Shown here: positions 1 to 64,000 of the stretch, piece by piece
Layout of the letters: every line of letters begins with the position of its first letter
Numbering within the stretch: position 1 is the first letter of the stretch
NCBI GenBank assembly: GCA_001567355.1
Contig: JYNZ01000005.1
Span: 67,981 to 131,980 of the forward strand
DNA: 64,000 nucleotides
Direction of reading: 5' to 3'
Source: a candidate division WS6 bacterium OLB20
Lineage (GTDB): Bacteria > Patescibacteriota > Dojkabacteria > B142 > OLB20
The notes under the pieces: generated by a model
What the model was told of the DNA's origin: nothing
Database searches by the model: none
What the model saw: the letters and a program-made list of their open reading frames with translations, nothing else
Translations under genes and position numbers: made by a program

Positions 1-1
1 G

Positions 2-130
2 ACCACAACCCCTGCACAGGGAGGAATATCAGGATTTGCAGTCATCGGAGTCGGAATTACACTTGTTGTGGCTTCGCTTGTGGGCCTGATGGTATTTTGC
101 GCAGAAGCGCCGCTTAAGTCCGAGCGATAG
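2..130 (+). CDS. 3' end (C-terminus) of a gene that starts upstream of the window; the tail is a hydrophobic membrane anchor followed by a short charged segment (…GISGFAVIGVGITLVVASLVGLMVFCAEAPLKSER*)
   Basis: Open frame from the window edge to TAG at 128-130. The translation is a Gly/Ser-rich stretch, then one TM helix and a basic tail, typical of a surface-protein C-terminal anchor. Confidence 0.3.
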   Translation, partial: TTTPAQGGISGFAVIGVGITLVVASLVGLMVFCAEAPLKSER

Positions 131-132
131 AA

Positions 133-160
133 CCGAGAAACGTTCAAAAGTACAGTTCTA
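133..160 (+). repeat. Intergenic element GAGAAACGTTCAAAAGTACAGTT (copy 1); the homology extends weakly for about 100 nt
   Basis: A 23-nt exact match to the reverse complement of 7998..8020. Both copies sit just upstream of a gene (rhodanese here, typA there). Downstream there are further matching blocks (ctcgaagggggcaac vs ttcgagggtggttag). Confidence 0.4.
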
Positions 161-486
161 ATTTCCCTTCCAGCAAACACTCTCTACACCAAGGCCTCTC
201 GAAGGGGGCAACATTAGATTTGTGCAGAAACTTCTTAAACCATTACTAAATAGTAAAATTTTCTTATATCAGAAAAGTATTCACTTGCTCTCTCTGCCTT
301 ACTAACTCGCTCAGATGGAGGGCTATTATCGCAAATAGTTTCTTGAATCGGAGTTTCTGTCATACAGATAAGATCTGCATTCAGATACGCACTTCAAAAC
401 CGTTCACGTGATCCTACCTCTCTGTACACAGACTGTATTTACAGCCTCACTACTCCTGATCCGGTAATGCATGGTACAGTGACAGT

Positions 487-930
487 ATGAATATCATGGT
501 CTCCAGGTATGCTGCACCTGCATTTGCAGCTTTGCTCATTGTTCTCACTGCATTTATCATCGCAGCTATGGGTATGTCACGTAGCACCTCTGTTTCTAAA
601 TCGCCTGAGTTTGCCACCGTTGCAACAGGCGACTTTATGATGAGCCTCAACGAACCAGGTTCCGTAATTCTTGATATCCGCACGCCTGAAGAATATTCAG
701 ACGGTCATATTGCCGGCGCTCAGAATGTGGATTTTTACGCGGAAAGTTTTACAGAATTGATTAGCAGGCTGGACAGGAACGTTCCCTATAAAATTTACTG
801 CAACTCAGGCAACCGTAGCGCTATGGCAGTTGAACTGATGAAAGAGCTCGGCTTTACCGATGTGACAGAACTCTCGGGCGGAATACAGGCATGGGCGCGT
901 GGCGGCGGGACAACCTGTACGAACTGCTGA
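487..930 (+). CDS. Rhodanese-domain sulfurtransferase with an N-terminal TM helix
   Basis: The translation has an N-terminal hydrophobic helix. It is followed by a rhodanese fold (…ILDIRTPEEYSDGHIAGAQNVDF…YCNSGNRSAMA…) with an active-site Cys in CNSGNRS. Confidence 0.7.
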   Translation: MNIMVSRYAAPAFAALLIVLTAFIIAAMGMSRSTSVSKSPEFATVATGDFMMSLNEPGSVILDIRTPEEYSDGHIAGAQNVDFYAESFTELISRLDRNVPYKIYCNSGNRSAMAVELMKELGFTDVTELSGGIQAWARGGGTTCTNC

Positions 931-1127
931 ATCCATTCCTCTGCCGGACGACGCAATCATGGTGTTAACAATTAAGAAGTTGTTAAGTGCAATAACGTAT
1001 AATCAGAGTACGGAGCGGGCTGGCAAGCCCCGGGTGCCTAGATAGACATAGCGACTGTGGCTGTAGCAGTACCCACAGTCACCGTCCACCTGCTATAGTA
1101 TCAGCGTCTACCCTACTCAATACACCT

Positions 1128-1835
1128 ATGAACAAACCAATCCTCTGTTTCGATCTGGATGACACACTGATCGACGATAACTACAAGTTCGAACTCACGT
1201 TCTGCGACTGTATCCGTACCATCATCCTTGCGCTTGAGACACGTTCTCCACAGATTGATGAAATACTCCAGACAGCCCGTGAACTCGACAACCACAAGTG
1301 GGAGACCTGGCCGAAGACCGAAAAGTACTTCCCCAAACGTATCGCCGAATCATGGACCGAGACATACGAGAAGCTGGCTGTACAGCAGAACATACCGGTC
1401 AAACCTCATATCAAGCGGCTGATCTGGGCACAGGTAATGACTAACTATGATCCTCCCTATTTCGTCATCCCCGATGTAGTTGAAACACTAGTAACTCTGC
1501 AGGAACGTGGCTACCGGATGGAGATCATCACGGCTGGACTGCAGCCGATCCAGATGCGTAAACTCAAGGTAAGTCATCTGATCAAGTATTTTGCAGATGT
1601 GCATGTGTCATATGATAAATCAATGGAGCTGAAGCAGCTCTCGGATAAGCACGGGACGGAGAATCTGGTGATGATAGGCAACTCGCTGCGCAGCGATATA
1701 AATCCGGCACTCGAGCTGGGCATCAGATCAATCTATATTCCGCGCGGCTCCTGGCATCAGTTTAAGTCAGAGCCGTTCAATACCAATTATGAGCAGCTTA
1801 ACTCTCTCTCCGAACTGAAGCAGATTTTCACCTGA
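1128..1835 (+). CDS. HAD-superfamily hydrolase
   Basis: HAD motif I, FDLDDTL, lies near the N-terminus, and a later motif GNSLRSD is present. The stop overlaps the next start (ATGA). Confidence 0.7.
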   Translation: MNKPILCFDLDDTLIDDNYKFELTFCDCIRTIILALETRSPQIDEILQTARELDNHKWETWPKTEKYFPKRIAESWTETYEKLAVQQNIPVKPHIKRLIWAQVMTNYDPPYFVIPDVVETLVTLQERGYRMEIITAGLQPIQMRKLKVSHLIKYFADVHVSYDKSMELKQLSDKHGTENLVMIGNSLRSDINPALELGIRSIYIPRGSWHQFKSEPFNTNYEQLNSLSELKQIFT

Positions 1836-2863
1836 TGGCAGATAACGCTCTTCCACCTTTATTTCCAGCACGAGCATTCTCAGGAAGTGAGAATGGACTT
1901 ATCCATCCGGATGCAATTCCGGTAGCACGATTTGAAGCACCACGCGATATCAGATCCCCATTGAGCCGCTCACTGGAGGAGCAGCTTGCACATGAGGATG
2001 AGCTGGTTCCCGTGCCACTTAGCATTAATCCTGATGTAATCTTTGAGCTTGATGCAGAAGGCATTCAGACTTATGAGGCAGTGCTCGAAGCATATCTGCA
2101 GAAAAAGGGGGTCGACCCGTCAACCATGGATGTGTCAACAGAGGAAATATTCAAGATGACCTATGAGCTCATCTCGTTTGCATCTGGTGAGCATGTAGAC
2201 GACCTGCCGACACCCGCTGCAAAGGACACCCTGAATCTGGACAGCCCGCCACCGACCAAGTGCAATATCTTTAACAGCGCCTATATCCATATGTTCGACC
2301 TGCTCAGCCGCAAAATGGGTCGCGAGGACGTTCCTCAAAAATACCGGTTGCTGCTGACTCCAGCGAATTACATCAACCACGATGTTACAGGCACAATCTG
2401 GCATGCTCATATTGCTCTCGTAACAGCAGATTCTGATGGAACGCTTCATACAAGCCTAATCGATCCGTACCATGCTGAAACAGACGAGGGCGGTCCTGCA
2501 GAAATCTCTGCGCTGGACTTTACAGAGGACAGAGGAACCGATGCTCTCATCAGCTTATTGAAACGCAGGGAGGTAAGACATACAATCACAACCCCTGGTT
2601 TCTTAAGCAGTTTATCGCAGCAGCAGAGGCAAATCCTGGCCAGATGGATATCAATACAATCAAAAGGATCAGGCAGAGCATCTACCGCAGCCGGTCACGT
2701 GGCGACAACTACGAAATCAACAGACTTGACTCACATATCAGGTCTCTTGAGGCAATTGACTCACCCACATCAGAAGACCTGGATATGCTGTATGACACAA
2801 GACGGCAACTTAATCTACTCATTTACGAACGTGCCCTGCTGTCAAACCACCTGGACCATCTGA
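1835..2863 (+). CDS. Hypothetical protein; the C-terminal roughly 70 aa look non-protein-like and overlap a second ORF in another frame
   Basis: The ORF is translationally coupled to the HAD gene. It is acidic with no recognisable domain. The tail (…WICCMTQDGNLIYSFTNVPCCQTTWTI) is compositionally odd. Confidence 0.4.
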   Translation: MADNALPPLFPARAFSGSENGLIHPDAIPVARFEAPRDIRSPLSRSLEEQLAHEDELVPVPLSINPDVIFELDAEGIQTYEAVLEAYLQKKGVDPSTMDVSTEEIFKMTYELISFASGEHVDDLPTPAAKDTLNLDSPPPTKCNIFNSAYIHMFDLLSRKMGREDVPQKYRLLLTPANYINHDVTGTIWHAHIALVTADSDGTLHTSLIDPYHAETDEGGPAEISALDFTEDRGTDALISLLKRREVRHTITTPGFLSSLSQQQRQILARWISIQSKGSGRASTAAGHVATTTKSTDLTHISGLLRQLTHPHQKTWICCMTQDGNLIYSFTNVPCCQTTWTI

Positions 2864-2901
2864 TGAGACTCGTTGAACAGCCTGATGAGACCCGGACCTG
2901 A
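2644..2901 (+). CDS. Small charged, helical ORF (85 aa) that overlaps the 3' end of the previous gene in another frame. It is either a separate gene or the true C-terminus after a frame change.
   Basis: Its translation (…RIRQSIYRSRSRGDNYEINRLDSHIRSLEAIDSPTSEDLDMLYDTRRQLNLLIYERALL…) is more protein-like than the overlapping tail of 1835..2863. A GAGG lies 14 nt upstream of the ATG. Confidence 0.25.
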   Translation: MDINTIKRIRQSIYRSRSRGDNYEINRLDSHIRSLEAIDSPTSEDLDMLYDTRRQLNLLIYERALLSNHLDHLMRLVEQPDETRT

Positions 2902-2941
2902 TAAGTAACCGGTGTCACTCAGAAAAAGTCCGGGTTCACTG

Positions 2942-3541
2942 TTAGAGTGTCTGTTTGCTCAGTTCGTAGAGACCGGGGTTGCCTGTAGAATCAGGGATAA
3001 CCTCATAAAGAACCACATACAGGGGTTCATCCGCCTCTGAGTATGTTACCGGTCCGTGATACCAGCTCAGTGTCGCTGTACCGTCAGATGAAACCGCGAC
3101 AGTGTTGGGATTAAACACAAACTGATTACTTTCAGCCAGCTTGCGGTCATTATCCGTATAGAGTTTAAACTGAAGAACCGTGTCGCTGCTGAGACTAAGA
3201 TCGGTGATGTCAAACTCGACAGAAAGCTGTGTATCGCTGTCAGTCCCACCTGGCTGCTGCCCGCTACCGGATCCGTCGCCCGGCTGAGGTGCTTCATTGC
3301 CGGCGCCGGCGGGTCGTCTCGTGACGGGAGGAACATATCTGCTGTCAGGATCATTAACACCAGGTTCGTAAACATCAACCGGACTGTTGTATACCGGTTG
3401 CGGTGAACCGCTGAAGATGACCAGACTGGACACGGAACATACCGCACAGCAGAGGATGCCGAATACGGACACAAGACATCCAATCACCAGGATTTTAATC
3501 AGACCGGAATCAGATGATCCGTTTGGAGTTGCGGAGGCCAT
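2942..3541 (-). CDS. Membrane-anchored hypothetical protein (N-terminal TM, Pro/Gly-rich linker, extracellular domain)
   Basis: A signal-anchor helix is followed by a low-complexity PGDGSGSGQQPGG linker and a roughly 100-aa C-terminal domain. Confidence 0.5.
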   Translation of the reverse strand: MASATPNGSSDSGLIKILVIGCLVSVFGILCCAVCSVSSLVIFSGSPQPVYNSPVDVYEPGVNDPDSRYVPPVTRRPAGAGNEAPQPGDGSGSGQQPGGTDSDTQLSVEFDITDLSLSSDTVLQFKLYTDNDRKLAESNQFVFNPNTVAVSSDGTATLSWYHGPVTYSEADEPLYVVLYEVIPDSTGNPGLYELSKQTL

Positions 3542-3601
3542 GAGCAGTTGCTAATACGTAGATAATCTACAGTATCATGCAACTGCTGCCATGTAAATTA
3601 C

Positions 3602-4813
3602 TCAGGAAGCAGTGCCGACAACAAAGGTCAGAGCTATTCCTGCTTTACCGGCTCGACCTGTACGGCCAATGCGGTGAATGTAATCCTTGTAGTTCTCGGG
3701 CTCATCATAATTGATTACGTGCGAGACGTTCTCAATATCAAGTCCCCGTGCTGCAACATCGGTTGCAATCAGAACATTGATCCTGTTTGAGCGGAACTCT
3801 GACAGAACACGTAAGCGTCTGTTTTGCGTTTTACCGCCATGGATCGAGTCAACCTTGTGACCGTTCTGGCTCAACCTTCGTGAGAGCCTGTCCGCTCCAT
3901 GCTTCGTTCTTGAAAACACAAGGACTTTGCTGAAGTCATCCTGACTCAGAAGCTTGCTGAGGACCGTAACCTTTTCATCATTCGAGCTGACCGGGACGAT
4001 GTCCTGATGTACATTTTTGTGCGCGGCCTCTTTTTCGATCTGGATAGTCACAGGATCCCGCAGGAGTGTGTGTGCAATGCGTTCTGCATCACGGGACATA
4101 GTTGCCGAGAAAAACAGTGACTGCCTGTCCTGAGGAAGTTTGGAGATCAGGAATGTGATAACTGGTACAAAGCCCATATCAAGCATTCTGTCCACCTCAT
4201 CAAGAACGATATTATTGAACTGGGACAGATCAAGCACTTTGCGTTCAAACAGATCTTTCAGTCTTCCGGGTGTGCCGATTACAAACTGGGGATTACGACG
4301 CAGGTTGCCGATCTGAGCACCCATGCTCGCACCGCCGATGACGACAGTCGAGTGGACTCTGCTACCGGCTGCAAGCGTGCGGAATTCATCCTGAATCTGC
4401 ACTGCCAGTTCGCGTGTCGGAACAATAATAAGACACCGGTCCGACTGTCTGCGGATTGTCTTATCAAGCATAGGAATTAAAAACGCATTTGTTTTGCCGG
4501 AGCCGGTACTTGCCAGCCCGAGCACATCGTGTCCTTCGCTGATCACAGGGATCGTTCGATCCTGGATAACTGTGGGGTATTTATACCCTTTTCTGGCAAG
4601 ATTCTGCTTGATTACTGTATGCAGGTTAAAGTCTGAGTACAGCTTATCCTCAACATAGATCGAGGGTGGCTGATAACCTTCCTCTGCCTTTGCAATATAC
4701 ATATGACGGGCAATGCTGTCACCCGACTGGCTTCTTGAACCAGAAGTTCTGCGCCCGAATGGACGCCTGTTGCTCACCCTGCGGCGTGACCTGCCGTAAT
4801 TTTTTCTATCCAC
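3602..4813 (-). CDS. DEAD-box ATP-dependent RNA helicase
   Basis: All the helicase motifs are present: Q-motif, GSGKT (Walker A), DEVD, SAT, and HRIGRTGRAG (motif VI). There is an Arg/Gly-rich N-terminus. Confidence 0.9.
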   Translation of the reverse strand: MDRKNYGRSRRRVSNRRPFGRRTSGSRSQSGDSIARHMYIAKAEEGYQPPSIYVEDKLYSDFNLHTVIKQNLARKGYKYPTVIQDRTIPVISEGHDVLGLASTGSGKTNAFLIPMLDKTIRRQSDRCLIIVPTRELAVQIQDEFRTLAAGSRVHSTVVIGGASMGAQIGNLRRNPQFVIGTPGRLKDLFERKVLDLSQFNNIVLDEVDRMLDMGFVPVITFLISKLPQDRQSLFFSATMSRDAERIAHTLLRDPVTIQIEKEAAHKNVHQDIVPVSSNDEKVTVLSKLLSQDDFSKVLVFSRTKHGADRLSRRLSQNGHKVDSIHGGKTQNRRLRVLSEFRSNRINVLIATDVAARGLDIENVSHVINYDEPENYKDYIHRIGRTGRAGKAGIALTFVVGTAS

Positions 4814-5023
4814 TGAATGTTCTCAAAAAAATAAATCCCGATTTCTTTCGGACGTACAAATTAGAAACCTGGGATTCATTTCGTGCGGGAATGCAGAAGT
4901 GCTCTCGAATCTAGTTTGGACGTAGTAGTGTATAGTAATTATAGCATTTGTCAGACAATTACCCTAGACTCTTTGCTCTTTTTTCTCTGTTGTAGCCTTT
5001 GAGTCCGAGTTATATACTCAGCT

Positions 5024-5518
5024 ATGGAACACACCGAAATCTCAAAGCAGGATGCACTTGCATTCCTGCAAAGCCAGTTCATCATGAATATCGCCTGTGT
5101 CTATAACGGCTTACCCGTCTCGTCGGTGCTGCTTTTTCATATCGACGACGAATGTAATTTCTACTTTGCCACACACCGTGACTCAATCAAGTCCAGAGCA
5201 CTTCTGAGCAACAGCAACGTTAGCCTCTCTGTCTGGGAGCATAATAAAATGCTGATCCAGGCTGATGGAGTGGCTGCAGAAATCACTGATACAAACAAGG
5301 CGATAGAGATAATTGACCGGCTTGCGGAATCGACCGCAAAGGGGGCTTCGTTCTGGCCACCCCTGTTCCGGATCAAAGGCGATTCTTATATTGTGTTTGC
5401 GATCAAACCGACCTGGATGCGTGCGCTCGACCTGACCCGGGACACAATGACACAGGAGGACTCTCCCTTTTCAACCATTATCAGTTCCGACAATGAAACA
5501 GGTAATAGTTCTGTTTAA
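5024..5518 (+). CDS. Pyridoxamine 5'-phosphate oxidase-like FMN-binding split-barrel protein (general stress protein 26-like)
   Basis: Size and sequence pattern (…FIMNIACVYNGLPVSSVLLFHIDDECNFYFATHRDSIKSRAL…SLSVWE…) fit the PNPOx-like family. Confidence 0.55.
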   Translation: MEHTEISKQDALAFLQSQFIMNIACVYNGLPVSSVLLFHIDDECNFYFATHRDSIKSRALLSNSNVSLSVWEHNKMLIQADGVAAEITDTNKAIEIIDRLAESTAKGASFWPPLFRIKGDSYIVFAIKPTWMRALDLTRDTMTQEDSPFSTIISSDNETGNSSV

Positions 5519-5882
5519 CGACTCTGATCCGGTTCTCGCCCGTGTCGCACGGGTTAAGTTAAAGACAGAAGCCGGATGGGATGTAAAGATCACTGCTAAT
5601 TACGATGAGGCTCTGCAGGCCGTTACTGCCACAGGTGCAAGTATTCTCGTGACAGAGCTTATCCTTGCTGATAATCAGGGAAGAACGGGATTTGATCTGA
5701 TAGAAGCAATCCGCAAAGACAAGTCACCAGAAGAGCTGCCGATAGTTGTTCTGTCAGAACTGAGGCAGGAAGAAGACAAAGCAGAAGCACTTGCAAAAGG
5801 CGCTGACTACTATTATGCAAAGTCAGAGATAGGTATCAAAGACCTGATAGAAAGGGTCCAGGAGATTATCGGGCAGGAATAA
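5493..5882 (+). CDS. Single-domain response-regulator receiver (CheY-like), with Glu at the phospho-acceptor position
   Basis: Receiver fold: acidic pocket NDSD, a Ser at the Thr87-equivalent position (VLSE) and a conserved Lys (YAKSE). The usual 'LD' phospho-Asp site reads TELILAD with Glu in place of Asp. The start overlaps the end of the previous ORF. Confidence 0.55.
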   Translation: MKQVIVLFNDSDPVLARVARVKLKTEAGWDVKITANYDEALQAVTATGASILVTELILADNQGRTGFDLIEAIRKDKSPEELPIVVLSELRQEEDKAEALAKGADYYYAKSEIGIKDLIERVQEIIGQE

Positions 5883-5895
5883 AATTACAAGTCGC

Positions 5896-7770
5896 TCAGG
5901 AGAGCCCAAGCTGCTGCTTAGCCATGTCTGTCAGGTTTTTTCGCTGCGACCAGTCACGTTCGTGCTTTTTAAGATAGCGCTTTCGCAGACGCAGACTCTT
6001 TGGTGTAACCTCCAGCAGCTCATCTTTTCCGAGGAAAACAAGTGCAAACTCAAAGGTCAGCTCTTTAACGCCCTTCAGCTGGACCTGTGTGATTTCAGCC
6101 TGATTGCGTCGCACTCCGCTCTTCTGACGCTCTTTTGTCGGATTGACCTCAAGGTCCTGTTCATATTTATTAATACCGATAATCATTCCCTCGTAAACAT
6201 CAGTAGCCGGAAAGATAAACAGCTCACCACGCTCCTGGATAGTATTAAGCGCATAGGCACTTGCCGGCCCTGTGTCAGAACTGATTAACGCACCTCTGCG
6301 GAAGAAGTCCTCATGCTTCTCCTGAGGAACATACTCAAGCAGATAATTGTTCATCACAAGATTGCCCTTTGTATCGGTCAAAAGTTTATGCCTGAGTCCC
6401 AGCAGACGGGACGTCAGGATAGTAAACTCCATTTTGGCCTGTCCGTTTTCTGTATCCATATTCTGCAGCTGTCCCTTGCGAACACTCACCTCGTTAAGGA
6501 CCGCTCCTGAATACTCCTCGGGGACTTCAACGTATAGCTCTTCAAGCGGCTCGTGTTTGACACCGTCAATAGTTTTAAGAATGACCTCCGGTCTGCGTAC
6601 CTGAAACTCAAACCCTTCACGCCTCAGCTCCTCAAGCAGAATAGCCAGCTGAAGATCGCCACGGCCGGCAACGTAAAATGACCCGTCATCATTCTTTTCG
6701 ATCTGCAGAGAAATATTAGTGTCTGCTTCGCGCTCGAGGCGCGCCTGCAATTGCTTGACTGTGACAAACTCACCTTCTCTTCCAAGAAACGGTGAAGTAT
6801 TCGCTTCAATCTTAATACGTACAGACGGGTCAGAGATTTTTATAACGGGTAGCGGTTCTATGTTGTCACGAGCGCAGACGGTGGCACCGATCGCTTTGGA
6901 ATCCACTCCCACAAGCGCAACTATTTCTCCAACAGATGCCGAGTCAGAGGGTACGAACTGAAGCCCTTGCTTTACAAGCACCTGCTTGACGGTTCCCTTT
7001 GCGTCAATGTCATGTCCGTTCTCTGCAGGCAGTGCGACGACTATATCGTCACCCGCCTTAACGGTACCACGTCTGATTTTTCCGACTAATGCGCGTCCGG
7101 TATGAGCATCAAATTCAAGTGTTGTCACCTGCATCTGCAACGGTCCGTTTTCGTCACCCTCAGGGCCCGGCACGTAAGACAGGATCTTATCAAGAAGCGG
7201 TCTGATATCTGCTTCCGCAGAGATATCAGCAGGCATCTCCTGCCATACCTTTCCATCGCGTCCAATCGCATAGAACACCGGAAACTCAAGCTGGTCTTCT
7301 GTCGTAGCCAGATTCAGAAACAGATCCTGCAGCTTATCGAGTGTTCTGGCGATGTCTGTAGCTGGTTTATCAATCTTGTTGATGACAACAATCGGCTTCA
7401 GGTTTAGCTCCAATGCCTTTTTAAGAACAAACCTGGTCTGCGGCATTGGCCCCTCAGCACCGTCAACGATCAGCAGACACCCTTCCGCCATATTCAAAGT
7501 CCGTTCAACTTCACCTCCAAAATCCGCATGACCTGGTGTATCAATAACATTAATACGATGGCCGTTGTATTCAATCGAAATATTTTTTGCCTTGATGGTA
7601 ATCCCCTTCTCACGTTCAAGCTCACCGGTATCAAGTATCATTTCCATATTCATCTCCTCCTGGTTGTCGCGGAAGATATTTGACTGCTTCAGAAATGCGT
7701 CTACGAGGGTCGTCTTCCCGTGGTCGACATGGGCGATGATGGCAATGTTGCGAATGTTCTCTTTATTCAA
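5896..7770 (-). CDS. typA: Translational GTPase TypA/BipA
   Basis: G-domain motifs (AHVDHGKTTL, DTPGHADF, NKID) at the N-terminus and an EF-G-like domain organisation. Length is 624 aa. Confidence 0.92.
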   Translation of the reverse strand: MNKENIRNIAIIAHVDHGKTTLVDAFLKQSNIFRDNQEEMNMEMILDTGELEREKGITIKAKNISIEYNGHRINVIDTPGHADFGGEVERTLNMAEGCLLIVDGAEGPMPQTRFVLKKALELNLKPIVVINKIDKPATDIARTLDKLQDLFLNLATTEDQLEFPVFYAIGRDGKVWQEMPADISAEADIRPLLDKILSYVPGPEGDENGPLQMQVTTLEFDAHTGRALVGKIRRGTVKAGDDIVVALPAENGHDIDAKGTVKQVLVKQGLQFVPSDSASVGEIVALVGVDSKAIGATVCARDNIEPLPVIKISDPSVRIKIEANTSPFLGREGEFVTVKQLQARLEREADTNISLQIEKNDDGSFYVAGRGDLQLAILLEELRREGFEFQVRRPEVILKTIDGVKHEPLEELYVEVPEEYSGAVLNEVSVRKGQLQNMDTENGQAKMEFTILTSRLLGLRHKLLTDTKGNLVMNNYLLEYVPQEKHEDFFRRGALISSDTGPASAYALNTIQERGELFIFPATDVYEGMIIGINKYEQDLEVNPTKERQKSGVRRNQAEITQVQLKGVKELTFEFALVFLGKDELLEVTPKSLRLRKRYLKKHERDWSQRKNLTDMAKQQLGLS

Positions 7771-7997
7771 AATACGTTCTTAAGACCGGCAATTGTAGCA
7801 TTGATTGGGTTTTTCTCCTACCCGAGACCGCTTCAGAATGACAGTTCCGCAACACAATTATGAAAGTCTTCTGCGAGAGGGCTTCAAGGCAACCTGACAC
7901 AAAAGCAGCCAGGAGACCGAAACTATTCCGAAGGAAAGTCATAGCTAACCACCCTCGAATAAGTTTGCACCACAACATCTTTGCGAGAAGTGTATTT

Positions 7998-8022
7998 TTA
8001 AACTGTACTTTTGAACGTTTCT
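7998..8022 (-). repeat. Intergenic element (copy 2, inverted relative to copy 1) upstream of typA
   Basis: ctgtacttttgaacgtttctc is the reverse complement of 136..158. It is adjacent to the 8029..8060 hairpin. Confidence 0.4.
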
Positions 8023-8028
8023 CATAAT

Positions 8029-8060
8029 GCCAAGAGGCACCCGTGCGGGTGCCTCTTGGC
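8029..8060 (-). terminator. Perfect 14-bp stem / 4-nt loop hairpin (gccaagaggcaccc gtgc gggtgcctcttggc) downstream of the fasciclin gene
   Basis: Perfect inverted repeat directly after the stop of the 8096..8683 gene. The flanking U-tract is weak, so it may act as a terminator or an RNA-stability element. Confidence 0.45.
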
Positions 8061-8095
8061 ATTTCCAGGACAGGTACTGCCTGCCATCAGTTGCC

Positions 8096-8683
8096 TTAGG
8101 GTACAAGTACCTTATTGATCACATGAACAACTCCATTGCTCGTCTCAATATCAGCGATCACGACTTCTGCATTGTTAATCATCACCTTTCCGTCACGGAT
8201 TGTGATCGTGAGCGTATCACCATTTAATGCCTCAACCGTCATACCATCCTCAAGATTAGATGACATAACCTCCCCGCTGACTACATGATACTGCAGAACG
8301 TTCTGCAGATCTGCTTTGTTTTCGGGCAGAAGCAGCGTGTCTACGGTTGACTGGATTTCAGCAAATGCGGCATTGGTTGGTGCAAAAACAGTAAGCATTG
8401 CTGATTCATTCGAAAGTGCCTCGACTAATCCACCAGCTTGCACGGCTGCTACCAGCGTTGACAGGTCTGGCGTTGCGACAGCAGTCTCAACAATATTCAT
8501 CTCCATCATCGTCGGAGTAACCGTAACTGTACTGGTCACAGTTGCCGAAGGCTGAGTACTGTCAGCTGAATTGTCCGACTGCTCAGTCTGATTACCGCCT
8601 GAGACAACGACAAATGCGACAATGCCAAGTACAACGAGGGTAACAGCGATTACTGCGCCCACTATTGTGTTTTTGTTTTCCAT
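8096..8683 (-). CDS. Fasciclin (FAS1) domain protein with an N-terminal signal anchor
   Basis: C-terminal FAS1 signature (…TVFAPTNAAFAEI…LQYHVVSG…NGVVHVINKVLVP). The start is moved to the internal Met (MENKNTIVG…) just before the TM helix. Confidence 0.75.
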   Translation of the reverse strand: MENKNTIVGAVIAVTLVVLGIVAFVVVSGGNQTEQSDNSADSTQPSATVTSTVTVTPTMMEMNIVETAVATPDLSTLVAAVQAGGLVEALSNESAMLTVFAPTNAAFAEIQSTVDTLLLPENKADLQNVLQYHVVSGEVMSSNLEDGMTVEALNGDTLTITIRDGKVMINNAEVVIADIETSNGVVHVINKVLVP

Positions 8684-8849
8684 GGGAAAAACATAATAAA
8701 TAAACTCAACATTAAAGTTGTAGATGATGGTAGACATCACGGCTGCAAAGCCCTCTGACATAGGCAATCACATCAGCCTCGACACAGGCTCCACGGCAAC
8801 CCGGTTGCTGGAGAGTAGGACTGGTATAATAAACAATATCGACTCTGGT

Positions 8850-9497
8850 ATGGATTTTCAGAAAAAACCCGCACATCAGAAAAAGCTCATCAGCCGACAG
8901 GACTGGGATGAACGTCAGGTGCCGGTAAACCTCTCCGGTGCGAGGATGGTAGTCACTATCAACCTTGCTGTCATCATCATCATTTCCGTAGCCTCAGCAG
9001 CCGCTGCACTGACGTTTGCCGGCGAGATCGCAGTCCTGCTGATCGGAGTCATCTTTATAGCTGCTCTCCTGTCTTCTGCGACATTGATAATCACCCACCT
9101 TTCCCGCACGATGATCGGGTATACACTCAAGTCGGGAAAGATCGTCACATTTAATAATGAAGTGCTTGAAAACATACAGGGCAAGGTCATTGTTACCCGC
9201 TTTTTTGTCTCAATGAATATTCGGCATTATGGAGTGAGCGAGTTTGATCGTGTCTCTGTCGCTCAGCCTCTGCTCGGCCGGTTCCTCAATTACGGCACTG
9301 TCATAATGGAACAGGTAAAAGAGCTTTCTCAGACACGGGACGTGCGTTTGCCCTATATCCGTGATCCTGAAAAGTATGCAAAGATCATCCAGGAGCTGAT
9401 CGATCTTGAGAAAAAAGGTACACAGCCCTTTTCTGGCATGATGGGCAGAAGGGAACCAGACCGGACGGACAGGAACAGAGGCCGGCGTGAGCCGTGA
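8850..9497 (+). CDS. Membrane protein with a bacterial PH domain (bPH_2 / YdbS-like)
   Basis: Two TM helices are followed by …YTLKSGKIVTFNNEVLENIQGKVIVTRFFVSMNIRHYGVSEFDRVSVAQPLLGRFLNYGTVIM… The start is moved to an internal Met to avoid overlap with the fasciclin gene. Confidence 0.6.
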   Translation: MDFQKKPAHQKKLISRQDWDERQVPVNLSGARMVVTINLAVIIIISVASAAAALTFAGEIAVLLIGVIFIAALLSSATLIITHLSRTMIGYTLKSGKIVTFNNEVLENIQGKVIVTRFFVSMNIRHYGVSEFDRVSVAQPLLGRFLNYGTVIMEQVKELSQTRDVRLPYIRDPEKYAKIIQELIDLEKKGTQPFSGMMGRREPDRTDRNRGRREP

Positions 9498-10430
9498 TCA
9501 GTCATCAAGATTACTTAACCTGACGGCTTCACGATTCTGATCAAGCCTGAGCAGAGCGTCTGTAAAGTCTTCTGTTATCCGCTGCTGCTGATCGTTTCTG
9601 ACATGATGTCCGTCCTTAAAGATCCCCTGATCGTCCTTGTAGAGTCTGCGCAGGTCCATCAGAGGGGGGTTGTACCCGCCGTACCGGATATCGTGCCATA
9701 GCTGCTCATAATGACCATCCAGACCTGCATGGGCCGCAAAATAGTCGTCAGATGCCGGAAATGCGACGAGAATTATTCTGCTGCCATTATCACGGGCAAG
9801 ATCCATCGTCCGGTAAAAATAGTCTTTAAACAGAACGTTATTGTAATACTGACGTTCGTTGCGAAAACCGGGTGATGAGTCGTCCTGATCAGGCGCGACA
9901 TGCGGAAAGAGATTGCGCGCGAACAGCAGCCAGGTTGAAGAATCAAACGCATACGGCAGATAACGCCCCTGCAGATATTTCCGTTCAAAGTTGTAGCCTT
10001 CTATTTCCTCATCCTGCAGAGCATCGTAATCAAGAATGTTGATCCAGAAGTAATCGCTATTGGCAAAAAAACGTACCTTATAGTCAGCAAACGAGTTAGG
10101 GTCAACCGGCAGAATGACCGTTTCAGCCCTGATGCCCTCTTCATACGCCTTTTTGAGTGTATAGTAGTGGTGAACGTAGTTGGAGCCGTTAACAGACAGA
10201 TTCATCATGCGCACATCCTGAGACTGAAACCGTTCTTTTATCTGCTGGCCGTGTGAGTCACCAAGCATCAGATAATCCACCTCGACACCGGCCGAGGATT
10301 GCACACGGTCAAGCAGCCTGTACAGATCACCACGACCGGCGAGCCCCTGAAATATTCCATACACGAGCATATGCAGTGCTAACAGTGTGACCAGTATGAT
10401 TGAGATTTTTTCAAATACCGACTGCGTCAT
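9498..10430 (-). CDS. SGNH/GDSL-like esterase-acyltransferase partner of the MBOAT (AlgJ/PatB/DltD-like)
   Basis: An N-terminal TM is followed by LMLGDSH (a GDS(L) block-I Ser) and a C-terminal DGHH block. The start is translationally coupled to the stop of the upstream MBOAT gene. Confidence 0.5.
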   Translation of the reverse strand: MTQSVFEKISIILVTLLALHMLVYGIFQGLAGRGDLYRLLDRVQSSAGVEVDYLMLGDSHGQQIKERFQSQDVRMMNLSVNGSNYVHHYYTLKKAYEEGIRAETVILPVDPNSFADYKVRFFANSDYFWINILDYDALQDEEIEGYNFERKYLQGRYLPYAFDSSTWLLFARNLFPHVAPDQDDSSPGFRNERQYYNNVLFKDYFYRTMDLARDNGSRIILVAFPASDDYFAAHAGLDGHYEQLWHDIRYGGYNPPLMDLRRLYKDDQGIFKDGHHVRNDQQQRITEDFTDALLRLDQNREAVRLSNLDD

Positions 10431-11836
10431 CAGAACTGGAAATAAATAAATTCACGGTTGCCGAAACTGCCAAAGATTACGATCAGAAAGACAAGCGCCA
10501 TGTAAACAACAGCAGCAGGGTACCAGCGGGTCAGCCTGCCGGTATGCCGCAGATACAATACTCCTCCCAGTATTATTCCCATCACAAGAACCAGAACAGT
10601 CTGGAAGAACCCGAATGCACCAAACGGCACAAATAGAGTTCCGGGTACAAATTCAAACTGGATCAGGTCCATAAAGATGCGGACAGCCCCGGCAAGGCTG
10701 TCTGACCTGAAAAATACCCAGGTGACAGCAATCAGGTTAAATGTAACTATGCCGCGGACAACCGCAGCAAATCTGCCAGCCGCCGCCTTACGCAATCCTG
10801 TCAGATCCTCAATCACAAGGTAGATTCCATTGAGGAGTCCCCAGACAACAAAGCTCCATCCGGCACCATGCCAGACACCGCTGATAAAGAATACAATCAG
10901 AATGTTGAAGTACTTGCGTATCTGTCCTTTGCGATTTCCGCCGAGGGGGATATAAATGTAGTCAGTAAACCAGGTTGTTAGAGAAATATGCCATCTGCGC
11001 CAGAAATCAGTAACCGATGTTGCCAGATACGGGAAGTCAAAGTTTTTCATCAGATCGATACCAAGAATGCGCGCACTCCCGATTGCGATATCAGAGTAGC
11101 CTGAAAAATCCATCAGAATCTGAAACGCAAACATCCATGTTGCGATAATCAGTTGCAGATCTGTTGCTGCAGCAGTGTCCGCATAGACAGTGTTCACGTA
11201 GATCGCCAGCCTGTCAGCAAGAACCACCTTTTTGAACATTCCGATAATAATCAGCTTAAGACCTTCTGTCAGGTTTGCCAGCAGAAACGGATGCCGTCTC
11301 TTAAACTGCGGAAGCAGATTGCGGGCACGTTCAATGGGACCTGCGACCAGCTGCGGAAAGAACGCAACATAAACTGCGAATACACCGGCATGACGCTCAG
11401 GCTCAAGCTTACCGCGGTAAACATCAATGACATAACTGACAGTCTGAAAGGTGTAGAACGATATTCCCACTGGAAGAATGATGTCGAGAGTCGAAAACGG
11501 TGCTCCTGCATTAACCGCACCTGCTGCCACATTCAGACTGTGCAGAATAAAGTTGGTATATTTGAAGTATCCCAGCAGTCCGAAATTGATCAGTATTGCT
11601 GCCGCAAGCAGCAGTTTGCGGTTTTTGAGAGTGTTCTGGTGATAAATCAGAATCGCAGCCGCATAGTTAAACAGCGTGGAAAAAATGATCAGGACAAGAA
11701 ACCGCGGATTCCAGGAGATATAGAAAACATAACTGGCAATCAGCAGCAGTACCCATCGCAGCCTGTGCGGCACTAAATAATAGAGGATGGCAACCGCAGG
11801 GAGAAATAACAGATATTCAGGTGAGTTGAACAGCAT
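10430..11836 (-). CDS. Membrane-bound O-acyltransferase (MBOAT; AlgI/DltB/PatA family)
   Basis: Multi-TM protein of 468 aa with MBOAT hallmark residues (…WRRWHISLTTWFTDYIYIPLGGNR…VWHG…). Confidence 0.85.
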   Translation of the reverse strand: MLFNSPEYLLFLPAVAILYYLVPHRLRWVLLLIASYVFYISWNPRFLVLIIFSTLFNYAAAILIYHQNTLKNRKLLLAAAILINFGLLGYFKYTNFILHSLNVAAGAVNAGAPFSTLDIILPVGISFYTFQTVSYVIDVYRGKLEPERHAGVFAVYVAFFPQLVAGPIERARNLLPQFKRRHPFLLANLTEGLKLIIIGMFKKVVLADRLAIYVNTVYADTAAATDLQLIIATWMFAFQILMDFSGYSDIAIGSARILGIDLMKNFDFPYLATSVTDFWRRWHISLTTWFTDYIYIPLGGNRKGQIRKYFNILIVFFISGVWHGAGWSFVVWGLLNGIYLVIEDLTGLRKAAAGRFAAVVRGIVTFNLIAVTWVFFRSDSLAGAVRIFMDLIQFEFVPGTLFVPFGAFGFFQTVLVLVMGIILGGVLYLRHTGRLTRWYPAAVVYMALVFLIVIFGSFGNREFIYFQF

Positions 11837-11920
11837 AGTCTGATAAACGTGACCAGAACATACTAACGTATCAGGAATACGTTATGAAAGCATTAGGACT
11901 GTATAAATGACTCCTGAGGA

Positions 11921-11955
11921 ATAAAAAAGAGAAGGCATAGCCTTCTCTTTCTTTG
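11921..11955 (-). terminator. Rho-independent terminator (agagaaggc ata gccttctct) flanked by A/T runs on both sides
   Basis: 9-bp perfect stem. There is T5-6 on the minus strand downstream of the RRM gene, and a T-rich stretch on the plus strand. Confidence 0.6.
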
Positions 11956-11967
11956 ATTTCGCTTAAT

Positions 11968-12249
11968 TTACGCTACTGACAGAAACATTCTGTTTACAAC
12001 CTGTTCATCAGGCTGCTCAGCTCGTACAGCGATTTTTTTGTCGTTGATGACTGTACCGTCAAACAGAGCAACTGCCCTGTCTGCATCGGATTTGTTCATG
12101 GTAATGATTGCCACTCCAATTGATTCTCCTGAATCTGTTGTGACTAGTCTTACTCCGGAAACCCTGCCGGCTGTTTCAAACAGCTCGCGGATGTCCTGAG
12201 CGGACGTTGACCATGAAAGATCAGCAACGATAATTCGTTGATCGTTCAT
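11968..12249 (-). CDS. RRM-type RNA-binding protein
   Basis: 93 aa with RNP-like motifs (IIVADLSWSTS… / GVAIITM). Confidence 0.55.
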   Translation of the reverse strand: MNDQRIIVADLSWSTSAQDIRELFETAGRVSGVRLVTTDSGESIGVAIITMNKSDADRAVALFDGTVINDKKIAVRAEQPDEQVVNRMFLSVA

Positions 12250-12388
12250 GTTATATGAATCTAAAATTAACGGGAAACTTTGTTTCGTTCGGTCTGTTTA
12301 CTCTGCGAGGGGAGATATGTCGGACGTGAGAAATTCAATTTCTTGTTATCACTATAACATGTTTATAAGAATAATCCTAATCTGAGCG

Positions 12389-13021
12389 TTACTCGATCCG
12401 GAATATTCCCTCCATCCCCTGAGCACGATGGGTTCCGACTGAGCAGTAAAAAGAGTAATCACCAGATGCCAGCGCTGGAACGGTAAATGTCACCGTCCGC
12501 TGCTGACCGCCGGGAATCAGTGGTGTACGTGAGCCAGGGATCTCATCCACACCCCAGTCATGCATGCCTCCGGTACTGCTTACCGTCACCCTGATCACCT
12601 CACCCGGCGATGCTGTTATCACCGGTACGGAGTATCCGTAATGAAACGCGGTTATGCTGATACTCTGATCGATTCCCTGTGTCGGACTCGGTGTTGGCGT
12701 TGCAGTATTCGTAGGAGTTGCGGGGGCGGTTGCAGCAGGCTCCTGTGTCACAGGTGCAGCAGTTGAGGGTGTAGCTGTGGGTGCCGGTGTCTGGCTGACA
12801 TCCGGAGACACTTCTGGACTGCCCGAAGGAGTTACTGTAACAGAAGGTATCACAGAGGTACCAGGATCTTCTGATCCGGTTTCAGGAAAGGATGTAACCG
12901 GGAATGAGTCCGGAGCTTCACCCGTTGTATTCTGACGGGAAGTTCTGAGGAGAGTGCCCGTTACGATACCGGCAAGGAAAGCGCTGAGAAGAAAAATAAC
13001 GGCAAAGGTCTTCATAAACAA
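12389..13021 (-). CDS. Blue-copper (cupredoxin / plastocyanin-like) protein with signal peptide and a long Ser/Thr/Pro-rich linker
   Basis: Type-1 Cu ligands are spaced as in plastocyanin and azurin: H in GGMHDWG, then C…H…M in YCSVGTHRAQGM. The linker of about 80 aa is low-complexity TPSPT. Confidence 0.7.
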   Translation of the reverse strand: MFMKTFAVIFLLSAFLAGIVTGTLLRTSRQNTTGEAPDSFPVTSFPETGSEDPGTSVIPSVTVTPSGSPEVSPDVSQTPAPTATPSTAAPVTQEPAATAPATPTNTATPTPSPTQGIDQSISITAFHYGYSVPVITASPGEVIRVTVSSTGGMHDWGVDEIPGSRTPLIPGGQQRTVTFTVPALASGDYSFYCSVGTHRAQGMEGIFRIE

Positions 13022-13090
13022 ATAGTAGCGGAATCACTTGTATCTGGCACGTATAAACCACCACGAAATTTTTCAGCCGGGATATACAGT

Positions 13091-13639
13091 TCAGCCTGCT
13101 TGATCATATGCCTTCTTCAGCCAGTCAACGACCTCCTGATCTACTCTGTCGCCGTCCGGCAGATTTATCCTGTGCGAACACATAGCACCCGTTTTTCCTT
13201 TCTCCTCCAGCTTTCCAGCAGGTTTTACATCCTTAAGGTTCAATCCGATCTCAAATCGTTCCTTTGTGGCAGGATTCAGTATGGCAAACTGCTTCTTTCT
13301 TCTGAGGCTGACATATGACTTTTTTGGAGCAATCTCAATATCACTGCCGAACTGTTTAACCCTGCTGAGAATCTCGTCATAGAGCGGCTTAAAGTGTTCC
13401 TTACCTTTAAATGCGTCAGCTTCTGTGCTTTTCTCCAGTGTTCCGCCTGATTTTGCGAGATGAGCGATCAGGTTGGCAAAGCCGTGACTGAAGCCGTGTT
13501 CATCCTTCAGAAAACTGACCATCTGACCGTGTTTTTCAAGCTTCTGAGCTGCAACCAGCTGTACCCAGTAACTGGCAGGTTTGCCGGTGATTTTTTCGAT
13601 ACTTGCTAACATGGTCTGCGTCTGAGGATCCATGATCAA
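13091..13639 (-). CDS. DUF4287 / DUF5655-like protein
   Basis: The N-terminal TGKPASYWVQLV…HGQMVSFLKDEHGFSHGFANLIA pattern matches DUF4287. Confidence 0.45.
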   Translation of the reverse strand: MIMDPQTQTMLASIEKITGKPASYWVQLVAAQKLEKHGQMVSFLKDEHGFSHGFANLIAHLAKSGGTLEKSTEADAFKGKEHFKPLYDEILSRVKQFGSDIEIAPKKSYVSLRRKKQFAILNPATKERFEIGLNLKDVKPAGKLEEKGKTGAMCSHRINLPDGDRVDQEVVDWLKKAYDQAG

Positions 13640-13744
13640 CCGATTAATATCTAAGAATCTGTTACTGTGACCGGCACAGCAACGACCGCGACAGGCACAT
13701 TATAGTATAATCAGTTTCTAGCCTGTATAGATCCAGGATAAACC

Positions 13745-14425
13745 ATGCAAAAAGACTGGCCAAGCGAGCTCAGGATTGTAGCGATGTTTCTGCTTCTGGA
13801 TATCGTGCTTGTGTGCACACACTTATTATCCGGATCGCAGCTTTTTGATCTGGATAGCGAGCAGAATATCCCCACCTTCTACCAGTCGTTCAAACTGATG
13901 CTGCTTGCCGGTCTTGCCGCTCTGCATTTATACAGACTGATCCGCGACAGAAATACAGGAACTCTTGAAAGAACATTCTGGGGTATGTTTGCAGCCGGTG
14001 CACTGTTTCTGGGACTGGACGAAGCACTCACCATCCACGAAAACGCAGGGGCTCTGCTGTCAGGCATTATCGGATCCGAGGGGACACAAACTTACACTGA
14101 AATCTTCACCGCTGGCGGATTTACATCTTCAAACTGGCTGCTCTTCTATCTGCCTCTTCTGATCGCCGTGCTTGTCTCTATCGTTTATTTTGCCAGAAAA
14201 CTCTATCCCAGCTTCGGTCGTAAGAGAGTAATTTTGCTGCTCGCTGCTGCCGGACTGTTTGGCGCGACATTCGCACTTGAGTTCATTGGAACAAAGACCG
14301 GTATCTGGATGACCTCTGTCTATGAACTGATCATGATCACTGAGGAAACGGCTGAGATGATGAGTGTTAATCTGCTTCTTTACTTTGTCATCAGCAGCGG
14401 TCACGAGCAGCATAAGACCGGCTGA
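13745..14425 (+). CDS. Integral membrane protein (about 6 TM), unknown function
   Basis: Hydrophobicity pattern only. Confidence 0.5.
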   Translation: MQKDWPSELRIVAMFLLLDIVLVCTHLLSGSQLFDLDSEQNIPTFYQSFKLMLLAGLAALHLYRLIRDRNTGTLERTFWGMFAAGALFLGLDEALTIHENAGALLSGIIGSEGTQTYTEIFTAGGFTSSNWLLFYLPLLIAVLVSIVYFARKLYPSFGRKRVILLLAAAGLFGATFALEFIGTKTGIWMTSVYELIMITEETAEMMSVNLLLYFVISSGHEQHKTG

Positions 14426-14557
14426 CGATCACACAGCATGAATCCGCAGTAACGCGAGGCTGTACAACAAAGATATTGACAATCTATACTGCAAAAACGT
14501 AACGCGCAGTTCTTGCTGCGTTATAGGGAGTGATCTATTTCATCCTTCTCTTTCTTA

Positions 14558-15496
14558 ATGAAAAAGATACTTATAACAGGAGCATTCGGTCAGATCGGTT
14601 CGGAGCTTGTACCGGCACTGCAGAAAAGATTTGGTGAGGATAATGTCGTCGCCCTCGCCCACCGTACCCGGCACGATGCGTTTGACGGTATCATCGAGAC
14701 CGGGGATGTTACTGATGCAGATGCAATTGAGGCCATAATAAAAAAGCATAATATCGATACCGTTTACCATCTTGCGTCTCTGCTTTCGGCGACTGGCGAA
14801 AAAGACCCGCAGCTTGCGTGGGATGTAAATATGAACGGACTGAAACTGATTCTTGATCTTGCAGTTAAACACGAGCTGCGTGTCTTCTGGCCAAGCTCAA
14901 TTGCCGTATTTGGACCTACGACTCCCCGCCAGAACACTCCACAGCACACTGTGCTTGAACCGACAACAATGTACGGGGTCACCAAGCTGGCCGGCGAGCT
15001 GCTCTGTCAGTACTACACACTCAAGTACGGGCTGGATATCAGATCTCTGCGCTATCCGGGACTCATCAGTCATCAGGCTGAGCCTGGAGGCGGCACAACA
15101 GATTATGCGGTTGCAATATTCTACGAAGCCATCAAAACAGGCGCGTACGAATGTTTTGTCTCTAAAGATACCATGCTCCCGATGATGTACATGGATGATG
15201 CAATTGAGGGAACGATCCAGCTCATGGATGCAGACTGGGATAAACTGACAGTGCACACCAGCTACAACATGGCGGCAATCAGTTTTACAGCGGAAGAACT
15301 CGCCGCAGAGATACACAAACGCATTCCTGTGACCGTAACGTACAAGCCGGATTCCAGACAGAAGATCGCAGATTCATGGCCGCAGTCGATTGATGATTCT
15401 GTCGCCCGAACAGACTGGGGCTGGAAGCATTCATTTGATCTTTCACGTATGTGCGATGTTATGCTCGAAAATCTAACTGTTAAACTCGCAAAATGA
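14558..15496 (+). CDS. tdh: L-threonine 3-dehydrogenase (NAD-dependent epimerase/dehydratase, SDR type)
   Basis: GAFGQIG Rossmann motif and SDR fold. It overlaps the start of the downstream kbl gene, so the two are translationally coupled. Confidence 0.7.
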   Translation: MKKILITGAFGQIGSELVPALQKRFGEDNVVALAHRTRHDAFDGIIETGDVTDADAIEAIIKKHNIDTVYHLASLLSATGEKDPQLAWDVNMNGLKLILDLAVKHELRVFWPSSIAVFGPTTPRQNTPQHTVLEPTTMYGVTKLAGELLCQYYTLKYGLDIRSLRYPGLISHQAEPGGGTTDYAVAIFYEAIKTGAYECFVSKDTMLPMMYMDDAIEGTIQLMDADWDKLTVHTSYNMAAISFTAEELAAEIHKRIPVTVTYKPDSRQKIADSWPQSIDDSVARTDWGWKHSFDLSRMCDVMLENLTVKLAK

Positions 15497-16743
15497 GCAA
15501 ATCCAAATTTTTCTCTGTACTTCAGTCTGAAATTGACCGTATAGATTCTGCAAAAACCTCCAAACGTAACGAAAAACTGATCACCGGCTTTACTGATGAT
15601 CCGTCACCGCGTGCGATTATTAACGGAAAGCCTGTGCTGGTATTTAACTCCAATGACTACCTTGGACTTCGCTTTCATCCTGCCCTGAAAGAGGCGGAAC
15701 ATGAGGCAAGCAGCAAGTTCGGCACAGGACCGGGAGCAGTCCGATTTATTTCAGGAACATTAGCAGTCCATCGTGAGCTTGAAGAGAAACTCGCCGCATT
15801 TCATGGCAGGGATGATGCGATAGTATTTTCATCCGCATTTGCCGCAAACAATGCAGTCATCTTCTCGCTGATTGCAGGTCAGAGCAAGGATTCTCTCGTA
15901 TCGAATGATGTACTCGTGATCTCAGATGAGCTGAACCACCGCAGCATCATCGACGGCATCCGGCTGGCCAACCTGCCAAAGGAGCAACGGGCGATCTTTG
16001 CACACATGGATGTCGATGATCTGGAACGCGTTCTGAAAGAAAACACCGGGAAGTTCAGCCGCGCACTAATAATTACCGACGGCGTATTCAGTATGCTTGG
16101 CGAAATCCAGCATCTGCAGAGGATCAGGGAAATTGCCGACAGATACGACTGCAGCTATCCTCAGGGCATACTGCTGCTTGTTGATGACGCGCATGGAATC
16201 GGAGCACTCGGCAAGGGCCACGGTACTGAGGATATTGAGAATACAAAGTCAGATATTCTCATCGGAACACTCGGCAAGGCTCTCGGTTCTGACGGGGGCT
16301 ACGTAACCGCAGATCAGGTGATAATTGACTATCTGCGCGAATCCGCTGCCACGTATATATACTCCAACTCGATTTCTCCGGGCACAGCCGGTGCCGGAAT
16401 CGCTGCGATTGAGCTGCTTCGCGGCAATGATGGTCAGAAGCTGCTCAAAAAACTTAACGACAATATCGCTCTGTTTAAGAAAATGGCTGCTGAAAACGGT
16501 TTTACAATGGCAGCTGACTCCTGGCATCCGATTCAGCCGCTGCTGATCGGTGACCCGGAGCGGACAAAACAGCTCGTGGCACTGTTGATGGACAAAAACA
16601 TACTTGTTACCAGCATCAACTACCCGGTTGTTGCCAAAGGCAAGGACGAGATCAGGATCCAGCTTTCAGCACTGCATACCTCAGAGGATATTGAAGAACT
16701 GATAACTGCACTTAAGGAGGCACAGGAGACAATTGCGTTTTAG
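15493..16743 (+). CDS. kbl: Glycine C-acetyltransferase (2-amino-3-ketobutyrate CoA ligase), PLP-dependent
   Basis: Alpha-oxoamine synthase family with a PLP lysine in TLGKALG. Paired with tdh. Confidence 0.85.
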   Translation: MSKSKFFSVLQSEIDRIDSAKTSKRNEKLITGFTDDPSPRAIINGKPVLVFNSNDYLGLRFHPALKEAEHEASSKFGTGPGAVRFISGTLAVHRELEEKLAAFHGRDDAIVFSSAFAANNAVIFSLIAGQSKDSLVSNDVLVISDELNHRSIIDGIRLANLPKEQRAIFAHMDVDDLERVLKENTGKFSRALIITDGVFSMLGEIQHLQRIREIADRYDCSYPQGILLLVDDAHGIGALGKGHGTEDIENTKSDILIGTLGKALGSDGGYVTADQVIIDYLRESAATYIYSNSISPGTAGAGIAAIELLRGNDGQKLLKKLNDNIALFKKMAAENGFTMAADSWHPIQPLLIGDPERTKQLVALLMDKNILVTSINYPVVAKGKDEIRIQLSALHTSEDIEELITALKEAQETIAF

Positions 16744-16828
16744 CACACTTCAGAACCGGGGATATGCGTCTGTCGGCAGCACAATACGACAATATGCCGG
16801 CGGACTAAAATATTTGCAGGATTTACTG

Positions 16829-16834
16829 TATAAT
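16829..16834 (+). promoter_or_regulatory. Candidate -10 box (TGTATAAT) for the cold-shock gene with a long 5'-UTR
   Basis: TATAAT with an adjacent TG lies 85 nt upstream of the csp ATG. csp genes classically have long leaders. Confidence 0.25.
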
Positions 16835-16919
16835 AAAACATAGCTTAGGAATTTAGCGCAGAGTTGTCACAACACTTCGAATATAAAATTTCCACTGATA
16901 AATTTAGCAAGCAAGTAAA

Positions 16920-17129
16920 ATGGCACAGGGAACAGTAAAGACTGTAACCGATCGTGGCTTTGGATTCATCTCAACTGATGAGTCGCAAAAAGACATTTTC
17001 TTCCATGAAAAATCCCTTACAGGAGACCTTCAGACAAGAAAACTCCGCGTCGGTGATAAAGTTTCTTTCGATATCCAGGAGAACGAAAGAGGCCTCAACG
17101 CAGCAAACATCGAACTGATTGAAGAATAA
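16920..17129 (+). CDS. Cold-shock protein (CspA family)
   Basis: Cold-shock domain RNP motifs (GFGFI, FFH). Length is 69 aa. Confidence 0.9.
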   Translation: MAQGTVKTVTDRGFGFISTDESQKDIFFHEKSLTGDLQTRKLRVGDKVSFDIQENERGLNAANIELIEE

Positions 17130-17150
17130 TTTCTTCTCTGATTCAAACAA

Positions 17151-17178
17151 AAAGGAGCACTCAGGTGCTCCTTTTTTT
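17151..17178 (+). terminator. Rho-independent terminator (ggagcac tcag gtgctcc + T7)
   Basis: Perfect 7-bp stem with a T7 tract, 22 nt after the csp stop. Confidence 0.75.
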
Positions 17179-17252
17179 GATGCCTGTTAGCAACAGAAAT
17201 GGTTATCCCTATCAGGACGCAGGTGTACGAAGAGAAAAGAAAGCCACTATTA

Positions 17253-20200
17253 TTAGAATGTTGCGCTTGCAATAAATGTCAGCTGATCTGTGTACGTACC
17301 TGTACCATCGAGATTATCAGGTGATACACCTATTCCAAATTCCAGTCTGAGCTGATCGATCGGTCCTCCGGCAGTATTATAGAGTTCGGTTGAAGTGGTA
17401 CTCACACTGCAGAAATAATCAGACCCGTTATCCCCATCACAGTCATCATGAATAAACACCCCACCCGTCAAAGCACTGTTGATCATTCCGGAGTGAGATA
17501 CAAGCCCGTACAAACCCGATCCCGCGGTAATCTGCACTTCACTGCCAGACGAGACACTGGGGATGGAGCCACCCGGAGATCCATTAAGATAGCCAAACTG
17601 CGAGCGCACCTGAACAACAGCTCCGCCGTTTGCATTGGTCGACAGATCAAAGAGAATTGAATTAATATCACCAGTAAGTCCGTCAGCATGCAAAGCACTG
17701 TCACCGGAACTCGACACATATGCAGGTGACAGCTCTCCCAGATCAACTGTATACCCTGCGTCATCATTTGCGCCCCCATGGCTTTCACACGGATCAGCCC
17801 CGCCCTGTGCATCACAATCCTCATCAGTTGCTGCAGTGTCAATATCAAACGTAATGAATGTATCGATATAGCCAGTGATATTTACAGTATCATCGTCAAT
17901 TATCGGGATCTCCACCTCTGCTGTTTCTGTCCCGCTGGAGTTTTCATTCTTTATTTGCAATTCGTAGGAGTCGACTGCCACAGGATTTACTATCTGGCTC
18001 ACGCCGCCATCGGCATTTGTGCCGATCTTTACAACAATCATACTCCCTGAATCAATGTAATCAGTGCCAGATGTTGGCGCAGTAAACGTTATTGTGTCTG
18101 TCACAGTGTCGATTGTGACACCCCAGGTATCAACCCCAGGTGCCGCAGCGAGAGTCTTATCTGTCCCATCATCCTCGATATCTATATCCGAGATTGATAT
18201 TGCCGACAGATCCCACCCGGTATCAAACCGGACTTCTGTGGTATCACCGGATGAATTAATTCCGTTTACAGTTGCGTACTTAATCAGATGATCACTTGCC
18301 TCTGATACCTGAAGCCTGGTTAGTGTATCCGAGACCCCATTAGGGATTGTTATCCCTCCTGTTCCGGTAACTCCTGCCACCTCAAAATAATCCTTACCTT
18401 CGAGTGTGACCAGAGAAACCTCATACTGACCGGTGATACCGACAGTCAGTGGTATACCATTGCTACATACTTGACTGATTCGCCCTGTTCTTTCAGCTCC
18501 CGGGCAGATGTGTACCATCACATCATCATCATCCCGCGGAATATACAGAGAATAACTTGAGCCAACGATACCCGGGATATTAACTGCCCCACCCGGGTAA
18601 TGCAGCAGAGATGCGTTGCCTGCACCGAAATCCGATTTATCACGAGAGAACACATTCATAACACCCCAGTCCCTTCCTGTGTCCAGATCGACTGTCAACT
18701 TTCCAACAATATACCCGTTTGACTCATCACGGACATATACCTCTTCTATTCCGGTAACCGTATTTTCACATACGTTCGTGTCATCATCGACAGTAGTAAC
18801 TGTAAAGTCTCCGCAAAGCATTTCTCCACTACCCGGGTCAGGAAGCACTGTGATCTCAGCCTTGTCACAGAGAGCACCGTTCAAGGCTCGAGCCTCGATC
18901 GAATATACCCCTGTCTGAAAAGGCTCGGGCACATTCTCCCCATTTGCGCTTGTGAGCGTTACGGTTGAGTTATCAGGCAGCTTGAGTGTAACCTCTCCGC
19001 CAAATATCTGATTCACATCACCGTTCATTACAGCTGACCATTGAAAGGGAGCACCCGAATCAACTGTTGAAACTGCAAAAGAGCCATTCTTGTGTAAACC
19101 TGTCAGACCGATCTGAAATCGTGCTTGAGTGGATCCAGTACATGTCTGATTCATAATCACTGTCGCCCCGAAAGGTTCAAAGTCTCCGGTTGCACCAGGG
19201 GCCGGTAAGACAGTCCCGCTGCCGGTCAAAGACGAGGTCGTTATTTTGATTCTTCCATCTCCTCCATCCCCGCCGTGTGTGCCATCGACAGAGCTTACGC
19301 CACCTGTACCACCTGTCGCTATAATCGAACCGTTATTCTCAAGCGTTTCAGCGTTAATCCATATCGCACCGCCAGAACCGCCACCTCCGGCGCCGGATTC
19401 TTCATCACTGACGGGAATAAGATCTGTGCCGTTACCACCTCGCGCACTAACAGTACCGGTTATATCTATAACATTTGCATTTATCCTCAATGCACCTCCT
19501 CCTGCACCTCCATTCTGCCCTAATCCTAACCCTCCGTCAGGCGGGGGACCATCCGTCCCGCCTCCTCCGCCACCTGACCCTCCAATCAGCACAGTGAGCT
19601 CTGCATCACCATAGGTGCCACCACCTGACGCACCGTAGCCGGCTGTTGTACATGACTGATAGTTCATCTGACCTTTTTCACCTGCCGTTGCGTAACCGCC
19701 CCCGCCGCCACCACTATAGACATCACCACCGTTTGAGACACAGCGCTGGCCTCCCTGACCACCTCCATCACCTTCCCCATCCACTCCCACAGTATCAGTT
19801 GTGTTAAAGGCATACCCCCCATCACTTCCAGCCAGCCTGCCGTATGCTGGCTGGCTGGTCACACGGTAGTTGGTAGCGCCAGGAGTGGTCATGCCATCAA
19901 CATTTATTTCGCCGGCTACAGTCATTGTTCCTGTGACGTTGAATGTGAGAGGATATTCTCCCGTTCCACTTACCACACCTCCACTCTCCACCGTCAGATT
20001 AGTAAATGTGTAGGTATTCAGTCTGTTTGTATCAAAATAAATAGTTTGTCCATTTTCCACAGTGAAATTTGTTTTATTGGCTGTCAGGTATACTGCCGGA
20101 TCCGGAGATGCCGTTCCGGCAAAAGAATTGCTACCTGAAAAGCTAATGCGGATCCTGCCTTGTGCTCCGTTTCCCCCATGAGTACCAAATGAATTGCTTG

Positions 20201-21060
20201 TTCCACCCGTACCACCCAGTGCCGACAGACTGCCCGAACCAGATATACTCGAGGCATCCAGATGAATACTCCCGCCGCTGCCGCCACCTCCGGCTCCGGA
20301 CTCGTTTCCGCTTGCAATAGAATAATTCCCGCCATTGCCGCCGTTTACGGTGATCTGACCATCTACTACGATTGTATTGGCATTAATTTGGACTGCTCCA
20401 CCGCCTGCTCCACCCCCTGCTCCCGGGCAGACACCAGAATCGCTATCCGCACCACCGCCACCACCACCAGATCCGCCGACTAACGTGTCCAGTCCGACAT
20501 CTCCATACCGCGTCCCCCCCATTTCCATCGGTTCTGGAATTTGCTCGTCCTCCTCCTCCAGTCGTCGCATATCCACCACCTCCTCCTCCCGATGAGATAT
20601 CACCTATTGAGCCCCATTCCGCAATTCTCCCGCCATAACCTCCGCCTGTTCCCTGTCCAATTCCACCTTCGCCATGCGTGGTAGCACCATTCCCTCCGTT
20701 TCCGCCGCCAGCAATACCCAATCCACCGGCATTTCCCGAGCATGATGCGGAATTTGAACCATTGCTGCCATTTAGAGAGAGCGTTCCATCAATTGTTACT
20801 GTGCCAGTAACATTGAGAATAAGTGGATTAGAACCTGTAGCGGTCAGGGTAGCACCAGAGGCAACGGTGATGTTGTCATAATAAAACCCGGAAGGATTAG
20901 CATCTGTATCAAGCACTGTTGTGCCCGAAGGGACATTGAGATTTGCTGCCTGACTTCGGCTTGCACCAAAAAACAATGCGACAACAAATATCAGCAGTAT
21001 TATGGCAGTTCGCTCTCGTCGGTTCATGACGGACTTGTTAGCTAACCTACGCCGGATCAC
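17253..21060 (-). CDS. Large secreted Gly-rich repeat protein of about 1270 aa (predicted beta-helix-like), interrupted by a 1-nt frameshift in a C7/G7 homopolymer at 20514..20520
   Basis: The N-terminal part (20443..21060) has a signal peptide. The main ORF (17253..20603) is in the -1 frame. Removing one G restores …RTDGNGGTRYGDVGLDTLVGG…, which aligns with internal repeat 2 (…GGGTYGDAELTVLIGG…). There are three similar modules (GGxGGG…INAN…GGNG…GAGGGGSGG…GGTGG…THGG). Confidence 0.6.
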
Positions 21061-21189
21061 TGCCTGCGCAGTAAAGTCAAAAGTACAACCGGGACTTGCC
21101 CGATCAGTTTAAATATACATTATTACTGCTTGCATTAGAAGGATTATGACACCTCTGCGTGTGTCCGACCCTCCAGAATAGTTTTCACT

Positions 21190-21456
21190 ATGCTCGAAGC
21201 TGTAAGGTGGCTAGAGGATCATGGTAGATCTCGTAAAGCCCTCTCTTGCGGTATTAAGGAGAATCTAATACAACAATATCATGAATTTCGAATTTCAATT
21301 ACTTCGGAGAGAGGTCGGGGTTACAAGCATGAGAATCAAATACTAGCGGCCGGGGTTATACCGGATGAAGACTCGCAGGACTATCCCCCTATTGATGTCC
21401 CCACATTCGTTGCTGCGGACCGATCGTATTATTTTGATATCGGTGTAAAAGGTTAA
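21190..21456 (+). CDS. Hypothetical small protein
   Basis: ORF only, sitting in a 570-nt gap with low coding signal. Confidence 0.2.
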   Translation: MLEAVRWLEDHGRSRKALSCGIKENLIQQYHEFRISITSERGRGYKHENQILAAGVIPDEDSQDYPPIDVPTFVAADRSYYFDIGVKG

Positions 21457-21630
21457 CCTGACAAGATGATCGGATCTACCAGGACGGTTGGTCCAAACTA
21501 GCCCGAAGCATTTGCTTCCGATTCTTTCAGGCTCTGAAGATTATAGGTTGATTTCCTTACCATTAGTATGTAAACCAGATTCTTGGTATCATGATGGCCG
21601 ATATATTGATTAATCAAGCTAATCAGAGAG

Positions 21631-23076
21631 ATGTCCAAACAAGATACTGTCGTCCGTTTTGAAAATGTTTCATTCAAATATGGTGAAGAGAAAGTCATCC
21701 TGAACGAAGTGAACTTTAACGTACGCAGGCATTCAAAAATTACAATCATGGGTCAGAATGGTGCGGGAAAAAGTACCATTTTTAAACTTCTTATGGGCAA
21801 ACTGAAGCCGCAATCCGGCAAAATCCATATTGATCAGTCTGCTACCGTGGCTATTGCAGAGCAGGTTGTTCCCGAAGAGATGATGGACCTCACCCTGCTT
21901 GAGTACTTCAAAACCGCATTTGCTGAAGAAAACTACAAGATTGAAAAAGACATCGCGAATGTCTTTGAGATAGTGAATCTGGATCTGCCACTGGATAAAA
22001 ACGTACGGGACCTATCCGGAGGACAGAAAGCCAGGCTCCTGCTTGCTTACGCACTGATCCAGGAGCCGGATATCCTGCTGCTTGATGAGCCCACCAATAA
22101 TCTTGATAAAGAAGGTATCGAGCATCTGACTAATTTCCTGACTTACTACTGGAACACCTGTATTGTTATCTCGCACGACGCTGATTTCCTCAATGCATTT
22201 ACCGATGGTGTTTTAAATGTGGACGTATACACCAAGAAGGTTGAACAGTTTGTAGGAAATTACTTTGATGTGATCGACCAGATCAGCGCGCACATCGAGC
22301 GGCAGAGGTTACAGAACGCCCGGATCACAAAATCGATCAAGGACAGATTTGAAAAGGTCAATAAACTTGGTGGTAAAAGTGTTGCAATGCGCCGCCTGGC
22401 AAACAAGGTCCGCAAGGATATCGAAGAGGATCGCGAGAATATGGTGGAGATTCGCCGCGACGACAGAACGATTCCTGAGTTTGTAATCCCCTATCAGCAT
22501 TTGAGTAACCCGCTTGTAACAATCAAAGAGGTGACGTTTTTGCGCGATGGCAAAGTGCAATCCCGCAACGTAGACAAGGTAATGGGACGTGGAAGCAGAA
22601 TGATCATCTCCGGTCCCAACGGTATAGGAAAAAGCACACTGCTGAAGTCATTCCTGGACGGGAAAGGAGTAGAATTTCAAGAGGATCTGCGGATTGGCTA
22701 CTACAGCCAGGATTTTTCGGAGCTGGATTTTGACCAGACAGGCATTGAATCACTGCAGAGTGTGGCACACGACACCGATCGCCAGGAGCTCTTCTCTATC
22801 GCCGGCAGTTTTCTGCTACCGGGTGAACTGCTGCAAAATAAAGTGCGTTCACTTTCAGAAGGTCAGAAAGGTCTGCTCTGCTATGCACGCTTTGTTGCTC
22901 AAAAACCCGGTCTGCTGATCATGGACGAACCTACAAATCACATCAATTTCCGCCACCTGCCGGTTATCGCAAAAGCTGTTTCGGAGTTTAAGGGCGCACT
23001 GATCCTCATCAGTCATATCCCTGAGTTCATTGAGCAGATTGGTGATGCAGATGAGATCGATCTGACTAGTTTGTAG
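21631..23076 (+). CDS. ABC-F family ATPase (two fused NBDs, no TMD)
   Basis: Two Walker A motifs (GQNGAGKST, GPNGIGKST) and two signature motifs (LSGGQKARL, LSEGQKGLL). Confidence 0.85.
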   Translation: MSKQDTVVRFENVSFKYGEEKVILNEVNFNVRRHSKITIMGQNGAGKSTIFKLLMGKLKPQSGKIHIDQSATVAIAEQVVPEEMMDLTLLEYFKTAFAEENYKIEKDIANVFEIVNLDLPLDKNVRDLSGGQKARLLLAYALIQEPDILLLDEPTNNLDKEGIEHLTNFLTYYWNTCIVISHDADFLNAFTDGVLNVDVYTKKVEQFVGNYFDVIDQISAHIERQRLQNARITKSIKDRFEKVNKLGGKSVAMRRLANKVRKDIEEDRENMVEIRRDDRTIPEFVIPYQHLSNPLVTIKEVTFLRDGKVQSRNVDKVMGRGSRMIISGPNGIGKSTLLKSFLDGKGVEFQEDLRIGYYSQDFSELDFDQTGIESLQSVAHDTDRQELFSIAGSFLLPGELLQNKVRSLSEGQKGLLCYARFVAQKPGLLIMDEPTNHINFRHLPVIAKAVSEFKGALILISHIPEFIEQIGDADEIDLTSL

Positions 23077-23096
23077 GTTCGTGCTGATTATGAAGA

Positions 23097-23174
23097 TGGG
23101 GTGGCAGGTGGGACTTGAACCCACGGCCCCCGGTGCCACAAACCGGTGCTCTAACCAACTGAGCTACAGCCACC
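23097..23174 (-). tRNA. tRNA-His (anticodon GTG) with an encoded G-1 and an encoded 3'-CCA
   Basis: Minus-strand cloverleaf with D-arm GCTCAGTTGGTTAGAGC, anticodon loop TTGTGGC, T-arm GTGGGTTCAAGTCCCAC, discriminator C and then CCA. An extra 5' G is typical of bacterial tRNA-His. There is one U-U mismatch in the acceptor stem. Confidence 0.85.
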
Positions 23175-23221
23175 ACAAGCGTTAGTAATTATACCAGACA
23201 GGAACATTCCTTGGCTAAGGG

Positions 23222-24364
23222 TTATCCGAACTGCAGCCACTCCGGCCTGAATATCAGCAGGAGACCGATCAGTGCCATAAGCACACCACCGATAAGCCTC
23301 GACAGCCTGCCGTATTTGCTGTCAATGCCCACTATCCTGAATGTAAATACTGCCATCAGAAAGATGACCAGGTCATCGATCATAAAGAAGAGGATGTAGA
23401 TCATCATCAGGCCATAGTATTCCCAGACCTGCAGCTGATTGAGACTGAGCACGTGTGTAAATATTGCAGGCAGTCCCGCAGAACACATCAACTCGATAAG
23501 ATTGACTGATAAAGCAAGAAGAATGATGCCCGCTGCAGCTAGTAAAAGATTTGACGAGTGCACTGCCCGTTTAGCACGTTCAAACACGCGTGAACGTTTT
23601 GCTTTATCCCCCTTTTCACATCCACCTTTTCGCTTGTTCCACCATTCGCGCAGATTGTAGTATGCTGCACCAAGTGCAGCTGCACCAACAAGATACCGTA
23701 TCAGAGGGATAAACCCGAGGATCACAAACAGATTGAACCATGCTGTCATAAACAGAAAGTACACGACTCCTGAGGTAAGGATAAAAAGCGAACCCAGCAG
23801 GATCAGCTTTTTACGGTCTTCTGTTCCGATAAGCAGACTGATTAAAAATAGCAGCGCCCAGAGAGCACAGGGATTAAAGCCGTCAACAATGCCAAGGACG
23901 ACTGCAAGCAGCGGAAGCGATACTGACCTGGGATCAACCTCGTTAAGCAGCGGCACGTTTACGGTCTCTTCGTCATCCGGATAACTTCCGGGCTCACTGT
24001 CAAGCTGTCCAAGCGCGATCGATCTGATATACGCACCGGTAGTTTCGTCACTGTTATATCCGATCACATACTCATCACCGATGAAGACCAGGGGGACACC
24101 AAAATCAGTAATGCCGCTCTCGTTTACCCGCTCAAGCATCCTGCCGTAGTTGTCTGGATTGCGATATACCTCAAACATGACAAGGTCTATACGCTCGTCA
24201 GATTCTGCAAGCTGCTCAAGAAATGGTTTGGCTTTCGCGCAATGCGGACAGCCTTCTCCCCAGTAGAGCTCAAGTGTTACCTGATCAGATGCACTGACGA
24301 AACCGGCAGAGACCAGAAAAACAGCTGCAGTAAGCAGCAGCAGGAGTATTCTTACTGGTTTCAT
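23222..24364 (-). CDS. Thioredoxin-domain / DsbD(CcdA)-type membrane thiol-disulfide transporter fusion
   Basis: Signal peptide, then a Trx-like domain with a CPHC motif, then an 8-TM core with GFNPCALWAL and LMCSAGLP Cys motifs (DsbD-beta/CcdA signature). Confidence 0.75.
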   Translation of the reverse strand: MKPVRILLLLLTAAVFLVSAGFVSASDQVTLELYWGEGCPHCAKAKPFLEQLAESDERIDLVMFEVYRNPDNYGRMLERVNESGITDFGVPLVFIGDEYVIGYNSDETTGAYIRSIALGQLDSEPGSYPDDEETVNVPLLNEVDPRSVSLPLLAVVLGIVDGFNPCALWALLFLISLLIGTEDRKKLILLGSLFILTSGVVYFLFMTAWFNLFVILGFIPLIRYLVGAAALGAAYYNLREWWNKRKGGCEKGDKAKRSRVFERAKRAVHSSNLLLAAAGIILLALSVNLIELMCSAGLPAIFTHVLSLNQLQVWEYYGLMMIYILFFMIDDLVIFLMAVFTFRIVGIDSKYGRLSRLIGGVLMALIGLLLIFRPEWLQFG

Positions 24365-24365
24365 A

Positions 24366-24638
24366 CTATTTATCCCTATATGATGCGATCAGAGCAAGGA
24401 TCTCGTTCTTGGACGGCTCACCTGTCAGGCGTGCAAGTTCAGTACCGTCACTGCCGATGAAGATAAACACCGGCATCACATCCTCCTCTATTCCATATTT
24501 ATCGATCAGTTCAGGATGATCATCATACTCAAAATACTTTGTTTCAAGCCATGGATTTTCCGCTTCTATTTCCTTCCAGCGGGGACGCATTACGTTGCAG
24601 GAGTTGCACCATACGGCGCCAATTTTAAATACGGTCAT
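24366..24638 (-). CDS. Small thioredoxin-like protein (WCNSC active site)
   Basis: 90 aa Trx fold with a CxxC motif. It is translationally coupled to the downstream DsbD-fusion gene. Confidence 0.6.
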   Translation of the reverse strand: MTVFKIGAVWCNSCNVMRPRWKEIEAENPWLETKYFEYDDHPELIDKYGIEEDVMPVFIFIGSDGTELARLTGEPSKNEILALIASYRDK

Positions 24639-24661
24639 ATCAGTGAACTAACAACTAAACG

Positions 24662-24940
24662 CTAGGTCTTTTCGATTACCAGTGCTTTCCCGCTGGCTAG
24701 TGCATGTACTGTCTTTTTTAAGCCGCGGGACAGAATTCTGCTGAGTGTCGGCTGGGATATATGCATCAAACCGGCAGCTTCGGTCTGACTGTGACCGTGC
24801 TCATATACATGCAGCATCGCTACGTATTCCTCGTGGTCAAGCAGGACTTCCTCAAGCTGGTCCAGCTCTACACCTCGCGGGTCATAATGAGTCGCATCCG
24901 GTTGACAGCATAAATTCCGCTGTTTTTTCGGTCGGGCCAT
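24662..24940 (-). CDS. DUF134 / UPF0251 family predicted DNA-binding protein
   Basis: The N-terminus MARPKKQRNLCCQPDATHYDPRG matches the DUF134 signature (MPRPRKCR…F.P.....KPRG). It has a C-terminal sigma-70 region-4-like HTH. Confidence 0.65.
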   Translation of the reverse strand: MARPKKQRNLCCQPDATHYDPRGVELDQLEEVLLDHEEYVAMLHVYEHGHSQTEAAGLMHISQPTLSRILSRGLKKTVHALASGKALVIEKT

Positions 24941-25055
24941 AGTTATGAATAATTATTCACAACCAATATTATACCTGCATCCGTCCGAATACAAGTTGAC
25001 AAAAACAGTCAGCTGGCTGCTGTTACGTTTTTCCGCTACGGCGTATACTCATCTC

Positions 25056-25610
25056 ATGGAGTTACATAATGCATTACCAGAGCTCGAAGAGATTGCACTG
25101 CCTGTGCATCCTGACGAGCTACCGCACCGGTTGAGTCCCGAACAGCTTATGCGTCAGTTCAGATTGAGGCAGTTACGCAAGACCATGACTGCTGTCTTTG
25201 GCGGCATTAATGGAGGCTCAGCAGGAAAATGGACAGCATCGCGCGGGTACGGGCTGCAGCAGACGGATTACATCATCGGCAGAAACTTTACGCTCAGACA
25301 TACCAGCGACACACCTGATGGTGAGGAATACTGGATACAGCAATATGACTTTGACGGCAATTATGGAATGGAGGCGTTTTATGACTTCAAGAGAATAAAA
25401 GGGACAGAACAGAATCTCCCCAACCTGCGTGGACCATTTGCCGCGCATTGCGATCCGCGTCAGGCCAACTATGATTATGAAGTCAGACGGTTCAGAAATA
25501 ATCTTGTTCTGATGAACGGCAGCGTCCTGCAGTTGCAGCCGATGACAGCTGAAAAGATTGCGCGTCTTACCTCATGGCTGAAAGCAGAAAATCCGCGGAT
25601 AACGACCTAG
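25056..25610 (+). CDS. Hypothetical protein; start is uncertain
   Basis: The longest ORF starts at 24945, only 4 nt from the divergent DUF134 start, which is implausible. I have moved it to the internal Met (MELHNALPELEE), which is preceded by a TATACT box. Confidence 0.35.
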   Translation: MELHNALPELEEIALPVHPDELPHRLSPEQLMRQFRLRQLRKTMTAVFGGINGGSAGKWTASRGYGLQQTDYIIGRNFTLRHTSDTPDGEEYWIQQYDFDGNYGMEAFYDFKRIKGTEQNLPNLRGPFAAHCDPRQANYDYEVRRFRNNLVLMNGSVLQLQPMTAEKIARLTSWLKAENPRITT

Positions 25611-25825
25611 ACTGCCTGATTTACTGAATCAAGCCAGTTTTCAACAATCTGACCAGCCTGCTCGGGATACGTTCTCACTTGTGCGGCGGCATAGTATGAT
25701 GAATGCGCAATATTTTCTGTTACTGCATGAAATCCTCTTTTCAGTACCTGACCTGCCACACTAATCATTGCCGATAATCTACCTTCCTGTTGTGGCTTCT
25801 CATGCTGCGGTTGTAGCTCAGTCAT
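25607..25825 (-). CDS. Hypothetical small protein
   Basis: ORF only. Confidence 0.25.
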   Translation of the reverse strand: MTELQPQHEKPQQEGRLSAMISVAGQVLKRGFHAVTENIAHSSYYAAAQVRTYPEQAGQIVENWLDSVNQAV

Positions 25826-25854
25826 GTTGTTAGTTACTGTAAAATAAACAGCAG

Positions 25855-27339
25855 TCAGGATTTTGTATCCTGCGGAGTTTGAGAATCAGCATCTGTAGCG
25901 GACTGATTGTCTTCATCCTTTTCCTGTTCTTTTTCGAGTTGCATCTTTAGTTCCTTCATTTTCAGTTCGCGACCGATCATTGTCTGGGTCAACTCCTCCA
26001 GCTCTCCGACCTTATCCGCCAGCTCTTTTTCAACTTTCTTTTGTGCAGAAATATCGGCGATTATTCCTCGAGCTCCGACAATCACGCCATTTACCTCAAT
26101 CGGTGCAGAAAACAGGATTACCGGAAACTCTGTTCCGTCTTTTTTACGTGCGGTCAACTGACGGTTTTCAATGCGTGCGCTTGCCGGAGTCTGCCTGGCC
26201 ACTTCTTTACTCGCCTCATCGGCAAACAGATCACACAGTTTATGACCATCCAGCAGCTCCTCTTTTGTGTACCCGAACAATGGTTCTATGTAATCATTTA
26301 CGTAGGTCAGATAACATTCATTATCCGCCTCAAAGATAGTCTGCGGGAGAAGGTCTGAAAGTTCCTGATACCGTGTCTCTGATTCCTTTAGCTTGGAACT
26401 TGTCTTCTCTGCCTGAGCCTGCATGGATAATCCATACCTGCGTGCGACCATAATATAGATCAGCGCAATCACGATCAGAATAACTGAGGCGATCGCCAGC
26501 GGGCGGATCCAGTCCGGCTCGACCTCAACCTGTTGAATATTGAGGCGTAATTCATCGATAATTGACTCGTAATAAACACTTTCCGGATCGCTCTTTAGCG
26601 AACGAATATGCTTGTCTATCGTCTCGATCATCACCGGTGTATCCTGGTCGTCTTTATTGAGGGCAAACTTCAGTTCAACGGGGTTAAAAACAAGACTTGT
26701 CTGCTCGACGTTATAATTTGACCCGATGAAGTCTCCGAACAGCCTGTTAACGACTGCAATATCTGCATCTCCACGTTCCACTGACTCTATTACGTCCTCA
26801 TATGACTGCAGCCGTAAATACTCGGCTTCCAGTTCAAACGCCTCCATAAGACTGCTGATACCCAACGGACCGGTGAAGTGGATATCCTCATCAAGTACAG
26901 CTATTCTTTTGTCGGCAAAGTCACCAAATGACTCAACTCTGGAACCAGGGCGGACGTAAACAGCTGCCCAATTAATAAAGGCTGTCTCAGAGGTAAACTC
27001 AAAACGCAGGGAGCGCTCTGCAGAGAAGGCGATATCAGTTATAATATCCACCTCGCCATTTTCGAGACGCGTCAGCCCTTCATCAAATGTTCCGGGAACA
27101 TATTCAATTATCCAGCCCTCCTGCCCGGCAATGTAATCAAGAAGCTCAGGCCAGAAGCCGACAACCTGTCCGGCGTCATCTGTGTATATTTTCGGGGGAT
27201 TTTCCGAGAGCGCTACCCTGACAATGGTCTGCTCCTCCTGTGCGCGAACGTCTGCTGCCAGTGATGGTGCTGCAAGCAGGGCAATAACTATGAAGATATG
27301 CAGAAACCTTTTCAAAAGAATTTCCTGTAATGCGGACAT
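25855..27339 (-). CDS. Membrane sensor: periplasmic solute-binding (SBP_bac_3-like) domain, TM, PAS domain, and a C-terminal coiled-coil tail; no kinase, cyclase or other output domain
   Basis: Signal peptide, then about 250 aa of SBP-like sequence, one TM, a PAS-like region (…TIFEADNECYLTYVNDYIEPLFGY…) and a charged coiled coil (…MIGRELKMKELKMQLEKEQEKDEDNQ…). Confidence 0.7.
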   Translation of the reverse strand: MSALQEILLKRFLHIFIVIALLAAPSLAADVRAQEEQTIVRVALSENPPKIYTDDAGQVVGFWPELLDYIAGQEGWIIEYVPGTFDEGLTRLENGEVDIITDIAFSAERSLRFEFTSETAFINWAAVYVRPGSRVESFGDFADKRIAVLDEDIHFTGPLGISSLMEAFELEAEYLRLQSYEDVIESVERGDADIAVVNRLFGDFIGSNYNVEQTSLVFNPVELKFALNKDDQDTPVMIETIDKHIRSLKSDPESVYYESIIDELRLNIQQVEVEPDWIRPLAIASVILIVIALIYIMVARRYGLSMQAQAEKTSSKLKESETRYQELSDLLPQTIFEADNECYLTYVNDYIEPLFGYTKEELLDGHKLCDLFADEASKEVARQTPASARIENRQLTARKKDGTEFPVILFSAPIEVNGVIVGARGIIADISAQKKVEKELADKVGELEELTQTMIGRELKMKELKMQLEKEQEKDEDNQSATDADSQTPQDTKS

Positions 27340-27411
27340 TTTAACCCAAGTTGCTTCAGATGAGAAGAAAGCTATAGCATGATAAACTTATGTTCATTCA
27401 CCATTGATACT

Positions 27412-27846
27412 ATGCAAAAAACCGACCGCAGTCCTGATGATTACATCAGCAGCCTTGATGAGGAACGCAAAAAGGATATGGCAATGCTGGATACGCTCAT
27501 CATGAAGCATGCACCAGCGGAGACAGAACGTGTTATGTGGGAGGGAGTGTTCTGGGGAGGCAGCGAGCAGTCAATTATCGGCTACGGCGAAATGAGTTAC
27601 CAGCGTTCCGACAGGCAGACTGTCAACTGGTTTTTACTGGGACTTGCCAGCCAGAAAAATTACATAACCGTGTTTGTGAACGTCGTCGAAGATAAAAAGT
27701 ACCTGACCGAAACGTACAAAGACAGACTTGGCAAGGCAAAGACAGGAAAGAGTTCAATCAGCTTCAAGTCGCCCGATGACATCAACATGTCTGTTCTGGA
27801 AGAGCTCATCGCACATGTTTTCAGACTAAATGCGGAGCAGGACTGA
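27412..27846 (+). CDS. DUF1801 (YdhG-like) domain protein
   Basis: Sequence pattern …ETERVMWEGVFWGGSEQSIIGYGEMSYQRSD…VFVNVVEDKKYL…. Confidence 0.5.
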   Translation: MQKTDRSPDDYISSLDEERKKDMAMLDTLIMKHAPAETERVMWEGVFWGGSEQSIIGYGEMSYQRSDRQTVNWFLLGLASQKNYITVFVNVVEDKKYLTETYKDRLGKAKTGKSSISFKSPDDINMSVLEELIAHVFRLNAEQD

Positions 27847-27928
27847 TTGCGCTTGTTCAAGAGACATGGCATACTGCGATATGAGGCATTATCGCTTTAT
27901 CGGTATCTCATGATACTAACGCACTGAT

Positions 27929-28807
27929 TTGAAACGACGAAATTATGCGACAGTCGGATTGATAGTTGTGCTGCTGGTCGTGGTAGCAGCTGCAATCTTC
28001 ATTGGAATATTTCTGAGCCAGGAACCAAGTGTCGCGCCGCAAAAGACTGACGCCCTCGTTGATTACAGCACCAGATATGGCAGCTGTTCCGGAAACTGCA
28101 ACAGCGGAGCCGAATGCAATGGCTACGGAAACCCACCGGCTGGCACAATGTTCTCCTGCTGGCTGCACAACGGTTCCTACGGTTGCTTTGCAGAAACAAC
28201 CAACTCCGGCGGCAGTCAGTGTTATCTCAGCTGTTCAAGCGGCTGGCAGCCCTGCGGCTGCGATATCGCTGCCTGTGAACAAAGCTGCAGAAATCAATAT
28301 GCCGGACAACCTGGCTATCATGAGTACACTGCGATCTGTGCAGGTTGTCAGCAGAAGTTTACCTGCAGCTGCAACATTACGGTAACCAATACACCAACAT
28401 ATACACCATCACCTACAACGCCGGTTACAAACACTCCGACAAATTCGCCAACGCCAACAAATTCGCCGACACCAACAAACACTCCGTCACAGACACCATC
28501 AAGCACACCAAGCAGTACGCCGACAGCAACCATAACAAACACGCCATCGCCAACACCATCTGTTACGACCACCATTGTTGAAACCCCTACACCGACGCCG
28601 ACAGCATCACCATCCGGCACGCTGCCACCGACAGCGCTGTTCAGCGACGAAACTGATCGCGCCCTTATCGGCCTGGTACTTATCATCGCAGGCATGACCT
28701 TCTACCTGCTGGGACTGCATAACTCCTTCGGTTTTCTTTATAAAACACGACCAGAACGCAAGGCGGAGTTTGAAGACCGGATAAACAGCTCAGGCAGTCC
28801 TGATTGA
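27929..28807 (+). CDS. Cys-rich secreted protein with a (T/S)P-repeat stalk and a C-terminal TM anchor
   Basis: An N-terminal signal anchor is followed by a 16-Cys domain. Then comes about 90 aa of TPTNSPTPTNSPTPTN low complexity. The protein ends in a C-terminal TM helix and a basic tail. Confidence 0.55.
   Translation: MKRRNYATVGLIVVLLVVVAAAIFIGIFLSQEPSVAPQKTDALVDYSTRYGSCSGNCNSGAECNGYGNPPAGTMFSCWLHNGSYGCFAETTNSGGSQCYLSCSSGWQPCGCDIAACEQSCRNQYAGQPGYHEYTAICAGCQQKFTCSCNITVTNTPTYTPSPTTPVTNTPTNSPTPTNSPTPTNTPSQTPSSTPSSTPTATITNTPSPTPSVTTTIVETPTPTPTASPSGTLPPTALFSDETDRALIGLVLIIAGMTFYLLGLHNSFGFLYKTRPERKAEFEDRINSSGSPD
28425..28500 (+). repeat. In-frame tandem nucleotide repeat encoding PTPTNSPTPTNSPTPTN
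   Basis: ccaacaaattcgccgac appears in about 3 tandem copies. Confidence 0.6.
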
Positions 28808-28861
28808 CATTCCGGCATTGAATGCACTAGTCTGTGAGTTAATTACAGACACATTCCCGCC

Positions 28862-30265
28862 ATGAAACAATCCTCGATCGGCCTAACAGGTCTTGCTGTC
28901 ATGGGTCAGAACCTGGCACGCAATATCGCCTCAAAGGGCTTCAGCATTGTTGTGCATAACCGCACCGCGACTGTTACAGCTGACTTTATCACTAAGTATG
29001 GTACTGAGCTGCTTACTGCAGCCGGAACGCTTGAGGAGTTTGTGGCAGCAATCGAACGTCCGCGAAAAATTCTGCTTATGGTGAAAGCGGGAGAGCCTGT
29101 TGACGACGTGATTGCGCAGCTTGTTCCTCTGCTTGAGGCAGGTGATCTGATTGTGGATTGCGGTAATTCAAATTACCGGGATACAATCAGACGTACCCTT
29201 GAACTTGCTGAACATGGCATTCTGTTTAGCGGAACTGGTGTATCCGGCGGCGAGGAAGGAGCACTGAACGGACCCAGTATCATGCCCGGTGGCACAGCCG
29301 AGACATGGGAGATGCTGTCACCCGTCTTCACCAGAATTGCGGCAAAAGATTTCTCCGGAGGCGCCTGCGTAACACATATAGGACCCGACGGCGCAGGACA
29401 CTATGTCAAAATGGTACATAACGGGATTGAGTATGCAGTCATGCAGGCTATTGCAGAGATCTACTGGCTGATGCATACACTGTACAACAAGTCCGCTGCC
29501 GGGATCGCTGATGTATTTGCAGCATACAACGAGGGATCGCTCGCTTCTTATCTGATCGAGATAACGGCGGAAGTACTGCGTAAAAAAGATGATCTTACGG
29601 GCGGCTATCTGATAGACAGCATTCTTGATAAGGCAGGACAGAAAGGTACCGGCGCCTGGACCGTCATAGATGCGCTGGAACGTGGCACGACACTGACCGT
29701 TATCGCAGAGGCTGTTTTTGCAAGAACGCTGTCGGCACAAAAAGACCTGCGCATGTCGCTTGATGGTTTTATTGATGTTACTGCGCCCGATCTGCCGGAC
29801 TTCGAGACGTTTACCGCTATGGCAGAATCAGCCTTGATCAATGCGATGTATGTAAGCTACACCCAGGGATATGAACTGATAAGGACAGCAGCAGCAGAAC
29901 ACAACTGGCAGATCGACCTTTCGGAAATCTCGAGGATCTGGCAGGGAGGCTGCATTATCAGAGCGCGGCTTCTTGAGACTCTGACTGACGCATTCAAAAC
30001 AAACAGCAATACAATGCTTCTTGATATTGATGCGTTGCGCACCACAATAATCGAACACACTCCCGCACTTAGAGCAGTAGCTGTGCTTGCACTTTCAGCA
30101 GGCATTCATGTTCCCGTTCTGACAAGCAGCCTGCTCTACCTTGATGGTGTGTCTTCGGGCAGACTGTCTGCAAATATGATCCAGGGGTTGCGTGACTACT
30201 TCGGAGCGCATACATACGAACGCAGTGACCGTGAGGGCACATTCCATACCGTCTGGTCAGAATGA
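28862..30265 (+). CDS. gnd: 6-phosphogluconate dehydrogenase (decarboxylating)
   Basis: N-terminal GLAVMGQNLA Rossmann motif. Length is 467 aa, and the C-terminal …FHTVWSE motif fits. Confidence 0.92.
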   Translation: MKQSSIGLTGLAVMGQNLARNIASKGFSIVVHNRTATVTADFITKYGTELLTAAGTLEEFVAAIERPRKILLMVKAGEPVDDVIAQLVPLLEAGDLIVDCGNSNYRDTIRRTLELAEHGILFSGTGVSGGEEGALNGPSIMPGGTAETWEMLSPVFTRIAAKDFSGGACVTHIGPDGAGHYVKMVHNGIEYAVMQAIAEIYWLMHTLYNKSAAGIADVFAAYNEGSLASYLIEITAEVLRKKDDLTGGYLIDSILDKAGQKGTGAWTVIDALERGTTLTVIAEAVFARTLSAQKDLRMSLDGFIDVTAPDLPDFETFTAMAESALINAMYVSYTQGYELIRTAAAEHNWQIDLSEISRIWQGGCIIRARLLETLTDAFKTNSNTMLLDIDALRTTIIEHTPALRAVAVLALSAGIHVPVLTSSLLYLDGVSSGRLSANMIQGLRDYFGAHTYERSDREGTFHTVWSE

Positions 30266-30313
30266 CTGAAAACCGGCACAGGTACGCTATAATTAGACGT
30301 ATCAGCCATATGC

Positions 30314-31411
30314 ATGCTAAGTCCCGAAACAGTCTCTGACAATAACCTTTTTGCGCGCCTGCACAGTGATATGCAGGCATATGTGAACACTTCGCACTCT
30401 ATCAGCATCGATGGAATTATCCATACATCATTCGATACAGGCAGGTCGTTAGTCAAAGCTCACGGTCAGCCTGTATTTACAGCGGGCTGGACTGTGCAGC
30501 CCTTCGCAGGCGGCAGAAGCATTGCCTCGCAGACTCATATGGTGCCCGTTACAATAGATACAGGCGGCAATGATGATCCCGCAGACTTTGAACAGGGGTA
30601 CCTGGCACGCAAAACACATATCCCGGGAATTATCGCTGCAGGTCGCTGCTTTTTTCTGCCCTGGGAACTGAAACGGGCGCTCCCGTCTGCAGACAGACCT
30701 GATGTGCTTGGGATATCACTGCTTGAGAGCTACTACGGCAGCAGTCCCGAGGCTGAGCATTCGCTGATGCTGTCCCTGGTTATGCAGGAGATCGGAATGA
30801 AGGGCAGGCGGATTGTTGAATTTGGCTCAGGCGCAGGTGCGAAGCTGACGGAGGCCGCTGTGTTGGGAGCGACAGAGCTGCTTGGTTTTGAGCTGCCAGG
30901 CACACTATCACGTCCGGCAGAACGTTTTGCCCAGGATCTGTCCGGCAATAATGCGTTACCATACAAGGCGGCCCTGATTGAGATGGATGTCCGCGACAGA
31001 CGTCTGACATCACCTGGCGGACTGCAACAGCCGTGGAGGACACATATCCGCACCGGTACACTTCCGGATACCGCATTTATCAGTCTTGGCCCATCATATA
31101 ATCCAGACGATAACATGGATAACAGCCCCACTATCAGTGCTCTTGAGACTGTTCTCGCTGAACGGTCAATCGAAACTGTCATACTGACCGGATATGCAAC
31201 CGAGTATCGCAGATCATATATGCAGTTGCCTGCTGAGCACTATGAGGAGTGCGACCAGCTCACCCGCGAGATGCTTAACGAAGGCTTTGAACAGATTGAT
31301 ATCTGCCAGTGGGGCAAGCTGCAGGTGCTGGTCGGTCGCAACCGGCGCAAACCCTCACGCAAGAGCCGACATCAGCGCGCGGACGTTGTCAGGATCAATC
31401 CGGTCCCCTGA
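30314..31411 (+). CDS. Hypothetical protein with a possible class-I SAM-methyltransferase motif
   Basis: IVEFGSGAGAKL resembles methyltransferase motif I. The 3' 57 nt overlap the convergent BtpA gene, so the tail may not be real. Confidence 0.35.
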   Translation: MLSPETVSDNNLFARLHSDMQAYVNTSHSISIDGIIHTSFDTGRSLVKAHGQPVFTAGWTVQPFAGGRSIASQTHMVPVTIDTGGNDDPADFEQGYLARKTHIPGIIAAGRCFFLPWELKRALPSADRPDVLGISLLESYYGSSPEAEHSLMLSLVMQEIGMKGRRIVEFGSGAGAKLTEAAVLGATELLGFELPGTLSRPAERFAQDLSGNNALPYKAALIEMDVRDRRLTSPGGLQQPWRTHIRTGTLPDTAFISLGPSYNPDDNMDNSPTISALETVLAERSIETVILTGYATEYRRSYMQLPAEHYEECDQLTREMLNEGFEQIDICQWGKLQVLVGRNRRKPSRKSRHQRADVVRINPVP

Positions 31412-32128
31412 TTTTAATGACGACCCGACAATTGCTCCATCAGAATAAGTTTTAAGCAGTGCTGCATTTCCGGCATTCATACCACTGCCGATCAGGACAG
31501 GAACCTTCCCGTTTACAGCCCTTCTGACACGGTTGAGCTCGTCCAGATCAGGCTGGCTACCTGTCCATGAACCAGTCACAACTATCCCGTCAGACCCGGC
31601 AGCTATTGCATCAGCGACTGACTGCTCAAGTGTCCGCGCTGTATCCACCATTGTCGTATGCTTGACGTGAACATCGGTAAACACCAGTACATCAGGACAT
31701 ATTCTATCTCTGAAGTCGATTATCTCTTCGGGATCAGGGTCAATCACAATTCCGTCATCCACCCGCTTAACTGTATCCACAAATGTATCAAGTCTGATGA
31801 AGGCTGCGCCGAACCCGGCAGCCAGCCTGAGTGCCGCTTTCCAGTCGTTCAGCAGAATGGTGTACCCGAGTGGAACTGTGATGAGATTCCTTACAGAATC
31901 TGACAGTCTGGACATGCTCTCATACTGCCGGTCACTGATAAACTCGCTGTAGGGCTTATCGTTATCGTTCTCAAGCATGATTGCACTGATACCGCCTTCC
32001 TGAAGTGCCCCGATATCCTGCTGTGTATGCTCAGTCATAGTTTTATACCCGGCAAAGCCAGGAGTACCTTCCTGAGCATCAAGATGTATCATGCCAATTA
32101 CCGGATATGGATCTGTGAAGATCTTCAT
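31355..32128 (-). CDS. BtpA/SgcQ-family TIM-barrel protein
   Basis: Full-length similarity pattern to the BtpA family (…VIGMIHL…AIMLEND…VPVLIGSG…). Confidence 0.7.
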   Translation of the reverse strand: MKIFTDPYPVIGMIHLDAQEGTPGFAGYKTMTEHTQQDIGALQEGGISAIMLENDNDKPYSEFISDRQYESMSRLSDSVRNLITVPLGYTILLNDWKAALRLAAGFGAAFIRLDTFVDTVKRVDDGIVIDPDPEEIIDFRDRICPDVLVFTDVHVKHTTMVDTARTLEQSVADAIAAGSDGIVVTGSWTGSQPDLDELNRVRRAVNGKVPVLIGSGMNAGNAALLKTYSDGAIVGSSLKSGDRIDPDNVRALMSALA

Positions 32129-32138
32129 GTATTGAGAC

Positions 32139-33194
32139 CTAATAGATAAGATCTGGTTGCAATATCAGGCCTGCGCTGATGGCATGCTCCAGCTTTGCAT
32201 AATGTTCCGCCTTATTATCCATCGGAGGAACTGCAGCCCGCAAGCACAGCGGCATCCCTGCCCTGGCTGCGGTCACAGCATGCTGAAACGAAATTAGAAT
32301 GTGGGCTGCTGTTCGGATTGCCATGCCATCCTGATACAGGTCGGCCGTAAGCGCAACCGCCGAGTTGGTTGCTGCCGCGATCTCGGCAGCGAGCCCATTC
32401 TGTTCCTCTATCACCGGCTGCACAGATCCATCCGGGGATCTGTAAAGAGCAGGAACTGAGTAGTATCTGTTTTGCATACCATATTCTTCAATCGAATCTA
32501 CGAACACCATCCGTTTCAATACTGCGGAATTGAGATGATCCTGTGCACAGTCTGCTTTGAATACTGCTCCGGAAGACAGTGCACCGTGGATAAAGCTGAG
32601 ATTAGGGCCAAGTCCGTAGAGCTTATAAGGGATGACAGGCTGTCTGATCCCGTTTCTGTGCAAGCCTTCTGCAAGCGCAAGCGTGGTTGTACCGTAGATA
32701 CCGGTTTCAAGTTCAAGCAGCGGTTTCTCCAGCTGTCCGAAGTGCTGCACCAGCAATTCGTCAAACAAAGGGTCCTGTACCGGATTGTAATCAGCCTGAT
32801 TGTTAGCTATCCCTGCTGTAATCCTGTTTACTGCAGGCGTATGGATGGTAACAGGAATACCTCTCAGCTGTGACTGCCTGTACAGCGAGTACACCATTGG
32901 AATCGTATCCCTGGGCGGAAGCAGCACTTCATCTGGCAGTATTCCGGCTGCAATGTTATCCAGTACATGAGCCGTAAAACCGTGGATCACCGGGGCGTAA
33001 ATACCTGCAACAACATTTGCCAGCAGGTTTGCCTGATTGTCGTCAGAGTAAGTATCCGGGACAAACAGCGGATTGATTTTTTGGATTGCATCATATGTGG
33101 GCTGGGGATTATCTGCAGCAGCTTCCACATCCGAGGCAAACTCTTTAAGGAGCTTAGCCAGCGGCACAAATGTTTCTGTAGATGTTTCGATCAT
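32139..33194 (-). CDS. Hypothetical protein (352 aa), in an operon upstream of btpA
   Basis: The annotated ORF start (33251) runs through an intrinsic terminator. I have moved the start to MIETSTETF, which lies directly after the terminator T-tract. No domain recognised. Confidence 0.5.
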   Translation of the reverse strand: MIETSTETFVPLAKLLKEFASDVEAAADNPQPTYDAIQKINPLFVPDTYSDDNQANLLANVVAGIYAPVIHGFTAHVLDNIAAGILPDEVLLPPRDTIPMVYSLYRQSQLRGIPVTIHTPAVNRITAGIANNQADYNPVQDPLFDELLVQHFGQLEKPLLELETGIYGTTTLALAEGLHRNGIRQPVIPYKLYGLGPNLSFIHGALSSGAVFKADCAQDHLNSAVLKRMVFVDSIEEYGMQNRYYSVPALYRSPDGSVQPVIEEQNGLAAEIAAATNSAVALTADLYQDGMAIRTAAHILISFQHAVTAARAGMPLCLRAAVPPMDNKAEHYAKLEHAISAGLILQPDLIY

Positions 33195-33214
33195 AATCCG
33201 ATGGATGGTAAAAC

Positions 33215-33242
33215 TAAAAAAGGCTCCGCGCAGCGGAGCCTT
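33215..33242 (-). terminator. Intrinsic terminator (aaggctccgc tgc gcggagcctt + T6) on the minus strand, immediately upstream of the 32139..33194 gene
   Basis: Perfect 10-bp stem followed by TTTTTT on the minus strand. Confidence 0.55.
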
Positions 33243-33314
33243 AAGCAGCATGACTGCCTACGGCTCCTGTTTGTAACGGCGACGCATTGAGTTGTTCATG
33301 TGACGGTATTTAAA

Positions 33315-33345
33315 ACAAAAAAAGCTTCCTGGTAAGGAAGCGGGT
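33315..33345 (-). terminator. Second intrinsic terminator (gcttcct tacc aggaagc + T7) on the minus strand, about 100 nt upstream of the first
   Basis: Perfect 7-bp stem followed by T7 on the minus strand. Confidence 0.55.
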
Positions 33346-33526
33346 AAAAAGTTACAGCAGCGACAGCCTCCTTCAGGAAGATGCGATGCGGCGGCGGGCT
33401 GTAGCTGTAATTTTCGAATTCATGTTCTGATAGTAGCATAAACGCTTTTTTTTTGAAAACTGGATGATTATTGTTGTATAGCAAAATTTCCTGTGCTAGT
33501 ATGACCTGCATACATAATGAGTATGC

Positions 33527-34651
33527 ATGCCTGACGAGACCGTAAACCGCATTCTGCCTGCAGAGAGCAGACTTCCACAAGAAGCATTCACTCTGCCGCG
33601 CGTCAGTACACTTGCCACCCCCACACTTGTAACCCTGGACATTGCAGAAACAATTACCGAAGAACAGGCGGCTATACTTGACCTGTCAGACATCGGCTGG
33701 GATCCCTACCCTGACGAGGCAGTCCCCGCATTTATGACCCGCTACCAGAACGCCACCGGAAGATCACTAATGGACACAATGACATGTCTGCCGGACAGCC
33801 TTGATATGCGACTGGGTGGAACGTCCTTCATGACGGTGACCCATCTTGGGAAAATGAACCCTGAAATCAATGATGTTCGCTGTTATGCACCGATCGGGTC
33901 TGCAAACGGTCACACGCAGCCGCTTGTCGATGCCGTTAACAGTCATTACAGACGACTCAGCAGCGGTGTGGATAAACTGACAATCGTACCCACTCTTCAT
34001 GAAGGCAGGCTCTCGCCTGTAATTTTCACGTTCACACTGCCGGGAAAGGAACGTAAGATGGTTCTGCTCGAAGGATGCAAGCAGGATGGTGTCAATCCCG
34101 GCGAGATTGCTGTCCCCGAAGGTGCTGCACAGATCGTGGACAGCTATGAACTGATGCGACCAGATTCTCCATACGGAGAAGCCATCATGCAGACCCTCAG
34201 ACAGCAGCCGGACACACTGACTGTGGTCGGCCTCGGTTCGACACGCGTCATTCCGCAGGCAACTGAACACATCCTGCGTTTTGCCGATGCTGCAAATAAC
34301 CTTGCGATCAGCGGCAACCGGGAGGAGATCGTGCTTCTGCAGGAGACACTTGGGACTGACAGTGTCACCGGGATCTTCGACAGACTTGGAACCCGGTTTA
34401 TTCTGGAGACAAACGGTCAGCAGGGTGCGCAGCTGCATCTAGCGCATACGGGAGGAGTGCTTACGTTCGAATATCAGTTGCCTGACACAGAGATCTACCG
34501 GGGAGATAATACTAATGCAGGAGATGTGTTTCTGGCGGCAACACTTAACGGTCTGCTGTCACTAAACGGCAGCGGAATTGATGCAGCTGCTGATATTCTT
34601 CCACGGGCATCGAGGTACACCTACGATTTCCTCCGCACCAGAGGAACCTGA
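33527..34651 (+). CDS. Divergent PfkB/ribokinase-family carbohydrate kinase
   Basis: The C-terminal NTNAGDVFLAATL matches the PfkB signature-2 (DTxGAGD…). A GG motif (RLGGTSF) lies in the N-terminal half. Confidence 0.5.
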   Translation: MPDETVNRILPAESRLPQEAFTLPRVSTLATPTLVTLDIAETITEEQAAILDLSDIGWDPYPDEAVPAFMTRYQNATGRSLMDTMTCLPDSLDMRLGGTSFMTVTHLGKMNPEINDVRCYAPIGSANGHTQPLVDAVNSHYRRLSSGVDKLTIVPTLHEGRLSPVIFTFTLPGKERKMVLLEGCKQDGVNPGEIAVPEGAAQIVDSYELMRPDSPYGEAIMQTLRQQPDTLTVVGLGSTRVIPQATEHILRFADAANNLAISGNREEIVLLQETLGTDSVTGIFDRLGTRFILETNGQQGAQLHLAHTGGVLTFEYQLPDTEIYRGDNTNAGDVFLAATLNGLLSLNGSGIDAAADILPRASRYTYDFLRTRGT

Positions 34652-34894
34652 TTCAACTTCCAAATGTAAAGGCATTGATTTGCACACCGGCTGGAAACTC
34701 AAGAGTCAGAGTATGCTCACCGAAATCAGGCAGACTGATCAGCCTGTATAGTTCGTAATCATTTGTTGAACCATTACGATATCCCGGTGATCTCAGCTGC
34801 AGGATAAGGGCTGTCAATATTCATCTAAGCCCGCCTCTGTCCTGCCGTGCAATGCTGCTTCCCATGATAAAGAGTGCCAGTATATGCATTTTCT

Positions 34895-35624
34895 TTAATT
34901 CTGTTCATCATCCGACAGCAGCCGAAGTTCAAGATTGGTCGGGTTGAGCCCCTGCTCGAGCAGCCATGTTTCTATTCTCTTATCTGCACCCGTCAGGATA
35001 AGCAACCCGACAACAATAAGTATCACACCCAGCACTTTTTTTGAATGTGCCATCAGGGTTGGCAAGCCAGCGCAGACGCTTAACCGCATCCTGCCCCAGC
35101 CATGCAATCGCCAGCAAGGTTACAGCCATTCCCAACGTGTAAACAAGCAGATTGATCAGACCGACTGCAAAGCTTTGCGGAAGTATGGTCGCCAGAATCA
35201 CTGTGTACGTCGGACTGCAGCTTGAAAATACCGGTCCAAGTGACATGCCGATCAGCACAGAGCCGATAACTCCATCACGTGTACCTGCCTTATGCAGAAG
35301 ATTGTCAGATCGTGAGCTTAATCCCAGCTTTACGTTAATCCAGTCCCACAGACGCGGGAACAGCGTGACAATTCCAAACCCCAGGATCAGAAATCCGGCA
35401 ATCGCCGTCCATACCTGTGGAGGTACCATGATCAGTAACGTTGACGCTTTGAGAAGCAGTGTAAACAGTATGATTGAGACCGACAGCGATGCAATGATGA
35501 TCAAGGCCCGCCTTCTGCTGCCGCTGGTCAGTGAGCTGCCCAGGATAACCGGCAGTACCACGATGACACAGGGTGAAAGTATGGTCAGAAACCCAGCCAG
35601 AAGGGAGATGAAGAGATATTCCAT
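34895..35624 (-). CDS. ccdA: CcdA/DsbD-family membrane thiol-disulfide electron transporter, with a 1-nt frameshift in a T7/A7 homopolymer at 35036..35042
   Basis: N-terminal SPCV Cys motif. The annotated frame ends in a Cys/Trp-rich junk tail. Removing one A joins it to the 34895..35107 ORF, giving …FKKVLGVILIVVGLLILTG…, the canonical CcdA C-terminal helix. Confidence 0.7.
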
Positions 35625-35639
35625 CTGTTTTGCCCTGAC

Positions 35640-36203
35640 TTAAGTAAGTTGCGCGACAATGTCATCAAGTGAAAATCCGCCTGACCATTTTTTAATCAGG
35701 TTTCCCTGGGCATCGACCTGGACAAGAGTGTGCTGGTAGGTAACGCCGTATTTCTGTTTCAGCTGGGTGTAGGTATCGTAATCGGTTTTAAGGATAGTAA
35801 GATCTGAGGGAATTTCGTCGAGGGAACCGTTAATACTGTCATTGAGTATTTTGCAGGTCGGGCACCAGCTGGCAAGGAAGAAGAGAACAACATCACCATT
35901 GCTGGCGTTTGCAAGCAGACGTTCATCGTAGTCCACGTACGAGCCTGACTGAGCGCTATCATCCTTCATCTTGTCATCACCATCCATCTTGTCATCGCCT
36001 TCCATCCTGTCGTCATTCTTCTCCATCGATTCACCATCCATCATCTTATCGGCTGTACCGTTTGAACCCTGGTCCGGGTTTGTGCTGTTGTTACCGGCAT
36101 TTACCAGCAGTATTCCTCCGATTGAGAGAATGATAAGAACTACAACGGCAAGCACGATGTACATCACTGTGTTTGACGATTGTTGCTGCGCCTGGTGATC
36201 CAT
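35640..36203 (-). CDS. Membrane-anchored TlpA/ResA-like thioredoxin (WCPTC)
   Basis: N-terminal TM, an acidic repeat region (DDRMEGDDKMDGDDKMKDD), and a Trx fold with WCPTC. Confidence 0.7.
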   Translation of the reverse strand: MDHQAQQQSSNTVMYIVLAVVVLIILSIGGILLVNAGNNSTNPDQGSNGTADKMMDGESMEKNDDRMEGDDKMDGDDKMKDDSAQSGSYVDYDERLLANASNGDVVLFFLASWCPTCKILNDSINGSLDEIPSDLTILKTDYDTYTQLKQKYGVTYQHTLVQVDAQGNLIKKWSGGFSLDDIVAQLT

Positions 36204-36256
36204 TACGGGGACTGTTCATATGTAATATCTGTCGTTATAGTACCCGCGCAGTATCG

Positions 36257-36280
36257 CCATGTCAAGTCAACTTGACATGG
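36257..36280. promoter_or_regulatory. Perfect 11-bp inverted repeat CCATGTCAAGT-CA-ACTTGACATGG between the PP2C stop and the trx start
   Basis: Dyad symmetry with a 2-nt spacer. 17 of 22 positions are identical to the site at 37375..37396. Confidence 0.45.
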
Positions 36281-36285
36281 GGTCG

Positions 36286-37314
36286 TTATTTCAGTCTGGG
36301 GGCTTTCAAAATCACAGCTGTAATGTCATCTTTATTCCCACCTAGTTGTGCCTTGCGCCTCAAGGCTCGCGCCGCAGAGCCCACATCGCTACCCAGCTGC
36401 ACACGTTCTTGCGCGTCCGTCTCACCATTCCGGTCACCTTTTATTCCGTCAGAAGTTACTGCACAAACAGTGCCGGTTACGGTCAAAACATTTTCTCTCA
36501 GGTAATCAGCCATGGAATGGTTCCCCATTCCATGCATAAGAAATACACCTCCCTGCTCTCCTGGAGGAATTACTGATGACACTTCTGATCCGTTTGTCTG
36601 CCCCAGGTACAAAAGCCCGGTATCGTTTGCAGAACCAATTGTATAAACCATAATCCTTGAGCTACCTCTCGCATCCGGATGGGGGATTACGAGCCCCATC
36701 TGCAGTGTAGTCTGCCCCAGAAAATCATGTCCGGTTTTTTCCTTGTGGTTGTTCGCAACCACATCAAGTCGCAATGCAGCATATTCCGCAGCGTCCAGAG
36801 CAAGTTGACCACCCGCCTCGTATGTCGGGTCTTCACTTTCGTCTTCAGAGTATATGGCAAGCTCTTTTCGAACTCCTTCTTCATCCTCTACTTGAATCTG
36901 TCTGCCAGGAAAAAGCATAGGCAGAATGTTCTGACTTTGCTGGAGAGAATACCTGAAGGACTCGATCGCTGAGTATACTGCGACTCTGGAGGCAGTTCCT
37001 GAATCAACAGCTACTGTTTTGTAATCCATCATGCTGACACCGTCAGCAATTGCGAACAGCGGGATATCTATCTGCTCACCGTCAACCCAGACAGTAAACA
37101 GTTCAACCGATGCAGCGTCCTGCGGGAGGTGCGCCTCTGATGTCCTCATCAGGATCTCAGCCTCGCCTCCTGAGCGGCCGGTCAGATTTTCGCCAAAGTA
37201 ACTTCCTCTTTTTGCATCGCGTTTTGTATCACCAAACAGTTCACGTCTGTGTTGTGTTCCAAGACCTTCCTGTTCTTTAGAACGGAACCTCCCAAAAAAT
37301 CTGTCAAGTGCCAT
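36286..37314 (-). CDS. PP2C-family Ser/Thr protein phosphatase
   Basis: PP2C motifs …FAIADGVSM…, …MHGMGNH… and the C-terminal …GGNKDDITAVILK. Confidence 0.7.
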   Translation of the reverse strand: MALDRFFGRFRSKEQEGLGTQHRRELFGDTKRDAKRGSYFGENLTGRSGGEAEILMRTSEAHLPQDAASVELFTVWVDGEQIDIPLFAIADGVSMMDYKTVAVDSGTASRVAVYSAIESFRYSLQQSQNILPMLFPGRQIQVEDEEGVRKELAIYSEDESEDPTYEAGGQLALDAAEYAALRLDVVANNHKEKTGHDFLGQTTLQMGLVIPHPDARGSSRIMVYTIGSANDTGLLYLGQTNGSEVSSVIPPGEQGGVFLMHGMGNHSMADYLRENVLTVTGTVCAVTSDGIKGDRNGETDAQERVQLGSDVGSAARALRRKAQLGGNKDDITAVILKAPRLK

Positions 37315-37374
37315 GAGGCAAACGTATCAAATTGTTAATGTTACTATAGCTCCAGCAGAGGCATGGTACAATAC

Positions 37375-37396
37375 GGTGTAAAGTCAACCTTACATG
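37375..37396. promoter_or_regulatory. Second copy of the dyad motif (GGTGTAAAGT-CA-ACCTTACATG), overlapping the XRE start codon
   Basis: Imperfect inverted repeat that shares the TGTnAAGTCAACnTnACATG core with 36257..36280. Confidence 0.35.
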
Positions 37397-37609
37397 AACA
37401 CAGCATTTTCTGAGACCGTCAACAATAGAGTTCGTGAACTGAGGACTGCACGAAACCTCACACAGTCCGATCTGGCAGATGCGCTCGGCATCACGCGCCA
37501 GACGGTCATCGCAATCGAAAAAGGCAGCTATACCCCATCAGTGCTGCTGGCCCTTAAACTTGCCGGCTACTTTAATACATCTGTCGAGGAACTTTTTTAT
37601 TATGAATAA
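37394..37609 (+). CDS. XRE-family (Cro/cI-type) HTH transcriptional regulator
   Basis: Canonical HTH_XRE sequence (…LRTARNLTQSDLADALGITRQTVIAIEKG…). Confidence 0.8.
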   Translation: MNTAFSETVNNRVRELRTARNLTQSDLADALGITRQTVIAIEKGSYTPSVLLALKLAGYFNTSVEELFYYE

Positions 37610-37973
37610 ACTCCGCGAAAATCCGCTTACTGATATTGCACTTGCGCTGACACTGCTTGTTCTGCTGCTGGTGGCGTATAACCCGCTTCAGCTGCTTATG
37701 CCGGACATGATACTGATCATTCTCTCCGGTGCGATCGCGTCGGTACTGGTGTTGTTTGTTGTACTCGTATGGAAGGAGCAGGACTACGATGAACGGGATA
37801 CACGCAACAGGCTTATTGCCGGCAAATATTCGTTTATAGCCGGGACTGTGGTTCTGGCTGTCGGAAACATTGTGCAGCTGCTGCAGCACGAGATGAACAT
37901 CTGGCTGCCGCTGGCACTTGCTGTCATGGTAATAACAAAGATGGTGAGCCTTATTCGTCTTGAGCGATCATAG
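37602..37973 (+). CDS. Small 3-TM membrane protein coupled to the XRE gene
   Basis: Its ATG overlaps the XRE stop (ATGAATAA). This is the common XRE plus small membrane protein pairing. Confidence 0.5.
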   Translation: MNKLRENPLTDIALALTLLVLLLVAYNPLQLLMPDMILIILSGAIASVLVLFVVLVWKEQDYDERDTRNRLIAGKYSFIAGTVVLAVGNIVQLLQHEMNIWLPLALAVMVITKMVSLIRLERS

Positions 37974-38159
37974 TGCAGAACGCTCGCTGGTTTCAGGACA
38001 GCTGTATTTGCGTTACACCTTACTGAATTCTGCTCAGATTGCATGCAAACCCGACTTACCCGACCAGAATTGTCCGGGGACGTTCCGTCCCCGCCCCATG
38101 TTTAATTGTAGCCCAGAGCTACGTTTACAGTCCTGAAGAAATTCTGAATCTGAATACAG

Positions 38160-39068
38160 TTAGCGCACAAACATCTTCTGCTCGGCATACGCAAGCTGCC
38201 TGCAGTCGTCACAGCAGAAATAGTTTCCATCTTCGTCAGCGTGCTTCTCACACAGGATCAGATGTCTGTGACCTTTACAGTGCAGATATGCACAATCAAC
38301 ATAGTTATCACTTTGCTCACCGCATTTGTCGCAGTGACTGATCACCTCGTGATCCTCATCATCCGTATTGATTCCCCAGACGACGCGACCATCAAACACA
38401 TAAAGTTTTCCAAGAAAGTGTGAATTGGGATACTTTTCGATATAGGTGTGCATGCCACCATACAGCTGGTAGACATTGGTAAAGCCGTGCTTTACCAGAA
38501 ATCCGCTCGCTTTTTCGCAGCGTATGCCTCCGGTGCAAGTCGTCACGACAAGCTTATCTTTCAGATGTTCAATTTCTTTGAGTGTCTCTGGCAGTTCACG
38601 GAAGTTCTTCATCGGCATCAGGATTGCATTCTCAAAATGGCCGACCTTCTGCTCGTAGTCATTACGCATATCTACCACATAGAACTCTTTGCCTGACTCG
38701 TAAAGCTCGTGCAGTTCGTCTGCAGTAATATACTTGCCTGTCGTTACGTTAGGATCGACATCGTCCTCTCCAAGATGCAGGCTGACAATCTCATCACGCA
38801 CCTTGATCTTAACCTTGGGGAAGGCCTTGCCGTTTCCTTCACTGCGTTTCCAGTGAATATCTGCAAACCGCTTATCTGAGACCATTTCGGCAATGTAGTG
38901 CTCGGTGTTCTCTACTGTTCCTTCAAGCGTCCCGTTAATACCCTCCGGGGCGATCAGTACTCTTCCGGTCAGACCAAAGCGTGCAAACAGCTCCTCCTGG
39001 CGGCGTTTCTCTGCTTCGGGATCTTCAATGGGCGTATATTTGTAGTACAGAAGTACCTGGTAGTTCAT
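38160..39068 (-). CDS. trhO: tRNA U34 hydroxylase TrhO (YceA/UPF0176 rhodanese-like)
   Basis: Full-length family pattern including a rhodanese domain with active-site CTGGIRCE and a C-terminal Cys-rich region. Confidence 0.85.
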   Translation of the reverse strand: MNYQVLLYYKYTPIEDPEAEKRRQEELFARFGLTGRVLIAPEGINGTLEGTVENTEHYIAEMVSDKRFADIHWKRSEGNGKAFPKVKIKVRDEIVSLHLGEDDVDPNVTTGKYITADELHELYESGKEFYVVDMRNDYEQKVGHFENAILMPMKNFRELPETLKEIEHLKDKLVVTTCTGGIRCEKASGFLVKHGFTNVYQLYGGMHTYIEKYPNSHFLGKLYVFDGRVVWGINTDDEDHEVISHCDKCGEQSDNYVDCAYLHCKGHRHLILCEKHADEDGNYFCCDDCRQLAYAEQKMFVR

Positions 39069-39077
39069 CTGATGTTC

Positions 39078-39368
39078 TTAAAACTGCGGAACAAACGGTG
39101 CCGGCGGTTCCGGTGCCCTGTCGTATAGCGGCTGTTCCGGCTTTGCTGCAGGTTGATCAAGAACAACACCGGGGTCCGGGATGCTCAGATCGGCGCCGTT
39201 CAGCTGCCGCGACACCAGCTGCAGCAAGTAGTCCCTGAAAGGAATCCACCTGCTGACATCGGGCATTCGTAAAATTTCCATATCTGAGTATATCATGTTG
39301 ACTGTAAAACCTGACACCCTCTGTCTTGCATGATATGGTAGTATCAATCTATACGAATGCACAACCAT
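39078..39368 (-). CDS. Hypothetical small protein
   Basis: ORF only. Confidence 0.2.
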
Positions 39369-41850
39369 GGCAAAGCATACCTACGATCCGGCAGTAATTG
39401 AGCCCAGGTGGCAGAAAGAGTGGGCTGACCGGAAGCTGTTCAAAGCAGCCGACCACTCCGAAAAACCCAAATACTATGCCCTCAGCATGTTTCCGTACCC
39501 GTCCGGAGCCGGTCTGCATGTCGGTCATCCCGAAAGTTACACTGCTGTGGACATTATCGCCCGCTATAAACGCATGACCGGTCATAATGTGATGTACCCG
39601 TTCGGCTGGGATGCGTTCGGTCTGCCGACAGAAAACTACGCTATCAAAGTCGGCCGCCCTCCGCAGGAAGTAGCAGTCGAGAACATTGCCAACTTTAAAC
39701 GCCAGGTAAACTACTTCGGTTTTTCAATTGACTGGGACCGCGAGGTCAACACGTCCGACCCGTCTTACTACAAATGGACCCAGTGGATGTTTAAAGAACT
39801 GTTCAAGCACGGACTGGCGTACAAAAAAGAGGCGCCGGTTAACTGGTGCCCAAGCTGCCAGACTGTGCTTGCCAATGAACAGGTTGTTGACGGCCATTGT
39901 GAACGCTGCGGGCATGAGGTCGTGCAGAAAAACCTGAGTCAGTGGTTTTTCAAAATCACGCACTACCTGGATGAACTGCTTGATGATCTTGAGAAGATCG
40001 ACTGGCCCGAGCACATCATTGCCATGCAGCGTAACTGGATCGGCCGGAAGTCAGGTATCAACATTACCTACTCAATCGATGGCACCGACGCCACTGTTAC
40101 CTGCTTCACTACGAGGCCGGACACAAATTTCGGTGCTACATTTATTGTGGCAGCCCCGGACAGCGCGTGGGTCAAAGAGCATCTGGAAATGTTCCCCAAC
40201 AAAGAGGAGGCGCAACAGTATATCGAAGCCACGCAGCAGAAAACCGAACTTGAGCGTATGCAGGAAGGCCGAATGAAGACCGGTGTCTTCACCGGAATGC
40301 ATGCGGTTAATAATCTGAACGGTGCAAGGATTCCGGTGTACATATCAGATTTTGTACTGGCCGGATTCGGAACGGGTGTTGTCGTCGGCGTCCCCGGTCA
40401 CGATCTGCGGGATTTCGAGTTTGCAAACGCAATGGGCCTTGAGATAAAGCGTGTTGTCGTCGGACCGGATGGCGATACATCAGAAATCACAAAACCCGCT
40501 CAGGTGCAGGAGGAATCCGGCACAATGATTAACAGTGAATTCCTGGACGGAATGGAGATAGCTGCAGCCACCGAACGTATGATGGACCATCTGGAAGAAA
40601 AAGGCTGGGGCGAGCGAGTTACAACCTACAAGATCAGAGACTGGCTCGTCTCAAGACAGCGTTACTGGGGTGCGCCTATTCCTGTAATTTATTGCAGGAA
40701 ATGTGCAGACTCTGCCGAGCATACAGTCGAAATCGACGGTGTAGCTCATGCAGTGCACCTGGTTGACGATAATGATCTCCCGGTATTGCTTCCGGAGGAT
40801 GTTGATTTTAAACCGACAGGCGAGGCTCCACTGGCCAGTTCGCAGTCATTCAAAGACGTCAGCTGTCCGGTTTGCGGCGCAAACGGAGACGACGCATTCA
40901 GAGAAGTTGATACGCTTGATACCTTTGTCTGTTCATCCTGGTACTTCCTGCGTTATGCAGATACGCAGAATGATGACGCAGCCTTTGCAACAGATAAAAC
41001 CGATTACTGGATGCCCGTTGATATCTACATTGGAGGCGCAGAACATGCTGTGCTGCACCTTCTGTATGCCCGCTTCTTCACCAAGGCGCTGAGGGATATG
41101 GGATACCTGAAGGTGGATGAACCCTTCTCCGCTTTGCGCACGCAAGGTATGATCCTTGGTCCCGACGGTCAGAAGATGAGCAAATCGAAAGGCAATGTTA
41201 TCAACCCCGATGATGTTGTAGAAGAATACGGCGCCGATACGTTCCGCCTTTATGAAATGTTCATGGGGCCTCTGCAGGATCCCAAACCATGGTCTACCAC
41301 AGGAATTAACGGTTCAAGAAGATTTCTCGAAAAAGTCTGGTACACGATCAATACATGGATCGATGCCGGCAAGCCCTCTGATACAACTGACGAATTGAAC
41401 CGCCTCGTCCACAAAACCATCAAAAAGGTCAGTGAAGACATACAGGAGGAAAAATTTAACACCGCAATCTCAGCCCTGATGATCCTGACAAACAAGATGC
41501 ATGCAGACAAAAGTTTCCCGGCTGATACAGCCGGAACACTGCTACGCCTGCTATCTGTATTTGCTCCGCATATAGCTGAAGAGCTGTGGTCGCGCGCCGG
41601 CTTTGAAGGATTTATCAGCACAGCTGACTGGCCTGAGTATGACGAATCAATGATCAGCGAGCATACGACAGAGATTGCCATTCAGATTAACGGAAAGGTC
41701 CGTGACCGAATCACTGTCAAAGCTGATGCGACCGAGGATGACATTGTTGCACTTGCTCTAAAACAGGATAACGTCAGGCGCTACATCGAGGGGAAGGAAA
41801 TCAAGCGCACCATCCTTATCCGGGGCAGCGTACTCAATATTGTCGTCTGA
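39367..41850 (+). CDS. leuS: Leucyl-tRNA synthetase (bacterial type)
   Basis: HIGH motif (HVGHPESY) and KMSKS (KMSKSKGN). Length is 827 aa with the CP1 editing domain. Confidence 0.95.
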
Positions 41851-41870
41851 ACTTTTTCCGGCACAACCCC

Positions 41871-41901
41871 TTGCGGCTTACGTAACGTAAGCTGTTACAC
41901 T
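41871..41901 (+). promoter_or_regulatory. MerR-type promoter: -35 TTGCGG, a 19-bp spacer containing the perfect palindrome GCTTACGT-A-ACGTAAGC, and -10 TACACT, 6 nt before the merR-family ATG
   Basis: A 19-bp spacer with a centred dyad is the hallmark MerR-family operator-promoter geometry. TipA-like regulators are known to autoregulate. Confidence 0.4.
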
Positions 41902-41907
41902 GCATCC

Positions 41908-42684
41908 ATGCAGGATAGAAATGTGTACACAATCCAGCAGCTGTCTGCGTTTTCCGGCCTGACAGTCAGGACATTGCGGCATTATGACGATCTGGGACTG
42001 CTTCCTGCCCGGGAGCGTAATTCCAGCGGGCATCGTTTATACAGCCGCAGCGACCTGCTCAGGTTGCAGCAGATCATGTTCTACCGGGAACTTGATGTAC
42101 CGCTCAGCGAGATCGCTGAGATCGTAGACGATCCGGACTTCAGTCTCACGGAGGCGCTAGAGCGGCACAGAAAACGCATCGGTGCGGAGATCAGCCGTCT
42201 GCAGAAGCTGATAGCGACCATCGATACCACTTTACATACTGTTAACCAGGAAACCATGTCAGACAGGACTAACGAAGAGTTGCTCTACGATGGATTCAGC
42301 AAAGAACAGATCGAGGAGATCAACGCTGAGGTGGATCTTACATATGACCCCGCTATTGTTGCCGAATCACGGAAACGTGCAAAGGTCATGACCAAAAAAG
42401 AGATCGAGGCTTTCAAGATTGAGAGCAGTGACATCCTCAACGGTCTTATTGCGGCATTCAGGCGCGGGGCCGCTGCAGACTCTGAAGAGACGCTGAAATG
42501 GATCGGCAGACATGTTGATACAATCAACAGGTTTTATACACCGACACCGGAGATCATCAGCGGTCTGGGCGACCTGTATGTGCAGGATCCGCGCTTCACT
42601 GAATACTACGATAAACATGTCGACGGCCTTGCCGCATATGTGCGCAAGGGAATGAAGGCATACGCTGAGTCTATGAGAACATAA
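41908..42684 (+). CDS. MerR-family transcriptional regulator with a TipAS-like C-terminal effector domain
   Basis: N-terminal MerR HTH (YTIQQLSAFSGLTVRTLRHYDDLGLL), a coiled-coil linker, and a roughly 140-aa C-terminal domain. Confidence 0.8.
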   Translation: MQDRNVYTIQQLSAFSGLTVRTLRHYDDLGLLPARERNSSGHRLYSRSDLLRLQQIMFYRELDVPLSEIAEIVDDPDFSLTEALERHRKRIGAEISRLQKLIATIDTTLHTVNQETMSDRTNEELLYDGFSKEQIEEINAEVDLTYDPAIVAESRKRAKVMTKKEIEAFKIESSDILNGLIAAFRRGAAADSEETLKWIGRHVDTINRFYTPTPEIISGLGDLYVQDPRFTEYYDKHVDGLAAYVRKGMKAYAESMRT

Positions 42685-42716
42685 AAAAAAAGCCCGCCGG
42701 AAGGCGGGCTTTTTCT
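42685..42716. terminator. Bidirectional rho-independent terminator (A9 agcccgcc ggaa ggcgggct T5)
   Basis: GC-rich 8-bp stem flanked by A9 on one side and T5 on the other. It lies between convergent genes. Confidence 0.8.
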
Positions 42717-42724
42717 TAACTCTT

Positions 42725-43279
42725 CTAATTGCTGCAACGGGCATCAACCTGATACTCGGATCTGATTGCTTTAATGTCGTACTCATCTTCACAGTATTCA
42801 CACAGATTGCCTTCAACAATGCCCTGCTCATTACAAACATCGCAGCCCTCACTTCCTGAGGCAAGAATACATGTCTCATACACTGTAGTTGCCAGCGAAC
42901 CTCCCGCGATGGCAACAATAACCACCATACCGATGATGCTGACAAAAAACGCTGCTACACCCATCCAGATTGCTTTTACAGCCTTCTGTGCTTCTTCGAT
43001 CTTACCGGCATCACCCTGTGACGTTACGTACTTGAACGCAGCTATACCAGCATAAATGACAGACGCAAGCACCAGTGCAATCCACATAACTGTTATCAGC
43101 AGTCGGATATTGTCGGTAACAAAATCAACAAGCCCTGCTCCTCCAGGGAACCGTTCAATTATCCGGGCGAGCTCATCAGGAAGAACGCTTTCCTGTGCTG
43201 CCACCGGAAAAACTCCGGCATGCAAGAGGGCAAATACAGCAAGCAGAGTAAATACACCCTTGACTGCAATTTTTCTCAT
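42725..43279 (-). CDS. Secreted/membrane protein with two TM helices and a C-terminal CxxC-x10-CxxC zinc-ribbon-like tail
   Basis: Signal peptide (start moved to MRKIAVKG…), two hydrophobic helices (a VirB2/TrbC-like topology), and a CDVC…CEYC tail. Confidence 0.45.
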   Translation of the reverse strand: MRKIAVKGVFTLLAVFALLHAGVFPVAAQESVLPDELARIIERFPGGAGLVDFVTDNIRLLITVMWIALVLASVIYAGIAAFKYVTSQGDAGKIEEAQKAVKAIWMGVAAFFVSIIGMVVIVAIAGGSLATTVYETCILASGSEGCDVCNEQGIVEGNLCEYCEDEYDIKAIRSEYQVDARCSN

Positions 43280-43407
43280 GATCAAAGACTGACAAGTATA
43301 TGATGCAGTGTAGGAAATCCTGCAGACGAACACAAGGCAGGAGGAATGAGAGATTGTAACCTTGATCGTCTAACAGGTATTATTTAATCAGTTTAATTCT
43401 GTCCATC

Positions 43408-44097
43408 ATGTTTATGAAAAAACAGTTACTGAGTCTGGTCATGCTTGCCGGAATGGTTCTGGCACCGCTGACTTTTGCTGCGGCACCTGTACATGCCTGC
43501 AGCTGTCTGCCGTTTGAGTCATTTACCCAGGCAGCAGAGATGTCAGATGTAATTATTTACGGCAACGTAGTCAGCACAAAGGGTACCGTAGATGGTGCGC
43601 CCGGTTCTGACGAGGTGTCGTATGAGGTTGAGGCATACGAGTTCTGGGGAGAGCTGGCAGAAGGTGTCAATACGATCACGACATCCGGCAGCAGTGCTGC
43701 ATGCGGTATCAACCTGACCCAGGGAGCCGAGTACATTATCATTGCCAGCAGGGACGAAAGCGGAATGCTGTCAACCGGACTGTGCAGCGGTACACAGGAT
43801 GCTACTGAAGCAAACCTCGAAACACTTCGAGCAGAGATGGGTCCGGGTATGGCGTTTTTCTACACGCAGGGACAGGAACCGGGCGCTCCGGACAGACCGG
43901 CTGTCGATGAACCAGGGGTAGACCCGACTCTCTACGACAATGAGGAAGTGATGCCGATCAGTGCACCGGCATATGATACGAGCGCTGCGGCTATAAGCAC
44001 AATCTGGGCAGCAGTTGCCTGCGTCGGACTGATGAGTACGGTTGCGCTTCTTTTCAGTTCACTCAACCTTGTGCTCTTCTTAAAAGGGAAAAAGTAA
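43408..44097 (+). CDS. TIMP-like / NTR-domain protein (putative metalloproteinase inhibitor), secreted with a C-terminal TM anchor
   Basis: The signal peptide is cleaved after VHA, leaving a mature N-terminus [28 protein letters not shown]. This aligns with TIMP-2 [46 protein letters not shown] and GLCSG align with the TIMP Cys70 and Cys99 regions. Confidence 0.6.
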   Translation: [229 protein letters not shown]

Positions 44098-44119
44098 CTG
44101 CCCGAGAACATCTTCAGTT

Positions 44120-44147
44120 AAAGCCCTCCACCTGGAGGGCTTTTTTA
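44120..44147 (+). terminator. Rho-independent terminator (aagccctcc acct ggagggctt + T6)
   Basis: Perfect 9-bp stem with a T-tract after the stop. Confidence 0.75.
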
Positions 44148-44177
44148 TAGGACAGCAAAATAAGCTTCTGCTAAACT

Positions 44178-45440
44178 GTGAGTATGAAACTGACACAGTT
44201 ACTTCGTAAGCCCTCTCCGCCGGTTATTATCGCCGGCCTGATCATAGCTGTTCTGCTTGGCGGAGTCGCTGTACTCACCTATGATCGCGCCAGAAATACT
44301 GAGGATACGACTCCGACCATCCTGCCGGATCTACCAGCCGGAACAGGCGTTGCAATGTCACCGACCCCAACAGGTCCGGTCCCAACCATCAGCACTGAAG
44401 AGCCCGGTTTTACGGATGAGGTGGTACAGGAAGATCTTACAGCTCCGTGGGACATTCTTTTTCTCGATGAGTCGACCTGGCTGGTCAGCGAAAAAGACGG
44501 CACCATGGTTCTGATCAAGGATGGCAGCATGACCAGGTTTACCGGTCCCGATGATGTCATGTCCATAGGCGAAGGCGGCCTTACCGGGCTTGCTCTGGAT
44601 CCCGAGTATACAACTAACAGACTGCTTTACACCTGTTATAACTCCGCAAGTAATGATGTACGCGTTGTTCGCTTCCGTTTTGAGCCTGAACAGCGTTCTC
44701 TGACCGAAAAGAAAATCCTGGTCGAGGGCATCCCGTCTATCGCGGGAGGAAGACACTCAGGCTGCCAGCTTGAATTCGGTCCTGATGGATTTTTGTGGGT
44801 TGGAACAGGTGATGCAGCCACAGCAGAGAATCCACAAGATCTGCAGAGCCTTGGCGGCAAGATCCTGCGCATTGACCGCGATGGCAACCCGGCGTATGAC
44901 AACCTGCAGGGTGGTGCCGATCTTCGTGTATACAGTTACGGACACCGCAATGTACAGGGGCTTGGCTTTTTTAATCCTGCGTACCGTTTTGACGCTCCGG
45001 GAATAAATATCGAACATGGGTCAACCCTCGATGACGAGGTTAATCCTCTTGTTCCCGGCAACTTCGGCTGGGACCCCAACCCCGGTTACCGTGAGGCCGG
45101 TGTCCCTATGACCGACCTCGAAAAGTTTCCTGATGCTGTTGAGGCAATCTGGTCCAGCGGCAACCCGACCATCGCCACATCAGGAGGGACCGTTATCAAT
45201 GGAGAGCAGTGGAAAAGCTGGAACCAGTCTGTGGCAGTCGGAGTTCAGAAAGACCAGCACGTTCTCATCCTCAAGGTTAATCAGGATATGACACTGGCAG
45301 ATGAAACAGTCATCCTCAAAGGAGCATACGGCAGAATCCGGACAGTGCAGCAGGGTCCGGACGGTAATCTGTATCTCCTGACGGATCGTCGCGAAGGCTC
45401 AGGTGCCGACGTGATTGTTCGTCTTAGCCCGAATCCTTAG
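44178..45440 (+). CDS. PQQ-dependent sugar dehydrogenase (soluble glucose/sorbosone dehydrogenase beta-propeller family), membrane-anchored
   Basis: N-terminal TM, then family motifs (…GLTGLALDPEY…, …LWVGTGD…, …GGKILRIDRDGNPAYDN…, …YSYGHRNVQGL…). Confidence 0.7.
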   Translation: MSMKLTQLLRKPSPPVIIAGLIIAVLLGGVAVLTYDRARNTEDTTPTILPDLPAGTGVAMSPTPTGPVPTISTEEPGFTDEVVQEDLTAPWDILFLDESTWLVSEKDGTMVLIKDGSMTRFTGPDDVMSIGEGGLTGLALDPEYTTNRLLYTCYNSASNDVRVVRFRFEPEQRSLTEKKILVEGIPSIAGGRHSGCQLEFGPDGFLWVGTGDAATAENPQDLQSLGGKILRIDRDGNPAYDNLQGGADLRVYSYGHRNVQGLGFFNPAYRFDAPGINIEHGSTLDDEVNPLVPGNFGWDPNPGYREAGVPMTDLEKFPDAVEAIWSSGNPTIATSGGTVINGEQWKSWNQSVAVGVQKDQHVLILKVNQDMTLADETVILKGAYGRIRTVQQGPDGNLYLLTDRREGSGADVIVRLSPNP

Positions 45441-45843
45441 CCAGGATAACACGACTCCGCTTAACAGGAGCATACTTGCGCCTGTCACAATAACTGACTC
45501 TGCCAGCTGAGTTCCCCATAATGGCAGATACTTCTGAACAGGCCCGACAACCAGCAGTGAGATCTCAACAGCAGCAGGCAGAAGCAACAGATGTAATCCA
45601 AAGAACAGAAGTGAATGCCTTCCGGTAAACAACACAACCCTGTCAGCAGTCACTGTGCGGGGGAGCACCTGCATGACCAAGAATCACGAGCACAATTCCA
45701 AGCCCTTTAGCCGCATCAATCCATATTATGCGTTTACTGTCCCCTGTTATGCTGTTTACCACTTCGCAATATTGTATCGTCACTGCCATCTTATGATAAG
45801 CGCGCACGAAAAGATATGCAGCAGTGATACAATACAGATCGCT

Positions 45844-47814
45844 ATGGAAAGTATCCGCAAAAATATCGAATCAGCCTCTCCGGCTGACCGTCACAGTACG
45901 GTGCTAAGCAACTGCCTTAGGCACATCCAGCTTGGTACGGGCGACATCACTATCAGGCAGGGCGCAAAGATCGGTGTCTTTCATATTGATGGTATGACCC
46001 AGACGCTGGTGCCGGAGGCAGACGGCACAGGTATCTTCGAGGCTGTGACGGACGAGAATACAGTGCGCCTGATCCGCAAGGATTCTTCAGACTACAATAC
46101 ACTCAGGATCACTGTGCCCCGTGAGCCGGATGAGCATATTGAGGGATATGCCCGACTTGAGGATGAGCCGGTATGCTACTACAACCGTGAACATGGAGGA
46201 GTGTATCAGCCGAGTCTGGAGACCTTTCTGTCAAAACGCATGGGCCTTTACGCCGGCAGGAATATTGCCTATGCCATGCATCCGCAGTTTACATCCAGCA
46301 AGGGATACAGGCTTGAGGTATACTCCGAAAAACCTGTGGTCATAAGCTACAACGATGATGCTACCGTTATCGACTGCTTTGGGCTGCCTGAAGAAATCAG
46401 GGCTTCGCGTGTTGACAGCTTCAGCCCGCCCCGGCTGCAGAACGAGTTTGTCCGCATACCCGAAGGCACCGATAATGGTGTCGCAGTGGTGATGCGAGGC
46501 GATGCGGACGAAATCAGAGAAAATATCGGCAGGCTGCTTGAAGCAGGCTGTGCTCTCGGATACGTCCAGCTTGAAAATATTTTCGGCAGCGTGTCCCACA
46601 GACTCGCCGTCTCTGATCGTGTTGTCTGGGGGAGTACGAAGATCAAACACGGCTACAAAGAGCTGATACGGGATCTGCAGGCACAGGGGATAGAAGTGAT
46701 CGGATACATCAATCCGTACATGGAGGAGGAAGCCAACCTGTTTGCGGAATTTGATCGCGAGGGATACTTTGTCAGCCACGAAGGCAGACGATTTGATACG
46801 TCACTGATTAACGAGAACAGGGTCTGCATAGTAGATCTCTTCAATCCTGCTGCCAGAAGAGCACTGATGGAACGTTACGGTGATGCATTCGCACAGCTTG
46901 GTATCAGCAGTTTCAAACTGGACTTTGGCGAGGGTCATCCGGATAAGTCCTTGCACCAGCGATATGCCGCAGAGCTTGTCCGCTTTGGTCATGATATTCA
47001 GAAGTACATCTCGGAGCAGACGGCCGGGAGGGGTTTCTTTTACTCACGGACGGCAACCGGTGCAAATGTCTCTGCCACATATGGTCAGGACCCGTTTCTG
47101 ATCTGGGGCGGCGATTATACAGCGAATTTCCGCAATGACTCCTGGACAGCGGGGATTTTGCGCAGTGTTGATGCTCAATCCATCGGTCTGCCGGGTTACT
47201 TTGAGATCGGTGGGTTTTATAATTTCGGCTGGCTCTATAATAATCCGGTATTTATGCGGGCATGTATCGAGGCTGGAATGTTTAATCTGTTTGTCAGATC
47301 TCATGTCGGAGCAGACCACCGCTGGCCGCTGAACACGCATGTCTATTCGGAGAATGTTATTGACCTCTTTGCTGTCTGGAGCCGCGTGCGGTTTGGAACA
47401 CTCAAGCCGTTTTTTGATGAGCAGACACGACATTGGAACAAAACGGGTCAGCCGATCTGGAAAAAGTTCTATCCGCGACACCACGGAACACCCGGCATCA
47501 CTGCAAAGTCAACCCGAAACCAGTTTTACATAGGAGCGGAAAATGACATTCTGCTTGCCATACCGAGCAGGGACCGCCCGTTCAGCAAACGGTACAAAGT
47601 CTGCCTGCCGCCAGACGGAAGCTATACCGATCTGATTACCGGAGAGCATATCGAAACGGGTACAGACCCGATCCTGGTGCAGCAATACGTCCGGGGAGGA
47701 GCTGCGATCTATTATGACACCCGGAGCCGCTTTGCAGATCTCTTTGCAGCGGCCCACAGTGAGCTTGAGACAAGCGGTGTATACAAGATCTCAAAGTCTT
47801 CTCAGGAGCCATAA
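45844..47814 (+). CDS. Glycoside hydrolase, GH31-like (alpha-glucosidase/xylosidase family)
   Basis: Catalytic-region motifs KLDFGE and WGGDYTANF resemble the GH31 WxDMNE / WxGDN blocks. The start is moved to the internal Met to avoid overlap with the upstream region. Confidence 0.5.
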   Translation: MESIRKNIESASPADRHSTVLSNCLRHIQLGTGDITIRQGAKIGVFHIDGMTQTLVPEADGTGIFEAVTDENTVRLIRKDSSDYNTLRITVPREPDEHIEGYARLEDEPVCYYNREHGGVYQPSLETFLSKRMGLYAGRNIAYAMHPQFTSSKGYRLEVYSEKPVVISYNDDATVIDCFGLPEEIRASRVDSFSPPRLQNEFVRIPEGTDNGVAVVMRGDADEIRENIGRLLEAGCALGYVQLENIFGSVSHRLAVSDRVVWGSTKIKHGYKELIRDLQAQGIEVIGYINPYMEEEANLFAEFDREGYFVSHEGRRFDTSLINENRVCIVDLFNPAARRALMERYGDAFAQLGISSFKLDFGEGHPDKSLHQRYAAELVRFGHDIQKYISEQTAGRGFFYSRTATGANVSATYGQDPFLIWGGDYTANFRNDSWTAGILRSVDAQSIGLPGYFEIGGFYNFGWLYNNPVFMRACIEAGMFNLFVRSHVGADHRWPLNTHVYSENVIDLFAVWSRVRFGTLKPFFDEQTRHWNKTGQPIWKKFYPRHHGTPGITAKSTRNQFYIGAENDILLAIPSRDRPFSKRYKVCLPPDGSYTDLITGEHIETGTDPILVQQYVRGGAAIYYDTRSRFADLFAAAHSELETSGVYKISKSSQEP

Positions 47815-47881
47815 CACCTTCTTGTGGTCATAATCAGTACATGCTAGATTAATACCATCTAACACTAAACTGGTTTTACTG

Positions 47882-50800
47882 ATGGTACGAGTTGCCTATT
47901 CAGGTAAGGATATTCCTCATATGCGGAATAGATTTGCCCGGTTGCCACACAAGGCACGAGCTGTATTCAGACGTCCTGCCTTCCGGGCAGTTTCGGTTTT
48001 CAGTCTCATACTTTTTCTGCTTGCACCTGTATTTCTCCCTCTTTTAGTCAGTGCTGCGCCGGTTCCATCACTTGTTGTATCACTGCCTGCAGAGACACTT
48101 ATCGGGGAGGATGTATCATTCAGTATCTCGTTTCAGAATACCGGGACAAATGAAGGTTACGGACCATTTATTGACCTGATTTTTCCCTTCACCGGTGCGG
48201 ACGGTATCTACCCGTTCAGCCCAGGTCTGGAGGAAGACGGCCTTGATTTTGTATCAGCTTCATTTTTAAGTACGCCGCTGACGACCTCAGTGTTTCAGTT
48301 TACCGACACCGAGCCCTGCGTAGACCATCCCTATGCAGTAGACACAAGCGGTCAGCCCATCTCCATCTGCGGCACACCTGGTGACAAACTGGTTGTGCTT
48401 CAGCTTCCGTTCGGCTCATTTGTGCCGGGACAGCCTGATGTCGATGTCAGCGTTAATGCCACCCTTCACAACTGGGCAGATGCCGGAACTGATCTGACAG
48501 TGCAGGCGCGTGGCGGTTTTCAATTTGGTGCAACACCGGCAAATGACTTTACTACCGATCCCTCAGTACTAAACACATTTTCAGATTACGACACGACACC
48601 GACCGTATTCAGCATTCGCAAAAATTATGTCGGGCCTGAGGATGAGACAGCTTCGGGACAGAACTTCCCGCGCGAGTTCAACCTCTTTGTTGACATTGCT
48701 GACAGCCTCACACTGACTGATTTTGTGATGAACGATAATCTTGATAACCGGGTTGTCTACGATGGATTCGGCAGCAGCAGTCCCTCCGCCACAATAACTG
48801 ACACTCCTGGTACGCCCGGTGCCCAGAACCCGCCAGCTAACAATCTCACACTTGAATGGGCGTCACTTACCGGTACTACGTCGGGCACAGATGCAAGTGC
48901 CTCATTTGACTTTTATGTTGACCGGCTGGATGCTAATGCCGCCAGCGTAATCAATCCAACTGCGGGCGGTTGTGTAAACATTCCAAACGATATTTCCGCC
49001 ACAGCGGACTGGGATCCTGATGATCCGAGAGACAGCATCACACCCGTCAGCTCTGATGTGACACCTACAGATGAAACGTTTGAAGCATGCAGCATGGTAA
49101 TTCAGAAGTCAGTAGCCATGGCAAGCGATACCGGACCTGCCGGTTACACGCCGGGCGACATCGTGCAGTACACACTTAATTTCCAGGTCTCTGACTACTT
49201 TGCGCTGAGTGATGTCATCATCAACGATCTCATGTCAGACGGTCAGCGGTTTGATACAGGCTTCACTCCGACACTCAGCTTTACCTCACATGGTGTCAGC
49301 ACTTCAGGAGCGATGGATCCGTCAAGCTTCACTGTAACCGATCACTTTACTGGTGGAGCGCCTGCTGTCCCGCCGATTGAAGGTACACAGGAGGTAAGTT
49401 TTGACATCTCGGGAGAACTGTCGACACGCAGCTATATTTCGGGCAGTGACCTGATAGGAGGATGCGTTCCGTTTGGCGGAGGTGCAATCGACTGCACAGG
49501 GTCAAGTGCAACGACAGGAACGCTTGTCTTCAGGGCAGAGATCCAGGAACTCTTTACAGACGAATATGCACCGCAGAACGATAATGTTGATCAGGGAGAC
49601 ATTCTTACCAACTCAGTCGAGATAAGCGGTCAGATTCTTGTTAATTCGACCCTTGCAGGTACGGGCAATTACGTGAGCGAAGGCAGCGGAGCAACATTCA
49701 GCATCCTCAATGGCGCGCTTGCAGTCAAAGACATCTATGCGATCAATGGAATCACAGGATCCTACTCCACACCGGCAATTGGTCCGGGTGATACAGTCAC
49801 ATATCGTATCCGTTTTGAGATGCCTACATCCGATGTCGAGGATCTTGTGATTACCGACTATCTGCCACTTCCGGTTTTTGAGGCGACAGAAATCACAACC
49901 TTTGATCCGACGGTTAATGCAACCGTGCCACCCGCAGGTACCGTTAAATTCGGAGCTAATGACACATTCTTTGCCCTGACAGGAATCACCCCGATACTGA
50001 CAAATGACGGCACCTCAAATACATTCACACTGGATTACGGCAGCAATCAGGAGGTGACAGAGGTAAGCTCGGTTATCGAACTCTACGTAACCGTCACGGC
50101 CTCAGATGAACCGTTTGCAGATGGCCTGTTTCTGACCAACCAGGCTCAGTCAACGCAGGGAACAACCAACAGTACAACCGAGACTGCCACGCAGATTGTC
50201 CAGGTGGAGCTGACACTGCCGAATCTGCAAATCACAAAGGGAATTATCGCCACGGACGGTCCGGCAGGAGTATTTGACCCTGCCCCCCCTGCTCCGGAAT
50301 CGGTCACAGCACCTGATACTGCGGGATTCCGGTTCGGAGGGACGGTAAGCTCATCAGATCTTGATGCAAATCCTATGGACAGTAATCTGAGTGATGTTGA
50401 CTCGGATGATCTGGTCAGTTTTGTTATCGTTGTTGAAAACACCGGTCAGGGTGTCAACGGCGCATTTGACGTCGGCATCTCAGACACACTGCCGGCTGAT
50501 TTTGTCATCCCTGTAGCCGGTAACGGTCTGAATCTGAGAGTAACCGATGGTGCCGGCAATCCCCTCTCATGGACTGCCGCTGATGGTACTGATACTGTCC
50601 CGCTGTTTGAAGACGGGATTATTCTTGATGACGGTGTGACTGGCGCGCTTGATGCATATGACACCTCATCCGGCGGCAATATAGCGCTTATCACCTACGA
50701 TCTGCAGATTGTTAATGATGTTGAACCGGAAAGCCTGATCGAAAACACTGCCACTCTGTTTCAGTATGCAAGTACCGAAGGCGGCCCCGACTTTGTCTCA

Positions 50801-53800
50801 ATCAACCAGACGGATGCTGCCGAAGTCAGTGGCACAAAAGCACCTGACATCTCAAAATCATATACCACCACAAACCATGCCGGCTCGACCGATCCGGATG
50901 TGGTCGTTGGCGAGCAGATCACCTATGAGGTCGTTCTCGATATCCCTGAGGGCGAAATGACTGGCACAGACCTTACCGATACACTCGACAGCGGTCTTGC
51001 CCTGCTCGGTATCGACTCAATTGTTGCATCCAGTGGCGACGTGACGACAAGCCATGCCGGCGGTTTTGCAGGTGTTGCTGCTGACATAGTTGTAACAAAC
51101 AGCGGCAGAACAATCGAGTTTCCGTTTGATACGATCACTAATGTAAATACCGATGACGGAGTGACCGAGACTATCACCGTGACCTATACAGTGGTTGTGC
51201 TCAACAACAACCAGATCTATCGTGATCGGGCACGCAATAACAGCGCAGTATTCACCTATCAGAACGGTACCGTTTCCGACAGCGCCAGCAATGTCAATGT
51301 TGCCGAGCCGACACTCCAGATTACCAAAACACCTTCTCCGACAAGTGCAGATGCAGGCGATACGGTCACGTTTACTCTGGTGATCAGCCATACCGGGGCC
51401 AGCGATGCCAATGCCTACGATGTTCAGCTGGAAGATATCATCCCGACGGGTATGACCTATGTTGCGGCAAGCGTCAGCCATGATGCAGGCCTTGCTCCTG
51501 ATAACGGTCCTTCCGAGTCAGGCGGTACAATCAGTGCAACCTGGAACACATTTCCGGATGACGGATCCACGAGCACGATCAGTTTTGATGTTACCATTGA
51601 CAGTACCGTGCCTCTGGGCGGAACAGTCACCAATACTGCAGGGATCGAGTGGACAAGTCTGCCAGGAGATATAACAGCCGATCAGTCTACCTATGCATCA
51701 CCCTCAACAGAGCGTACCGGCGATACGGGCAACCCCGGAGGCTCCGAAAATGACTACACCACCTCTGCAAACGGTCCGGTTTCCATTCTGTCCGTTAACC
51801 CGGTCAAGACCATAGCTGCAACGTCTGAGGCATCCACGACCGCCCTGAGCGGGATCGAACGCGTAACGGTCGGAGAGATTGTCCGTTACCGGATGGTCAT
51901 ACGAGTAGCAGAGTCAACTGCGACAAACCTGCAGTTACGTGACAACCTGTCCACAGGCATGCAGTTTATCGATGATGGTACAGCCATGGTGGCATTTGTC
52001 AGCAACGATGCCGGAATAACTTCATCAACACTGATACCCGGCAGCATCGGCTGCGACGGGGGCAGCAATCCCGATATAGCGTTCACTGGTAATCAGACAA
52101 CTGTATCGGGGATAACTCCGGAATGTCCGCTGCCTGACAGTGCAGTCAGTAACTCAGCCGGTTCCGATGTTGATACATACGCCTCCGGCACTGATATTTA
52201 CTTCAAGCTTGGCAATGTCGTCAATGATGACCGCGACGGCGATGACGAGCTGATCGTTGTCGAATTCAACGCACTCGTCAGAAACGAAGCGAGTAATGTC
52301 AGCGCGACAAACAGGGACAACACATTTAACGTATTTGAAAACGGCTCGAGTGTTGCAGTATCAACAACAGGCAACTCGAGCAGAGTACGGATTGCAGAAC
52401 CTGTTGTTTCTGTTGCCAAAGCGGTGACTGTTGCGCCAACGGATGCCGGTGACGCGCTTCAGTACACTATTACGGTCACCAATACGGATACCAGTGTCAA
52501 CGGCGCATCAGCCTTTGACTTCACTGTAACCGACACAGTCCCTGCTGAGGCAGCTGTCCAATCGGTATCTGTCAGCACGCCAAACGGGTATACAGATAAT
52601 TCTTCAGGGCAGAACGTCAGTGTCGTGCTGGATACTCTCGGCAAGGGTCAGGCGGCAACCATCACAATTAATACATTTGTCTCATCCGTAGTTCAACCCG
52701 AAGAGATTATCAGTAATTCAGCGTCTGCAGTCTGGACCAGCCTGCCGGGAACAAACGGTACGACCGGCAACCCCACAGGGTCGGCAAACAGCGGTTCTGC
52801 AGGCACAGCGACTGGTGAACGCACAGGACAGGATGGTGTCGGCCTGCTTAATGACTACACTGCTTCGAGTACTGCAAACACATCAGTCGGCTCGGTAATA
52901 ATCGATAAACTGTCACCTTCTCCGACGAGCTATCCGATCGGTTCATCAGTTGACTACGATATCCGGGTGACCCTGCCCGAAGGAACTGTCAGCAATGTCG
53001 TTGTAACCGATTTTGTCCCTGCCGGAATGGATTACACCGGGTACCAGGTCATCACTACCTCGGGTACAAATCTGCCCCAGACATTTGCAGGCAGTGTTCC
53101 TGCACCGTCAGTATCCGGGGGTACGGGAAGCGGCTCGGATGTATCATTTACATTCTCAAGTATCTCAACAACGGCCGATAATGATACCGGCAACAACAGT
53201 TTTCTGGTGCGGGTCACACTTGTCATACTTAACGAACTGACAACACAGCGAGGCGATACACTTGGTAATACCGCGGGACTTGTATTTGATAATCCGAACG
53301 GCCCTGGCACATTGGCCGAAAACGATCTTGTCCCGGAAAATATCACCGTACTTGAGCCGATTCTGCAGCTGACAAAGACTGCTTCTTCAGTCCCGGCTGA
53401 GGTGGAGGCAGGAACAACGGTCGAGTATGAGATCGAGGTGCAGCATCACGCAAACAGCAACAGTACAGCACATGATGTAGTCATCAATGACCCTGCACAA
53501 AGCAATCTGACGATCACAGGTGTATCGGTCAATGTAACCGGGTCAATCAGTACACCAAGTTCCACCTTTACCGGCAATACGGTTCGTGTTCCGGCAAGCG
53601 GAAGCTTTGACCTGCCAGATGATGGAACAATCGTAACGGTAACAGTGACAGCGACCGTCAGTGCAGGAGCAAGCGAGACGATTACAAACATTGCCGATAC
53701 GACATGGGCTTCAACAGATCTACCAAACACCAATGCGCGCACTGACGGCAGTGGTGAGTATGACCTTGCCGAGTCAGGCGCGACAGGACTTAACGACTAC

Positions 53801-56272
53801 GAGACAAGTGACGACGACATGCTGGTCACGACATCTGACCCTACGGCAGTCAAATCTATAGCTCAGACCAGCCTGGCAACAACCTCGGATGCGTCCGATC
53901 CGGTTGAGCTTACGCCGGGAGAAGAGGTTACGTTTTTCATTCTGATCGGAATCGGTGAAGGTACGACCACATCACTGCAGGTGCTTGACGATCTGGCCCC
54001 GAATATTGAGTATGTCTCACACGCTGTAGTGACAAATGCTGCGGCAAGCTATGGCAATATGGCCCAGAATTTCAGCGGTACAATCCCCGCTCCATCCTGC
54101 ACCGGCTGTACCCCCGGATCTGACGGAGCTGACCTGACATTTGACTTCAGCAATATCGTAAATACGGTTGACGGCAACGGACTTAATGATTTCTTCGGTC
54201 TGCAGATCGTTGCCAGACTTACAGACAACCCGATCAACGACGGTCTTCCGTCGGGTACGACTGATTTCAGCAACAGCGCAACGGTGCAGGCAAATGTGCC
54301 GACCGGACCCGTGATCGATGCAGGCACAGTCGACATGACCGTTGTGGAGCCGGATGTAACTATCACTAAGGAGTTTGACACAGGGACTGATCCAGATCAG
54401 GCATCACCATACGATATTGCCACGGTTACTATAGTAATCGGCAATGACGGCAGTACCGATGCCTACGATATTACGTGGGAGGACGATCTGGAGAGCATAC
54501 AGGCAGGAGTGTTTAACTATCAGAACGATCTCGGAGTGGTCTGTACTGGCGGCGTACCTGTTACTATGACTGTCGATGATACAGCCGATCCTCTCCTGAC
54601 CGGTCAGCTTGGCAGGCTGCCCGCAGGCGAGTCATGCACGGTAACCTTCAGTGTTGAGCTGGACGGTACTATTGACCAGGGCACCTATCCGACAGTCACT
54701 AACGAGACTGCTGTAACGTCATTTGATAACCATCCTTCGTCTCCGGCAGAGCAACGAAGCCAGGGTCCTGTAACAGCATCTGACACTATTACGGTTGCCG
54801 TTGTGGATCTCGAGATTGTAAAAGATGACAGCGATACTGAGGTTGATCCGGGTGATACAGCAATCTATACCCTGTCTGTCACCAACAACGGTCTTGCTGA
54901 TGCGACAGGTATCACTGTAACCGAAACCGTGCCGGCTAACACACAGTTTGACGCTTCTAACAGCACTGTGGGCTGGACCTGTACCCCGGACAGTGCACCG
55001 GGTGCTGCATGTACGTTTGACCTGAGCACCCATCTTGGATCAGCACTGGCTGGTAACGGCGGCACAACCGACATCTATTTTGCCCTCACGGTTGATAACC
55101 CCGTCGCACCGGGCACAGTCAGCATCGCAAATACGGCATCTGTTGAGGATGATGGCGCAAGCGGCGTAGATCCGACACCCGGTGATAATACAGATACAGA
55201 TACAAATGCTATGGGGAACGTGGTTGACCTGATTATTGTCAAGACAGCAGCAGACACTGAGACAACATTCAATACCGACCTGGTCTTCACTCTGGAATAT
55301 GAAAACGTGGGAACTGTTGACGCGGAGAATGTGGAAATCACAGAAACAGTGCCGACTGACAGCGAATTCAATCCGACCCTCAGCGCTCCCGGCTGGTCAT
55401 GCACGCCAGATAACCTGGCAGGCAGCACCTGTACACTGGCGCTCGGGACAGTCGCCGAGAATACCTCAGGCAGTGTTGAGTTTGCGGTCACAACCGGAGA
55501 CTATGCACTTGGAGTTTACAGCGAGATAGAAAACACCGCGTCTATTGCTGACGACGGCACGTACGGGCCGGACAGCAATCCATCTGATAATACAAGTACT
55601 GCGACAGTTCCTGTCTTGTACACCAATGTGTTTGACCCGCCGTCCGCGCAGAAGACATTCAATGACGACGAGCTGCCGGAGATGGAATGGGTCATGGTCT
55701 GGATCAATGACGGCAACACGGTTGCTCTAAACGTCAGGATTGTGGATCCGGTGCCGGCCGGAACAACATACATTCCAGGAAGCTTTGTCTGCGAGCCGCG
55801 GGGTGTATCTGCCACAACACTATGCGAATATGATTCCCTTAACAATCAGGTCGTCTGGGAGGGTTCAATCGGTCCGGACACGGGAGGCACAACAGAAGAC
55901 GACAGCGACAATGAGGTGGTGCTGACCTTTAAGACAAGTGTACCCGCCGAGATCGAGATGCTTGAAAACCAGGCAATGGTTTACTGGGATGACAATATGG
56001 ATGGAAACGTAGATGATGATATTCTCGCAGGGCAGACCGCAGGTATGTCAAATGACCCCGATACGACAGAAGCCGGTGACCCGACCATCTGGGAGCGTCC
56101 GGAGCTGGCTGCAACAGGCGCCGTCCTGACAGTACCGGCGTTACTTGCAACATTGATTATAGCTGCAGTTATTGCAGTCAATATTCAGCAGCAGAGGGGT
56201 ATAACCCTGCATGGATTTATACACCTCAGAAAACACTCAGGGGTAGCTGATCGGATACGATTCAGGCGCTGA
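47882..56272 (+). CDS. Giant (2796 aa) surface protein made of DUF11 'conserved repeat domain' modules, with a signal peptide and a C-terminal LAATG sorting signal plus TM and basic tail
   Basis: Many TIGR01451-like repeats (…DTAIYTLSVTNNGLADATGITVTETVP…, …DTVTFTLVISHTGASDANAYDVQLEDIIP…). The C-terminus is …PELAATGAVLTVPALLATLIIAAVIAVNIQQQRG. Confidence 0.8.
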   Translation: MVRVAYSGKDIPHMRNRFARLPHKARAVFRRPAFRAVSVFSLILFLLAPVFLPLLVSAAPVPSLVVSLPAETLIGEDVSFSISFQNTGTNEGYGPFIDLIFPFTGADGIYPFSPGLEEDGLDFVSASFLSTPLTTSVFQFTDTEPCVDHPYAVDTSGQPISICGTPGDKLVVLQLPFGSFVPGQPDVDVSVNATLHNWADAGTDLTVQARGGFQFGATPANDFTTDPSVLNTFSDYDTTPTVFSIRKNYVGPEDETASGQNFPREFNLFVDIADSLTLTDFVMNDNLDNRVVYDGFGSSSPSATITDTPGTPGAQNPPANNLTLEWASLTGTTSGTDASASFDFYVDRLDANAASVINPTAGGCVNIPNDISATADWDPDDPRDSITPVSSDVTPTDETFEACSMVIQKSVAMASDTGPAGYTPGDIVQYTLNFQVSDYFALSDVIINDLMSDGQRFDTGFTPTLSFTSHGVSTSGAMDPSSFTVTDHFTGGAPAVPPIEGTQEVSFDISGELSTRSYISGSDLIGGCVPFGGGAIDCTGSSATTGTLVFRAEIQELFTDEYAPQNDNVDQGDILTNSVEISGQILVNSTLAGTGNYVSEGSGATFSILNGALAVKDIYAINGITGSYSTPAIGPGDTVTYRIRFEMPTSDVEDLVITDYLPLPVFEATEITTFDPTVNATVPPAGTVKFGANDTFFALTGITPILTNDGTSNTFTLDYGSNQEVTEVSSVIELYVTVTASDEPFADGLFLTNQAQSTQGTTNSTTETATQIVQVELTLPNLQITKGIIATDGPAGVFDPAPPAPESVTAPDTAGFRFGGTVSSSDLDANPMDSNLSDVDSDDLVSFVIVVENTGQGVNGAFDVGISDTLPADFVIPVAGNGLNLRVTDGAGNPLSWTAADGTDTVPLFEDGIILDDGVTGALDAYDTSSGGNIALITYDLQIVNDVEPESLIENTATLFQYASTEGGPDFVSINQTDAAEVSGTKAPDISKSYTTTNHAGSTDPDVVVGEQITYEVVLDIPEGEMTGTDLTDTLDSGLALLGIDSIVASSGDVTTSHAGGFAGVAADIVVTNSGRTIEFPFDTITNVNTDDGVTETITVTYTVVVLNNNQIYRDRARNNSAVFTYQNGTVSDSASNVNVAEPTLQITKTPSPTSADAGDTVTFTLVISHTGASDANAYDVQLEDIIPTGMTYVAASVSHDAGLAPDNGPSESGGTISATWNTFPDDGSTSTISFDVTIDSTVPLGGTVTNTAGIEWTSLPGDITADQSTYASPSTERTGDTGNPGGSENDYTTSANGPVSILSVNPVKTIAATSEASTTALSGIERVTVGEIVRYRMVIRVAESTATNLQLRDNLSTGMQFIDDGTAMVAFVSNDAGITSSTLIPGSIGCDGGSNPDIAFTGNQTTVSGITPECPLPDSAVSNSAGSDVDTYASGTDIYFKLGNVVNDDRDGDDELIVVEFNALVRNEASNVSATNRDNTFNVFENGSSVAVSTTGNSSRVRIAEPVVSVAKAVTVAPTDAGDALQYTITVTNTDTSVNGASAFDFTVTDTVPAEAAVQSVSVSTPNGYTDNSSGQNVSVVLDTLGKGQAATITINTFVSSVVQPEEIISNSASAVWTSLPGTNGTTGNPTGSANSGSAGTATGERTGQDGVGLLNDYTASSTANTSVGSVIIDKLSPSPTSYPIGSSVDYDIRVTLPEGTVSNVVVTDFVPAGMDYTGYQVITTSGTNLPQTFAGSVPAPSVSGGTGSGSDVSFTFSSISTTADNDTGNNSFLVRVTLVILNELTTQRGDTLGNTAGLVFDNPNGPGTLAENDLVPENITVLEPILQLTKTASSVPAEVEAGTTVEYEIEVQHHANSNSTAHDVVINDPAQSNLTITGVSVNVTGSISTPSSTFTGNTVRVPASGSFDLPDDGTIVTVTVTATVSAGASETITNIADTTWASTDLPNTNARTDGSGEYDLAESGATGLNDYETSDDDMLVTTSDPTAVKSIAQTSLATTSDASDPVELTPGEEVTFFILIGIGEGTTTSLQVLDDLAPNIEYVSHAVVTNAAASYGNMAQNFSGTIPAPSCTGCTPGSDGADLTFDFSNIVNTVDGNGLNDFFGLQIVARLTDNPINDGLPSGTTDFSNSATVQANVPTGPVIDAGTVDMTVVEPDVTITKEFDTGTDPDQASPYDIATVTIVIGNDGSTDAYDITWEDDLESIQAGVFNYQNDLGVVCTGGVPVTMTVDDTADPLLTGQLGRLPAGESCTVTFSVELDGTIDQGTYPTVTNETAVTSFDNHPSSPAEQRSQGPVTASDTITVAVVDLEIVKDDSDTEVDPGDTAIYTLSVTNNGLADATGITVTETVPANTQFDASNSTVGWTCTPDSAPGAACTFDLSTHLGSALAGNGGTTDIYFALTVDNPVAPGTVSIANTASVEDDGASGVDPTPGDNTDTDTNAMGNVVDLIIVKTAADTETTFNTDLVFTLEYENVGTVDAENVEITETVPTDSEFNPTLSAPGWSCTPDNLAGSTCTLALGTVAENTSGSVEFAVTTGDYALGVYSEIENTASIADDGTYGPDSNPSDNTSTATVPVLYTNVFDPPSAQKTFNDDELPEMEWVMVWINDGNTVALNVRIVDPVPAGTTYIPGSFVCEPRGVSATTLCEYDSLNNQVVWEGSIGPDTGGTTEDDSDNEVVLTFKTSVPAEIEMLENQAMVYWDDNMDGNVDDDILAGQTAGMSNDPDTTEAGDPTIWERPELAATGAVLTVPALLATLIIAAVIAVNIQQQRGITLHGFIHLRKHSGVADRIRFRR

Positions 56273-56364
56273 CAGCTCTGTCAGAAAGTTATCGCGATAA
56301 TTGTTCTGCACCCAGACAAGCAGCACGATCGCAGCAGCAAACAATCCCAGCAGTACAAGTGTCT

Positions 56365-56970
56365 TCAGCCAGTCTGCAGCGGTCGCACGCTCACCGGCTC
56401 TGCCTTCACGACGAATCTCCGGTCTGATGTCCATAGCGGAACACAGGTATAAAGTGTAAGAATATTGCGCTCTGATGGCTCTTCAATGTACTTTGCATCG
56501 GCAGCCACCTCCTCGGTCACACTCACGCGGTACTCGTACTCTGTCTCGTTCCAGAGGACGAAAATCGTATCCCCCTCCTTCAGTCTGGGTAGATGATAGA
56601 ACGAACGCTGCTCCTGTCCATACAGGTAACGGTGGGCAACAAGCACTGTATTGCCTCCCGCTTCAGGGTCTGATGTACCAGGTCTGCGCCAGATGCCGTT
56701 GTCCAGCGTTGCAAATGCAGTGCCTTCCCAGATGCGTCCTGACACACCTATGCGCGGTATTATCAGTCGATTTCCCGTCTCCGGTTCGGAAGGAACCGGC
56801 ACAGCTAGTGCGCGTGCCTGATCAAGCAGCCCCTCCTGCAGTTCTGGTGCAAGTTCCCGGTATGTCAGCTCAGGGATGAGGGGCAGAATTATCACATACA
56901 GCGCGATCGACACTGTCATTACTGACAGGAGAAACTGTATCCGCTGCAAGAAAGTTCTGCTCATGGACAT
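56365..56970 (-). CDS. Sortase transpeptidase (class E-like), membrane-anchored
   Basis: N-terminal TM, catalytic His in NTVLVAHRY, TLxTC motif (LTLYTCVP) and a downstream Arg (RRFVVKA). It sits adjacent to the LAATG substrate. Confidence 0.8.
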   Translation of the reverse strand: MSMSRTFLQRIQFLLSVMTVSIALYVIILPLIPELTYRELAPELQEGLLDQARALAVPVPSEPETGNRLIIPRIGVSGRIWEGTAFATLDNGIWRRPGTSDPEAGGNTVLVAHRYLYGQEQRSFYHLPRLKEGDTIFVLWNETEYEYRVSVTEEVAADAKYIEEPSERNILTLYTCVPLWTSDRRFVVKAEPVSVRPLQTG

Positions 56971-56983
56971 ATTCTAGCAGGTG

Positions 56984-57487
56984 CTAGGCGGCTTGGGACA
57001 TCAGGTTGCTGATGAAGCGCTTGACCTCAACAGGATCATCGATTCCGGTCATGCTTAACTCTACAGAAGCGGAACCCGATGTATTGAGATGCAGTGTTCC
57101 GGAGTTGAACAGAAACCGTTCGGCAAATGTCTGCTCAAGAACAATGTCCGTAATCTGTTCGTATGATACAGAGATGAACACGTTCCCGAGTATTCCGCGC
57201 TGTGATATGACACGCCGGTTCGTGATTGCATAGTTGTAGGCGCGCGGAAGATAGGCAAAATTGTACAGGAGGATGTATGTGTAGAGTACTGCGACCGCGA
57301 GCGTGCCGGATATCGCAATAACCGGCTGATAGAGTATCCCCAGAGCATAGTAGGACATTCCAAGCCAGATAATGAAGCAGAACACTCCGCCGGCAGCAAC
57401 ACCAAATGACCTTGTCCTGATACTGACGGTAAGCAGCATCAGAATCTTCTCATTGTCTGCCAGATGGGCGCTGAGGGAGTGCTTCAT
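56984..57487 (-). CDS. bPH_2 (YdbS-like) membrane protein
   Basis: Two TM helices are followed by …ITNRRVISQRGILGNVFISVSYEQITDI…. Confidence 0.6.
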   Translation of the reverse strand: MKHSLSAHLADNEKILMLLTVSIRTRSFGVAAGGVFCFIIWLGMSYYALGILYQPVIAISGTLAVAVLYTYILLYNFAYLPRAYNYAITNRRVISQRGILGNVFISVSYEQITDIVLEQTFAERFLFNSGTLHLNTSGSASVELSMTGIDDPVEVKRFISNLMSQAA

Positions 57488-57630
57488 TCCGGCACAGTAT
57501 AGCAGTTCCGCTGAAAAAACTATATCGCCTCCGGGCTTGTTACGATTAGTGATTCGAGTCTGATGCGATTAGCGCTCTTGAAAATTGCCTGGTGTTTTGC
57601 CATACTGCTCTTGTATTTACACATCTCCCT

Positions 57631-58110
57631 ATGCGACTCAAAATAGTCTCTCTGCTCCTGTTCGTGACTATATTCGTAACAGCCTGTACACCTGCTCTGC
57701 CTGAGGATACCAATTCTGATCCGTTCAGCACCGAAAACGGCAGCGGACAGACCGGTACCCCGACCGCAGAACCCCTGACCGAAGAGGAACGCCAGCAGGC
57801 GGAAGAACGAAACCAGGAACGTGACAACGAGGCACAGCAGATCGCGGAGGCGGTAAACGAGTTTACCTCGAAAGGCGGGCAGCTGCAGGAAGCAGAACTG
57901 ATTCCCTCCTGCGATGACGGTGTTACCGGTATCGGTACGATCAAAGGACTTATCAGTCTTGATAATCTTATCCCGCAGTATCTGAGTGAGATACCGACAG
58001 ACCCGCGCACAGGTTCTGCCAACGACAGCGGTTATGCCCTCTGCCGCTCAGGCGATGACATCGTCGTCACGGCGCCCAACGCAGAACTGGATCGCGAGAT
58101 CAGGAAGTAG
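57631..58110 (+). CDS. Lipoprotein with a pseudopilin (GspG-like) C-terminal motif
   Basis: Lipobox VTAC after the signal peptide (start moved to MRLKIVSLLL). The C-terminus QYLSEIPTDPRTG…GYALCRSGDDIVVTAPNAELD resembles the GspG YLxxLPxDPWG…Y…GDD…D block. Confidence 0.45.
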   Translation: MRLKIVSLLLFVTIFVTACTPALPEDTNSDPFSTENGSGQTGTPTAEPLTEEERQQAEERNQERDNEAQQIAEAVNEFTSKGGQLQEAELIPSCDDGVTGIGTIKGLISLDNLIPQYLSEIPTDPRTGSANDSGYALCRSGDDIVVTAPNAELDREIRK

Positions 58111-58905
58111 TTTTACCCTGCTCATCATTTTTACTGCTACCATTCTGCTGCTGTAGCTGTTTCTTCAGCTGGATCATTTTAAGTTCACGACCGATCAGCG
58201 TCTTATTCATCGACTCCAGATCCTTGTTTACATCTTCAAGCTTGTAGACTGACTCACTCAGACGCTTTTTTAGTCGATGTCAGTTCTTCAAGCTGCGAGC
58301 GCAGCTGTGCGTTTTTTAGCATCGATCTCTGCCAGGTGCTTCCCTATCACAGAACGGCTGGCGTCTGCGGCAGACTGAAACAGCCATATCATTACAAACA
58401 CAAATGACAGTGTCAGAACAAACATGAAGTACTCAAACTCACTGTACAGGAAAGTAAATGATGCAGTTGTCCTGGCCAGCAGAAAGAAAACAAATGTGGT
58501 CAGGACAAAGAACGCATGGAGATAAAACCCGAGATGCCTGCCGACCAGAAACACTGTGATAGGCGGCAGAACATAACACCACAGGAGTCCTGTTTCGTAA
58601 AACCCGCCTGAGATGAAGTTATGCAGACAGATTACAAATAACGGAAGCACGCCGATCGTCGCCGCAGGTTGCATCCGCTTGGTGCTTAAGCCTGTCAGCA
58701 TTGAAAACAGGATAATCGCAGCGAGGAGAAGCTCGAGTGCAGCAATTGGGTAGTCGGCGATCGAAAGGTTGATAAGAGTGTAGGCAATGAATACGACAAA
58801 GCCGATACTACCGAATACGATCAGAAAGCGCACGCGGGTCGTCTCCTCTTCTGTTGATGCCCGGGGCTTAAAGATATCAGTGAAGTTTTTCAGCAGTCGG
58901 TTCAT
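58101..58905 (-). CDS. Membrane sensor-like protein (5-6 TM) with a C-terminal coiled-coil tail homologous to that of 25855..27339, interrupted by two homopolymer (T6/A6) frameshifts
   Basis: The 205-aa ORF (58288..58905) ends at …EIDAKKRTAALAA*. Removing one A at 58304..58309 and one at 58267..58272 gives …EIDAKNAQLRSQLEELTSTKKRLSESVYKLEDVNKDLESMNKTLIGRELKMIQLKKQLQQQNGSSKNDEQGKTTS*. Confidence 0.5.
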
Positions 58906-59002
58906 GGTTACAAGTATAGATCCTTGTACGATTTAGATAAAGCGCTGAAACTTGCAATAATCATGCGGATGACCTATCGTAAGTAATGATTATCCCGTAA
59001 AG

Positions 59003-59482
59003 ATGAATACTGCCAGGTCGGTTTTTTTAGCGTTTAGCGGAAGTGCCGCGGTCTTACTGATGGTTATGATCGCAGCATTCAATGTTCCCCAGACACGGAT
59101 CCCTGTCAATCAGGACATACTGGGTGCGCAGATTCAAAAGCCTCCTCAAGCACTGTTTACGCTTTCAGTCACCGGATATGAAACAGATACGATTACCTAT
59201 TCGGAACTTACCGGGATGAGCGGGACGGATCAGCCGGGGTATGTTCCTCTCACCGGACTGCTCGCTGAATATCTCACCAGCGATGCAATTATTACAGCGA
59301 CATCCGTAACCGGTACTGACTACCTCATCAACCTGAGCAGCACTGATTCACAAGGGTATACCATCATGTTTGACCGCAACAGCGCGTCTATCATTCTGCT
59401 TGAGGATGGGCAGCCTGGTGATATCCCTGTTGTTGCTCAAATAACATCACTCACTGTTGACCTGCTGCCATCCAGTGAGTAA
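59003..59482 (+). CDS. Secreted hypothetical protein
   Basis: Signal peptide, and Thr/Ser-rich with no recognisable domain. Confidence 0.4.
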   Translation: MNTARSVFLAFSGSAAVLLMVMIAAFNVPQTRIPVNQDILGAQIQKPPQALFTLSVTGYETDTITYSELTGMSGTDQPGYVPLTGLLAEYLTSDAIITATSVTGTDYLINLSSTDSQGYTIMFDRNSASIILLEDGQPGDIPVVAQITSLTVDLLPSSE

Positions 59483-59514
59483 GCTGTAACCGTAAACTGT
59501 TACAAGCATAGTAG

Positions 59515-59844
59515 ATGAAGTACATTCTCATCACCATGACCCTCGTGATCGCTCTTACAGCATGCACACCCGCTCCTCAGAACAGCCCGTCAGCAGACAG
59601 ACAGATCAGCCGCTCTGAGCTTGCTCTGCACAACACTGCAGATGACTGCTGGCTTGCAATTGACGGCAGAGTCTATGACGTTACTTCCTACGTCGTGCGA
59701 CATCCTGGCGGCGCCGAACAGATTACCAGAGGTTGCGGGCAGGATGCCACACAGCTGTTTGCAACCCAGGGCGGCCAGGGCAGTCACTCTGCAAATGCGG
59801 TCAGCATCCGGGATTCATTTATTATTGGAGTGCTTGCCGATTAG
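59515..59844 (+). CDS. Cytochrome b5-like heme-binding domain lipoprotein
   Basis: Lipobox LTAC, then the cyt-b5 core HNTADDCWLAIDGRVYDVTSYVVRHPGG with the two His ligand regions. Confidence 0.7.
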   Translation: MKYILITMTLVIALTACTPAPQNSPSADRQISRSELALHNTADDCWLAIDGRVYDVTSYVVRHPGGAEQITRGCGQDATQLFATQGGQGSHSANAVSIRDSFIIGVLAD

Positions 59845-61211
59845 TCCCAGGGCCTCCCGAGGTACTGATCGTGGATAGTCTCATCACCTGTGATCTCTGT
59901 TATTGACGGTGCCGGTTCACGCAGCTCACGGCCAGGATGAATCCGCAGCAGCTCGTAAAGCGGTGTAACCAGACCGGCCAGCCACAAAAGCACAACAGCT
60001 GCAAGTACAGGTTTTGAGGCGTTTTTAAGATACGGAAGAGACATAAGCAGAACGTAGCAGTATACAGGCAGTACTGTTCTGATCAGAATATCATTGGCCC
60101 CGCCCGTTCCTATCCTGAACAGCGGGACGACAGCAAGCAGTAGACACAGAGCAATCAGCACATACCTGTCGGTTTTACTGAGGTGTTTCAGCGCAGTACC
60201 CGCAACAACCAGCAGCAGAAGCAGCTCTGCGGCGATAAAGACTATATACAGGAGCAGTTCGCTTGATACCAGGATAGTTCGATCAACAGTCGCGTGGTGC
60301 AGAAGCATATAGCCAACAGGCAGGATACCTGCTCCAGCCAGCAACAAAAATCTGAGGTCAGCCCCCTGCCGTGCTTTTGCCAGGTATCTTACCGCGACAA
60401 TAATGACAAGACCTGCAGCAGCAAACGGAGACCAGAGCACTACCGCCGGCAGCAGCAGAGCAGTCAGTCGAGGATAGACAGAAAGGATAAACACGCCCAT
60501 TAATGCCGGATAAACATGTTGCGGTACATAAACAAGCAACGTAATGCTTGCGCCGTACTGAAAAAAGCCGGTCCAGACCCCGTCAATCAGATTAGTATAC
60601 GACCACTCGATATGGCGGCGAAGAGGAGGCAGACTGCCGCGCGAAACAAGCCAGACCAGCCAGTCGATGCCCGAATACAGCAGCAGGAAGGCCATCCCCA
60701 GCATACTTTGACCTCCGGTCAGCTTCCGGCGCTGCAGAAGCCAGACAGCACCGGTCATCAGGACAAACCCTGCCATGCTCCACAGGCTCAGCGCAAGTTT
60801 TGCTACCTCGTAAGAGCCTGCAGCTTTGCCTGCCAGCGCGGGTATCAGATAAAAACCGAGATAGTAGTTAAGCGATTTCCCGGACTCGTATACAACCGGC
60901 CAGCTGTTTCTGACCAGATCCGATAGGACTGTATTGTGTTTCTCCCAGTCAAACGGTTCATACCCGATAAATTGCGGGAGTCCGCCAAGCAGGATAAAGA
61001 TCAGCAGAGAGAAAACAACCACCAGGAGTAATTCGCGCCTCGCGGTATTAATCCGTCTGAAGTCAGGGATACGTATGCTGCTGCGGAAGCTGTACGCCAG
61101 ACCTGTCAGAAAGATCAACCCGGCAATCGCTGCCGGAGAGTTGAGATACAGAAGAAATACCGCATACGGCAGCATCAGGTACAGAAAGATCAGAAATGCT
61201 GTCTGCTTCAT
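59841..61211 (-). CDS. Polytopic membrane protein (≥10 TM); possible GT-C / Wzy-like glycosyltransferase or polymerase
   Basis: Hydropathy only. It is translationally coupled to the upstream membrane-protein gene. Confidence 0.4.
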   Translation of the reverse strand: MKQTAFLIFLYLMLPYAVFLLYLNSPAAIAGLIFLTGLAYSFRSSIRIPDFRRINTARRELLLVVVFSLLIFILLGGLPQFIGYEPFDWEKHNTVLSDLVRNSWPVVYESGKSLNYYLGFYLIPALAGKAAGSYEVAKLALSLWSMAGFVLMTGAVWLLQRRKLTGGQSMLGMAFLLLYSGIDWLVWLVSRGSLPPLRRHIEWSYTNLIDGVWTGFFQYGASITLLVYVPQHVYPALMGVFILSVYPRLTALLLPAVVLWSPFAAAGLVIIVAVRYLAKARQGADLRFLLLAGAGILPVGYMLLHHATVDRTILVSSELLLYIVFIAAELLLLLVVAGTALKHLSKTDRYVLIALCLLLAVVPLFRIGTGGANDILIRTVLPVYCYVLLMSLPYLKNASKPVLAAVVLLWLAGLVTPLYELLRIHPGRELREPAPSITEITGDETIHDQYLGRPWD

Positions 61212-62365
61212 CTCGTGTCACTGTAATCATGTAACTGTTTCCATTGCAGACGCGTCTCGTTCCTCACATATTTTGCAGCCTGCGCGAGATACGTTCTTAT
61301 CCTTACACCCCACAGCCACGCTGCAGTCATTGCTGCCAGCAGGATCAGCGGCAGTGTGTATTCACCACCATGAGCTTTTGTTGCACGCATAAAATCAGGT
61401 GCCGTGTTAATAAAAAAGCTCCAGCCGACACCCAGGCCATCCAGTGTAAACAGCCAGGCTGTAATCGCAGTGTAGGCTGCTGAGAGAATTCCGGGATACA
61501 CAGCGATTGCCAGCGCAGGCAGGATCAGATACGTATGCAGTACCGAGGGGCTGGCAAGTACCAGCAGTACCGGGTACCAGATCAGCAGCTCTTCAGTGCT
61601 GCGCTTTCGCAGCAGCCAGCCTGCTCCTGTCATGATCAGAACCATTATTATCAGAGGAGGAACAAACCAGCTGATGACATGCGGCACAAACAGAGCCTGT
61701 GCTCCGGAAGAGTTAGCTGAATACCCGAACACATTGCGGAGAATACCTTCGTACTGCTGCGCAAACGGAATAAAGCCTGCCGCAAATACAGCATAGGAAA
61801 GGAGTGCGCTTCTCAGGGACATTTTTCCGGCAAACACGAGCCACACCGGCAGAAAAATGAACACATGCTTCAGCATGAAGCTGACACCAAGAGCAAGTCC
61901 GAACAAAAGCTCATTCCTGTCCTTGAATTGAAACAGCAGAAGTGTAACTGCTATGACAAGCAGATCAAATTGCATGAAAAAGCCTGCACCAAGTATCGTC
62001 AGGGGGTTGAACCAGAACAGAGCAAATACTCTTAATCCATATCTGCGCCGCAACCACTCCGCTATGACCAGATCTGCTGCATTGAACAGTGTGACCAGCA
62101 TGACCCGGAATACTGCCGGTGAAGAAGCCAGCAGATCCATACCAGCCACTACATATCCCCAGACAGGGCCGTAGTTGTACCTTGTTGTTTCAGTGTACAG
62201 TGATCCTCCACTGTTAATAATTTCTGCGACAATCCGATAGGAATCAAAATCAACGGTCATTCCCTGTGTAGCAGCAAGAAAACGCAGAATTATCCCCTCT
62301 GCTATCAGGATAAGCAGAATTCTTCCCTGCCTTGTTTCAAGGGCTTTTAGTAAAGCTTTTAGCAT
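61208..62365 (-). CDS. Polytopic membrane protein, GT-C-fold glycosyltransferase-like (DUF2029/GT87- or PMT/ArnT-like)
   Basis: The first extracytoplasmic loop carries the acidic motif (…VDFDSYRIVAEI…NYGPVWGY…) typical of GT-C enzymes. There are about 10 TM helices. Confidence 0.35.
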   Translation of the reverse strand: MLKALLKALETRQGRILLILIAEGIILRFLAATQGMTVDFDSYRIVAEIINSGGSLYTETTRYNYGPVWGYVVAGMDLLASSPAVFRVMLVTLFNAADLVIAEWLRRRYGLRVFALFWFNPLTILGAGFFMQFDLLVIAVTLLLFQFKDRNELLFGLALGVSFMLKHVFIFLPVWLVFAGKMSLRSALLSYAVFAAGFIPFAQQYEGILRNVFGYSANSSGAQALFVPHVISWFVPPLIIMVLIMTGAGWLLRKRSTEELLIWYPVLLVLASPSVLHTYLILPALAIAVYPGILSAAYTAITAWLFTLDGLGVGWSFFINTAPDFMRATKAHGGEYTLPLILLAAMTAAWLWGVRIRTYLAQAAKYVRNETRLQWKQLHDYSDTR

Positions 62366-62369
62366 CAGT

Positions 62370-62790
62370 TTAGTGCTTCAAGTAGGACACGGCTATTGCT
62401 GCAAGAGTTTCGGCAGCCGAATTGATCTCCGGGGCACCCACTGTGTTGCCGGGTTCATGGACGACAACGTTTCTAAGCTTATGTGATTCCCAGATACGAT
62501 TGTAATCCTCCCGCGAGAAACGTCCCTTTGCATTCTTAAGTCTCATACCCATCGTGTCGCCTGTACTGATATTTTTGAGCAGCTTATCAAACAGCGCGTC
62601 CATGAGAACAAGCTTAGCAACGGCTTCAGGTCGGGAAGATGATTTTACTCTGCCTGCTGCAACTATCTCAGCCTGAAGCGATGCTTTCCAGCCGGGTTTG
62701 CTCCTTCCGGCAATCACACCCACGGCAAAAAAAAAGCAGCAGTGCTGCACCGATGACCAGAGTTATAAGTACCTCGGGTTGAATGTTCAT
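62370..62790 (-). CDS. Signal-anchored small protein with an Rx4H (HEPN-like, DUF4145-type) motif, interrupted by a 1-nt frameshift in a T9/A9 homopolymer at 62727..62735
   Basis: An ATG at 62790 directly abuts the stop of the upstream gene and encodes MNIQPEVLITLVIGAALLLFF. Removing one T joins it to the 126-aa ORF (…AVGVIAGRSKPGW…WESHKLRNVVVHEPG…). Confidence 0.4.
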
Positions 62791-63684
62791 CTATTGAGTC
62801 TGATAATTCTCGGGGACAGTAGTCAGCTCTGTTGCCTTCTGTGACTGGGATATTGAGTAGGTAACCGTACCGAGTGAGTCCTGAGTTGAAGGATCGATAA
62901 GTTCGATTGACTGCAGTGTTGAATCCGGACTGTATTTGTATACAGCCTGCAGTTCAGAACCGGGAAATCCAAGGTCGATATTGAAGTTTACAAGTGCCTG
63001 TGACTCGCTGTCTGAGTTGTCCCGGAATTCAACATTGCCGCTGAGGTAGAGCCGGAATGTAGCAATCAGCGGATCCTGCAGAACAATGCCCTCTGTTTTA
63101 AGCTCGTCCATTGTCAGTCCTGCGCGTGCTGTTTCTTTATTTCTGTCCACCAGAGTGTATTTCTGATCATCATCTTCGACAATCGCATACAGATCAAGAG
63201 ACGGTGCTTCGATTGCAACCAGCCTGGCATTCTGGAAGTAGTAGACATTTGAGCCATACAGCTGTTTCTGACCGCCGACCGGCTCCATATCGTATTGTCC
63301 CTCACCGGCGACCTCGTATCCGCCTTCAGTCAGTTTATAGATGAACTTTTCGAAGTTGTTCTGCTCTGCAGGGTCTGTGACCGCCAGGGTTACATAGGGC
63401 GGCGGATTATAAAGACCGTCATCAGGATAGGACTGTGGCTGATATACACCAAGCATCCGTTTAACATCCTGAAAGATCTGTGCATTTGGCGTTGTCACGT
63501 AGAAGTAACCGATCAGTACCACGGGTATCAATACCAGCAAAAGCAGGATAAAGTTGAGTGGAATACCCTTTCTGGGCTGTTCTATCTTGTACTCCGGGGG
63601 TTTCGTGTCCCCGAAGGTCGTACCGGCAGGAGCTGGAGGCAGCCCACCAGGCAACTGATTTTGTGGTGTACCCTGTAATGCCAT
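62791..63684 (-). CDS. Membrane-anchored hypothetical protein (Pro-rich cytoplasmic N-terminus, one TM, extracellular domain)
   Basis: Topology only. The architecture is similar to 2942..3541. Confidence 0.5.
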   Translation of the reverse strand: MALQGTPQNQLPGGLPPAPAGTTFGDTKPPEYKIEQPRKGIPLNFILLLLVLIPVVLIGYFYVTTPNAQIFQDVKRMLGVYQPQSYPDDGLYNPPPYVTLAVTDPAEQNNFEKFIYKLTEGGYEVAGEGQYDMEPVGGQKQLYGSNVYYFQNARLVAIEAPSLDLYAIVEDDDQKYTLVDRNKETARAGLTMDELKTEGIVLQDPLIATFRLYLSGNVEFRDNSDSESQALVNFNIDLGFPGSELQAVYKYSPDSTLQSIELIDPSTQDSLGTVTYSISQSQKATELTTVPENYQTQ

Positions 63685-63780
63685 ACTAAACTATACAGGC
63701 AGCGATTACGGGCTGCAACAATTAGTATCCGGCAATTATTAGTGGTAATGCCCGAATGTCCGCAAAACTGCAGAATCCGT

Positions 63781-64000
63781 CTACCTTACTGACGTGCTGT
63801 CTTCTGGCAGTCTCAAGACCGGATGACCGGTCTGCAGCCAGATAATAATATTCGGGATCAGCAGCATTGCTGCAAACACAACAAACGTAAGCAGACCGAA
63901 CGCAGAGTACAAGCCCCCCGCAAGAATCGGCGTTACACCCTGTCCAAGCGCAAGGAGGGACTCGTCAATGCCGGTGATTACACCCTGCTTCGTTGGAGCA
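63781..64000 (-). CDS. C-terminal part of a polytopic membrane protein (transporter-like) that continues beyond the window
   Basis: Open minus-strand frame to the window edge. The hydrophobic translation ends …WLQTGHPVLRLPEDSTSVR*. Confidence 0.3.
   Translation of the reverse strand, partial: APTKQGVITGIDESLLALGQGVTPILAGGLYSAFGLLTFVVFAAMLLIPNIIIWLQTGHPVLRLPEDSTSVR

What the first reader, a model, noticed from the sequence alone, without database searches (positions are those of the whole stretch)
20514..62735. Systematic 1-nt shifts in homopolymers of six or more bases break at least four genes, probably assembly error rather than biology
Frameshifts occur at C7 (20514..20520, Gly-rich protein), T7 (35036..35042, ccdA), T6 and T6 (58267..58272 and 58304..58309, sensor) and A9 (62727..62735, HEPN-like gene). 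In every case removing exactly one base of the run restores a long ORF. The restored junctions are biologically sensible: repeat alignment, the canonical CcdA C-terminal helix, a tail homologous to the other sensor, and tight start/stop coupling. A one-direction bias like this is characteristic of homopolymer over-calling, so the affected genes should not be called pseudogenes. Phase variation is an alternative for the surface-protein genes, but it is unlikely for ccdA.
Basis: seen in the sequence. Interest (0 to 1): 0.55.

Follow-up and report, generated by a model that had tools for sequence, protein, structure and literature searches.

The report
Single-base homopolymer frameshifts breaking five genes
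Five genes of an uncultured wastewater bacterium (candidate division WS6 OLB20) are each split by one extra or missing base, mostly in short single-letter runs; this looks like a sequencing error, but a second public dataset shows the same breaks, so they may be real mutations.

Summary
The frameshifts are there.

"Systematic" and "one-directional" are overstated. Only 5 of 44 coding runs of 6 or more break a frame. A fifth gene (1835-2901, outside the range) is shifted the other way, by a missing base near a C4.

The window is candidate division WS6 bacterium OLB20, a metagenome bin sequenced only on Ion Torrent PGM at about 30x. Its authors reported "persistent frameshifts", so an artefact is a natural suspicion.

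The independent data I could reach point the other way:
- A Logan assembly of SRA run SRR29904084 is 100% identical to window 7717-23176, including the C7.
- Logan assemblies also carry the same frameshifted products for ccdA, the MASE6 sensor head, the HEPN-like gene and gene 1835.
- No intact version exists among about 15 billion proteins.
- PGM subsamples had only 3-6x coverage of this organism, so they cannot have produced that 15-kb contig.

The platform of SRR29904083/84 is unknown. My estimates are real, fixed slippage mutations about 0.5, PGM artefact about 0.35. Either way the phenomenon is ordinary.

The parts
17253..21027 (-). Gene for a large Gly-rich secreted protein with a signal peptide and two ~290-aa internal repeats. 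Restored length is 1257 aa. In the window it is split into ORFs 20443-21060 and 17253-20603.
   Evidence: no Pfam family
20514..20520 (-). G7 in the mRNA sense (C7 on the + strand). One base too many; G6 would read ...NGG|TRYGD...
   Evidence: The internal-repeat alignment is continuous through the junction. The same C7 is present in Logan contig L082.
34895..35624 (-). ccdA/DsbD-family membrane thiol-disulfide transporter. Restored length is 242 aa. It is annotated as a 214-aa protein with an 18-aa out-of-frame tail (KXK26063.1).
35036..35042 (-). A7 in the mRNA sense (T7 on the + strand). One base too many; A6 gives the conserved ...GTFKK|VLGV...
   Evidence: The relative L081 has A6 at the same codons. 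The frameshifted products are also recorded from Logan (P0001; P0274).
58100..58905 (-). Membrane sensor made of a MASE6 domain plus a coiled-coil tail. Restored length is 267 aa. It is annotated only as the 205-aa head (KXK26083.1).
58312..58317 (-). First A6 in the mRNA sense (T6 on the + strand). One base too many; A5 gives ...EIDAK|NAQLRSQLEEL...
   Evidence: The 205-aa product that ends just after this shift is recorded from NCBI and Logan.
58266..58271 (-). Second A6 in the mRNA sense (T6 on the + strand), 46 nt downstream of the first. One base too many; A5 gives ...TSTKK|RLSESVYKLEDV...
   Evidence: The tail is homologous to the tail of the sensor at 25855-27339, across this junction. 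There is no independent-dataset evidence for this run.
62370..62790 (-). Small membrane-anchored protein with a conserved RNxxxHE motif (HEPN-like, weak support). Restored length is 139 aa, and its ATG directly follows the stop of the upstream gene. It is annotated as 126 aa from a GTG at 62750.
62727..62735 (-). T9 in the mRNA sense (A9 on the + strand). One base too many; T8 gives the full N-terminal membrane helix ...AALLLFF|AVGVIAG...
   Evidence: The 126-aa product that depends on T9 is also called on an SRR29904083 contig.
1835..2901 (+). The annotated 342-aa product (KXK26028.1) has a wrong-frame tail of about 85 aa. The true C-terminus lies in the other frame and ends at 2901.
   Evidence: Codon-usage frame change. 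Homologue P0123 (349 aa) aligns to residues 18-345 of the restored 355-aa protein without a break.
2541..2600 (+). Interval in which one base is missing, the opposite direction to the other events. The longest run is C4 at 2591-2594. The exact position cannot be resolved because both frames are open here.

Best explanation
The run lengths in the window are probably the true majority sequence of WS6 bacterium OLB20.

Proposed mechanism: replication slippage in short homopolymers added one base (G6 to G7, A6 to A7, A5 to A6 twice, T8 to T9) or removed one base (near C4 at 2591). These alleles became fixed, or at least dominant, in a nearly clonal reactor population.

Consequences:
- The Gly-rich surface protein loses its signal peptide from the main body.
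- CcdA loses its last membrane helix.
- The MASE6 sensor loses its coiled-coil tail.
- The HEPN-like protein loses half of its membrane anchor.
- Gene 1835 gets a wrong C-terminus.

These would be recent loss-of-function or truncation alleles, that is, young pseudogenes. They are specific to this lineage, because relatives are in frame.

Shown: the frameshifts, the correct restored frames, the intact relatives, and reproduction in a second assembly. Inferred: that the second dataset is independent and accurate, and that the cause is slippage with weak repair or selection.
For: - Logan contig SRR29904084_803 (15,460 nt) equals window 7717-23176 with 0 mismatches and 0 gaps. This includes C7 20514-20520 and all 17 runs of 6 or more in that stretch.
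- SRR29904083 contigs carry gene calls that only fit the frameshifted sequence: a 126-aa HEPN-like gene 40 nt after the 297-aa gene, and a separate 52-aa ccdA tail gene (that 52-aa product is recorded from Logan only).
- The exact frameshifted products are recorded from both NCBI and Logan: 214-aa CcdA, 205-aa sensor head, 126-aa HEPN-like and 342-aa gene 1835.
- None of the four restored proteins I looked up (CcdA, the sensor, the HEPN-like protein and gene 1835) exists among about 15 billion proteins; the restored Gly-rich protein was not looked up.
- The original PGM subsamples had 12-26 thousand reads of about 300 nt for this 1.4-Mb bin, about 3-6x each. They cannot yield a perfect 15-kb contig, so SRR29904083/84 are other, deeper data.
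- PGM typically under-calls long homopolymers, yet all five long-run events here are extra bases.
- The authors had already removed frameshifts by script and by hand, so what remains may be what their reads supported.
- Two hits 46 nt apart in one gene fit neutral decay after a first inactivating hit better than they fit independent errors.
Against: - The bin is PGM-only at roughly 30x, a setting in which residual homopolymer frameshifts are expected and were acknowledged.
- Five of 57 genes broken is very high for a real genome and typical of PGM assemblies (my own knowledge).
- Each gene carries one lesion (the sensor two) and no nonsense or non-homopolymer damage, as errors would give.
- All broken genes are ones a homology-based correction would miss: hypothetical proteins, or a break near the C-terminus.
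- Another Logan contig (1,422 nt) encodes exactly the product of a +1 insertion in the A6 at 14740-14745 of an epimerase gene that is intact in the window and in L082. So +1 homopolymer miscalls of this organism do exist in public data.
- The platform, sample and independence of SRR29904083/84 are unknown. Perfect identity over 15 kb would also result if those runs were derived from the GenBank record.
- DNA-level confirmation exists for only one of the six event sites.
Confidence: 0.5

Rival explanations
1. The frameshifts are Ion Torrent PGM homopolymer miscalls that survived the authors' script and manual correction. They survived because they lie in genes without good database homologues, or, for ccdA, close to the C-terminus. 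The real genome has one base fewer at the five runs and one more near 2591, and all five genes are intact.
For: - Provenance: the window's ORFs equal GenBank proteins of WS6 OLB20. The data are PGM 400-bp chemistry only, assembled with CLC then SPAdes, and 'persistent frameshifts' were acknowledged. Coverage was only about 30x in total.
- Five of six events sit in runs of 6 or more, which make up 0.53% of the window, and the break rate rises with run length: 5% of coding 6-mers against 43% of coding runs of 7 or more.
- The downstream frames are perfectly preserved and homologous to intact relatives.
- A +1 call at another A6 (14740-14745) occurs in a short Logan contig of the same organism.
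Against: - Independent-looking assemblies reproduce the alleles, and no dataset holds an intact allele.
- L082 agrees with the GenBank sequence at all 17 runs of 6 or more, including an intergenic T7 that frame-based correction could not have fixed. This implies that the PGM consensus is accurate there.
- The published PGM error model predicts under-calls, not over-calls, in long runs. High-frequency indel errors are mostly run-specific, and six runs were pooled here.
Confidence: 0.35
2. The runs are phase-variable contingency tracts. Tract length switches reversibly by slippage and turns envelope proteins (the Gly-rich surface protein, the MASE6 sensor, the membrane HEPN-like protein, CcdA) off and on within the population. 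The assemblies happen to show the OFF state.
For: - All four genes hit in long runs encode membrane or secreted proteins.
- Run-length variation between datasets exists for at least one other A6 of this organism.
- From my own knowledge, and untested here: many candidate-phyla-radiation bacteria have reduced DNA repair, and episymbionts could benefit from surface variation.
Against: - The same state appears at every tested site in the 2013 GenBank bin and in the Logan assemblies. That argues for fixed rather than switching alleles.
- Tracts of 6-7 are short for classical phase variation; only the T9 is in the usual range.
- Gene 1835 is shifted at a C4 or shorter run.
- The 77%-identical relative has an ordinary in-frame A6 that encodes a conserved Lys-Lys.
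Confidence: 0.1
3. The frameshifts are real and are decoded. Either +1 ribosomal frameshifting or transcriptional slippage on the runs yields full-length proteins, so the genes remain functional despite the genomic frameshift.
For: - All five long-run events need the same +1 correction, and on a homopolymer a P-site tRNA can re-pair perfectly.
- T9/A9 tracts are long enough for appreciable RNA polymerase slippage (my own knowledge of E. coli, Thermus dnaX and endosymbiont poly(A) tracts).
Against: - No stop codon directly follows any run, and I saw no rare-codon or other stimulator signal (sequence context).
- The frameshifts are not conserved: relatives have in-frame genes.
- Runs of 6-7, and a G7, slip poorly.
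- Gene 1835 needs the opposite correction.
Confidence: 0.03

Closest known systems
Flow-chemistry (Ion Torrent PGM / 454) homopolymer indel errors, seen as 'persistent frameshifts' in consensus assemblies
   Same: The data are PGM-only. The indels are single bases, five of six lie inside runs of 6 or more, the frequency rises with run length, and there are no other lesions. The genome's authors reported this problem themselves.
   Different: All long-run events are over-calls, whereas PGM mainly under-calls long runs. The alleles are reproduced in Logan assemblies of later SRA runs, which the low-coverage PGM subsamples cannot explain.
Slipped-strand frameshift mutations at homopolymers that create young pseudogenes in small, weakly repaired or drift-prone genomes (for example insect endosymbionts; my own knowledge)
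   Same: Single-base length changes sit in coding mononucleotide runs. Relatives are intact, the alleles are lineage-specific, and one gene has taken a second hit.
   Different: The runs are short (6-9 nt) and G+C is about 50%, not AT-rich. The repair gene content of OLB20 was not examined, and no read-level proof is available.
Phase-variable contingency loci (poly-G/poly-A tracts in Neisseria, Haemophilus, Campylobacter, Helicobacter; my own knowledge)
   Same: Homopolymer tracts lie inside genes for surface or membrane proteins, and a one-base change toggles the reading frame.
   Different: No tract-length polymorphism is seen at these sites across datasets. The tracts are mostly shorter than typical, and the tracts encode conserved residues, for example Lys-Lys in CcdA.
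Programmed +1 frameshifting or transcriptional slippage (prfB, dnaX, endosymbiont poly(A) rescue; my own knowledge)
   Same: The same +1 correction would restore all four genes, and the T9 is slippage-prone.
   Different: There are no stimulatory signals, no conservation of the frameshift in homologues, and one gene needs the opposite shift.

Membership tests
Sequencing artefact (Ion Torrent homopolymer miscall) | The sequence derives from flow-based chemistry without polishing by another platform | tested here: met
   Window ORFs are identical to GenBank proteins of WS6 OLB20. The paper states PGM only, CLC then SPAdes assembly, and script plus manual frameshift correction.
Sequencing artefact (Ion Torrent homopolymer miscall) | The indel lies within a homopolymer, and frequency rises with run length | tested here: met
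   Five of six events lie in runs of 6 or more. 2 of 37 coding 6-mers and 3 of 7 coding runs of 7 or more are broken. A real slippage mutation predicts the same pattern.
Sequencing artefact (Ion Torrent homopolymer miscall) | The indel is not reproduced by independent data of another chemistry | tested here: not met
   L082 (Logan, SRR29904084) reproduces C7 and 15,460 nt exactly. SRR29904083 gene calls and Logan-sourced proteins reproduce four more events. Caveat: the platform and origin of these runs are unknown.
Sequencing artefact (Ion Torrent homopolymer miscall) | The direction of error is as expected for the platform (long runs under-called on PGM) | tested here: not met
   All five long-run events are extra bases. 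Bragg et al. report under-calling of long homopolymers. The numbers are small, and a +1 call at another A6 exists in a short Logan contig.
Genuine slippage frameshift mutation / young pseudogene | The same allele appears in independent samples or assemblies | tested here: met
   Independence is inferred from the accession series and from the coverage argument, not proven.
Genuine slippage frameshift mutation / young pseudogene | Orthologues or paralogues are intact and colinear across the break | tested here: met
   CcdA; HEPN-like family; gene 1835; internal repeat of the Gly-rich protein; paralogous sensor tail.
Genuine slippage frameshift mutation / young pseudogene | Read-level support from accurate reads | not testable with these tools
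   No access to raw reads of PRJNA274364 or SRR29904083/84.
Phase-variable contingency locus | Tract length is polymorphic within or between populations at the locus | tested here: not met
   The state is identical in GenBank (2013 sample) and in the Logan assemblies at every site that could be checked. Within-sample heterogeneity is not testable.
Phase-variable contingency locus | A long tract (usually 8 or more) in a surface or envelope gene | tested here: inconclusive
   The gene class fits. Only the T9 reaches the usual length; the others are 6-7.
Programmed frameshift / transcriptional slippage recoding | The frameshift is conserved in homologues | tested here: not met
   Homologues are in frame. 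L081 has A6 at the ccdA site.
Programmed frameshift / transcriptional slippage recoding | A slippery site with a stimulator (stop or rare codon, Shine-Dalgarno-like element), or a run of 9 or more A/T for RNA polymerase slippage | tested here: not met
   No stop codon follows any run in the original frame. Only site 4 (T9) is long enough for efficient transcriptional slippage.

The most novel reading that the evidence does not exclude
OLB20, a candidate-phyla-radiation bacterium, stably carries many genes with +1 homopolymer frameshifts over about a decade. It either expresses them through polymerase or ribosome slippage, or uses short hypermutable runs as a contingency system for its envelope proteins. 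That would be a genome-wide lifestyle feature rather than isolated pseudogenes.
Probability: 0.07. Interest if true: 0.65.

Novelty: already known. Interest (0 to 1): 0.27.

Why it matters
Practically, public databases carry wrong products for these genes. GenBank/UniProt entries KXK26063.1 and KXK26028.1 contain out-of-frame tails, KXK26083.1 is only the 205-aa head of the sensor, and the 126-aa product (locus tag TR69_WS6001001382) starts too late. Anyone using OLB20 as a reference for WS6/Dojkabacteria inherits them.

Scientifically, the case shows that "homopolymer plus Ion Torrent" is not enough to dismiss a frameshift. The only other data reachable here reproduce the alleles. If they are real, about 9% of the genes in this 64-kb stretch of a reduced-genome bacterium are freshly inactivated. 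That would say something about the mutation pressure and repair capacity of this lineage. If they are errors, this is routine assembly polishing.

Tried and rejected
Candidate extra frameshifts:
- Mechanical census of all runs of 4 or more with a one-base edit. It returned 45 run-and-strand candidates at my thresholds; apart from the C7 and A9 sites, those I examined are ordinary gene junctions or shadow ORFs, so ORF merging alone proves nothing.
- 42944-42949 (A6): rejected. The second ORF is a shadow of the MerR/TipAS gene on the other strand.
- 37593-37598 (T6): rejected. It separates a complete 71-aa XRE-type helix-turn-helix regulator from a separate membrane protein.
- 5024/5493: rejected. 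These look like two complete genes by eye, a pyridoxamine 5'-phosphate-oxidase-like protein and a response-regulator receiver.
- 24366/23222 and 24662: rejected. These are three complete small genes.
- 33296 ORF: intergenic noise.
- 27929-28807: a genuine Cys- and Pro/Thr-rich surface protein despite an odd codon score.

Searches that gave nothing useful:
- E. coli genomes and plasmids: no match.
- GTDB genomes with LeuRS: best hit only 50% identity, so no close genome was available.
- JGI metagenome scans with the restored sensor and with a run-spanning DNA pattern for the A9 site: nothing.
- Word-based homologue search for the HEPN-like protein: found only itself; the exhaustive HMMER search was needed.
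- Look-ups of the thioredoxin ORF, P0001, the 2796-aa, 385-aa, 205-aa and gnd products: 'not on record'.
- Look-ups of the cytochrome b5, P0121, 374-aa and 456-aa products: only a DNA-less SRR29904083 contig. DNA-level confirmation was therefore obtained for site 1 only.
- Literature searches for SRR29904083/84, for later Olburgen metagenomes and for the correction script: nothing new.
- Pfam and PDB sequence searches: no firm family for the HEPN-like protein.

Full report
1. WHAT IS IN THE SEQUENCE

The runs exist: C7 20514-20520, T7 35036-35042 and A9 62727-62735 are as stated. All affected genes are on the minus strand. In three-frame translations the reading frame moves by +1 at each run, and deleting one base fuses the pieces.

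ORF fusion alone is weak evidence. A mechanical census of every run of 4 or more with a one-base edit returned 45 run-and-strand candidates; apart from the C7 and A9 sites, those I examined are trivial. I therefore tested each junction independently.

2. ARE THE RESTORED PROTEINS RIGHT?

Site 1, Gly-rich gene. The restored 1257-aa protein has a signal peptide and two internal repeats. These align at 45% identity over 274 aa straight through the junction (...DGNGGTRYGDVGLDTLVGGSGGGGGG against ...GASGGGTYGDAELTVLIGGSGGGGGG).

Site 2, ccdA. The protein matches the DsbD_2/DsbD_TM families. More than 100 homologues of 238-246 aa cover 98-100% of the restored 242 aa and share ...GxFKKVLG...GL..TGxDK. 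A 77%-identical WS6 relative from a JGI metagenome has 'ttc aaa aaa gga' (A6) exactly where the window has A7.

Site 3, sensor. The head is a MASE6 domain. The first frame stops before the last frame opens, so the 16-codon middle frame must be used, which means two separate +1 events. The tail, across the second junction, is homologous to the C-terminal tail of the SBP-PAS sensor at 25855-27339, with the shared motif IGRELKM..LK.QL. The alignment score is 85 against 35.7+/-6.2 for 500 shuffles, none of which reached it. A converging lipoprotein-like gene on the plus strand (about 57640-58110) explains why nothing follows the tail.

Site 4, HEPN-like gene. An exhaustive HMMER search found 359 relatives. 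Eleven aligned proteins, ten relatives and the annotated 126-aa version, show that the family is 133-142 aa, colinear from residue 1, with an N-terminal membrane helix followed by W-K and a conserved RNxxxHE. The annotated 126-aa version (GTG start at 62750) lacks half of that helix. Support for 'HEPN' is only weak.

All four restorations are therefore correct.

3. HOW SYSTEMATIC IS IT?

With a 57-gene model (91% coding), 37 runs of exactly 6 lie in coding sequence and 2 of them break a frame. Of 7 coding runs of 7 or more, 3 break a frame. Most long runs are in frame, for example C7 at 50283 and A7 at 10065.

A codon-usage frame scan that ignores homopolymers recovered the same four loci and one more. 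Gene 1835-2863(+) switches to another frame around 2550. The only non-self homologue, P0123 (349 aa, 37% identity), aligns to residues 18-345 of the protein built by adding one base, with no break. This fifth gene needs the opposite correction: a missing base somewhere in 2541-2600, where the longest run is C4 at 2591-2594. Its annotated 342-aa product has a wrong tail of about 85 aa. Other candidates were examined and rejected.

Five events one way and one the other is not a significant bias. The association with runs of 6 or more is real, however: they make up 0.53% of the sequence and hold 5 of the 6 events.

4. WHERE THE WINDOW COMES FROM

The 214-aa ccdA ORF, including its 18-aa out-of-frame tail, is identical to KXK26063.1. 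Other ORFs equal further KXK proteins of candidate division WS6 bacterium OLB20, on a contig of 138,667 nt. This is bin WS6-1 of Speth et al. 2016 (PMC4821891). The data are Ion Torrent PGM 400-bp chemistry only, from six runs, assembled with CLC and reassembled with SPAdes. [quoted passage not shown]

The supplement shows 12-26 thousand reads of about 300 nt per subsample in the four subsamples I could read, that is 3-6x each. If the other four are similar, the total is about 30x. Against it, Bragg et al. (PMC3623719) report that PGM over-calls short homopolymers and under-calls long ones, and that high-frequency indel errors are mostly run-specific. Consensus over-calls of 6-9-mers in six pooled runs are not what that error model predicts.

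5. THE INDEPENDENT-DATA TEST

Exact-protein look-ups found this organism in Logan assemblies of SRA runs SRR29904083 and SRR29904084. By my own reckoning of SRA numbering, those accessions are far later than the 2015 deposition.

- Contig SRR29904084_803 (L082, 15,460 nt) is 100.000% identical to window 7717-23176, with no gap. This includes the C7 and all 17 runs of 6 or more in that stretch, among them an intergenic T7.
- For SRR29904083 no DNA could be fetched. Its gene calls nevertheless match the frameshifted sequence: a 126-aa HEPN-like gene 40 nt after the 297-aa gene, and a separately called 52-aa ccdA tail.
- Exact-sequence look-ups show that the frameshifted products are recorded from both NCBI and Logan (214-aa CcdA, 205-aa sensor head, 126-aa HEPN-like, 342-aa gene 1835). 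The 52-aa tail is recorded from Logan only. None of the four restored proteins I looked up (the restored Gly-rich protein was not among them) exists among about 15 billion sequences.

A 3-6x PGM subsample cannot give a perfect 15-kb contig, so these runs are other and deeper data.

A short Logan contig (1,422 nt) encodes '...AIIKKA*'. That is exactly the product of a +1 insertion in the A6 at 14740-14745 of an epimerase gene that is intact in the window and in L082. This is what a low-coverage assembly of error-prone reads would look like. It shows that +1 homopolymer calls of this organism do occur in public data.

6. WEIGHING THE EXPLANATIONS

For an artefact:
- PGM-only provenance at modest coverage.
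- A frequency of broken genes (5 of 57) typical of PGM assemblies and rare in real genomes.
- Single clean lesions.
- Lesions only in genes that a homology-based correction would miss.

For real mutations:
- Reproduction in assemblies that cannot be the PGM subsamples.
- No intact allele anywhere.
- Perfect agreement of the GenBank sequence with L082 at every other long run, so the PGM consensus is good there.
- The wrong direction for the PGM error model.
- Two hits in one gene, as expected once a gene is already dead.

The conclusion hinges on whether SRR29904083/84 are independent, accurate data. If they were simulated or derived from the GenBank record, they say nothing. My estimates are: real fixed slippage alleles about 0.5, PGM artefact about 0.35, reversible phase variation about 0.1, recoding about 0.03.

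Phase variation is disfavoured because the state is the same in all datasets and the tracts are short. Recoding is disfavoured because homologues are in frame, no stop codon follows any run, and gene 1835 needs the opposite shift.

7. COMPARISON WITH KNOWN PHENOMENA AND VERDICT

Both leading explanations, flow-chemistry homopolymer errors and slipped-strand frameshift mutations, are textbook phenomena, so nothing here is a new kind of feature.

The useful outcomes are:
- Corrected coordinates for the two T6 runs.
- A fifth broken gene, shifted in the opposite direction.
- Identification of the source genome and its sequencing history.
- Corrected protein models for five database entries.

Interest is low to moderate.

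Noticed in passing
The annotated product KXK26028.1 has a wrong-frame tail of about 85 aa. Homologue P0123 is colinear with the restored 355-aa protein.
   Followed up: yes
window 14740-14745 (A6 in epimerase gene 14558-15496): A 1,422-nt Logan contig encodes a 64-aa product '...AIIKKA*', exactly what a +1 insertion in this A6 gives. The window and L082 have the intact 312-aa gene. So run-length disagreement between public datasets of this organism exists. The source run of that contig is unknown.
   Followed up: partly
window 25855-26025 and 58100-58270 (minus strand): Two sensors without output domains, one SBP+PAS (494 aa) and one MASE6 (restored 267 aa), end in a homologous coiled-coil tail of about 50 aa with the motif IGRELKM..LK.QL. 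This may be a shared partner-binding or signalling module.
   Followed up: partly
window 62370-62790 (-): This gene belongs to a widespread family (359 hits) of ~135-142-aa proteins that has no Pfam family. Members have an N-terminal membrane helix, W-K, and a conserved KLRNxxxHE. Only faint HEPN profile matches were found. The public annotation starts 13 codons too late if the restoration is right.
   Followed up: partly
window 47882-57487: A 2796-aa surface protein with DUF11 and Cna-B-like repeats is followed on the other strand by a sortase (56365-56970) and a bacterial PH-domain protein (56984-57487). This looks like a sortase-anchored giant adhesin locus in a candidate-phyla-radiation bacterium.
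   Followed up: no
window 43408-44097 (+): A 229-aa protein matches the TIMP (tissue inhibitor of metalloproteinase) domain (E 1e-6), which I believe is unusual in bacteria.
   Followed up: no
window 33446-33454 (T9), 42683-42691 (A9), 17172-17178 (T7): The other longest runs are intergenic or sit at a gene end: the A9 overlaps the stop of the MerR/TipAS gene. Their true lengths cannot be judged from reading frames. The T7 at 17172 is confirmed by L082.
   Followed up: partly
window 39367-41850 (+), LeuRS: The best match among GTDB species representatives is only 50% identical, and the exact LeuRS product is recorded from NCBI only, not from Logan. The source genome seems absent or masked in the genome collection, and the Logan contigs probably break inside this conserved gene.
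   Followed up: no

What the first reader, a model, noticed from the sequence alone, without database searches (positions are those of the whole stretch)
25855..27339. Two unrelated membrane sensor N-termini share a conserved C-terminal coiled-coil module and have no known output domain
The 494-aa protein is SBP-like periplasmic domain, then TM, then PAS. It ends in a charged coiled coil (…DISAQKKVEKELADKVGELEELTQTMIGRELKMKELKMQLEKEQEKDEDNQ…). The membrane protein at 58101..58905 (about 6 TM, no periplasmic domain), once its homopolymer frameshifts are repaired, ends in a homologous tail (…EIDAKNAQLRSQLEELTSTKKRLSESVYKLEDVNKDLESMNKTLIGRELKMIQLKKQLQQQN…). Neither has a histidine kinase, GGDEF/EAL, HD-GYP, cyclase or DNA-binding output. 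The shared 'TxIGRELKM-x2-LK-x-QL' coil looks like a portable signalling or partner-recruitment module fused to different input domains. This is the signature of an undescribed output domain.
Basis: partly seen in the sequence, partly recalled or inferred. Interest (0 to 1): 0.65.

Follow-up and report, generated by a model that had tools for sequence, protein, structure and literature searches.

The report
Unnamed sensor tail that partners kinases
Two unrelated membrane sensors in this candidate-phylum (WS6/Dojkabacteria) genome end in the same ~45-residue helix, an unnamed module found across Bacteria and Archaea at the end of sensor proteins that lack a kinase, usually encoded just upstream of a histidine kinase that it probably docks onto.

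Summary
The 494-aa ORF (25855..27339, -) is SBP_bac_3 + TM + PAS + one long C-terminal helix. The gene at 58103..58905 (-) is MASE6 + the same helix, but needs two +1 frameshifts repaired in A6 runs.

A profile built only from non-WS6 sequences hits exactly these two tails in the window (E 4e-15 and 1e-12). It also hits a third small PAS protein about 4.9 kb left of the window.

The tail (module A: ELE[RK]F-x3-VGREL[KR]MIELKKE[IV]) is not generic coiled coil:
- It matches 1,401 protein clusters at E<=1e-10 (16,010 at E<=1e-3).
- It nearly always lies 20-45 residues from the C-terminus.
- It follows PAS, GAF, REC, PocR, HAMP, Cache and other input domains.
- 181 of 183 carriers lack a kinase core.
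- No Pfam, NCBIfam, PDB entry or paper found covers it.

The next gene downstream, often overlapping by ATGA, is a histidine kinase in 30 of 81 cases. Of 70 same-strand neighbours, 22 carry a second conserved helix (module B, 21-residue LNILED repeats). Starting from B instead, 61 of 63 loci have an A-tail gene just upstream.

Best reading (inferred): A is a docking or transmitter helix that couples kinase-less sensors to a partner kinase. No kinase or B motif lies in this window, so the WS6 partner is unknown.

The parts
25855..27339 (-). Gene 1: 494-aa membrane sensor, SBP_bac_3 - TM - PAS - module A tail, with no kinase or other output
   Evidence: ORF. Domains. It is 100% identical to a protein in an NCBI candidate division WS6 MAG (P0001). 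AF2 model.
26581..27219 (-). Periplasmic SBP_bac_3 ligand-binding domain (residues 41-253)
   Evidence: Pfam PF00497, E 6.4e-15. The AF2 alpha/beta fold at 38-264 has pLDDT mostly >80.
26350..26508 (-). Transmembrane plus juxtamembrane helix (residues 278-330)
   Evidence: AF2 gives a single helix H278-330. The hydrophobic stretch PLAIASVILIVIALIYIMVA is visible in the translation.
26020..26373 (-). Cytoplasmic PAS domain (residues ~323-440)
   Evidence: PAS_9 E 6.4e-11. TIGR00229 E 1.2e-16 at 318-440.
25903..26061 (-). Module A tail of gene 1 (residues ~427-479): one helix running straight out of the last PAS strand
   Evidence: The independent profile aligns to residues 427-475 at 49.4 bits, E 4e-15. 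AF2 gives helix 431-479 with pLDDT ~70-86.
25945..25980 (-). Core motif MIGRELKMKELK (residues 454-465)
   Evidence: Regex hit. Aligned to the family consensus VGRELKMIELKK.
58103..58905 (-). Gene 2: MASE6 membrane sensor plus module A tail (267 aa after repair). As assembled it is split over three frames.
   Evidence: MASE6 at 31 bits versus a cut-off of 27.4.
58375..58845 (-). MASE6 multi-pass membrane sensor domain (residues 21-177)
   Evidence: Pfam PF20966, E 3.2e-07.
58312..58317 (.). First frameshift site: A6 run on the coding strand, +1 shift needed
58266..58271 (.). Second frameshift site: A6 run on the coding strand, +1 shift needed
58118..58243 (-). Module A tail of gene 2 (the last frame). 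The core LIGRELKMIQLK lies at 58163..58198.
   Evidence: The independent profile scores 42.0 bits, E 1e-12. Regex hit.

Best explanation
The shared tail is a member of a very large, so far unnamed family of C-terminal helical modules, called 'module A' here. Its consensus is ELE[RK]F-[NQ]-x-L-[TA]-VGREL[KR]MIELKKE[IV]-x2-L, followed by 10-25 variable residues and the stop codon.

Module A terminates sensor proteins that have input domains but no catalytic transmitter. The proposed mechanism is as follows:
1. The sensor dimerises.
2. The A helix runs directly out of the last PAS strand (or out of the MASE6 membrane domain) and carries the conformational signal.
3. The signal is passed in trans by docking onto a helical stalk of a partner protein, most often a histidine kinase.

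In many lineages that kinase has no sensor of its own. It starts with 3-6 tandem 21-residue 'LNILED' repeats (module B), so sensor plus kinase form a split sensor kinase held together by A and B.

In this WS6 genome at least three different sensors carry A:
- a solute-binding-protein/PAS sensor;
- a MASE6 sensor, frameshifted as assembled;
- a small soluble PAS protein just outside the window.
They most likely converge on one partner encoded elsewhere in the genome.

Shown: the homology, the C-terminal position, the absence of a kinase in carriers, and the reciprocal gene adjacency of A-tail genes and kinase/B genes.

Inferred: physical A-B or A-kinase contact, the direction of signalling, and the existence of a partner in WS6.
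For: Specific homology. A profile from non-WS6 tails hits only the two window tails and a third PAS protein in L085.

Family size and position. There are 16,010 50%-identity clusters at E<=1e-3 and 1,401 at E<=1e-10. In the top 150 the match ends about 10-45 residues from the protein end. The same holds in about 80 genomic loci from many bacterial and archaeal phyla, including at least 10 CPR and several DPANN lineages.

Carriers are input-only. Pfam on 100 carriers finds PAS, REC, PocR, GAF, HAMP, Cache and similar domains, with no HisKA/HATPase_c/GGDEF/EAL among the listed families. My own kinase-core HMM hits 2 of 183 carriers.

Domain swap. The closest kinase-bearing homologue, P0005, has the same SBP-TM-PAS front end plus HisKA-HATPase_c. 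P0001-3 and P0006 instead end in A.

Gene adjacency. The downstream gene is usually on the same strand with a gap of -3 to about 20 nt. It has a kinase core in 30 of 81 cases, against 8 of 65 upstream genes. Pfam on the 70 same-strand neighbours finds 30 with HisKA+HATPase_c.

Module B. It is found in 22 of 70 downstream proteins, against 0 of 61 and 1 of 47 upstream genes, 0 of 36 control PAS/kinase proteins, and 2 of 100 carriers. In CPR loci a single B sits between HAMP and PAS of the downstream kinase.

Reciprocal test. In loci found by B alone in metagenomes, 61 of 63 with enough upstream DNA have an A-tail ORF ending just upstream, in a separate frame.

B-repeat kinases are B + HisKA (or HisKA_2) + HATPase_c, with no sensor domain in 8 of 10.

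Fusions. In some proteins A and a B-like helix occur in cis, separated by a 30-45-residue low-complexity linker.

Structure. AF2 predicts the WS6 tail as one helix continuous with the PAS domain.
Against: - No kinase, no B motif and no CheR-type gene lies in the 64-kb window or the 7.9 kb to its left. Neither WS6 carrier has a signalling gene next to it, and nor does its Dojkabacteria orthologue P0003.
- Only about 40% of downstream genes are kinases. Others are CheR (7/70), NMT1/ABC-type binding proteins, FIST, HD proteins or unrelated genes, so A may not have a single kind of partner.
- Where A is internal it is followed by a flexible linker, and sometimes by PocR or CBS with no B. This fits a module-capping dimerisation helix as well as it fits a docking helix.
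- Gene adjacency does not prove contact.
- The close WS6 homologues P0002 and P0003 have a degenerate core (NREETM, EREISM), which suggests relaxed constraint in this clade.
- Gene 2 is frameshifted twice.
Confidence: 0.55

Rival explanations
1. Module A is only a homo-oligomerisation (capping) coiled coil. It stabilises the dimer of the preceding sensor domain and contacts no partner. Carriers would act by ligand buffering, or through their PAS domains.
For: AF2 predicts a single long amphipathic helix. Hydrophobic positions are spaced in heptads in the logo. Internal copies are followed by flexible linkers, not by a rigidly connected domain, and sometimes by PocR or CBS without a B helix. 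More than half of the downstream genes are not kinases.
Against: A plain dimerisation coil would not need residues conserved at >=92% across Bacteria and Archaea, including Gly-Arg-Glu in the middle of the helix. It also would not explain the 61/63 reciprocal adjacency with B-repeat, sensor-less kinases, or the ATGA-overlap coupling.
Confidence: 0.2
2. Module A, at least the subtype ending in ...G-x3-[KR]-Y-x-I-V-E, is a substrate or tether for CheR-type methyltransferases (and CheB/CheR fusion proteins). This would give soluble PAS sensors an MCP-like adaptation system.
For: Seven of 70 downstream genes are CheR, some overlapping by ATGA (L008, L012). One is a CheB/CheR fusion (L030). Those carriers end in EKYRIVE-like C-termini. 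From general knowledge, this recalls the NWETF tether of chemoreceptors. The conserved Glu residues lie on a coiled coil, as methylation sites do in MCPs.
Against: The A core has no MCP methylation consensus. Most carriers, including all three WS6 ones, lack the KYxIVE end and have no CheR nearby. CheR neighbours are a minority.
Confidence: 0.1
3. The tails are remnants of histidine kinases truncated after the PAS-DHp junction (pseudogenes or assembly artefacts), or a degenerate DHp helix 1 in which the phospho-accepting His has been lost.
For: The first half of A (…N-x-ELE-x-F) resembles the stalk entering phytochrome-type HisKA domains (NKELEAFSYSVSHDLRAPL). Gene 2 is frameshifted. Homologues with the same front end do carry kinases (P0005).
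Against: The stop codon falls 20-45 residues after the motif in thousands of clusters and about 80 genomes. hhalign of A against HisKA regions gives only 3-11% probability, and the alignment stops at the Phe. The downstream kinases are complete genes with their own start, and often their own sensor domains.
Confidence: 0.03
4. The similarity is chance, arising from charged heptad-repeat composition.
For: Direct BLASTP of the two tails aligns only 16 residues. Weak Pfam coiled-coil hits (CCDC85, Lge1) appear at E about 0.1-0.2.
Against: The independent profile gives E-values of 4e-15 and 1e-12, with no other coiled-coil segment of the window hit. The motif occurs only twice in six frames, both times at sensor C-termini. 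There are 1,401 clusters at E<=1e-10 in 1.84 billion proteins.
Confidence: 0.01

Closest known systems
Signalling helix (S-helix) coiled-coil linkers of sensor proteins (Anantharaman, Balaji and Aravind 2006; cited from my own knowledge)
   Same: Both are ~40-50-residue helices that follow PAS, HAMP or GAF domains in bacterial signalling proteins and are thought to transmit conformational change. Several carriers have an ERT-type S-helix directly in front of A (P0006, P0153, P0169, L026).
   Different: The S-helix by definition joins two domains in one polypeptide and carries an ERT signature. A is terminal, or is followed by a flexible linker. A has a different invariant core (F-x5-G-R-E-x2-M-x-E-L-K), and neither window tail contains ERT.
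Split histidine kinases (CheA3/CheA4 of Rhodobacter sphaeroides; Hik36-Hik43 of Synechocystis), PMC3591291 and PMC7656254
   Same: One functional sensor kinase is spread over two polypeptides that are encoded together and must associate.
   Different: In CheA3/CheA4 the split runs through the kinase itself, separating phospho-acceptor P1 from dimerisation and catalytic P3/P4. Here the kinase core is intact, and the split lies between the sensor block and the kinase, marked by two dedicated conserved helices (A and B).
Trans-encoded sensory domain proteins such as the single-domain PAS protein MopJ of Caulobacter (PMC4432633, PMC4620464; only their abstracts were seen)
   Same: These are PAS proteins with no output domain that act on a two-component pathway in trans.
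   Different: No A-type tail is described for MopJ. The family here is defined by the tail rather than by the PAS domain, and it has tight operon coupling to its kinase.
Short LOV/PAS proteins with a C-terminal J-alpha helix (for example YtvA-like and PpSB1-LOV types; cited from my own knowledge)
   Same: PAS core plus a C-terminal helix that forms a dimeric coiled coil and carries the signal.
   Different: J-alpha helices have no conserved GRELKMxELK motif. The NCBIfam YtvA_fam hit to gene 1 is insignificant (E 0.014, 14.9 bits against a cut-off of 250).
Docking domains of modular polyketide and non-ribosomal peptide synthases (cited from my own knowledge)
   Same: Short helical C-terminal 'tail' and N-terminal 'head' elements on consecutive gene products, which also occur fused in cis in related systems.
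   Different: Different protein class and sequences. This is an analogy of logic only. Contact between A and B has not been shown.
Chemoreceptor C-terminal pentapeptide and methylation helices with CheR/CheB (cited from my own knowledge)
   Same: Coiled-coil sensor ends associated with CheR-type genes. One tail subtype has a conserved aromatic-containing extreme C-terminus.
   Different: No MCP signalling domain. No methylation consensus in the A core. The WS6 tails lack the KYxIVE end, and the window has no CheR.

Membership tests
Module A tail family (unnamed; defined here) | Significant match to a profile of the ELE[RK]F-x3-VGREL[KR]MIELKKE[IV] helix built from unrelated organisms | tested here: met
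   Gene 1: 49.4 bits, E 4e-15. Gene 2: 42.0 bits, E 1e-12. The L085 PAS protein: 27.1 bits, E 4e-8. Nothing else in the window matches.
Module A tail family (unnamed; defined here) | Motif lies 20-45 residues from the C-terminus of a protein that has input domains and no kinase | tested here: met
   In gene 1 the G-R-E is at 456-458 of 494 residues. In gene 2 (repaired) the motif is about 31 residues from the end. Neither has a kinase. The same pattern holds in the family.
Split sensor / B-repeat kinase pair | Histidine kinase gene immediately downstream on the same strand | tested here: not met
   Downstream of gene 1 are a 72-aa ORF and a convergent 221-aa ORF with no Pfam hits. Downstream of gene 2 is a convergent 172-aa ORF. 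No kinase core was found anywhere in the window or L085.
Split sensor / B-repeat kinase pair | Partner carrying an LNILED-type helix (module B) somewhere in the genome | not testable with these tools
   Only the window plus 7.9 kb could be read. There is no convincing B motif in them. The rest of the 138-kb contig and of the genome could not be reached.
Sensor histidine kinase | HisKA/HisKA_2/HisKA_3 phospho-acceptor helix with conserved His, plus an HATPase_c domain | tested here: not met
   No Pfam or NCBIfam kinase domain hit passes its cut-off. hhalign of the tail against HisKA regions gives 3-11% probability.
Signalling helix (S-helix) | Coiled coil between two signalling domains with a central ERT motif | tested here: not met
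   The tail is terminal, with no domain after it, and neither window tail contains ERT.
HAMP domain | Match to the two-helix HAMP profile | tested here: not met
   No PF00672 hit at E<=1 in either protein.
MASE6 membrane sensor domain (gene 2) | Pfam PF20966 score above the gathering cut-off | tested here: met
   31.0 bits against 27.4, residues 21-177.
SBP_bac_3 - PAS sensor front end (gene 1) | PF00497 and PAS profiles above cut-off, with homology to the sensor parts of real kinases | tested here: met
   SBP_bac_3 at 55.5 bits and PAS_9 at 42.9 bits. It is 32% identical over 86% of its length to the kinase P0005.
Chemoreceptor-like CheR substrate | CheR/CheB gene nearby and a C-terminal tether-like peptide | tested here: not met
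   No CheR-like match in the window. The WS6 tails end in acidic or polar low-complexity sequence, not KYxIVE.

The most novel reading that the evidence does not exclude
A and B form a general plug-and-socket system for two-component signalling. Kinase-less sensors ending in A plug into the 21-residue B repeats on the stalk of sensor-less (or multi-sensor) kinases. Each repeat may be one socket, so a kinase with 3-6 repeats could integrate several sensors. The same pair in cis would chain sensor blocks together. In the reduced WS6 genome, three different A-tailed sensors (solute-binding, MASE6 membrane, soluble PAS) would feed one hub kinase. That would be a way of wiring many inputs to few kinases that has not been described.
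Probability: 0.25. Interest if true: 0.9.

Novelty: new variant of a known kind. Interest (0 to 1): 0.74.

Why it matters
Sensor proteins with input domains but 'no output' are common in genome annotations and are usually left unexplained. This analysis shows that a large share of them (at least 1,400 distinct 50%-identity clusters, probably many thousands) end in one specific conserved helix. That helix is genomically locked to histidine kinases, many of which have no sensor of their own but carry a matching conserved repeat.

If the two helices dock, three things follow:
- It defines a new and widespread way of assembling sensor kinases from separate parts.
- It assigns partners to thousands of orphan sensors and orphan kinases.
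- It offers a compact, natural, possibly orthogonal connector for engineering signalling proteins.

It also gives a first handle on signal transduction in CPR and DPANN organisms, where the module is frequent. The prediction can be tested directly with pairs from cultured bacteria.

Tried and rejected
- Tail-only word search found nothing, because the index needs three shared 5-mers. It was replaced by a full-length query and then an alignment query.
A narrower alignment worked.
- 'Pseudo-HisKA / His-less DHp helix' idea: hhalign gave 3-11% probability and aligned only the ELExF stalk. Rejected as unsupported.
- A and B are not homologous to each other.
- Truncated-kinase and chance-coiled-coil readings were rejected.
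- The PDB profile search found only insignificant coiled coils.
- Literature searches for the motif strings, MASE6, PAS proteins without output, and split kinases found no description of the module.
- A B-repeat HMM was too narrow to detect the diverged cis B helices. A relaxed regex plus inspection was used instead.
- Reaching the rest of the WS6 contig to look for a partner failed. Look-ups gave no DNA or no record beyond about 8 kb to the left.
- Checking the frameshifts against other assemblies failed. The 205-aa product is not on record, a neighbour look-up returned a contig without DNA that begins near 58252, and a metagenome scan for relatives of gene 2 found none.
- The 72-aa ORF just downstream of gene 1 was considered as a partner. 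It has no Pfam hit, and no small gene is called at that position next to the orthologue P0003.
Full report
**1. What is in the window**

The 494-aa ORF at 25855..27339 (-) exists as described. Its domains are:
- Pfam SBP_bac_3 at residues 41-253 and PAS_9 at 334-431.
- TIGR00229 (PAS S-box) at 318-440.
- Nothing over the last ~55 residues.

It is 100% identical to a protein of an NCBI 'candidate division WS6 bacterium' MAG, so the window is Dojkabacteria, a CPR lineage. An AlphaFold2 model (mean pLDDT 79) shows an SBP fold, a helix at 278-330, PAS at 334-429, one unbroken helix at 431-479 that leaves the last PAS strand, and a disordered end.

The second gene is an ORF of 205 aa at 58288..58905 (-) with a MASE6 membrane domain (31 bits, cut-off 27.4). 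The stop is at 58100-58102. One shift cannot do it, because frame 1 terminates before frame 0 opens.

An independent assembly is 100% identical to the window over 7,744 bp elsewhere, so the window is not generally error-prone. The frameshifts may therefore be real. I could not obtain other DNA for that spot.

**2. Is the similarity more than chance?**

The motif [ML]IGRELKM-x2-LK occurs exactly twice in six frames, both times at the end of these two sensors. Pairwise BLASTP is modest.

A profile built from 56 tails of other organisms, with all WS6 sequences removed, scores 49.4 bits (E 4e-15) on gene 1 and 42.0 bits (E 1e-12) on gene 2. It hits no other segment of the window even at E<=10.

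The same profile finds a third carrier about 4.9 kb left of the window. It is a 166-aa soluble PAS protein ending ...LMDAAITREKRMIELKEVIRQIW... (L085 3316-3816).

**3. The tail is a large, unnamed family (module A)**

Close WS6 homologues (P0002, P0003; 43% identity) and a more distant SBP-PAS-PAS relative (P0006, 32% identity) also end in this tail and have no kinase. P0005, with the same front end, has HisKA-HATPase_c instead.

An exhaustive HMMER search of 1.84 billion representatives with a 10-tail profile gave 16,010 clusters at E<=1e-3 and 1,401 at E<=1e-10. In the best 150 the match almost always ends about 10-45 residues from the protein's end.

The anchored logo of 261 tails is ELE[RK]F[NQ]xL[TA]VGREL[KR]MIELKKE[IV]. 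L-10, E-9, F-7, G-1, R0, E+1, M+4, E+6, L+7 and K+8 are each >=92% conserved. A subset continues with ...LGxxP[KR]Y[KR]IVE.

Pfam on 100 carriers of >=200 aa finds only input or receiver domains: PAS 91, REC 16, PocR 10, GAF 9, HAMP 5, dCache 4, and CBS, CHASE4, CheR and SBP_bac_3 once each. My own kinase-core HMM hits 2 of 183 carriers.

No Pfam or NCBIfam model, no PDB chain (best E 0.099, generic coiled coils) and no paper containing the motif strings was found.

A scan of one genome per species returned 80 loci. They come from Deltaproteobacteria, Chloroflexota, Bacteroidota, Nitrospirota, Acidobacteriota, Actinomycetes, methanogens and ANME relatives, at least ten CPR lineages and several DPANN archaea. 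In these assembled genomes the motif again lies 20-38 residues before a stop codon. These are not truncated kinases.

**4. Gene neighbourhood**

In those loci the next gene is usually on the same strand, with a gap of -3 (ATGA overlap) to about 20 nt.

Of the 70 same-strand downstream genes, Pfam finds HisKA+HATPase_c in 30 and CheR in 7. The rest include HAMP, dCache, NMT1-type binding proteins, FIST and HD proteins. With my kinase HMM the counts are 30 of 81 downstream against 8 of 65 upstream.

Many of the downstream kinases begin with 3-6 tandem 21-residue repeats, TQRAxLNILEDFxxEKxxLEx (module B). Others, including four CPR kinases, have one such helix between HAMP and PAS.

The strict B pattern occurs in:

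| Set | With B |
|---|---|
| Downstream proteins | 22 of 70 |
| First upstream gene | 0 of 61 |
| Second upstream gene | 1 of 47 |
| Control PAS/kinase proteins | 0 of 36 |
| Carriers | 2 of 100 |

The B-repeat kinases are B + HisKA or HisKA_2 + HATPase_c, with no sensor domain in 8 of 10.

The reverse test started from B repeats alone in metagenome contigs. Of 63 loci with enough upstream DNA, 61 have an A-tail ORF ending just upstream, in a different frame.

In a few proteins A is internal. It is then followed by a 30-45-residue low-complexity linker and either a B-like helix plus PAS (P0166, P0171, P0205, P0209, P0233, P0258) or a PocR or CBS domain.

**5. Interpretation**

Kinase-less sensors ending in A and sensor-less kinases starting with B are encoded as translationally coupled pairs, and they sometimes occur fused. 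This is the classic signature of two parts that work together physically.

I therefore read A as a docking or transmitter helix that couples a sensor block in trans to a partner, most often a histidine kinase. This is inference; no contact was shown.

Tail subtypes go with different partner classes:
- plain tails with B-repeat kinases;
- ...GKEPxYKIVG tails with dCache-HAMP hybrid kinases;
- ...EKYRIVE tails with CheR.

The conserved core may therefore be a common structural element, with the variable end setting specificity.

For WS6 itself the partner is missing from view:
- The window and the adjacent 7.9 kb contain no kinase, no B helix and no CheR.
- Neither carrier, nor the orthologue P0003, has a signalling neighbour.
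- A single-domain response regulator at about 5451-5879 (+) shows that phosphorelay exists in this genome.

Three different A-tailed sensors within about 64 kb suggest convergence on a shared partner elsewhere.

**6. Rivals**

- A purely structural dimerisation cap fits the single predicted helix and the flexible linkers after internal copies. It does not explain the near-invariant G-R-E core or the 61/63 pairing.
- A CheR substrate or tether role may hold for one subtype, but not for the WS6 tails.
- Derivation from, or mimicry of, the DHp entry helix is suggested by the shared N-x-ELE-x-F. It is not supported statistically (hhalign 3-11%).
- Truncated kinases and chance similarity are excluded.

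**7. Comparison with known systems, and novelty**

The closest concepts are S-helix linkers, split histidine kinases (CheA3/CheA4, where the split runs through the kinase itself), trans-encoded PAS proteins such as MopJ, short LOV proteins with J-alpha helices, and PKS/NRPS docking domains.

The window proteins fail the defining tests for kinases, S-helix and HAMP. They meet the tests for SBP_bac_3/PAS, MASE6 and the A family.

The idea of accessory or split sensors is known. The specific, very widespread A tail and its B counterpart appear undescribed in the libraries and literature I could search. I rate this as a new variant of a known kind.

**8. Verdict**

The mechanism is plausible but unproven, the WS6 partner is unknown, and the second WS6 gene is possibly a pseudogene.

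Noticed in passing
L085 3316-3816 (+), about 4.9 kb left of the window start (L085 7863-15606 = window 1-7744): A third module-A carrier in the same genome: a 166-aa soluble PAS protein ending ...LDISEQVKLREKLDDSLQKLDTLMDAAITREKRMIELKEVIRQIWEQLRNFGQETV. The independent profile scores it at 27 bits, E 4e-8.
   Followed up: partly
Loci L053, L054, L060, L066-L068, L070, L071, L076-L079, L083 and L086-L165: A second undescribed module (B): 21-residue tandem repeats TQRAxLNILEDFxxEKxxLEx, in 3-6 copies, at the N-terminus of sensor-less histidine kinases (HisKA or HisKA_2 type). No Pfam model covers it. In 61 of 63 loci an A-tail gene lies directly upstream.
   Followed up: yes
Loci L008, L012, L019, L022, L024, L032 and L030 (8176-10740): Carriers whose tail ends in ...G-x3-[KR]-Y-x-I-V-E are followed by CheR methyltransferase genes or a CheB/CheR fusion, sometimes with an ATGA overlap. 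The tail may be a substrate or tether for these orphan CheR-type enzymes.
   Followed up: partly
window 58266-58271 and 58312-58317: Gene 2 needs two separate +1 frameshifts, both in A6 runs 46 nt apart. The rest of the window is reproduced base for base by another assembly (over 7.7 kb elsewhere). This may be a recent pseudogene rather than a sequencing error. A Logan contig from SRR29904083 begins at about 58252.
   Followed up: partly
window ~5451-5879 (+): A single-domain response regulator (Response_reg, E 1e-10; called as 129 aa in L085). It overlaps the end of a PNPOx-like gene (5024-5518). It is the only two-component element in the window besides the A-tailed sensors.
   Followed up: partly
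L030 (Candidatus Delongbacteria), also L045, L052, L056, L057, L075, L080, L084: Carriers often occur in tandem. There are four in L030 and two in each of the others, interleaved with periplasmic binding-protein genes (NMT1, ABC_sub_bind) and kinases. This suggests arrays of sensors per kinase.
   Followed up: no
window 47882-56272 (+) and 56365-56970 (-): A 2,796-aa ORF next to a sortase gene. The Dojkabacteria genome CP129475.1 has a 2,794-aa gene (faint bMG10/CLIPPER hits) three genes downstream of the orthologue of gene 1 (L001). It is probably a conserved giant surface protein.
   Followed up: no
window 27929-28807 (+): A 292-aa ORF with a Cys-rich N-terminal half and a long Thr/Pro/Ser-rich repeat region, followed by a hydrophobic C-terminal segment. 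It has no Pfam hit and looks like a cell-surface or mucin-like protein.
   Followed up: no
window 17253-20603 (-) and 20443-21060 (-): A 1,116-aa ORF and a 205-aa ORF overlap by about 160 nt on the same strand. Neither has any Pfam hit. This may be one gene with a frame change, or a long orphan.
   Followed up: no
L004 (ENA contig carrying P0018): The signalling cluster around this carrier is broken into many short gene calls: HisKA, HATPase_c and two Response_reg fragments as separate ORFs. This looks like frameshift-rich assembly. A Response_reg gene starts one base after the carrier's stop.
   Followed up: no

Follow-up and report, generated by a model that had tools for sequence, protein, structure and literature searches.

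The stretch of DNA analysed here (hereafter the window) comprises 64 kb from a CPR bacterium of the WS6/Dojkabacteria, and at the locus of interest two small gene pairs on opposite strands flank an orphan open reading frame, with one copy of a short inverted repeat, or dyad, on either side of the latter (Table 1). The minus-strand pair encodes a thioredoxin (Trx) with an N-terminal hydrophobic transmembrane (TM) helix and a Met/Asp/Lys-rich linker, an architecture found again in the Trx orthologues that lie behind the dyad at other loci, together with a probable CcdA/DsbD-type protein. The latter assignment draws on matches just below the Pfam cutoffs (DsbD_2, 23.6 against a cutoff of 24.9 bits; DsbD_TM, E=1e-3), on an SPC motif and on gene position, this being the positional orthologue of clear DsbD_TM proteins in the related loci L081 and L024; a search of NCBIfam returned no match. 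Signatures of MsrA or MsrB were absent from a six-frame translation of the window.

The plus-strand pair consists of a minute XRE regulator, which has neither a sensor domain nor a cysteine and whose recognition-helix segment (RQT..IE.G.Y.PS) is almost invariant among 40 homologues, and a four-TM protein whose gene overlaps that of the regulator by 8 nt; the overlap of stop and start, which is also present in L081-L083, suggests translational coupling. In a comparison set of 83 related loci, mostly from Patescibacteria, the gene for a four-TM partner stands behind the XRE gene in 66 (a further close relative of the four-TM gene, L204, comes from a sequence that begins inside the XRE gene and has nothing upstream of it). 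The protein is a member of an undescribed family: it belongs to no Pfam or NCBIfam family, with matches to SdpI, DUF6442 and DUF6773 amounting to sub-threshold noise, and has 498 representatives among 1.84 billion proteins, its D63-E64-R65 motif being invariant. An AF2 model (pLDDT 85) shows four helices, for which a Foldseek search of the PDB returned generic four-helix bundles only, none of them at E<=0.001.

The orphan ORF had been labelled PP2C in an earlier, sequence-only reading of this DNA, a label that could not be confirmed: neither a match to the PP2C, PP2C_2 or SpoIIE profiles nor a PPM fold was obtained, and its only support comes from a UniRef name beginning with 'PPM' and a C-terminal DDITAV motif spotted by eye. 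A homologue search of 5.8 billion proteins returned the ORF itself and nothing else, no match was obtained in Pfam (E up to 5), in NCBIfam or among PDB sequences (phmmer, E up to 10), and the AF2 single-sequence model, at a pLDDT of 35, is unusable. The closest relatives, L081-L083, have no gene at this position.

Table 1. Genes and sequence elements of the locus (window coordinates).
Feature	Position	Strand	Basis or remark
Probable CcdA/DsbD-type membrane electron transporter	34980-35624	-	Pfam scores just under cutoff
Membrane-anchored thioredoxin (WCPTC)	35640-36203	-	Pfam Thioredoxin E=1.1e-10
Predicted sigma-70-type promoter of trx-ccdA	36237-36265	-	TTGACA-17-TACTAT
Site 1, perfect palindrome CCATGTCAAGT-CA-ACTTGACATGG	36257-36280	none	Read from sequence
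Site 1, 18-bp operator core TGTCAAGTCAACTTGACA (predicted)	36260-36277	none	
Orphan 342-aa ORF between both dyads	36286-37314	-	Formerly labelled 'PP2C'
Putative extended -10 of the XRE-4TM operon, TGgTACAAT	37364-37372	+	Read from sequence
Site 2, imperfect copy GGTGTAAAGT-CA-ACCTTACATG	37375-37396		Last three bases are the XRE start codon
Site 2, 18-bp imperfect dyad TGTAAAGTCAACCTTACA	37377-37394		Final base is the A of the XRE start codon
71-aa single-domain XRE/HTH_3 regulator	37394-37609	+	Pfam HTH_3 E=6.5e-17
123-aa four-TM partner	37602-37973	+	ORF start overlaps XRE stop (ATGAATAA)

Site 1 is a perfect inverted repeat as previously described, its two 11-bp arms being fully complementary about a CA centre. 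It starts 5 bp past the stop codon (36286-36288) of the orphan ORF, and the trx start codon (36203, minus strand) lies 57 bp beyond the end of its core. A consensus promoter scan placed the best promoter match of the region, TTGACA-17-TACTAT with 10/12 positions, precisely here, the predicted -35 TTGACA occupying 36265-36260, inside site 1, and the -10 TACTAT occupying 36242-36237. The earlier placement of the repeat upstream of trx-ccdA is correct as to position, but mere upstream placement understates the relationship, since the minus-strand half of site 1 is itself the predicted -35 hexamer. Site 2, the imperfect copy that had been reported to agree with site 1 at 17/22 positions and to overlap the XRE start codon, does so (17/22 by manual count; 85% over 20 nt in a repeat listing), and the start of ORF 37394-37609 was confirmed; its 8-bp arms contain one mismatch and the 10-bp arms of the earlier description more. 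The putative extended -10 of the XRE-4TM operon ends 4 bp upstream of site 2, so that transcription of that operon is predicted to start within the dyad; this -10 is missing from the consensus promoter scan because no -35 match accompanies it.

Within the window the two sites stand alone. A position weight matrix (PWM) built from 95 sites of other genomes retrieved these two only, site 1 at 27.6 bits, the top score of the 64 kb, and site 2 at 22.6 bits, the next-best 18-mer reaching 8.4 bits and the maximum over 50 shuffles of the window 17.5 bits; the core pattern of the sequence-only reading, searched with zero mismatches, likewise has exactly two matches in the window, namely sites 1 and 2. 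With up to three mismatches allowed it has 8 matches against 1.98 expected, a number that none of 100 shuffles reached. The three-mismatch matches at 7882, 21070, 39291 and 47502 were considered as further operator copies and discarded, all of them scoring below 8 bits, and the PWM scan revealed no additional copies in the 64 kb. A chance origin of the two sites is excluded.

The same 18-bp dyad, TGT[A/C]AAGT-NN-ACTT[T/G]ACA, recurs in dozens of distant genomes, with a half-site spacing of 4 bp in 59/60 exact occurrences, a constancy that fits the expectation for a rigid dimer. It is found in XRE promoters at 42 loci and, more strongly, 45-80 bp upstream of trx/ccdA orthologues at 41 loci; a lack of conservation upstream of orthologous genes had been named as a finding that would refute the sequence-only reading, which thus withstood this check. 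At the trx/ccdA-proximal sites the right half of the dyad is the -35 box, and a TAnnnT -10 follows at 16-18 bp at 37/41 of them, compared with 7.1% of random positions; site 1 of the window conforms to this geometry. Across 80 genome loci chosen for their XRE homologues, the density of 18-mers that agree at 13 or more of 16 positions is 3.95/kb within 155 bp upstream of the XRE start as against 0.128/kb elsewhere, and most of the matches elsewhere fall at +545 to +730, that is, just past the XRE-4TM pair and 45-80 bp before a Trx/CcdA orthologue. The association also holds in reverse: of 120 metagenome loci retrieved with nothing but the motif, 61 have a same-strand XRE homologue at most 700 bp downstream, and no XRE-like match occurs in 272,661 bp located more than 3 kb from the motif.

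The genes that accompany the dyad elsewhere are also informative. CcdA is encoded in 55 of the 83 related loci and MsrA and MsrB in 14 each, five of these msr genes having a dyad directly in front; beyond the XRE and trx/ccdA promoters, dyads thus precede msrA (L014, L025, L019) and msrB (L048) as well as extra Trx genes and genes for Met-rich secreted proteins, and delineate a functionally coherent regulon. L081-L083, the closest relatives, have a single dyad between the divergent trx-ccdA and XRE-4TM operons, and of the otherwise diverged intergenic DNA the 18-bp dyad alone is conserved. The single dyad of the closest of them, L083, is identical to site 1 at 18/18 positions and carries TTGACA-17-TACTAT on both strands. 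Since a consensus -35 can be read on either strand of the palindrome, promoter function rather than a repressor site could account for part of the conservation; neither the upstream half of the dyad nor its strict 4-bp spacing, however, is a feature of promoters.

By homology the 71-aa XRE protein is a member of the CylR2 family. A profile of its 40 homologues finds CylR2 (1UTX) in the PDB at E=8.3e-21, and BLASTP aligns the protein itself to E. faecalis CylR2 with 43% identity over 61 aa (E=2e-19). CylR2 (PDB 1UTX) is, with CylR1, the regulator of the cytolysin operon of that organism (Haas et al. 2002; Rumpel et al. 2004; both cited after PMC3709268) and represses the PL promoter (PMC3709268, PMC5454873). 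Both proteins are tiny single-domain XRE HTH regulators (66 aa for CylR2 versus 71 aa), both are encoded with a small multi-pass membrane protein on a predicted common transcript, and neither system has a kinase or phosphorelay; target and regulator operons are divergent in the CylR system, exactly as they are in L081-L083. The likeness reaches down to the DNA. Read directly from the cyl plasmid sequence (L208, 1181-1199), the cyl promoter palindrome is TGTCAAGTG-T-CACTTGACA, and a promoter directed towards cylLL, TTGACA-17-TAATAT, has one of these halves as its -35; the 7-bp half-sites of the palindrome, TGTCAAG/CTTGACA, are identical to those of the window dyad, and in both systems a half-site supplies the -35 TTGACA for the target operon, although the half-sites are 4 bp apart in the window and 5 bp apart in the cyl box.

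Other features differ. The XRE gene precedes that of the membrane protein here, whereas the cyl order is the reverse, cylR1-cylR2, and the partner has four TM segments and 123 aa, as compared with three and 94 aa in CylR1. An hhalign comparison of a 58-sequence profile of the four-TM family with CylR1 aligned 28 columns around the DER motif only (probability 1.2%, E=0.044) and does not demonstrate homology; it is by analogy that we consider the four-TM protein a probable CylR1-like signal transducer. The cyl target is a lanthipeptide toxin, whereas here it would be the Trx-CcdA (elsewhere also Msr) envelope redox pathway; no lanthipeptide genes adjoin sites 1 and 2, the signal, unlike that of the cytolysin system, cannot be CylLS'', and the host is a CPR bacterium rather than E. 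faecalis.

Both palindromes are very probably binding sites of the adjacent small CylR2-related repressor. The account that we hold to be likely as a whole is that the dyads are operators of this 71-aa homodimeric XRE repressor, site 1 silencing trx-ccdA, site 2 serving autoregulation and the four-TM protein relaying a signal. Promoter geometry and homology argue for binding of a homodimer to the repeat and for repression of transcription: the XRE dimer would bind both dyads, and occupation of site 1 would exclude RNA polymerase, because one half of site 1 is the -35 hexamer of trx-ccdA, so that the extracytoplasmic thiol-reductant pathway formed by the Met-rich anchored Trx and CcdA would be shut off, with trx as the first and ccdA as the second gene regulated from this site. 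Site 2, the weaker of the two, covers the predicted start of XRE-4TM transcription and would provide negative autoregulation; it may also affect the divergent orphan ORF, which may be co-regulated from this region. Since the XRE protein lacks a sensor domain and a cysteine, we propose, on the model of CylR1/CylR2, that the signal arrives by way of the four-TM partner with its apparent translational coupling: this membrane protein would lift repression in response to a cue from the envelope, for which oxidative damage to Met/Cys residues at exposed positions is the most plausible candidate. The original proposal of an autoregulated dimeric HTH repressor with a second target promoter gains support from the dyads before XRE and trx/ccdA orthologues, from the motif-led metagenome search and from the homology to CylR2. 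Of its two halves, autoregulation is the less strongly supported and the less general: among the 41 loci with a trx/ccdA-proximal site, only 18 also have one near XRE that scores 16 bits or more.

This last point lends some weight to a reading in which site 1 alone is a working operator and site 2 is the decaying relic of a rearrangement that inserted the orphan ORF into a single divergent promoter region, leaving XRE-4TM without autoregulation at this locus. The closest relatives do have one dyad between trx and XRE, site 2 is imperfect and scores 22.6 as against 27.6 bits, strong XRE-proximal sites are missing from many loci of the family, and the proposed XRE -10 has no -35. Yet its score exceeds that of every shuffle and falls within the 17-29 bits of XRE-proximal sites at other loci; all but two of the 14 strongly conserved positions of the family PWM are kept; and L030, L040, L047, L067, L081 and L082 independently show a dyad placed like site 2, immediately past a -10 and up against the start codon. 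We accordingly regard loss of function at site 2 as unlikely.

Nor is the sign of regulation guaranteed, because a homologous bacteriocin regulator, GakR, is reported as an activator (bioRxiv 10.64898/2026.09.04.749385). GakR and AurR, described in the same work, are small Cro/C1-type HTH regulators of bacteriocin clusters proposed to bind inverted repeats over promoter elements; these repeats differ from the window dyad (the GakR arms measure 20 bp), and both systems are without a membrane partner and a redox regulon. The XRE protein could by this precedent recognise the dyad as an activator or dual regulator, the more so as site 1, relative to the trx promoter, is centred near -38.5, not far from where class II activators bind, or the dyad could be read by an unlinked regulator altogether. 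We give these possibilities little credence: a consensus TTGACA within the half-site, combined with a good -10, makes a promoter that needs no activator, the second sites lying directly over the transcription start fit repression only, CylR2 is a repressor, and the tight co-occurrence of motif and XRE gene across phyla speaks against a regulator encoded elsewhere.

It is very improbable that site 1 acts at the RNA level, as an intrinsic terminator or stabilising 3' hairpin of the upstream ORF, and resembles site 2 incidentally. Positions 36257-36280 are indeed listed as terminator-like on the plus strand, with a 10-pair stem and the tail GGTCGTTATT, and begin 5 bp past a stop codon; but no plus-strand gene ends there, and on the minus strand, where the ORF lies, the hairpin is followed by CGATACTGCGCGGG, without a T-run, for which reason the terminator reading was rejected. 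The loop of just 2-4 nt, the conservation of the half-site sequence itself across genomes without compensatory changes, and the position of the site in front of genes, with a -10 at constant spacing, all argue in the same direction. That the dyads instead bound a mobile or inserted cassette, as terminal repeats or as a target duplication without regulatory role, can be dismissed almost entirely, for although direct copies (17/20) flank a 1.1-kb orphan gene that relatives lack, there is no transposase or integrase gene, the homology of the flanks ends at 18-20 bp, and the repeat is a family-wide operator present in hundreds of loci without the orphan ORF, with both copies here at promoter-proximal positions typical of the family.

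The repressor-operator account can be set beside other membrane-protein/repressor pairs that function without a phosphorelay, such as SdpI/SdpR of B. subtilis and HdrM/HdrR and BrsM/BrsR of S. mutans. These resemble the pair in the window in being two-gene operons that combine a small DNA-binding autoregulator with a polytopic membrane protein controlling it, presumably by sequestration; their DNA-binding folds, ArsR and LytTR, differ from XRE, and no sequence relationship is known, the Pfam SdpI matches of the four-TM partner being sub-threshold only (E 0.017-0.075).

With regard to the target, the window shares the pairing of a membrane electron transporter, here a probable CcdA, and a surface-exposed thioredoxin with the extracytoplasmic CcdA-Etrx-MsrAB repair systems, and in loci related to the window msrA/msrB are clustered with trx-ccdA, as in those systems, behind the same operator. 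The F. nucleatum representative is said to have a two-component system encoded at its locus. Others have been described in S. pneumoniae (PMC3914529) and S. gordonii (PMC7034828). The window differs from them in having no msr gene and in its thioredoxin, which is TM-anchored through a long Met-rich linker instead of being a lipoprotein. Our text search of the literature found no XRE/CylR2-type regulator for CcdA-Etrx-MsrAB systems, nor any link of such a regulator to ccdA, trx, msr or Patescibacteria; a query with TGTAAAGT returned unrelated primer sequences only, and an apparent mention of 'XRE' in PMC6211008 proved to be the word 'Xred'.

A broader and decidedly tentative picture also suggests itself. 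CylR1/CylR2-like pairs, each made up of a polytopic membrane sensor and an XRE repressor of about 70 aa and sharing one TGTAAAG-N4-CTTTACA box, might constitute a widespread and ancient mode of signalling without phosphorelay, which in the regulator-poor Patescibacteria/CPR might govern an extracytoplasmic oxidative-repair regulon of Met-rich anchored Trx, CcdA, MsrA/MsrB and Met-rich sacrificial proteins. The four-TM protein might sense the oxidant directly through Met/Pro and His/Asp residues that are near-invariant on its exofacial side (P28, M33, P34, H96, D99) and release or sequester the repressor through the invariant cytoplasmic D-E-R, while Msr-dependent re-reduction of the sensor would close a feedback loop.

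If our account is true, CylR2-type repressors, familiar from the control of a virulence toxin in enterococci, are part of a far broader family whose members use a near-identical DNA box and have membrane proteins of various kinds as partners. Signal transfer from CylR1 to CylR2 has been described as not understood (PMC3709268, PMC5454873), and this question can now be approached afresh through the natural variants, hundreds in number, in which the DER motif is invariant. The assignment of regulator, operator and regulon would be among the first for CPR/Patescibacteria, whose growth in the absence of other organisms is difficult or impossible to achieve, and the small size of the system (a 71-aa protein and an 18-bp site) suits it to testing in vitro or in a heterologous host. 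In this and many other CPR bacteria the repressor appears to switch outward-facing protein repair, by way of thioredoxin and CcdA and, elsewhere, of methionine sulfoxide reductases, thereby pointing to regulated, surface-directed repair of Met and Cys as a conserved need of episymbiotic ultra-small bacteria.

The inverted repeat that a sequence-only reading had noted upstream of the trx-ccdA operon (site 1) and the imperfect copy that it had placed over the start codon of the XRE regulator gene (site 2) are both present as described, and they score 27.6 and 22.6 bits, respectively, with the weight matrix of a dyad family that recurs beside homologues of this regulator. Site 1 begins 5 bp past the stop of an orphan ORF lying between the two dyads, and 57 bp separate its 18-bp core from the start codon of the thioredoxin gene; at site 2, an XRE start further upstream is precluded by an in-frame TAA (37379-37381). 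The two sites are identical at 17/22 positions when counted by hand (85% over 20 nt in a repeat search), and the core pattern originally proposed is matched exactly by these two sites only; allowing up to 3 mismatches yields 8 matches against 1.98 expected, a number attained in 0/100 shuffles. A dyad-like sequence between trhO and leuS, with 3 mismatches to that pattern, stays under 8 bits when scored by the family matrix and is probably due to chance.

Features of the window and of comparison loci (L-numbers, from other genomes or metagenomes)
Feature	Position	Strand	Details
Site 1	36257-36280		CCATGTCAAGT-CA-ACTTGACATGG; 11-bp arms, perfect complementarity
Site 2	37375-37396		GGTGTAAAGT-CA-ACCTTACATG; last bases are the ATG of the XRE gene
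Predicted trx-ccdA promoter	TTGACA 36265-36260; TACTAT 36242-36237	-	17 bp between boxes; top promoter match of the region
Thioredoxin gene	35640-36203	-	WCPTC; Pfam E=1.1e-10; N-terminal TM helix; Met/Asp-rich linker
Orphan ORF	36286-37314	-	342 aa
XRE gene	37394-37609	+	71 aa
4-TM partner gene	37602-37973	+	123 aa
XRE/4-TM overlap, 8 nt	37602-37609; L081 1620-1627; L082 6209-6216; L083 472-479		ATGAATAA in the window
Dyad-like sequence	39291-39308		trhO-leuS intergenic
Near-perfect dyad before msrA	L014 3019; L025 2599; L019 7362
Near-perfect dyad before msrB	L048 577
Strong site before extra Trx genes	L003; L033; L069
Near-perfect dyad before Met-rich secreted proteins	L032 6566; L072 2772

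The XRE protein, in which an HTH_3 domain alone is found (E=6.5e-17), is 50-75% identical to hundreds of homologues, among which the stretch TRQT(I/V)IAIEKG(N/S)YTPS, including the recognition helix, is almost invariant. In 80 genome loci with such homologues (551,691 bp), drawn from many Patescibacteria classes and some Gammaproteobacteria-labelled MAGs, spirochaetes and archaea, the 90 nt upstream of each XRE start revealed one recurrent 18-bp dyad, TGT[A/C]AAGT-NN-ACTT[T/G]ACA. Counting 18-mers that match it at 13 or more of 16 positions gave 118 matches overall, 49 of which, from 40 loci, lie at -150 to +5 of the XRE start, a density of 3.95 per kb as against 0.128 per kb elsewhere. Most matches elsewhere are tightly grouped between +545 and +730, directly past the XRE and 4-TM pair and 45-80 bp upstream of a third gene, which is either an orthologue of the window thioredoxin (N-terminal TM helix, Met/Asp/Lys-rich linker, (A/S)WCP(T/S/I)C and a KYGVTYQHTFVQVD...KKWSG motif) or, in some loci, CcdA in its place. 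The motif is thus conserved upstream of orthologous genes in dozens of distant genomes, before XRE orthologues and, more strongly, before those of Trx and CcdA. In the reverse direction, metagenome contigs were scanned for exact TGTAAAGTNNACTTGACA and 120 loci were read: 61 have a same-strand XRE homologue in the 700 bp downstream from the TTGACA half. These distances mostly fall into two groups, 18-78 bp and 365-616 bp, the latter in loci with another small multi-TM gene interposed, which is the cylR1-cylR2 arrangement. An XRE homologue lies within 2.5 kb of the motif in 70 loci, and no XRE-like match was found more than 3 kb from it in 272,661 bp. The regulator-anchored and motif-anchored results together indicate that motif and regulator are specifically linked both ways.

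The spacing between half-sites is 4 bp in 59/60 exact occurrences. A TAnnnT element, defined by at least 4/6 matches to TATAAT, lies 16-18 bp past the right half-site (TTGACA/TTTACA) in 37/41 trx/ccdA-proximal sites; since only 7.1% of random positions pass this test, the right half-site can be equated with the -35 box. The XRE-proximal sites adopt two placements, either on the -35 or right after the -10 over the transcription start (some loci have both), and each is compatible with steric repression. Site 2 is of the latter kind, 4 bp past TGgTACAAT (37364-37372) and adjoining the start codon, as are sites in L030, L040, L047, L067, L081 and L082. The trx-proximal site scores higher in 40/41 loci (mean 25.8 bits), as it does in the window, and is accompanied by an XRE-proximal site reaching 16 bits in just 18/41, which argues that the redox operon is the primary target and autoregulation variable. 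The proposal of an autoregulated repressor with a second target promoter is supported by the conserved sites at trx-ccdA and XRE starts, its autoregulatory half being the weaker and less general one.

In the nearest relatives (L081, L082 and L083; XRE identity 59-75%), ccdA-trx and XRE-4TM are divergent and have in common a single dyad in an intergenic region of ~80 bp, that of L083 being 18/18 identical to site 1 and carrying TTGACA-17-TACTAT on both strands. When these regions are aligned with sites 1 and 2 only the dyad is conserved, a classical phylogenetic footprint. The window differs in that the orphan ORF lies inside what elsewhere forms one divergent control region, a dyad being kept at each junction; either the ORF was inserted between pre-existing tandem sites, which are known in other loci (e.g., L002, L034, L039, L080), or the site was duplicated. 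Neither mobility genes nor flank homology past ~20 bp were found around the two dyads. The identification of this ORF as a PP2C, supported only by a UniRef name beginning 'PPM' and a C-terminal DDITAV spotted by eye, is not borne out: it has no match in Pfam, NCBIfam or PDB and no homologue but itself among 5.8 billion clustered proteins, and its single-sequence AF2 model (pLDDT 35) is unusable. The ORF, which is missing at the same position in L081-L083, may have been inserted in this lineage only or may be evolving fast.

Compared with all PDB sequences, the XRE-family profile best matches CylR2 of Enterococcus faecalis (1UTX, E=8.3e-21), with 43% pairwise identity between the XRE protein and CylR2 over 61 aa. 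According to reviews (PMC3709268, PMC5454873), CylR2 represses the cytolysin promoter PL, and induction by the CylLS'' peptide needs cylR1, a gene co-transcribed with cylR2 whose product is predicted to be a small membrane protein; the reviews describe signal transfer from CylR1 to CylR2 as not yet understood. In the cyl control region of plasmid NZ_CP124896, TGTCAAGTG-T-CACTTGACA ends 16 bp ahead of the cylR1 start codon, and TTGACA-17-TAATAT on the opposite strand is directed at cylLL. CylR2 is reported to bind this palindrome (Rumpel et al. 2004). Both systems display the same half-sites, a half-site serving as -35 and a divergent layout; the module of candidate division WS6 bacterium OLB20, a CPR/Patescibacteria lineage, differs in having its half-sites closer by 1 bp, the opposite gene order, a wholly different regulated function and a 4-TM, 123-aa partner with no demonstrable homology to CylR1, hhalign aligning the DER motif alone (probability 1.2%).

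The partner gene encodes four hydrophobic helices, has no family in Pfam or NCBIfam, and overlaps the end of the XRE gene, stop included, by 8 nt, an overlap kept in L081-L083 (4 nt in L205) that suggests coupled translation and fixed stoichiometry. Its family comprises 498 representatives at 50% clustering (359 at E<=1e-10), with D63-E64-R65 invariant and P28, M33, E59, G81, W101, L102, L106, M109 and K113 nearly so. A confident AF2 model (pLDDT 85; helices 8-26, 35-57, 65-94, 101-122), with Foldseek matches in PDB limited to generic helical bundles, would under the positive-inside rule have DER on the cytoplasmic side, where helix 3 begins, and the NPxxxxMP and QxxxHxxDxW loops facing outward. 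As the XRE protein contains no cysteine and no ligand domain, any signal would have to arrive via a partner, for which the 4-TM protein is the obvious candidate given its conserved translational coupling to the regulator. In 26 metagenome loci (e.g., L087, L099, L108, L113, L127, L163) the dyad is instead followed by an unrelated small multi-TM gene and then XRE, the cylR1-cylR2 order; 23/26 of these genes have at least 2 TM helices, and many have a '[D/Q]DE[L/M]..R' following a TM helix. Where XRE comes first, DER occurs in 21/32 next ORFs. One DNA box thus pairs with several partner families.

Among 83 loci scored within ~4 kb, the 4-TM partner is present in 66, Trx in 44, CcdA in 55, and MsrA and MsrB in 14 each. 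Automatic assignment placed 88/105 sites of at least 16 bits at promoters of the XRE-module, Trx, CcdA or Msr families scored, most of the unassigned ones lying upstream of long-linker Trx genes. The dyads before msrA, msrB and Met-rich secreted protein genes indicate a regulon wider than trx-ccdA and, given the related functions of the site-bearing genes, a coherent one: an outward-facing system for thiol and methionine-sulfoxide reduction, resembling CcdA-Etrx-MsrAB of streptococci and Fusobacterium (PMC3914529, PMC7034828, PMC9239216). In the window, the second minus-strand gene is CcdA/DsbD-like and scores slightly below Pfam cutoffs.

Several further features of these proteins were observed. 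Three direct repeats of 18-nt period (35959-36054, 71-100% identity) code for the Met/Asp/Lys-rich linker of the anchored thioredoxin (…DKMMDGESMEKNDDRMEGDDKMDGDDKMKDD…), and a comparable linker (MMKKDDAMMEK-type) occurs in every Trx orthologue of related loci; the linker may act as a sacrificial sink for oxidants or bind Cu(I). A perfect 15-nt inverted match (35920-35934 and 37781-37795), reading GGACTACGATGAACG on the sense strand of each gene, codes D-Y-D-E-R in both Trx (VDYDERLL) and the 4-TM partner (QDYDERDT, DER being the invariant family motif), with a roughly estimated chance expectation of about 0.01 in 4.5 kb. Some Trx orthologues or regulon proteins carry extra extracytoplasmic domains (L037 4654-5571, L051 4642-5436, L072 ~2805-3390), by eye one with 'HPAHIHVGTCP' and others peptidoglycan-binding-like (LQ.FL..KGFL…GYFG..T..A). 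Another thioredoxin-like CxxC motif of the window (VWCNSC…, ~24611, minus strand) has no dyad nearby.

Very probably, a CylR2-type dimer on site 1 would occlude the -35 of trx-ccdA and the same dimer on site 2 would block initiation of its own XRE-4TM operon. That an envelope signal relayed by the 4-TM protein would relieve this repression is about as likely as not, and the regulon content more tentatively hints that the signal might be oxidative damage at the cell surface. Systems in which a CylR2-type repressor is combined with a membrane partner and a palindromic box are already known; a Trx-CcdA-Msr regulon of such a repressor, the family of the 4-TM partner, the fixed geometry of the 18-bp box and the breadth over CPR and other phyla appear undescribed in searchable literature. 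The system can be tested directly with the 71-aa protein and the 18-bp site.
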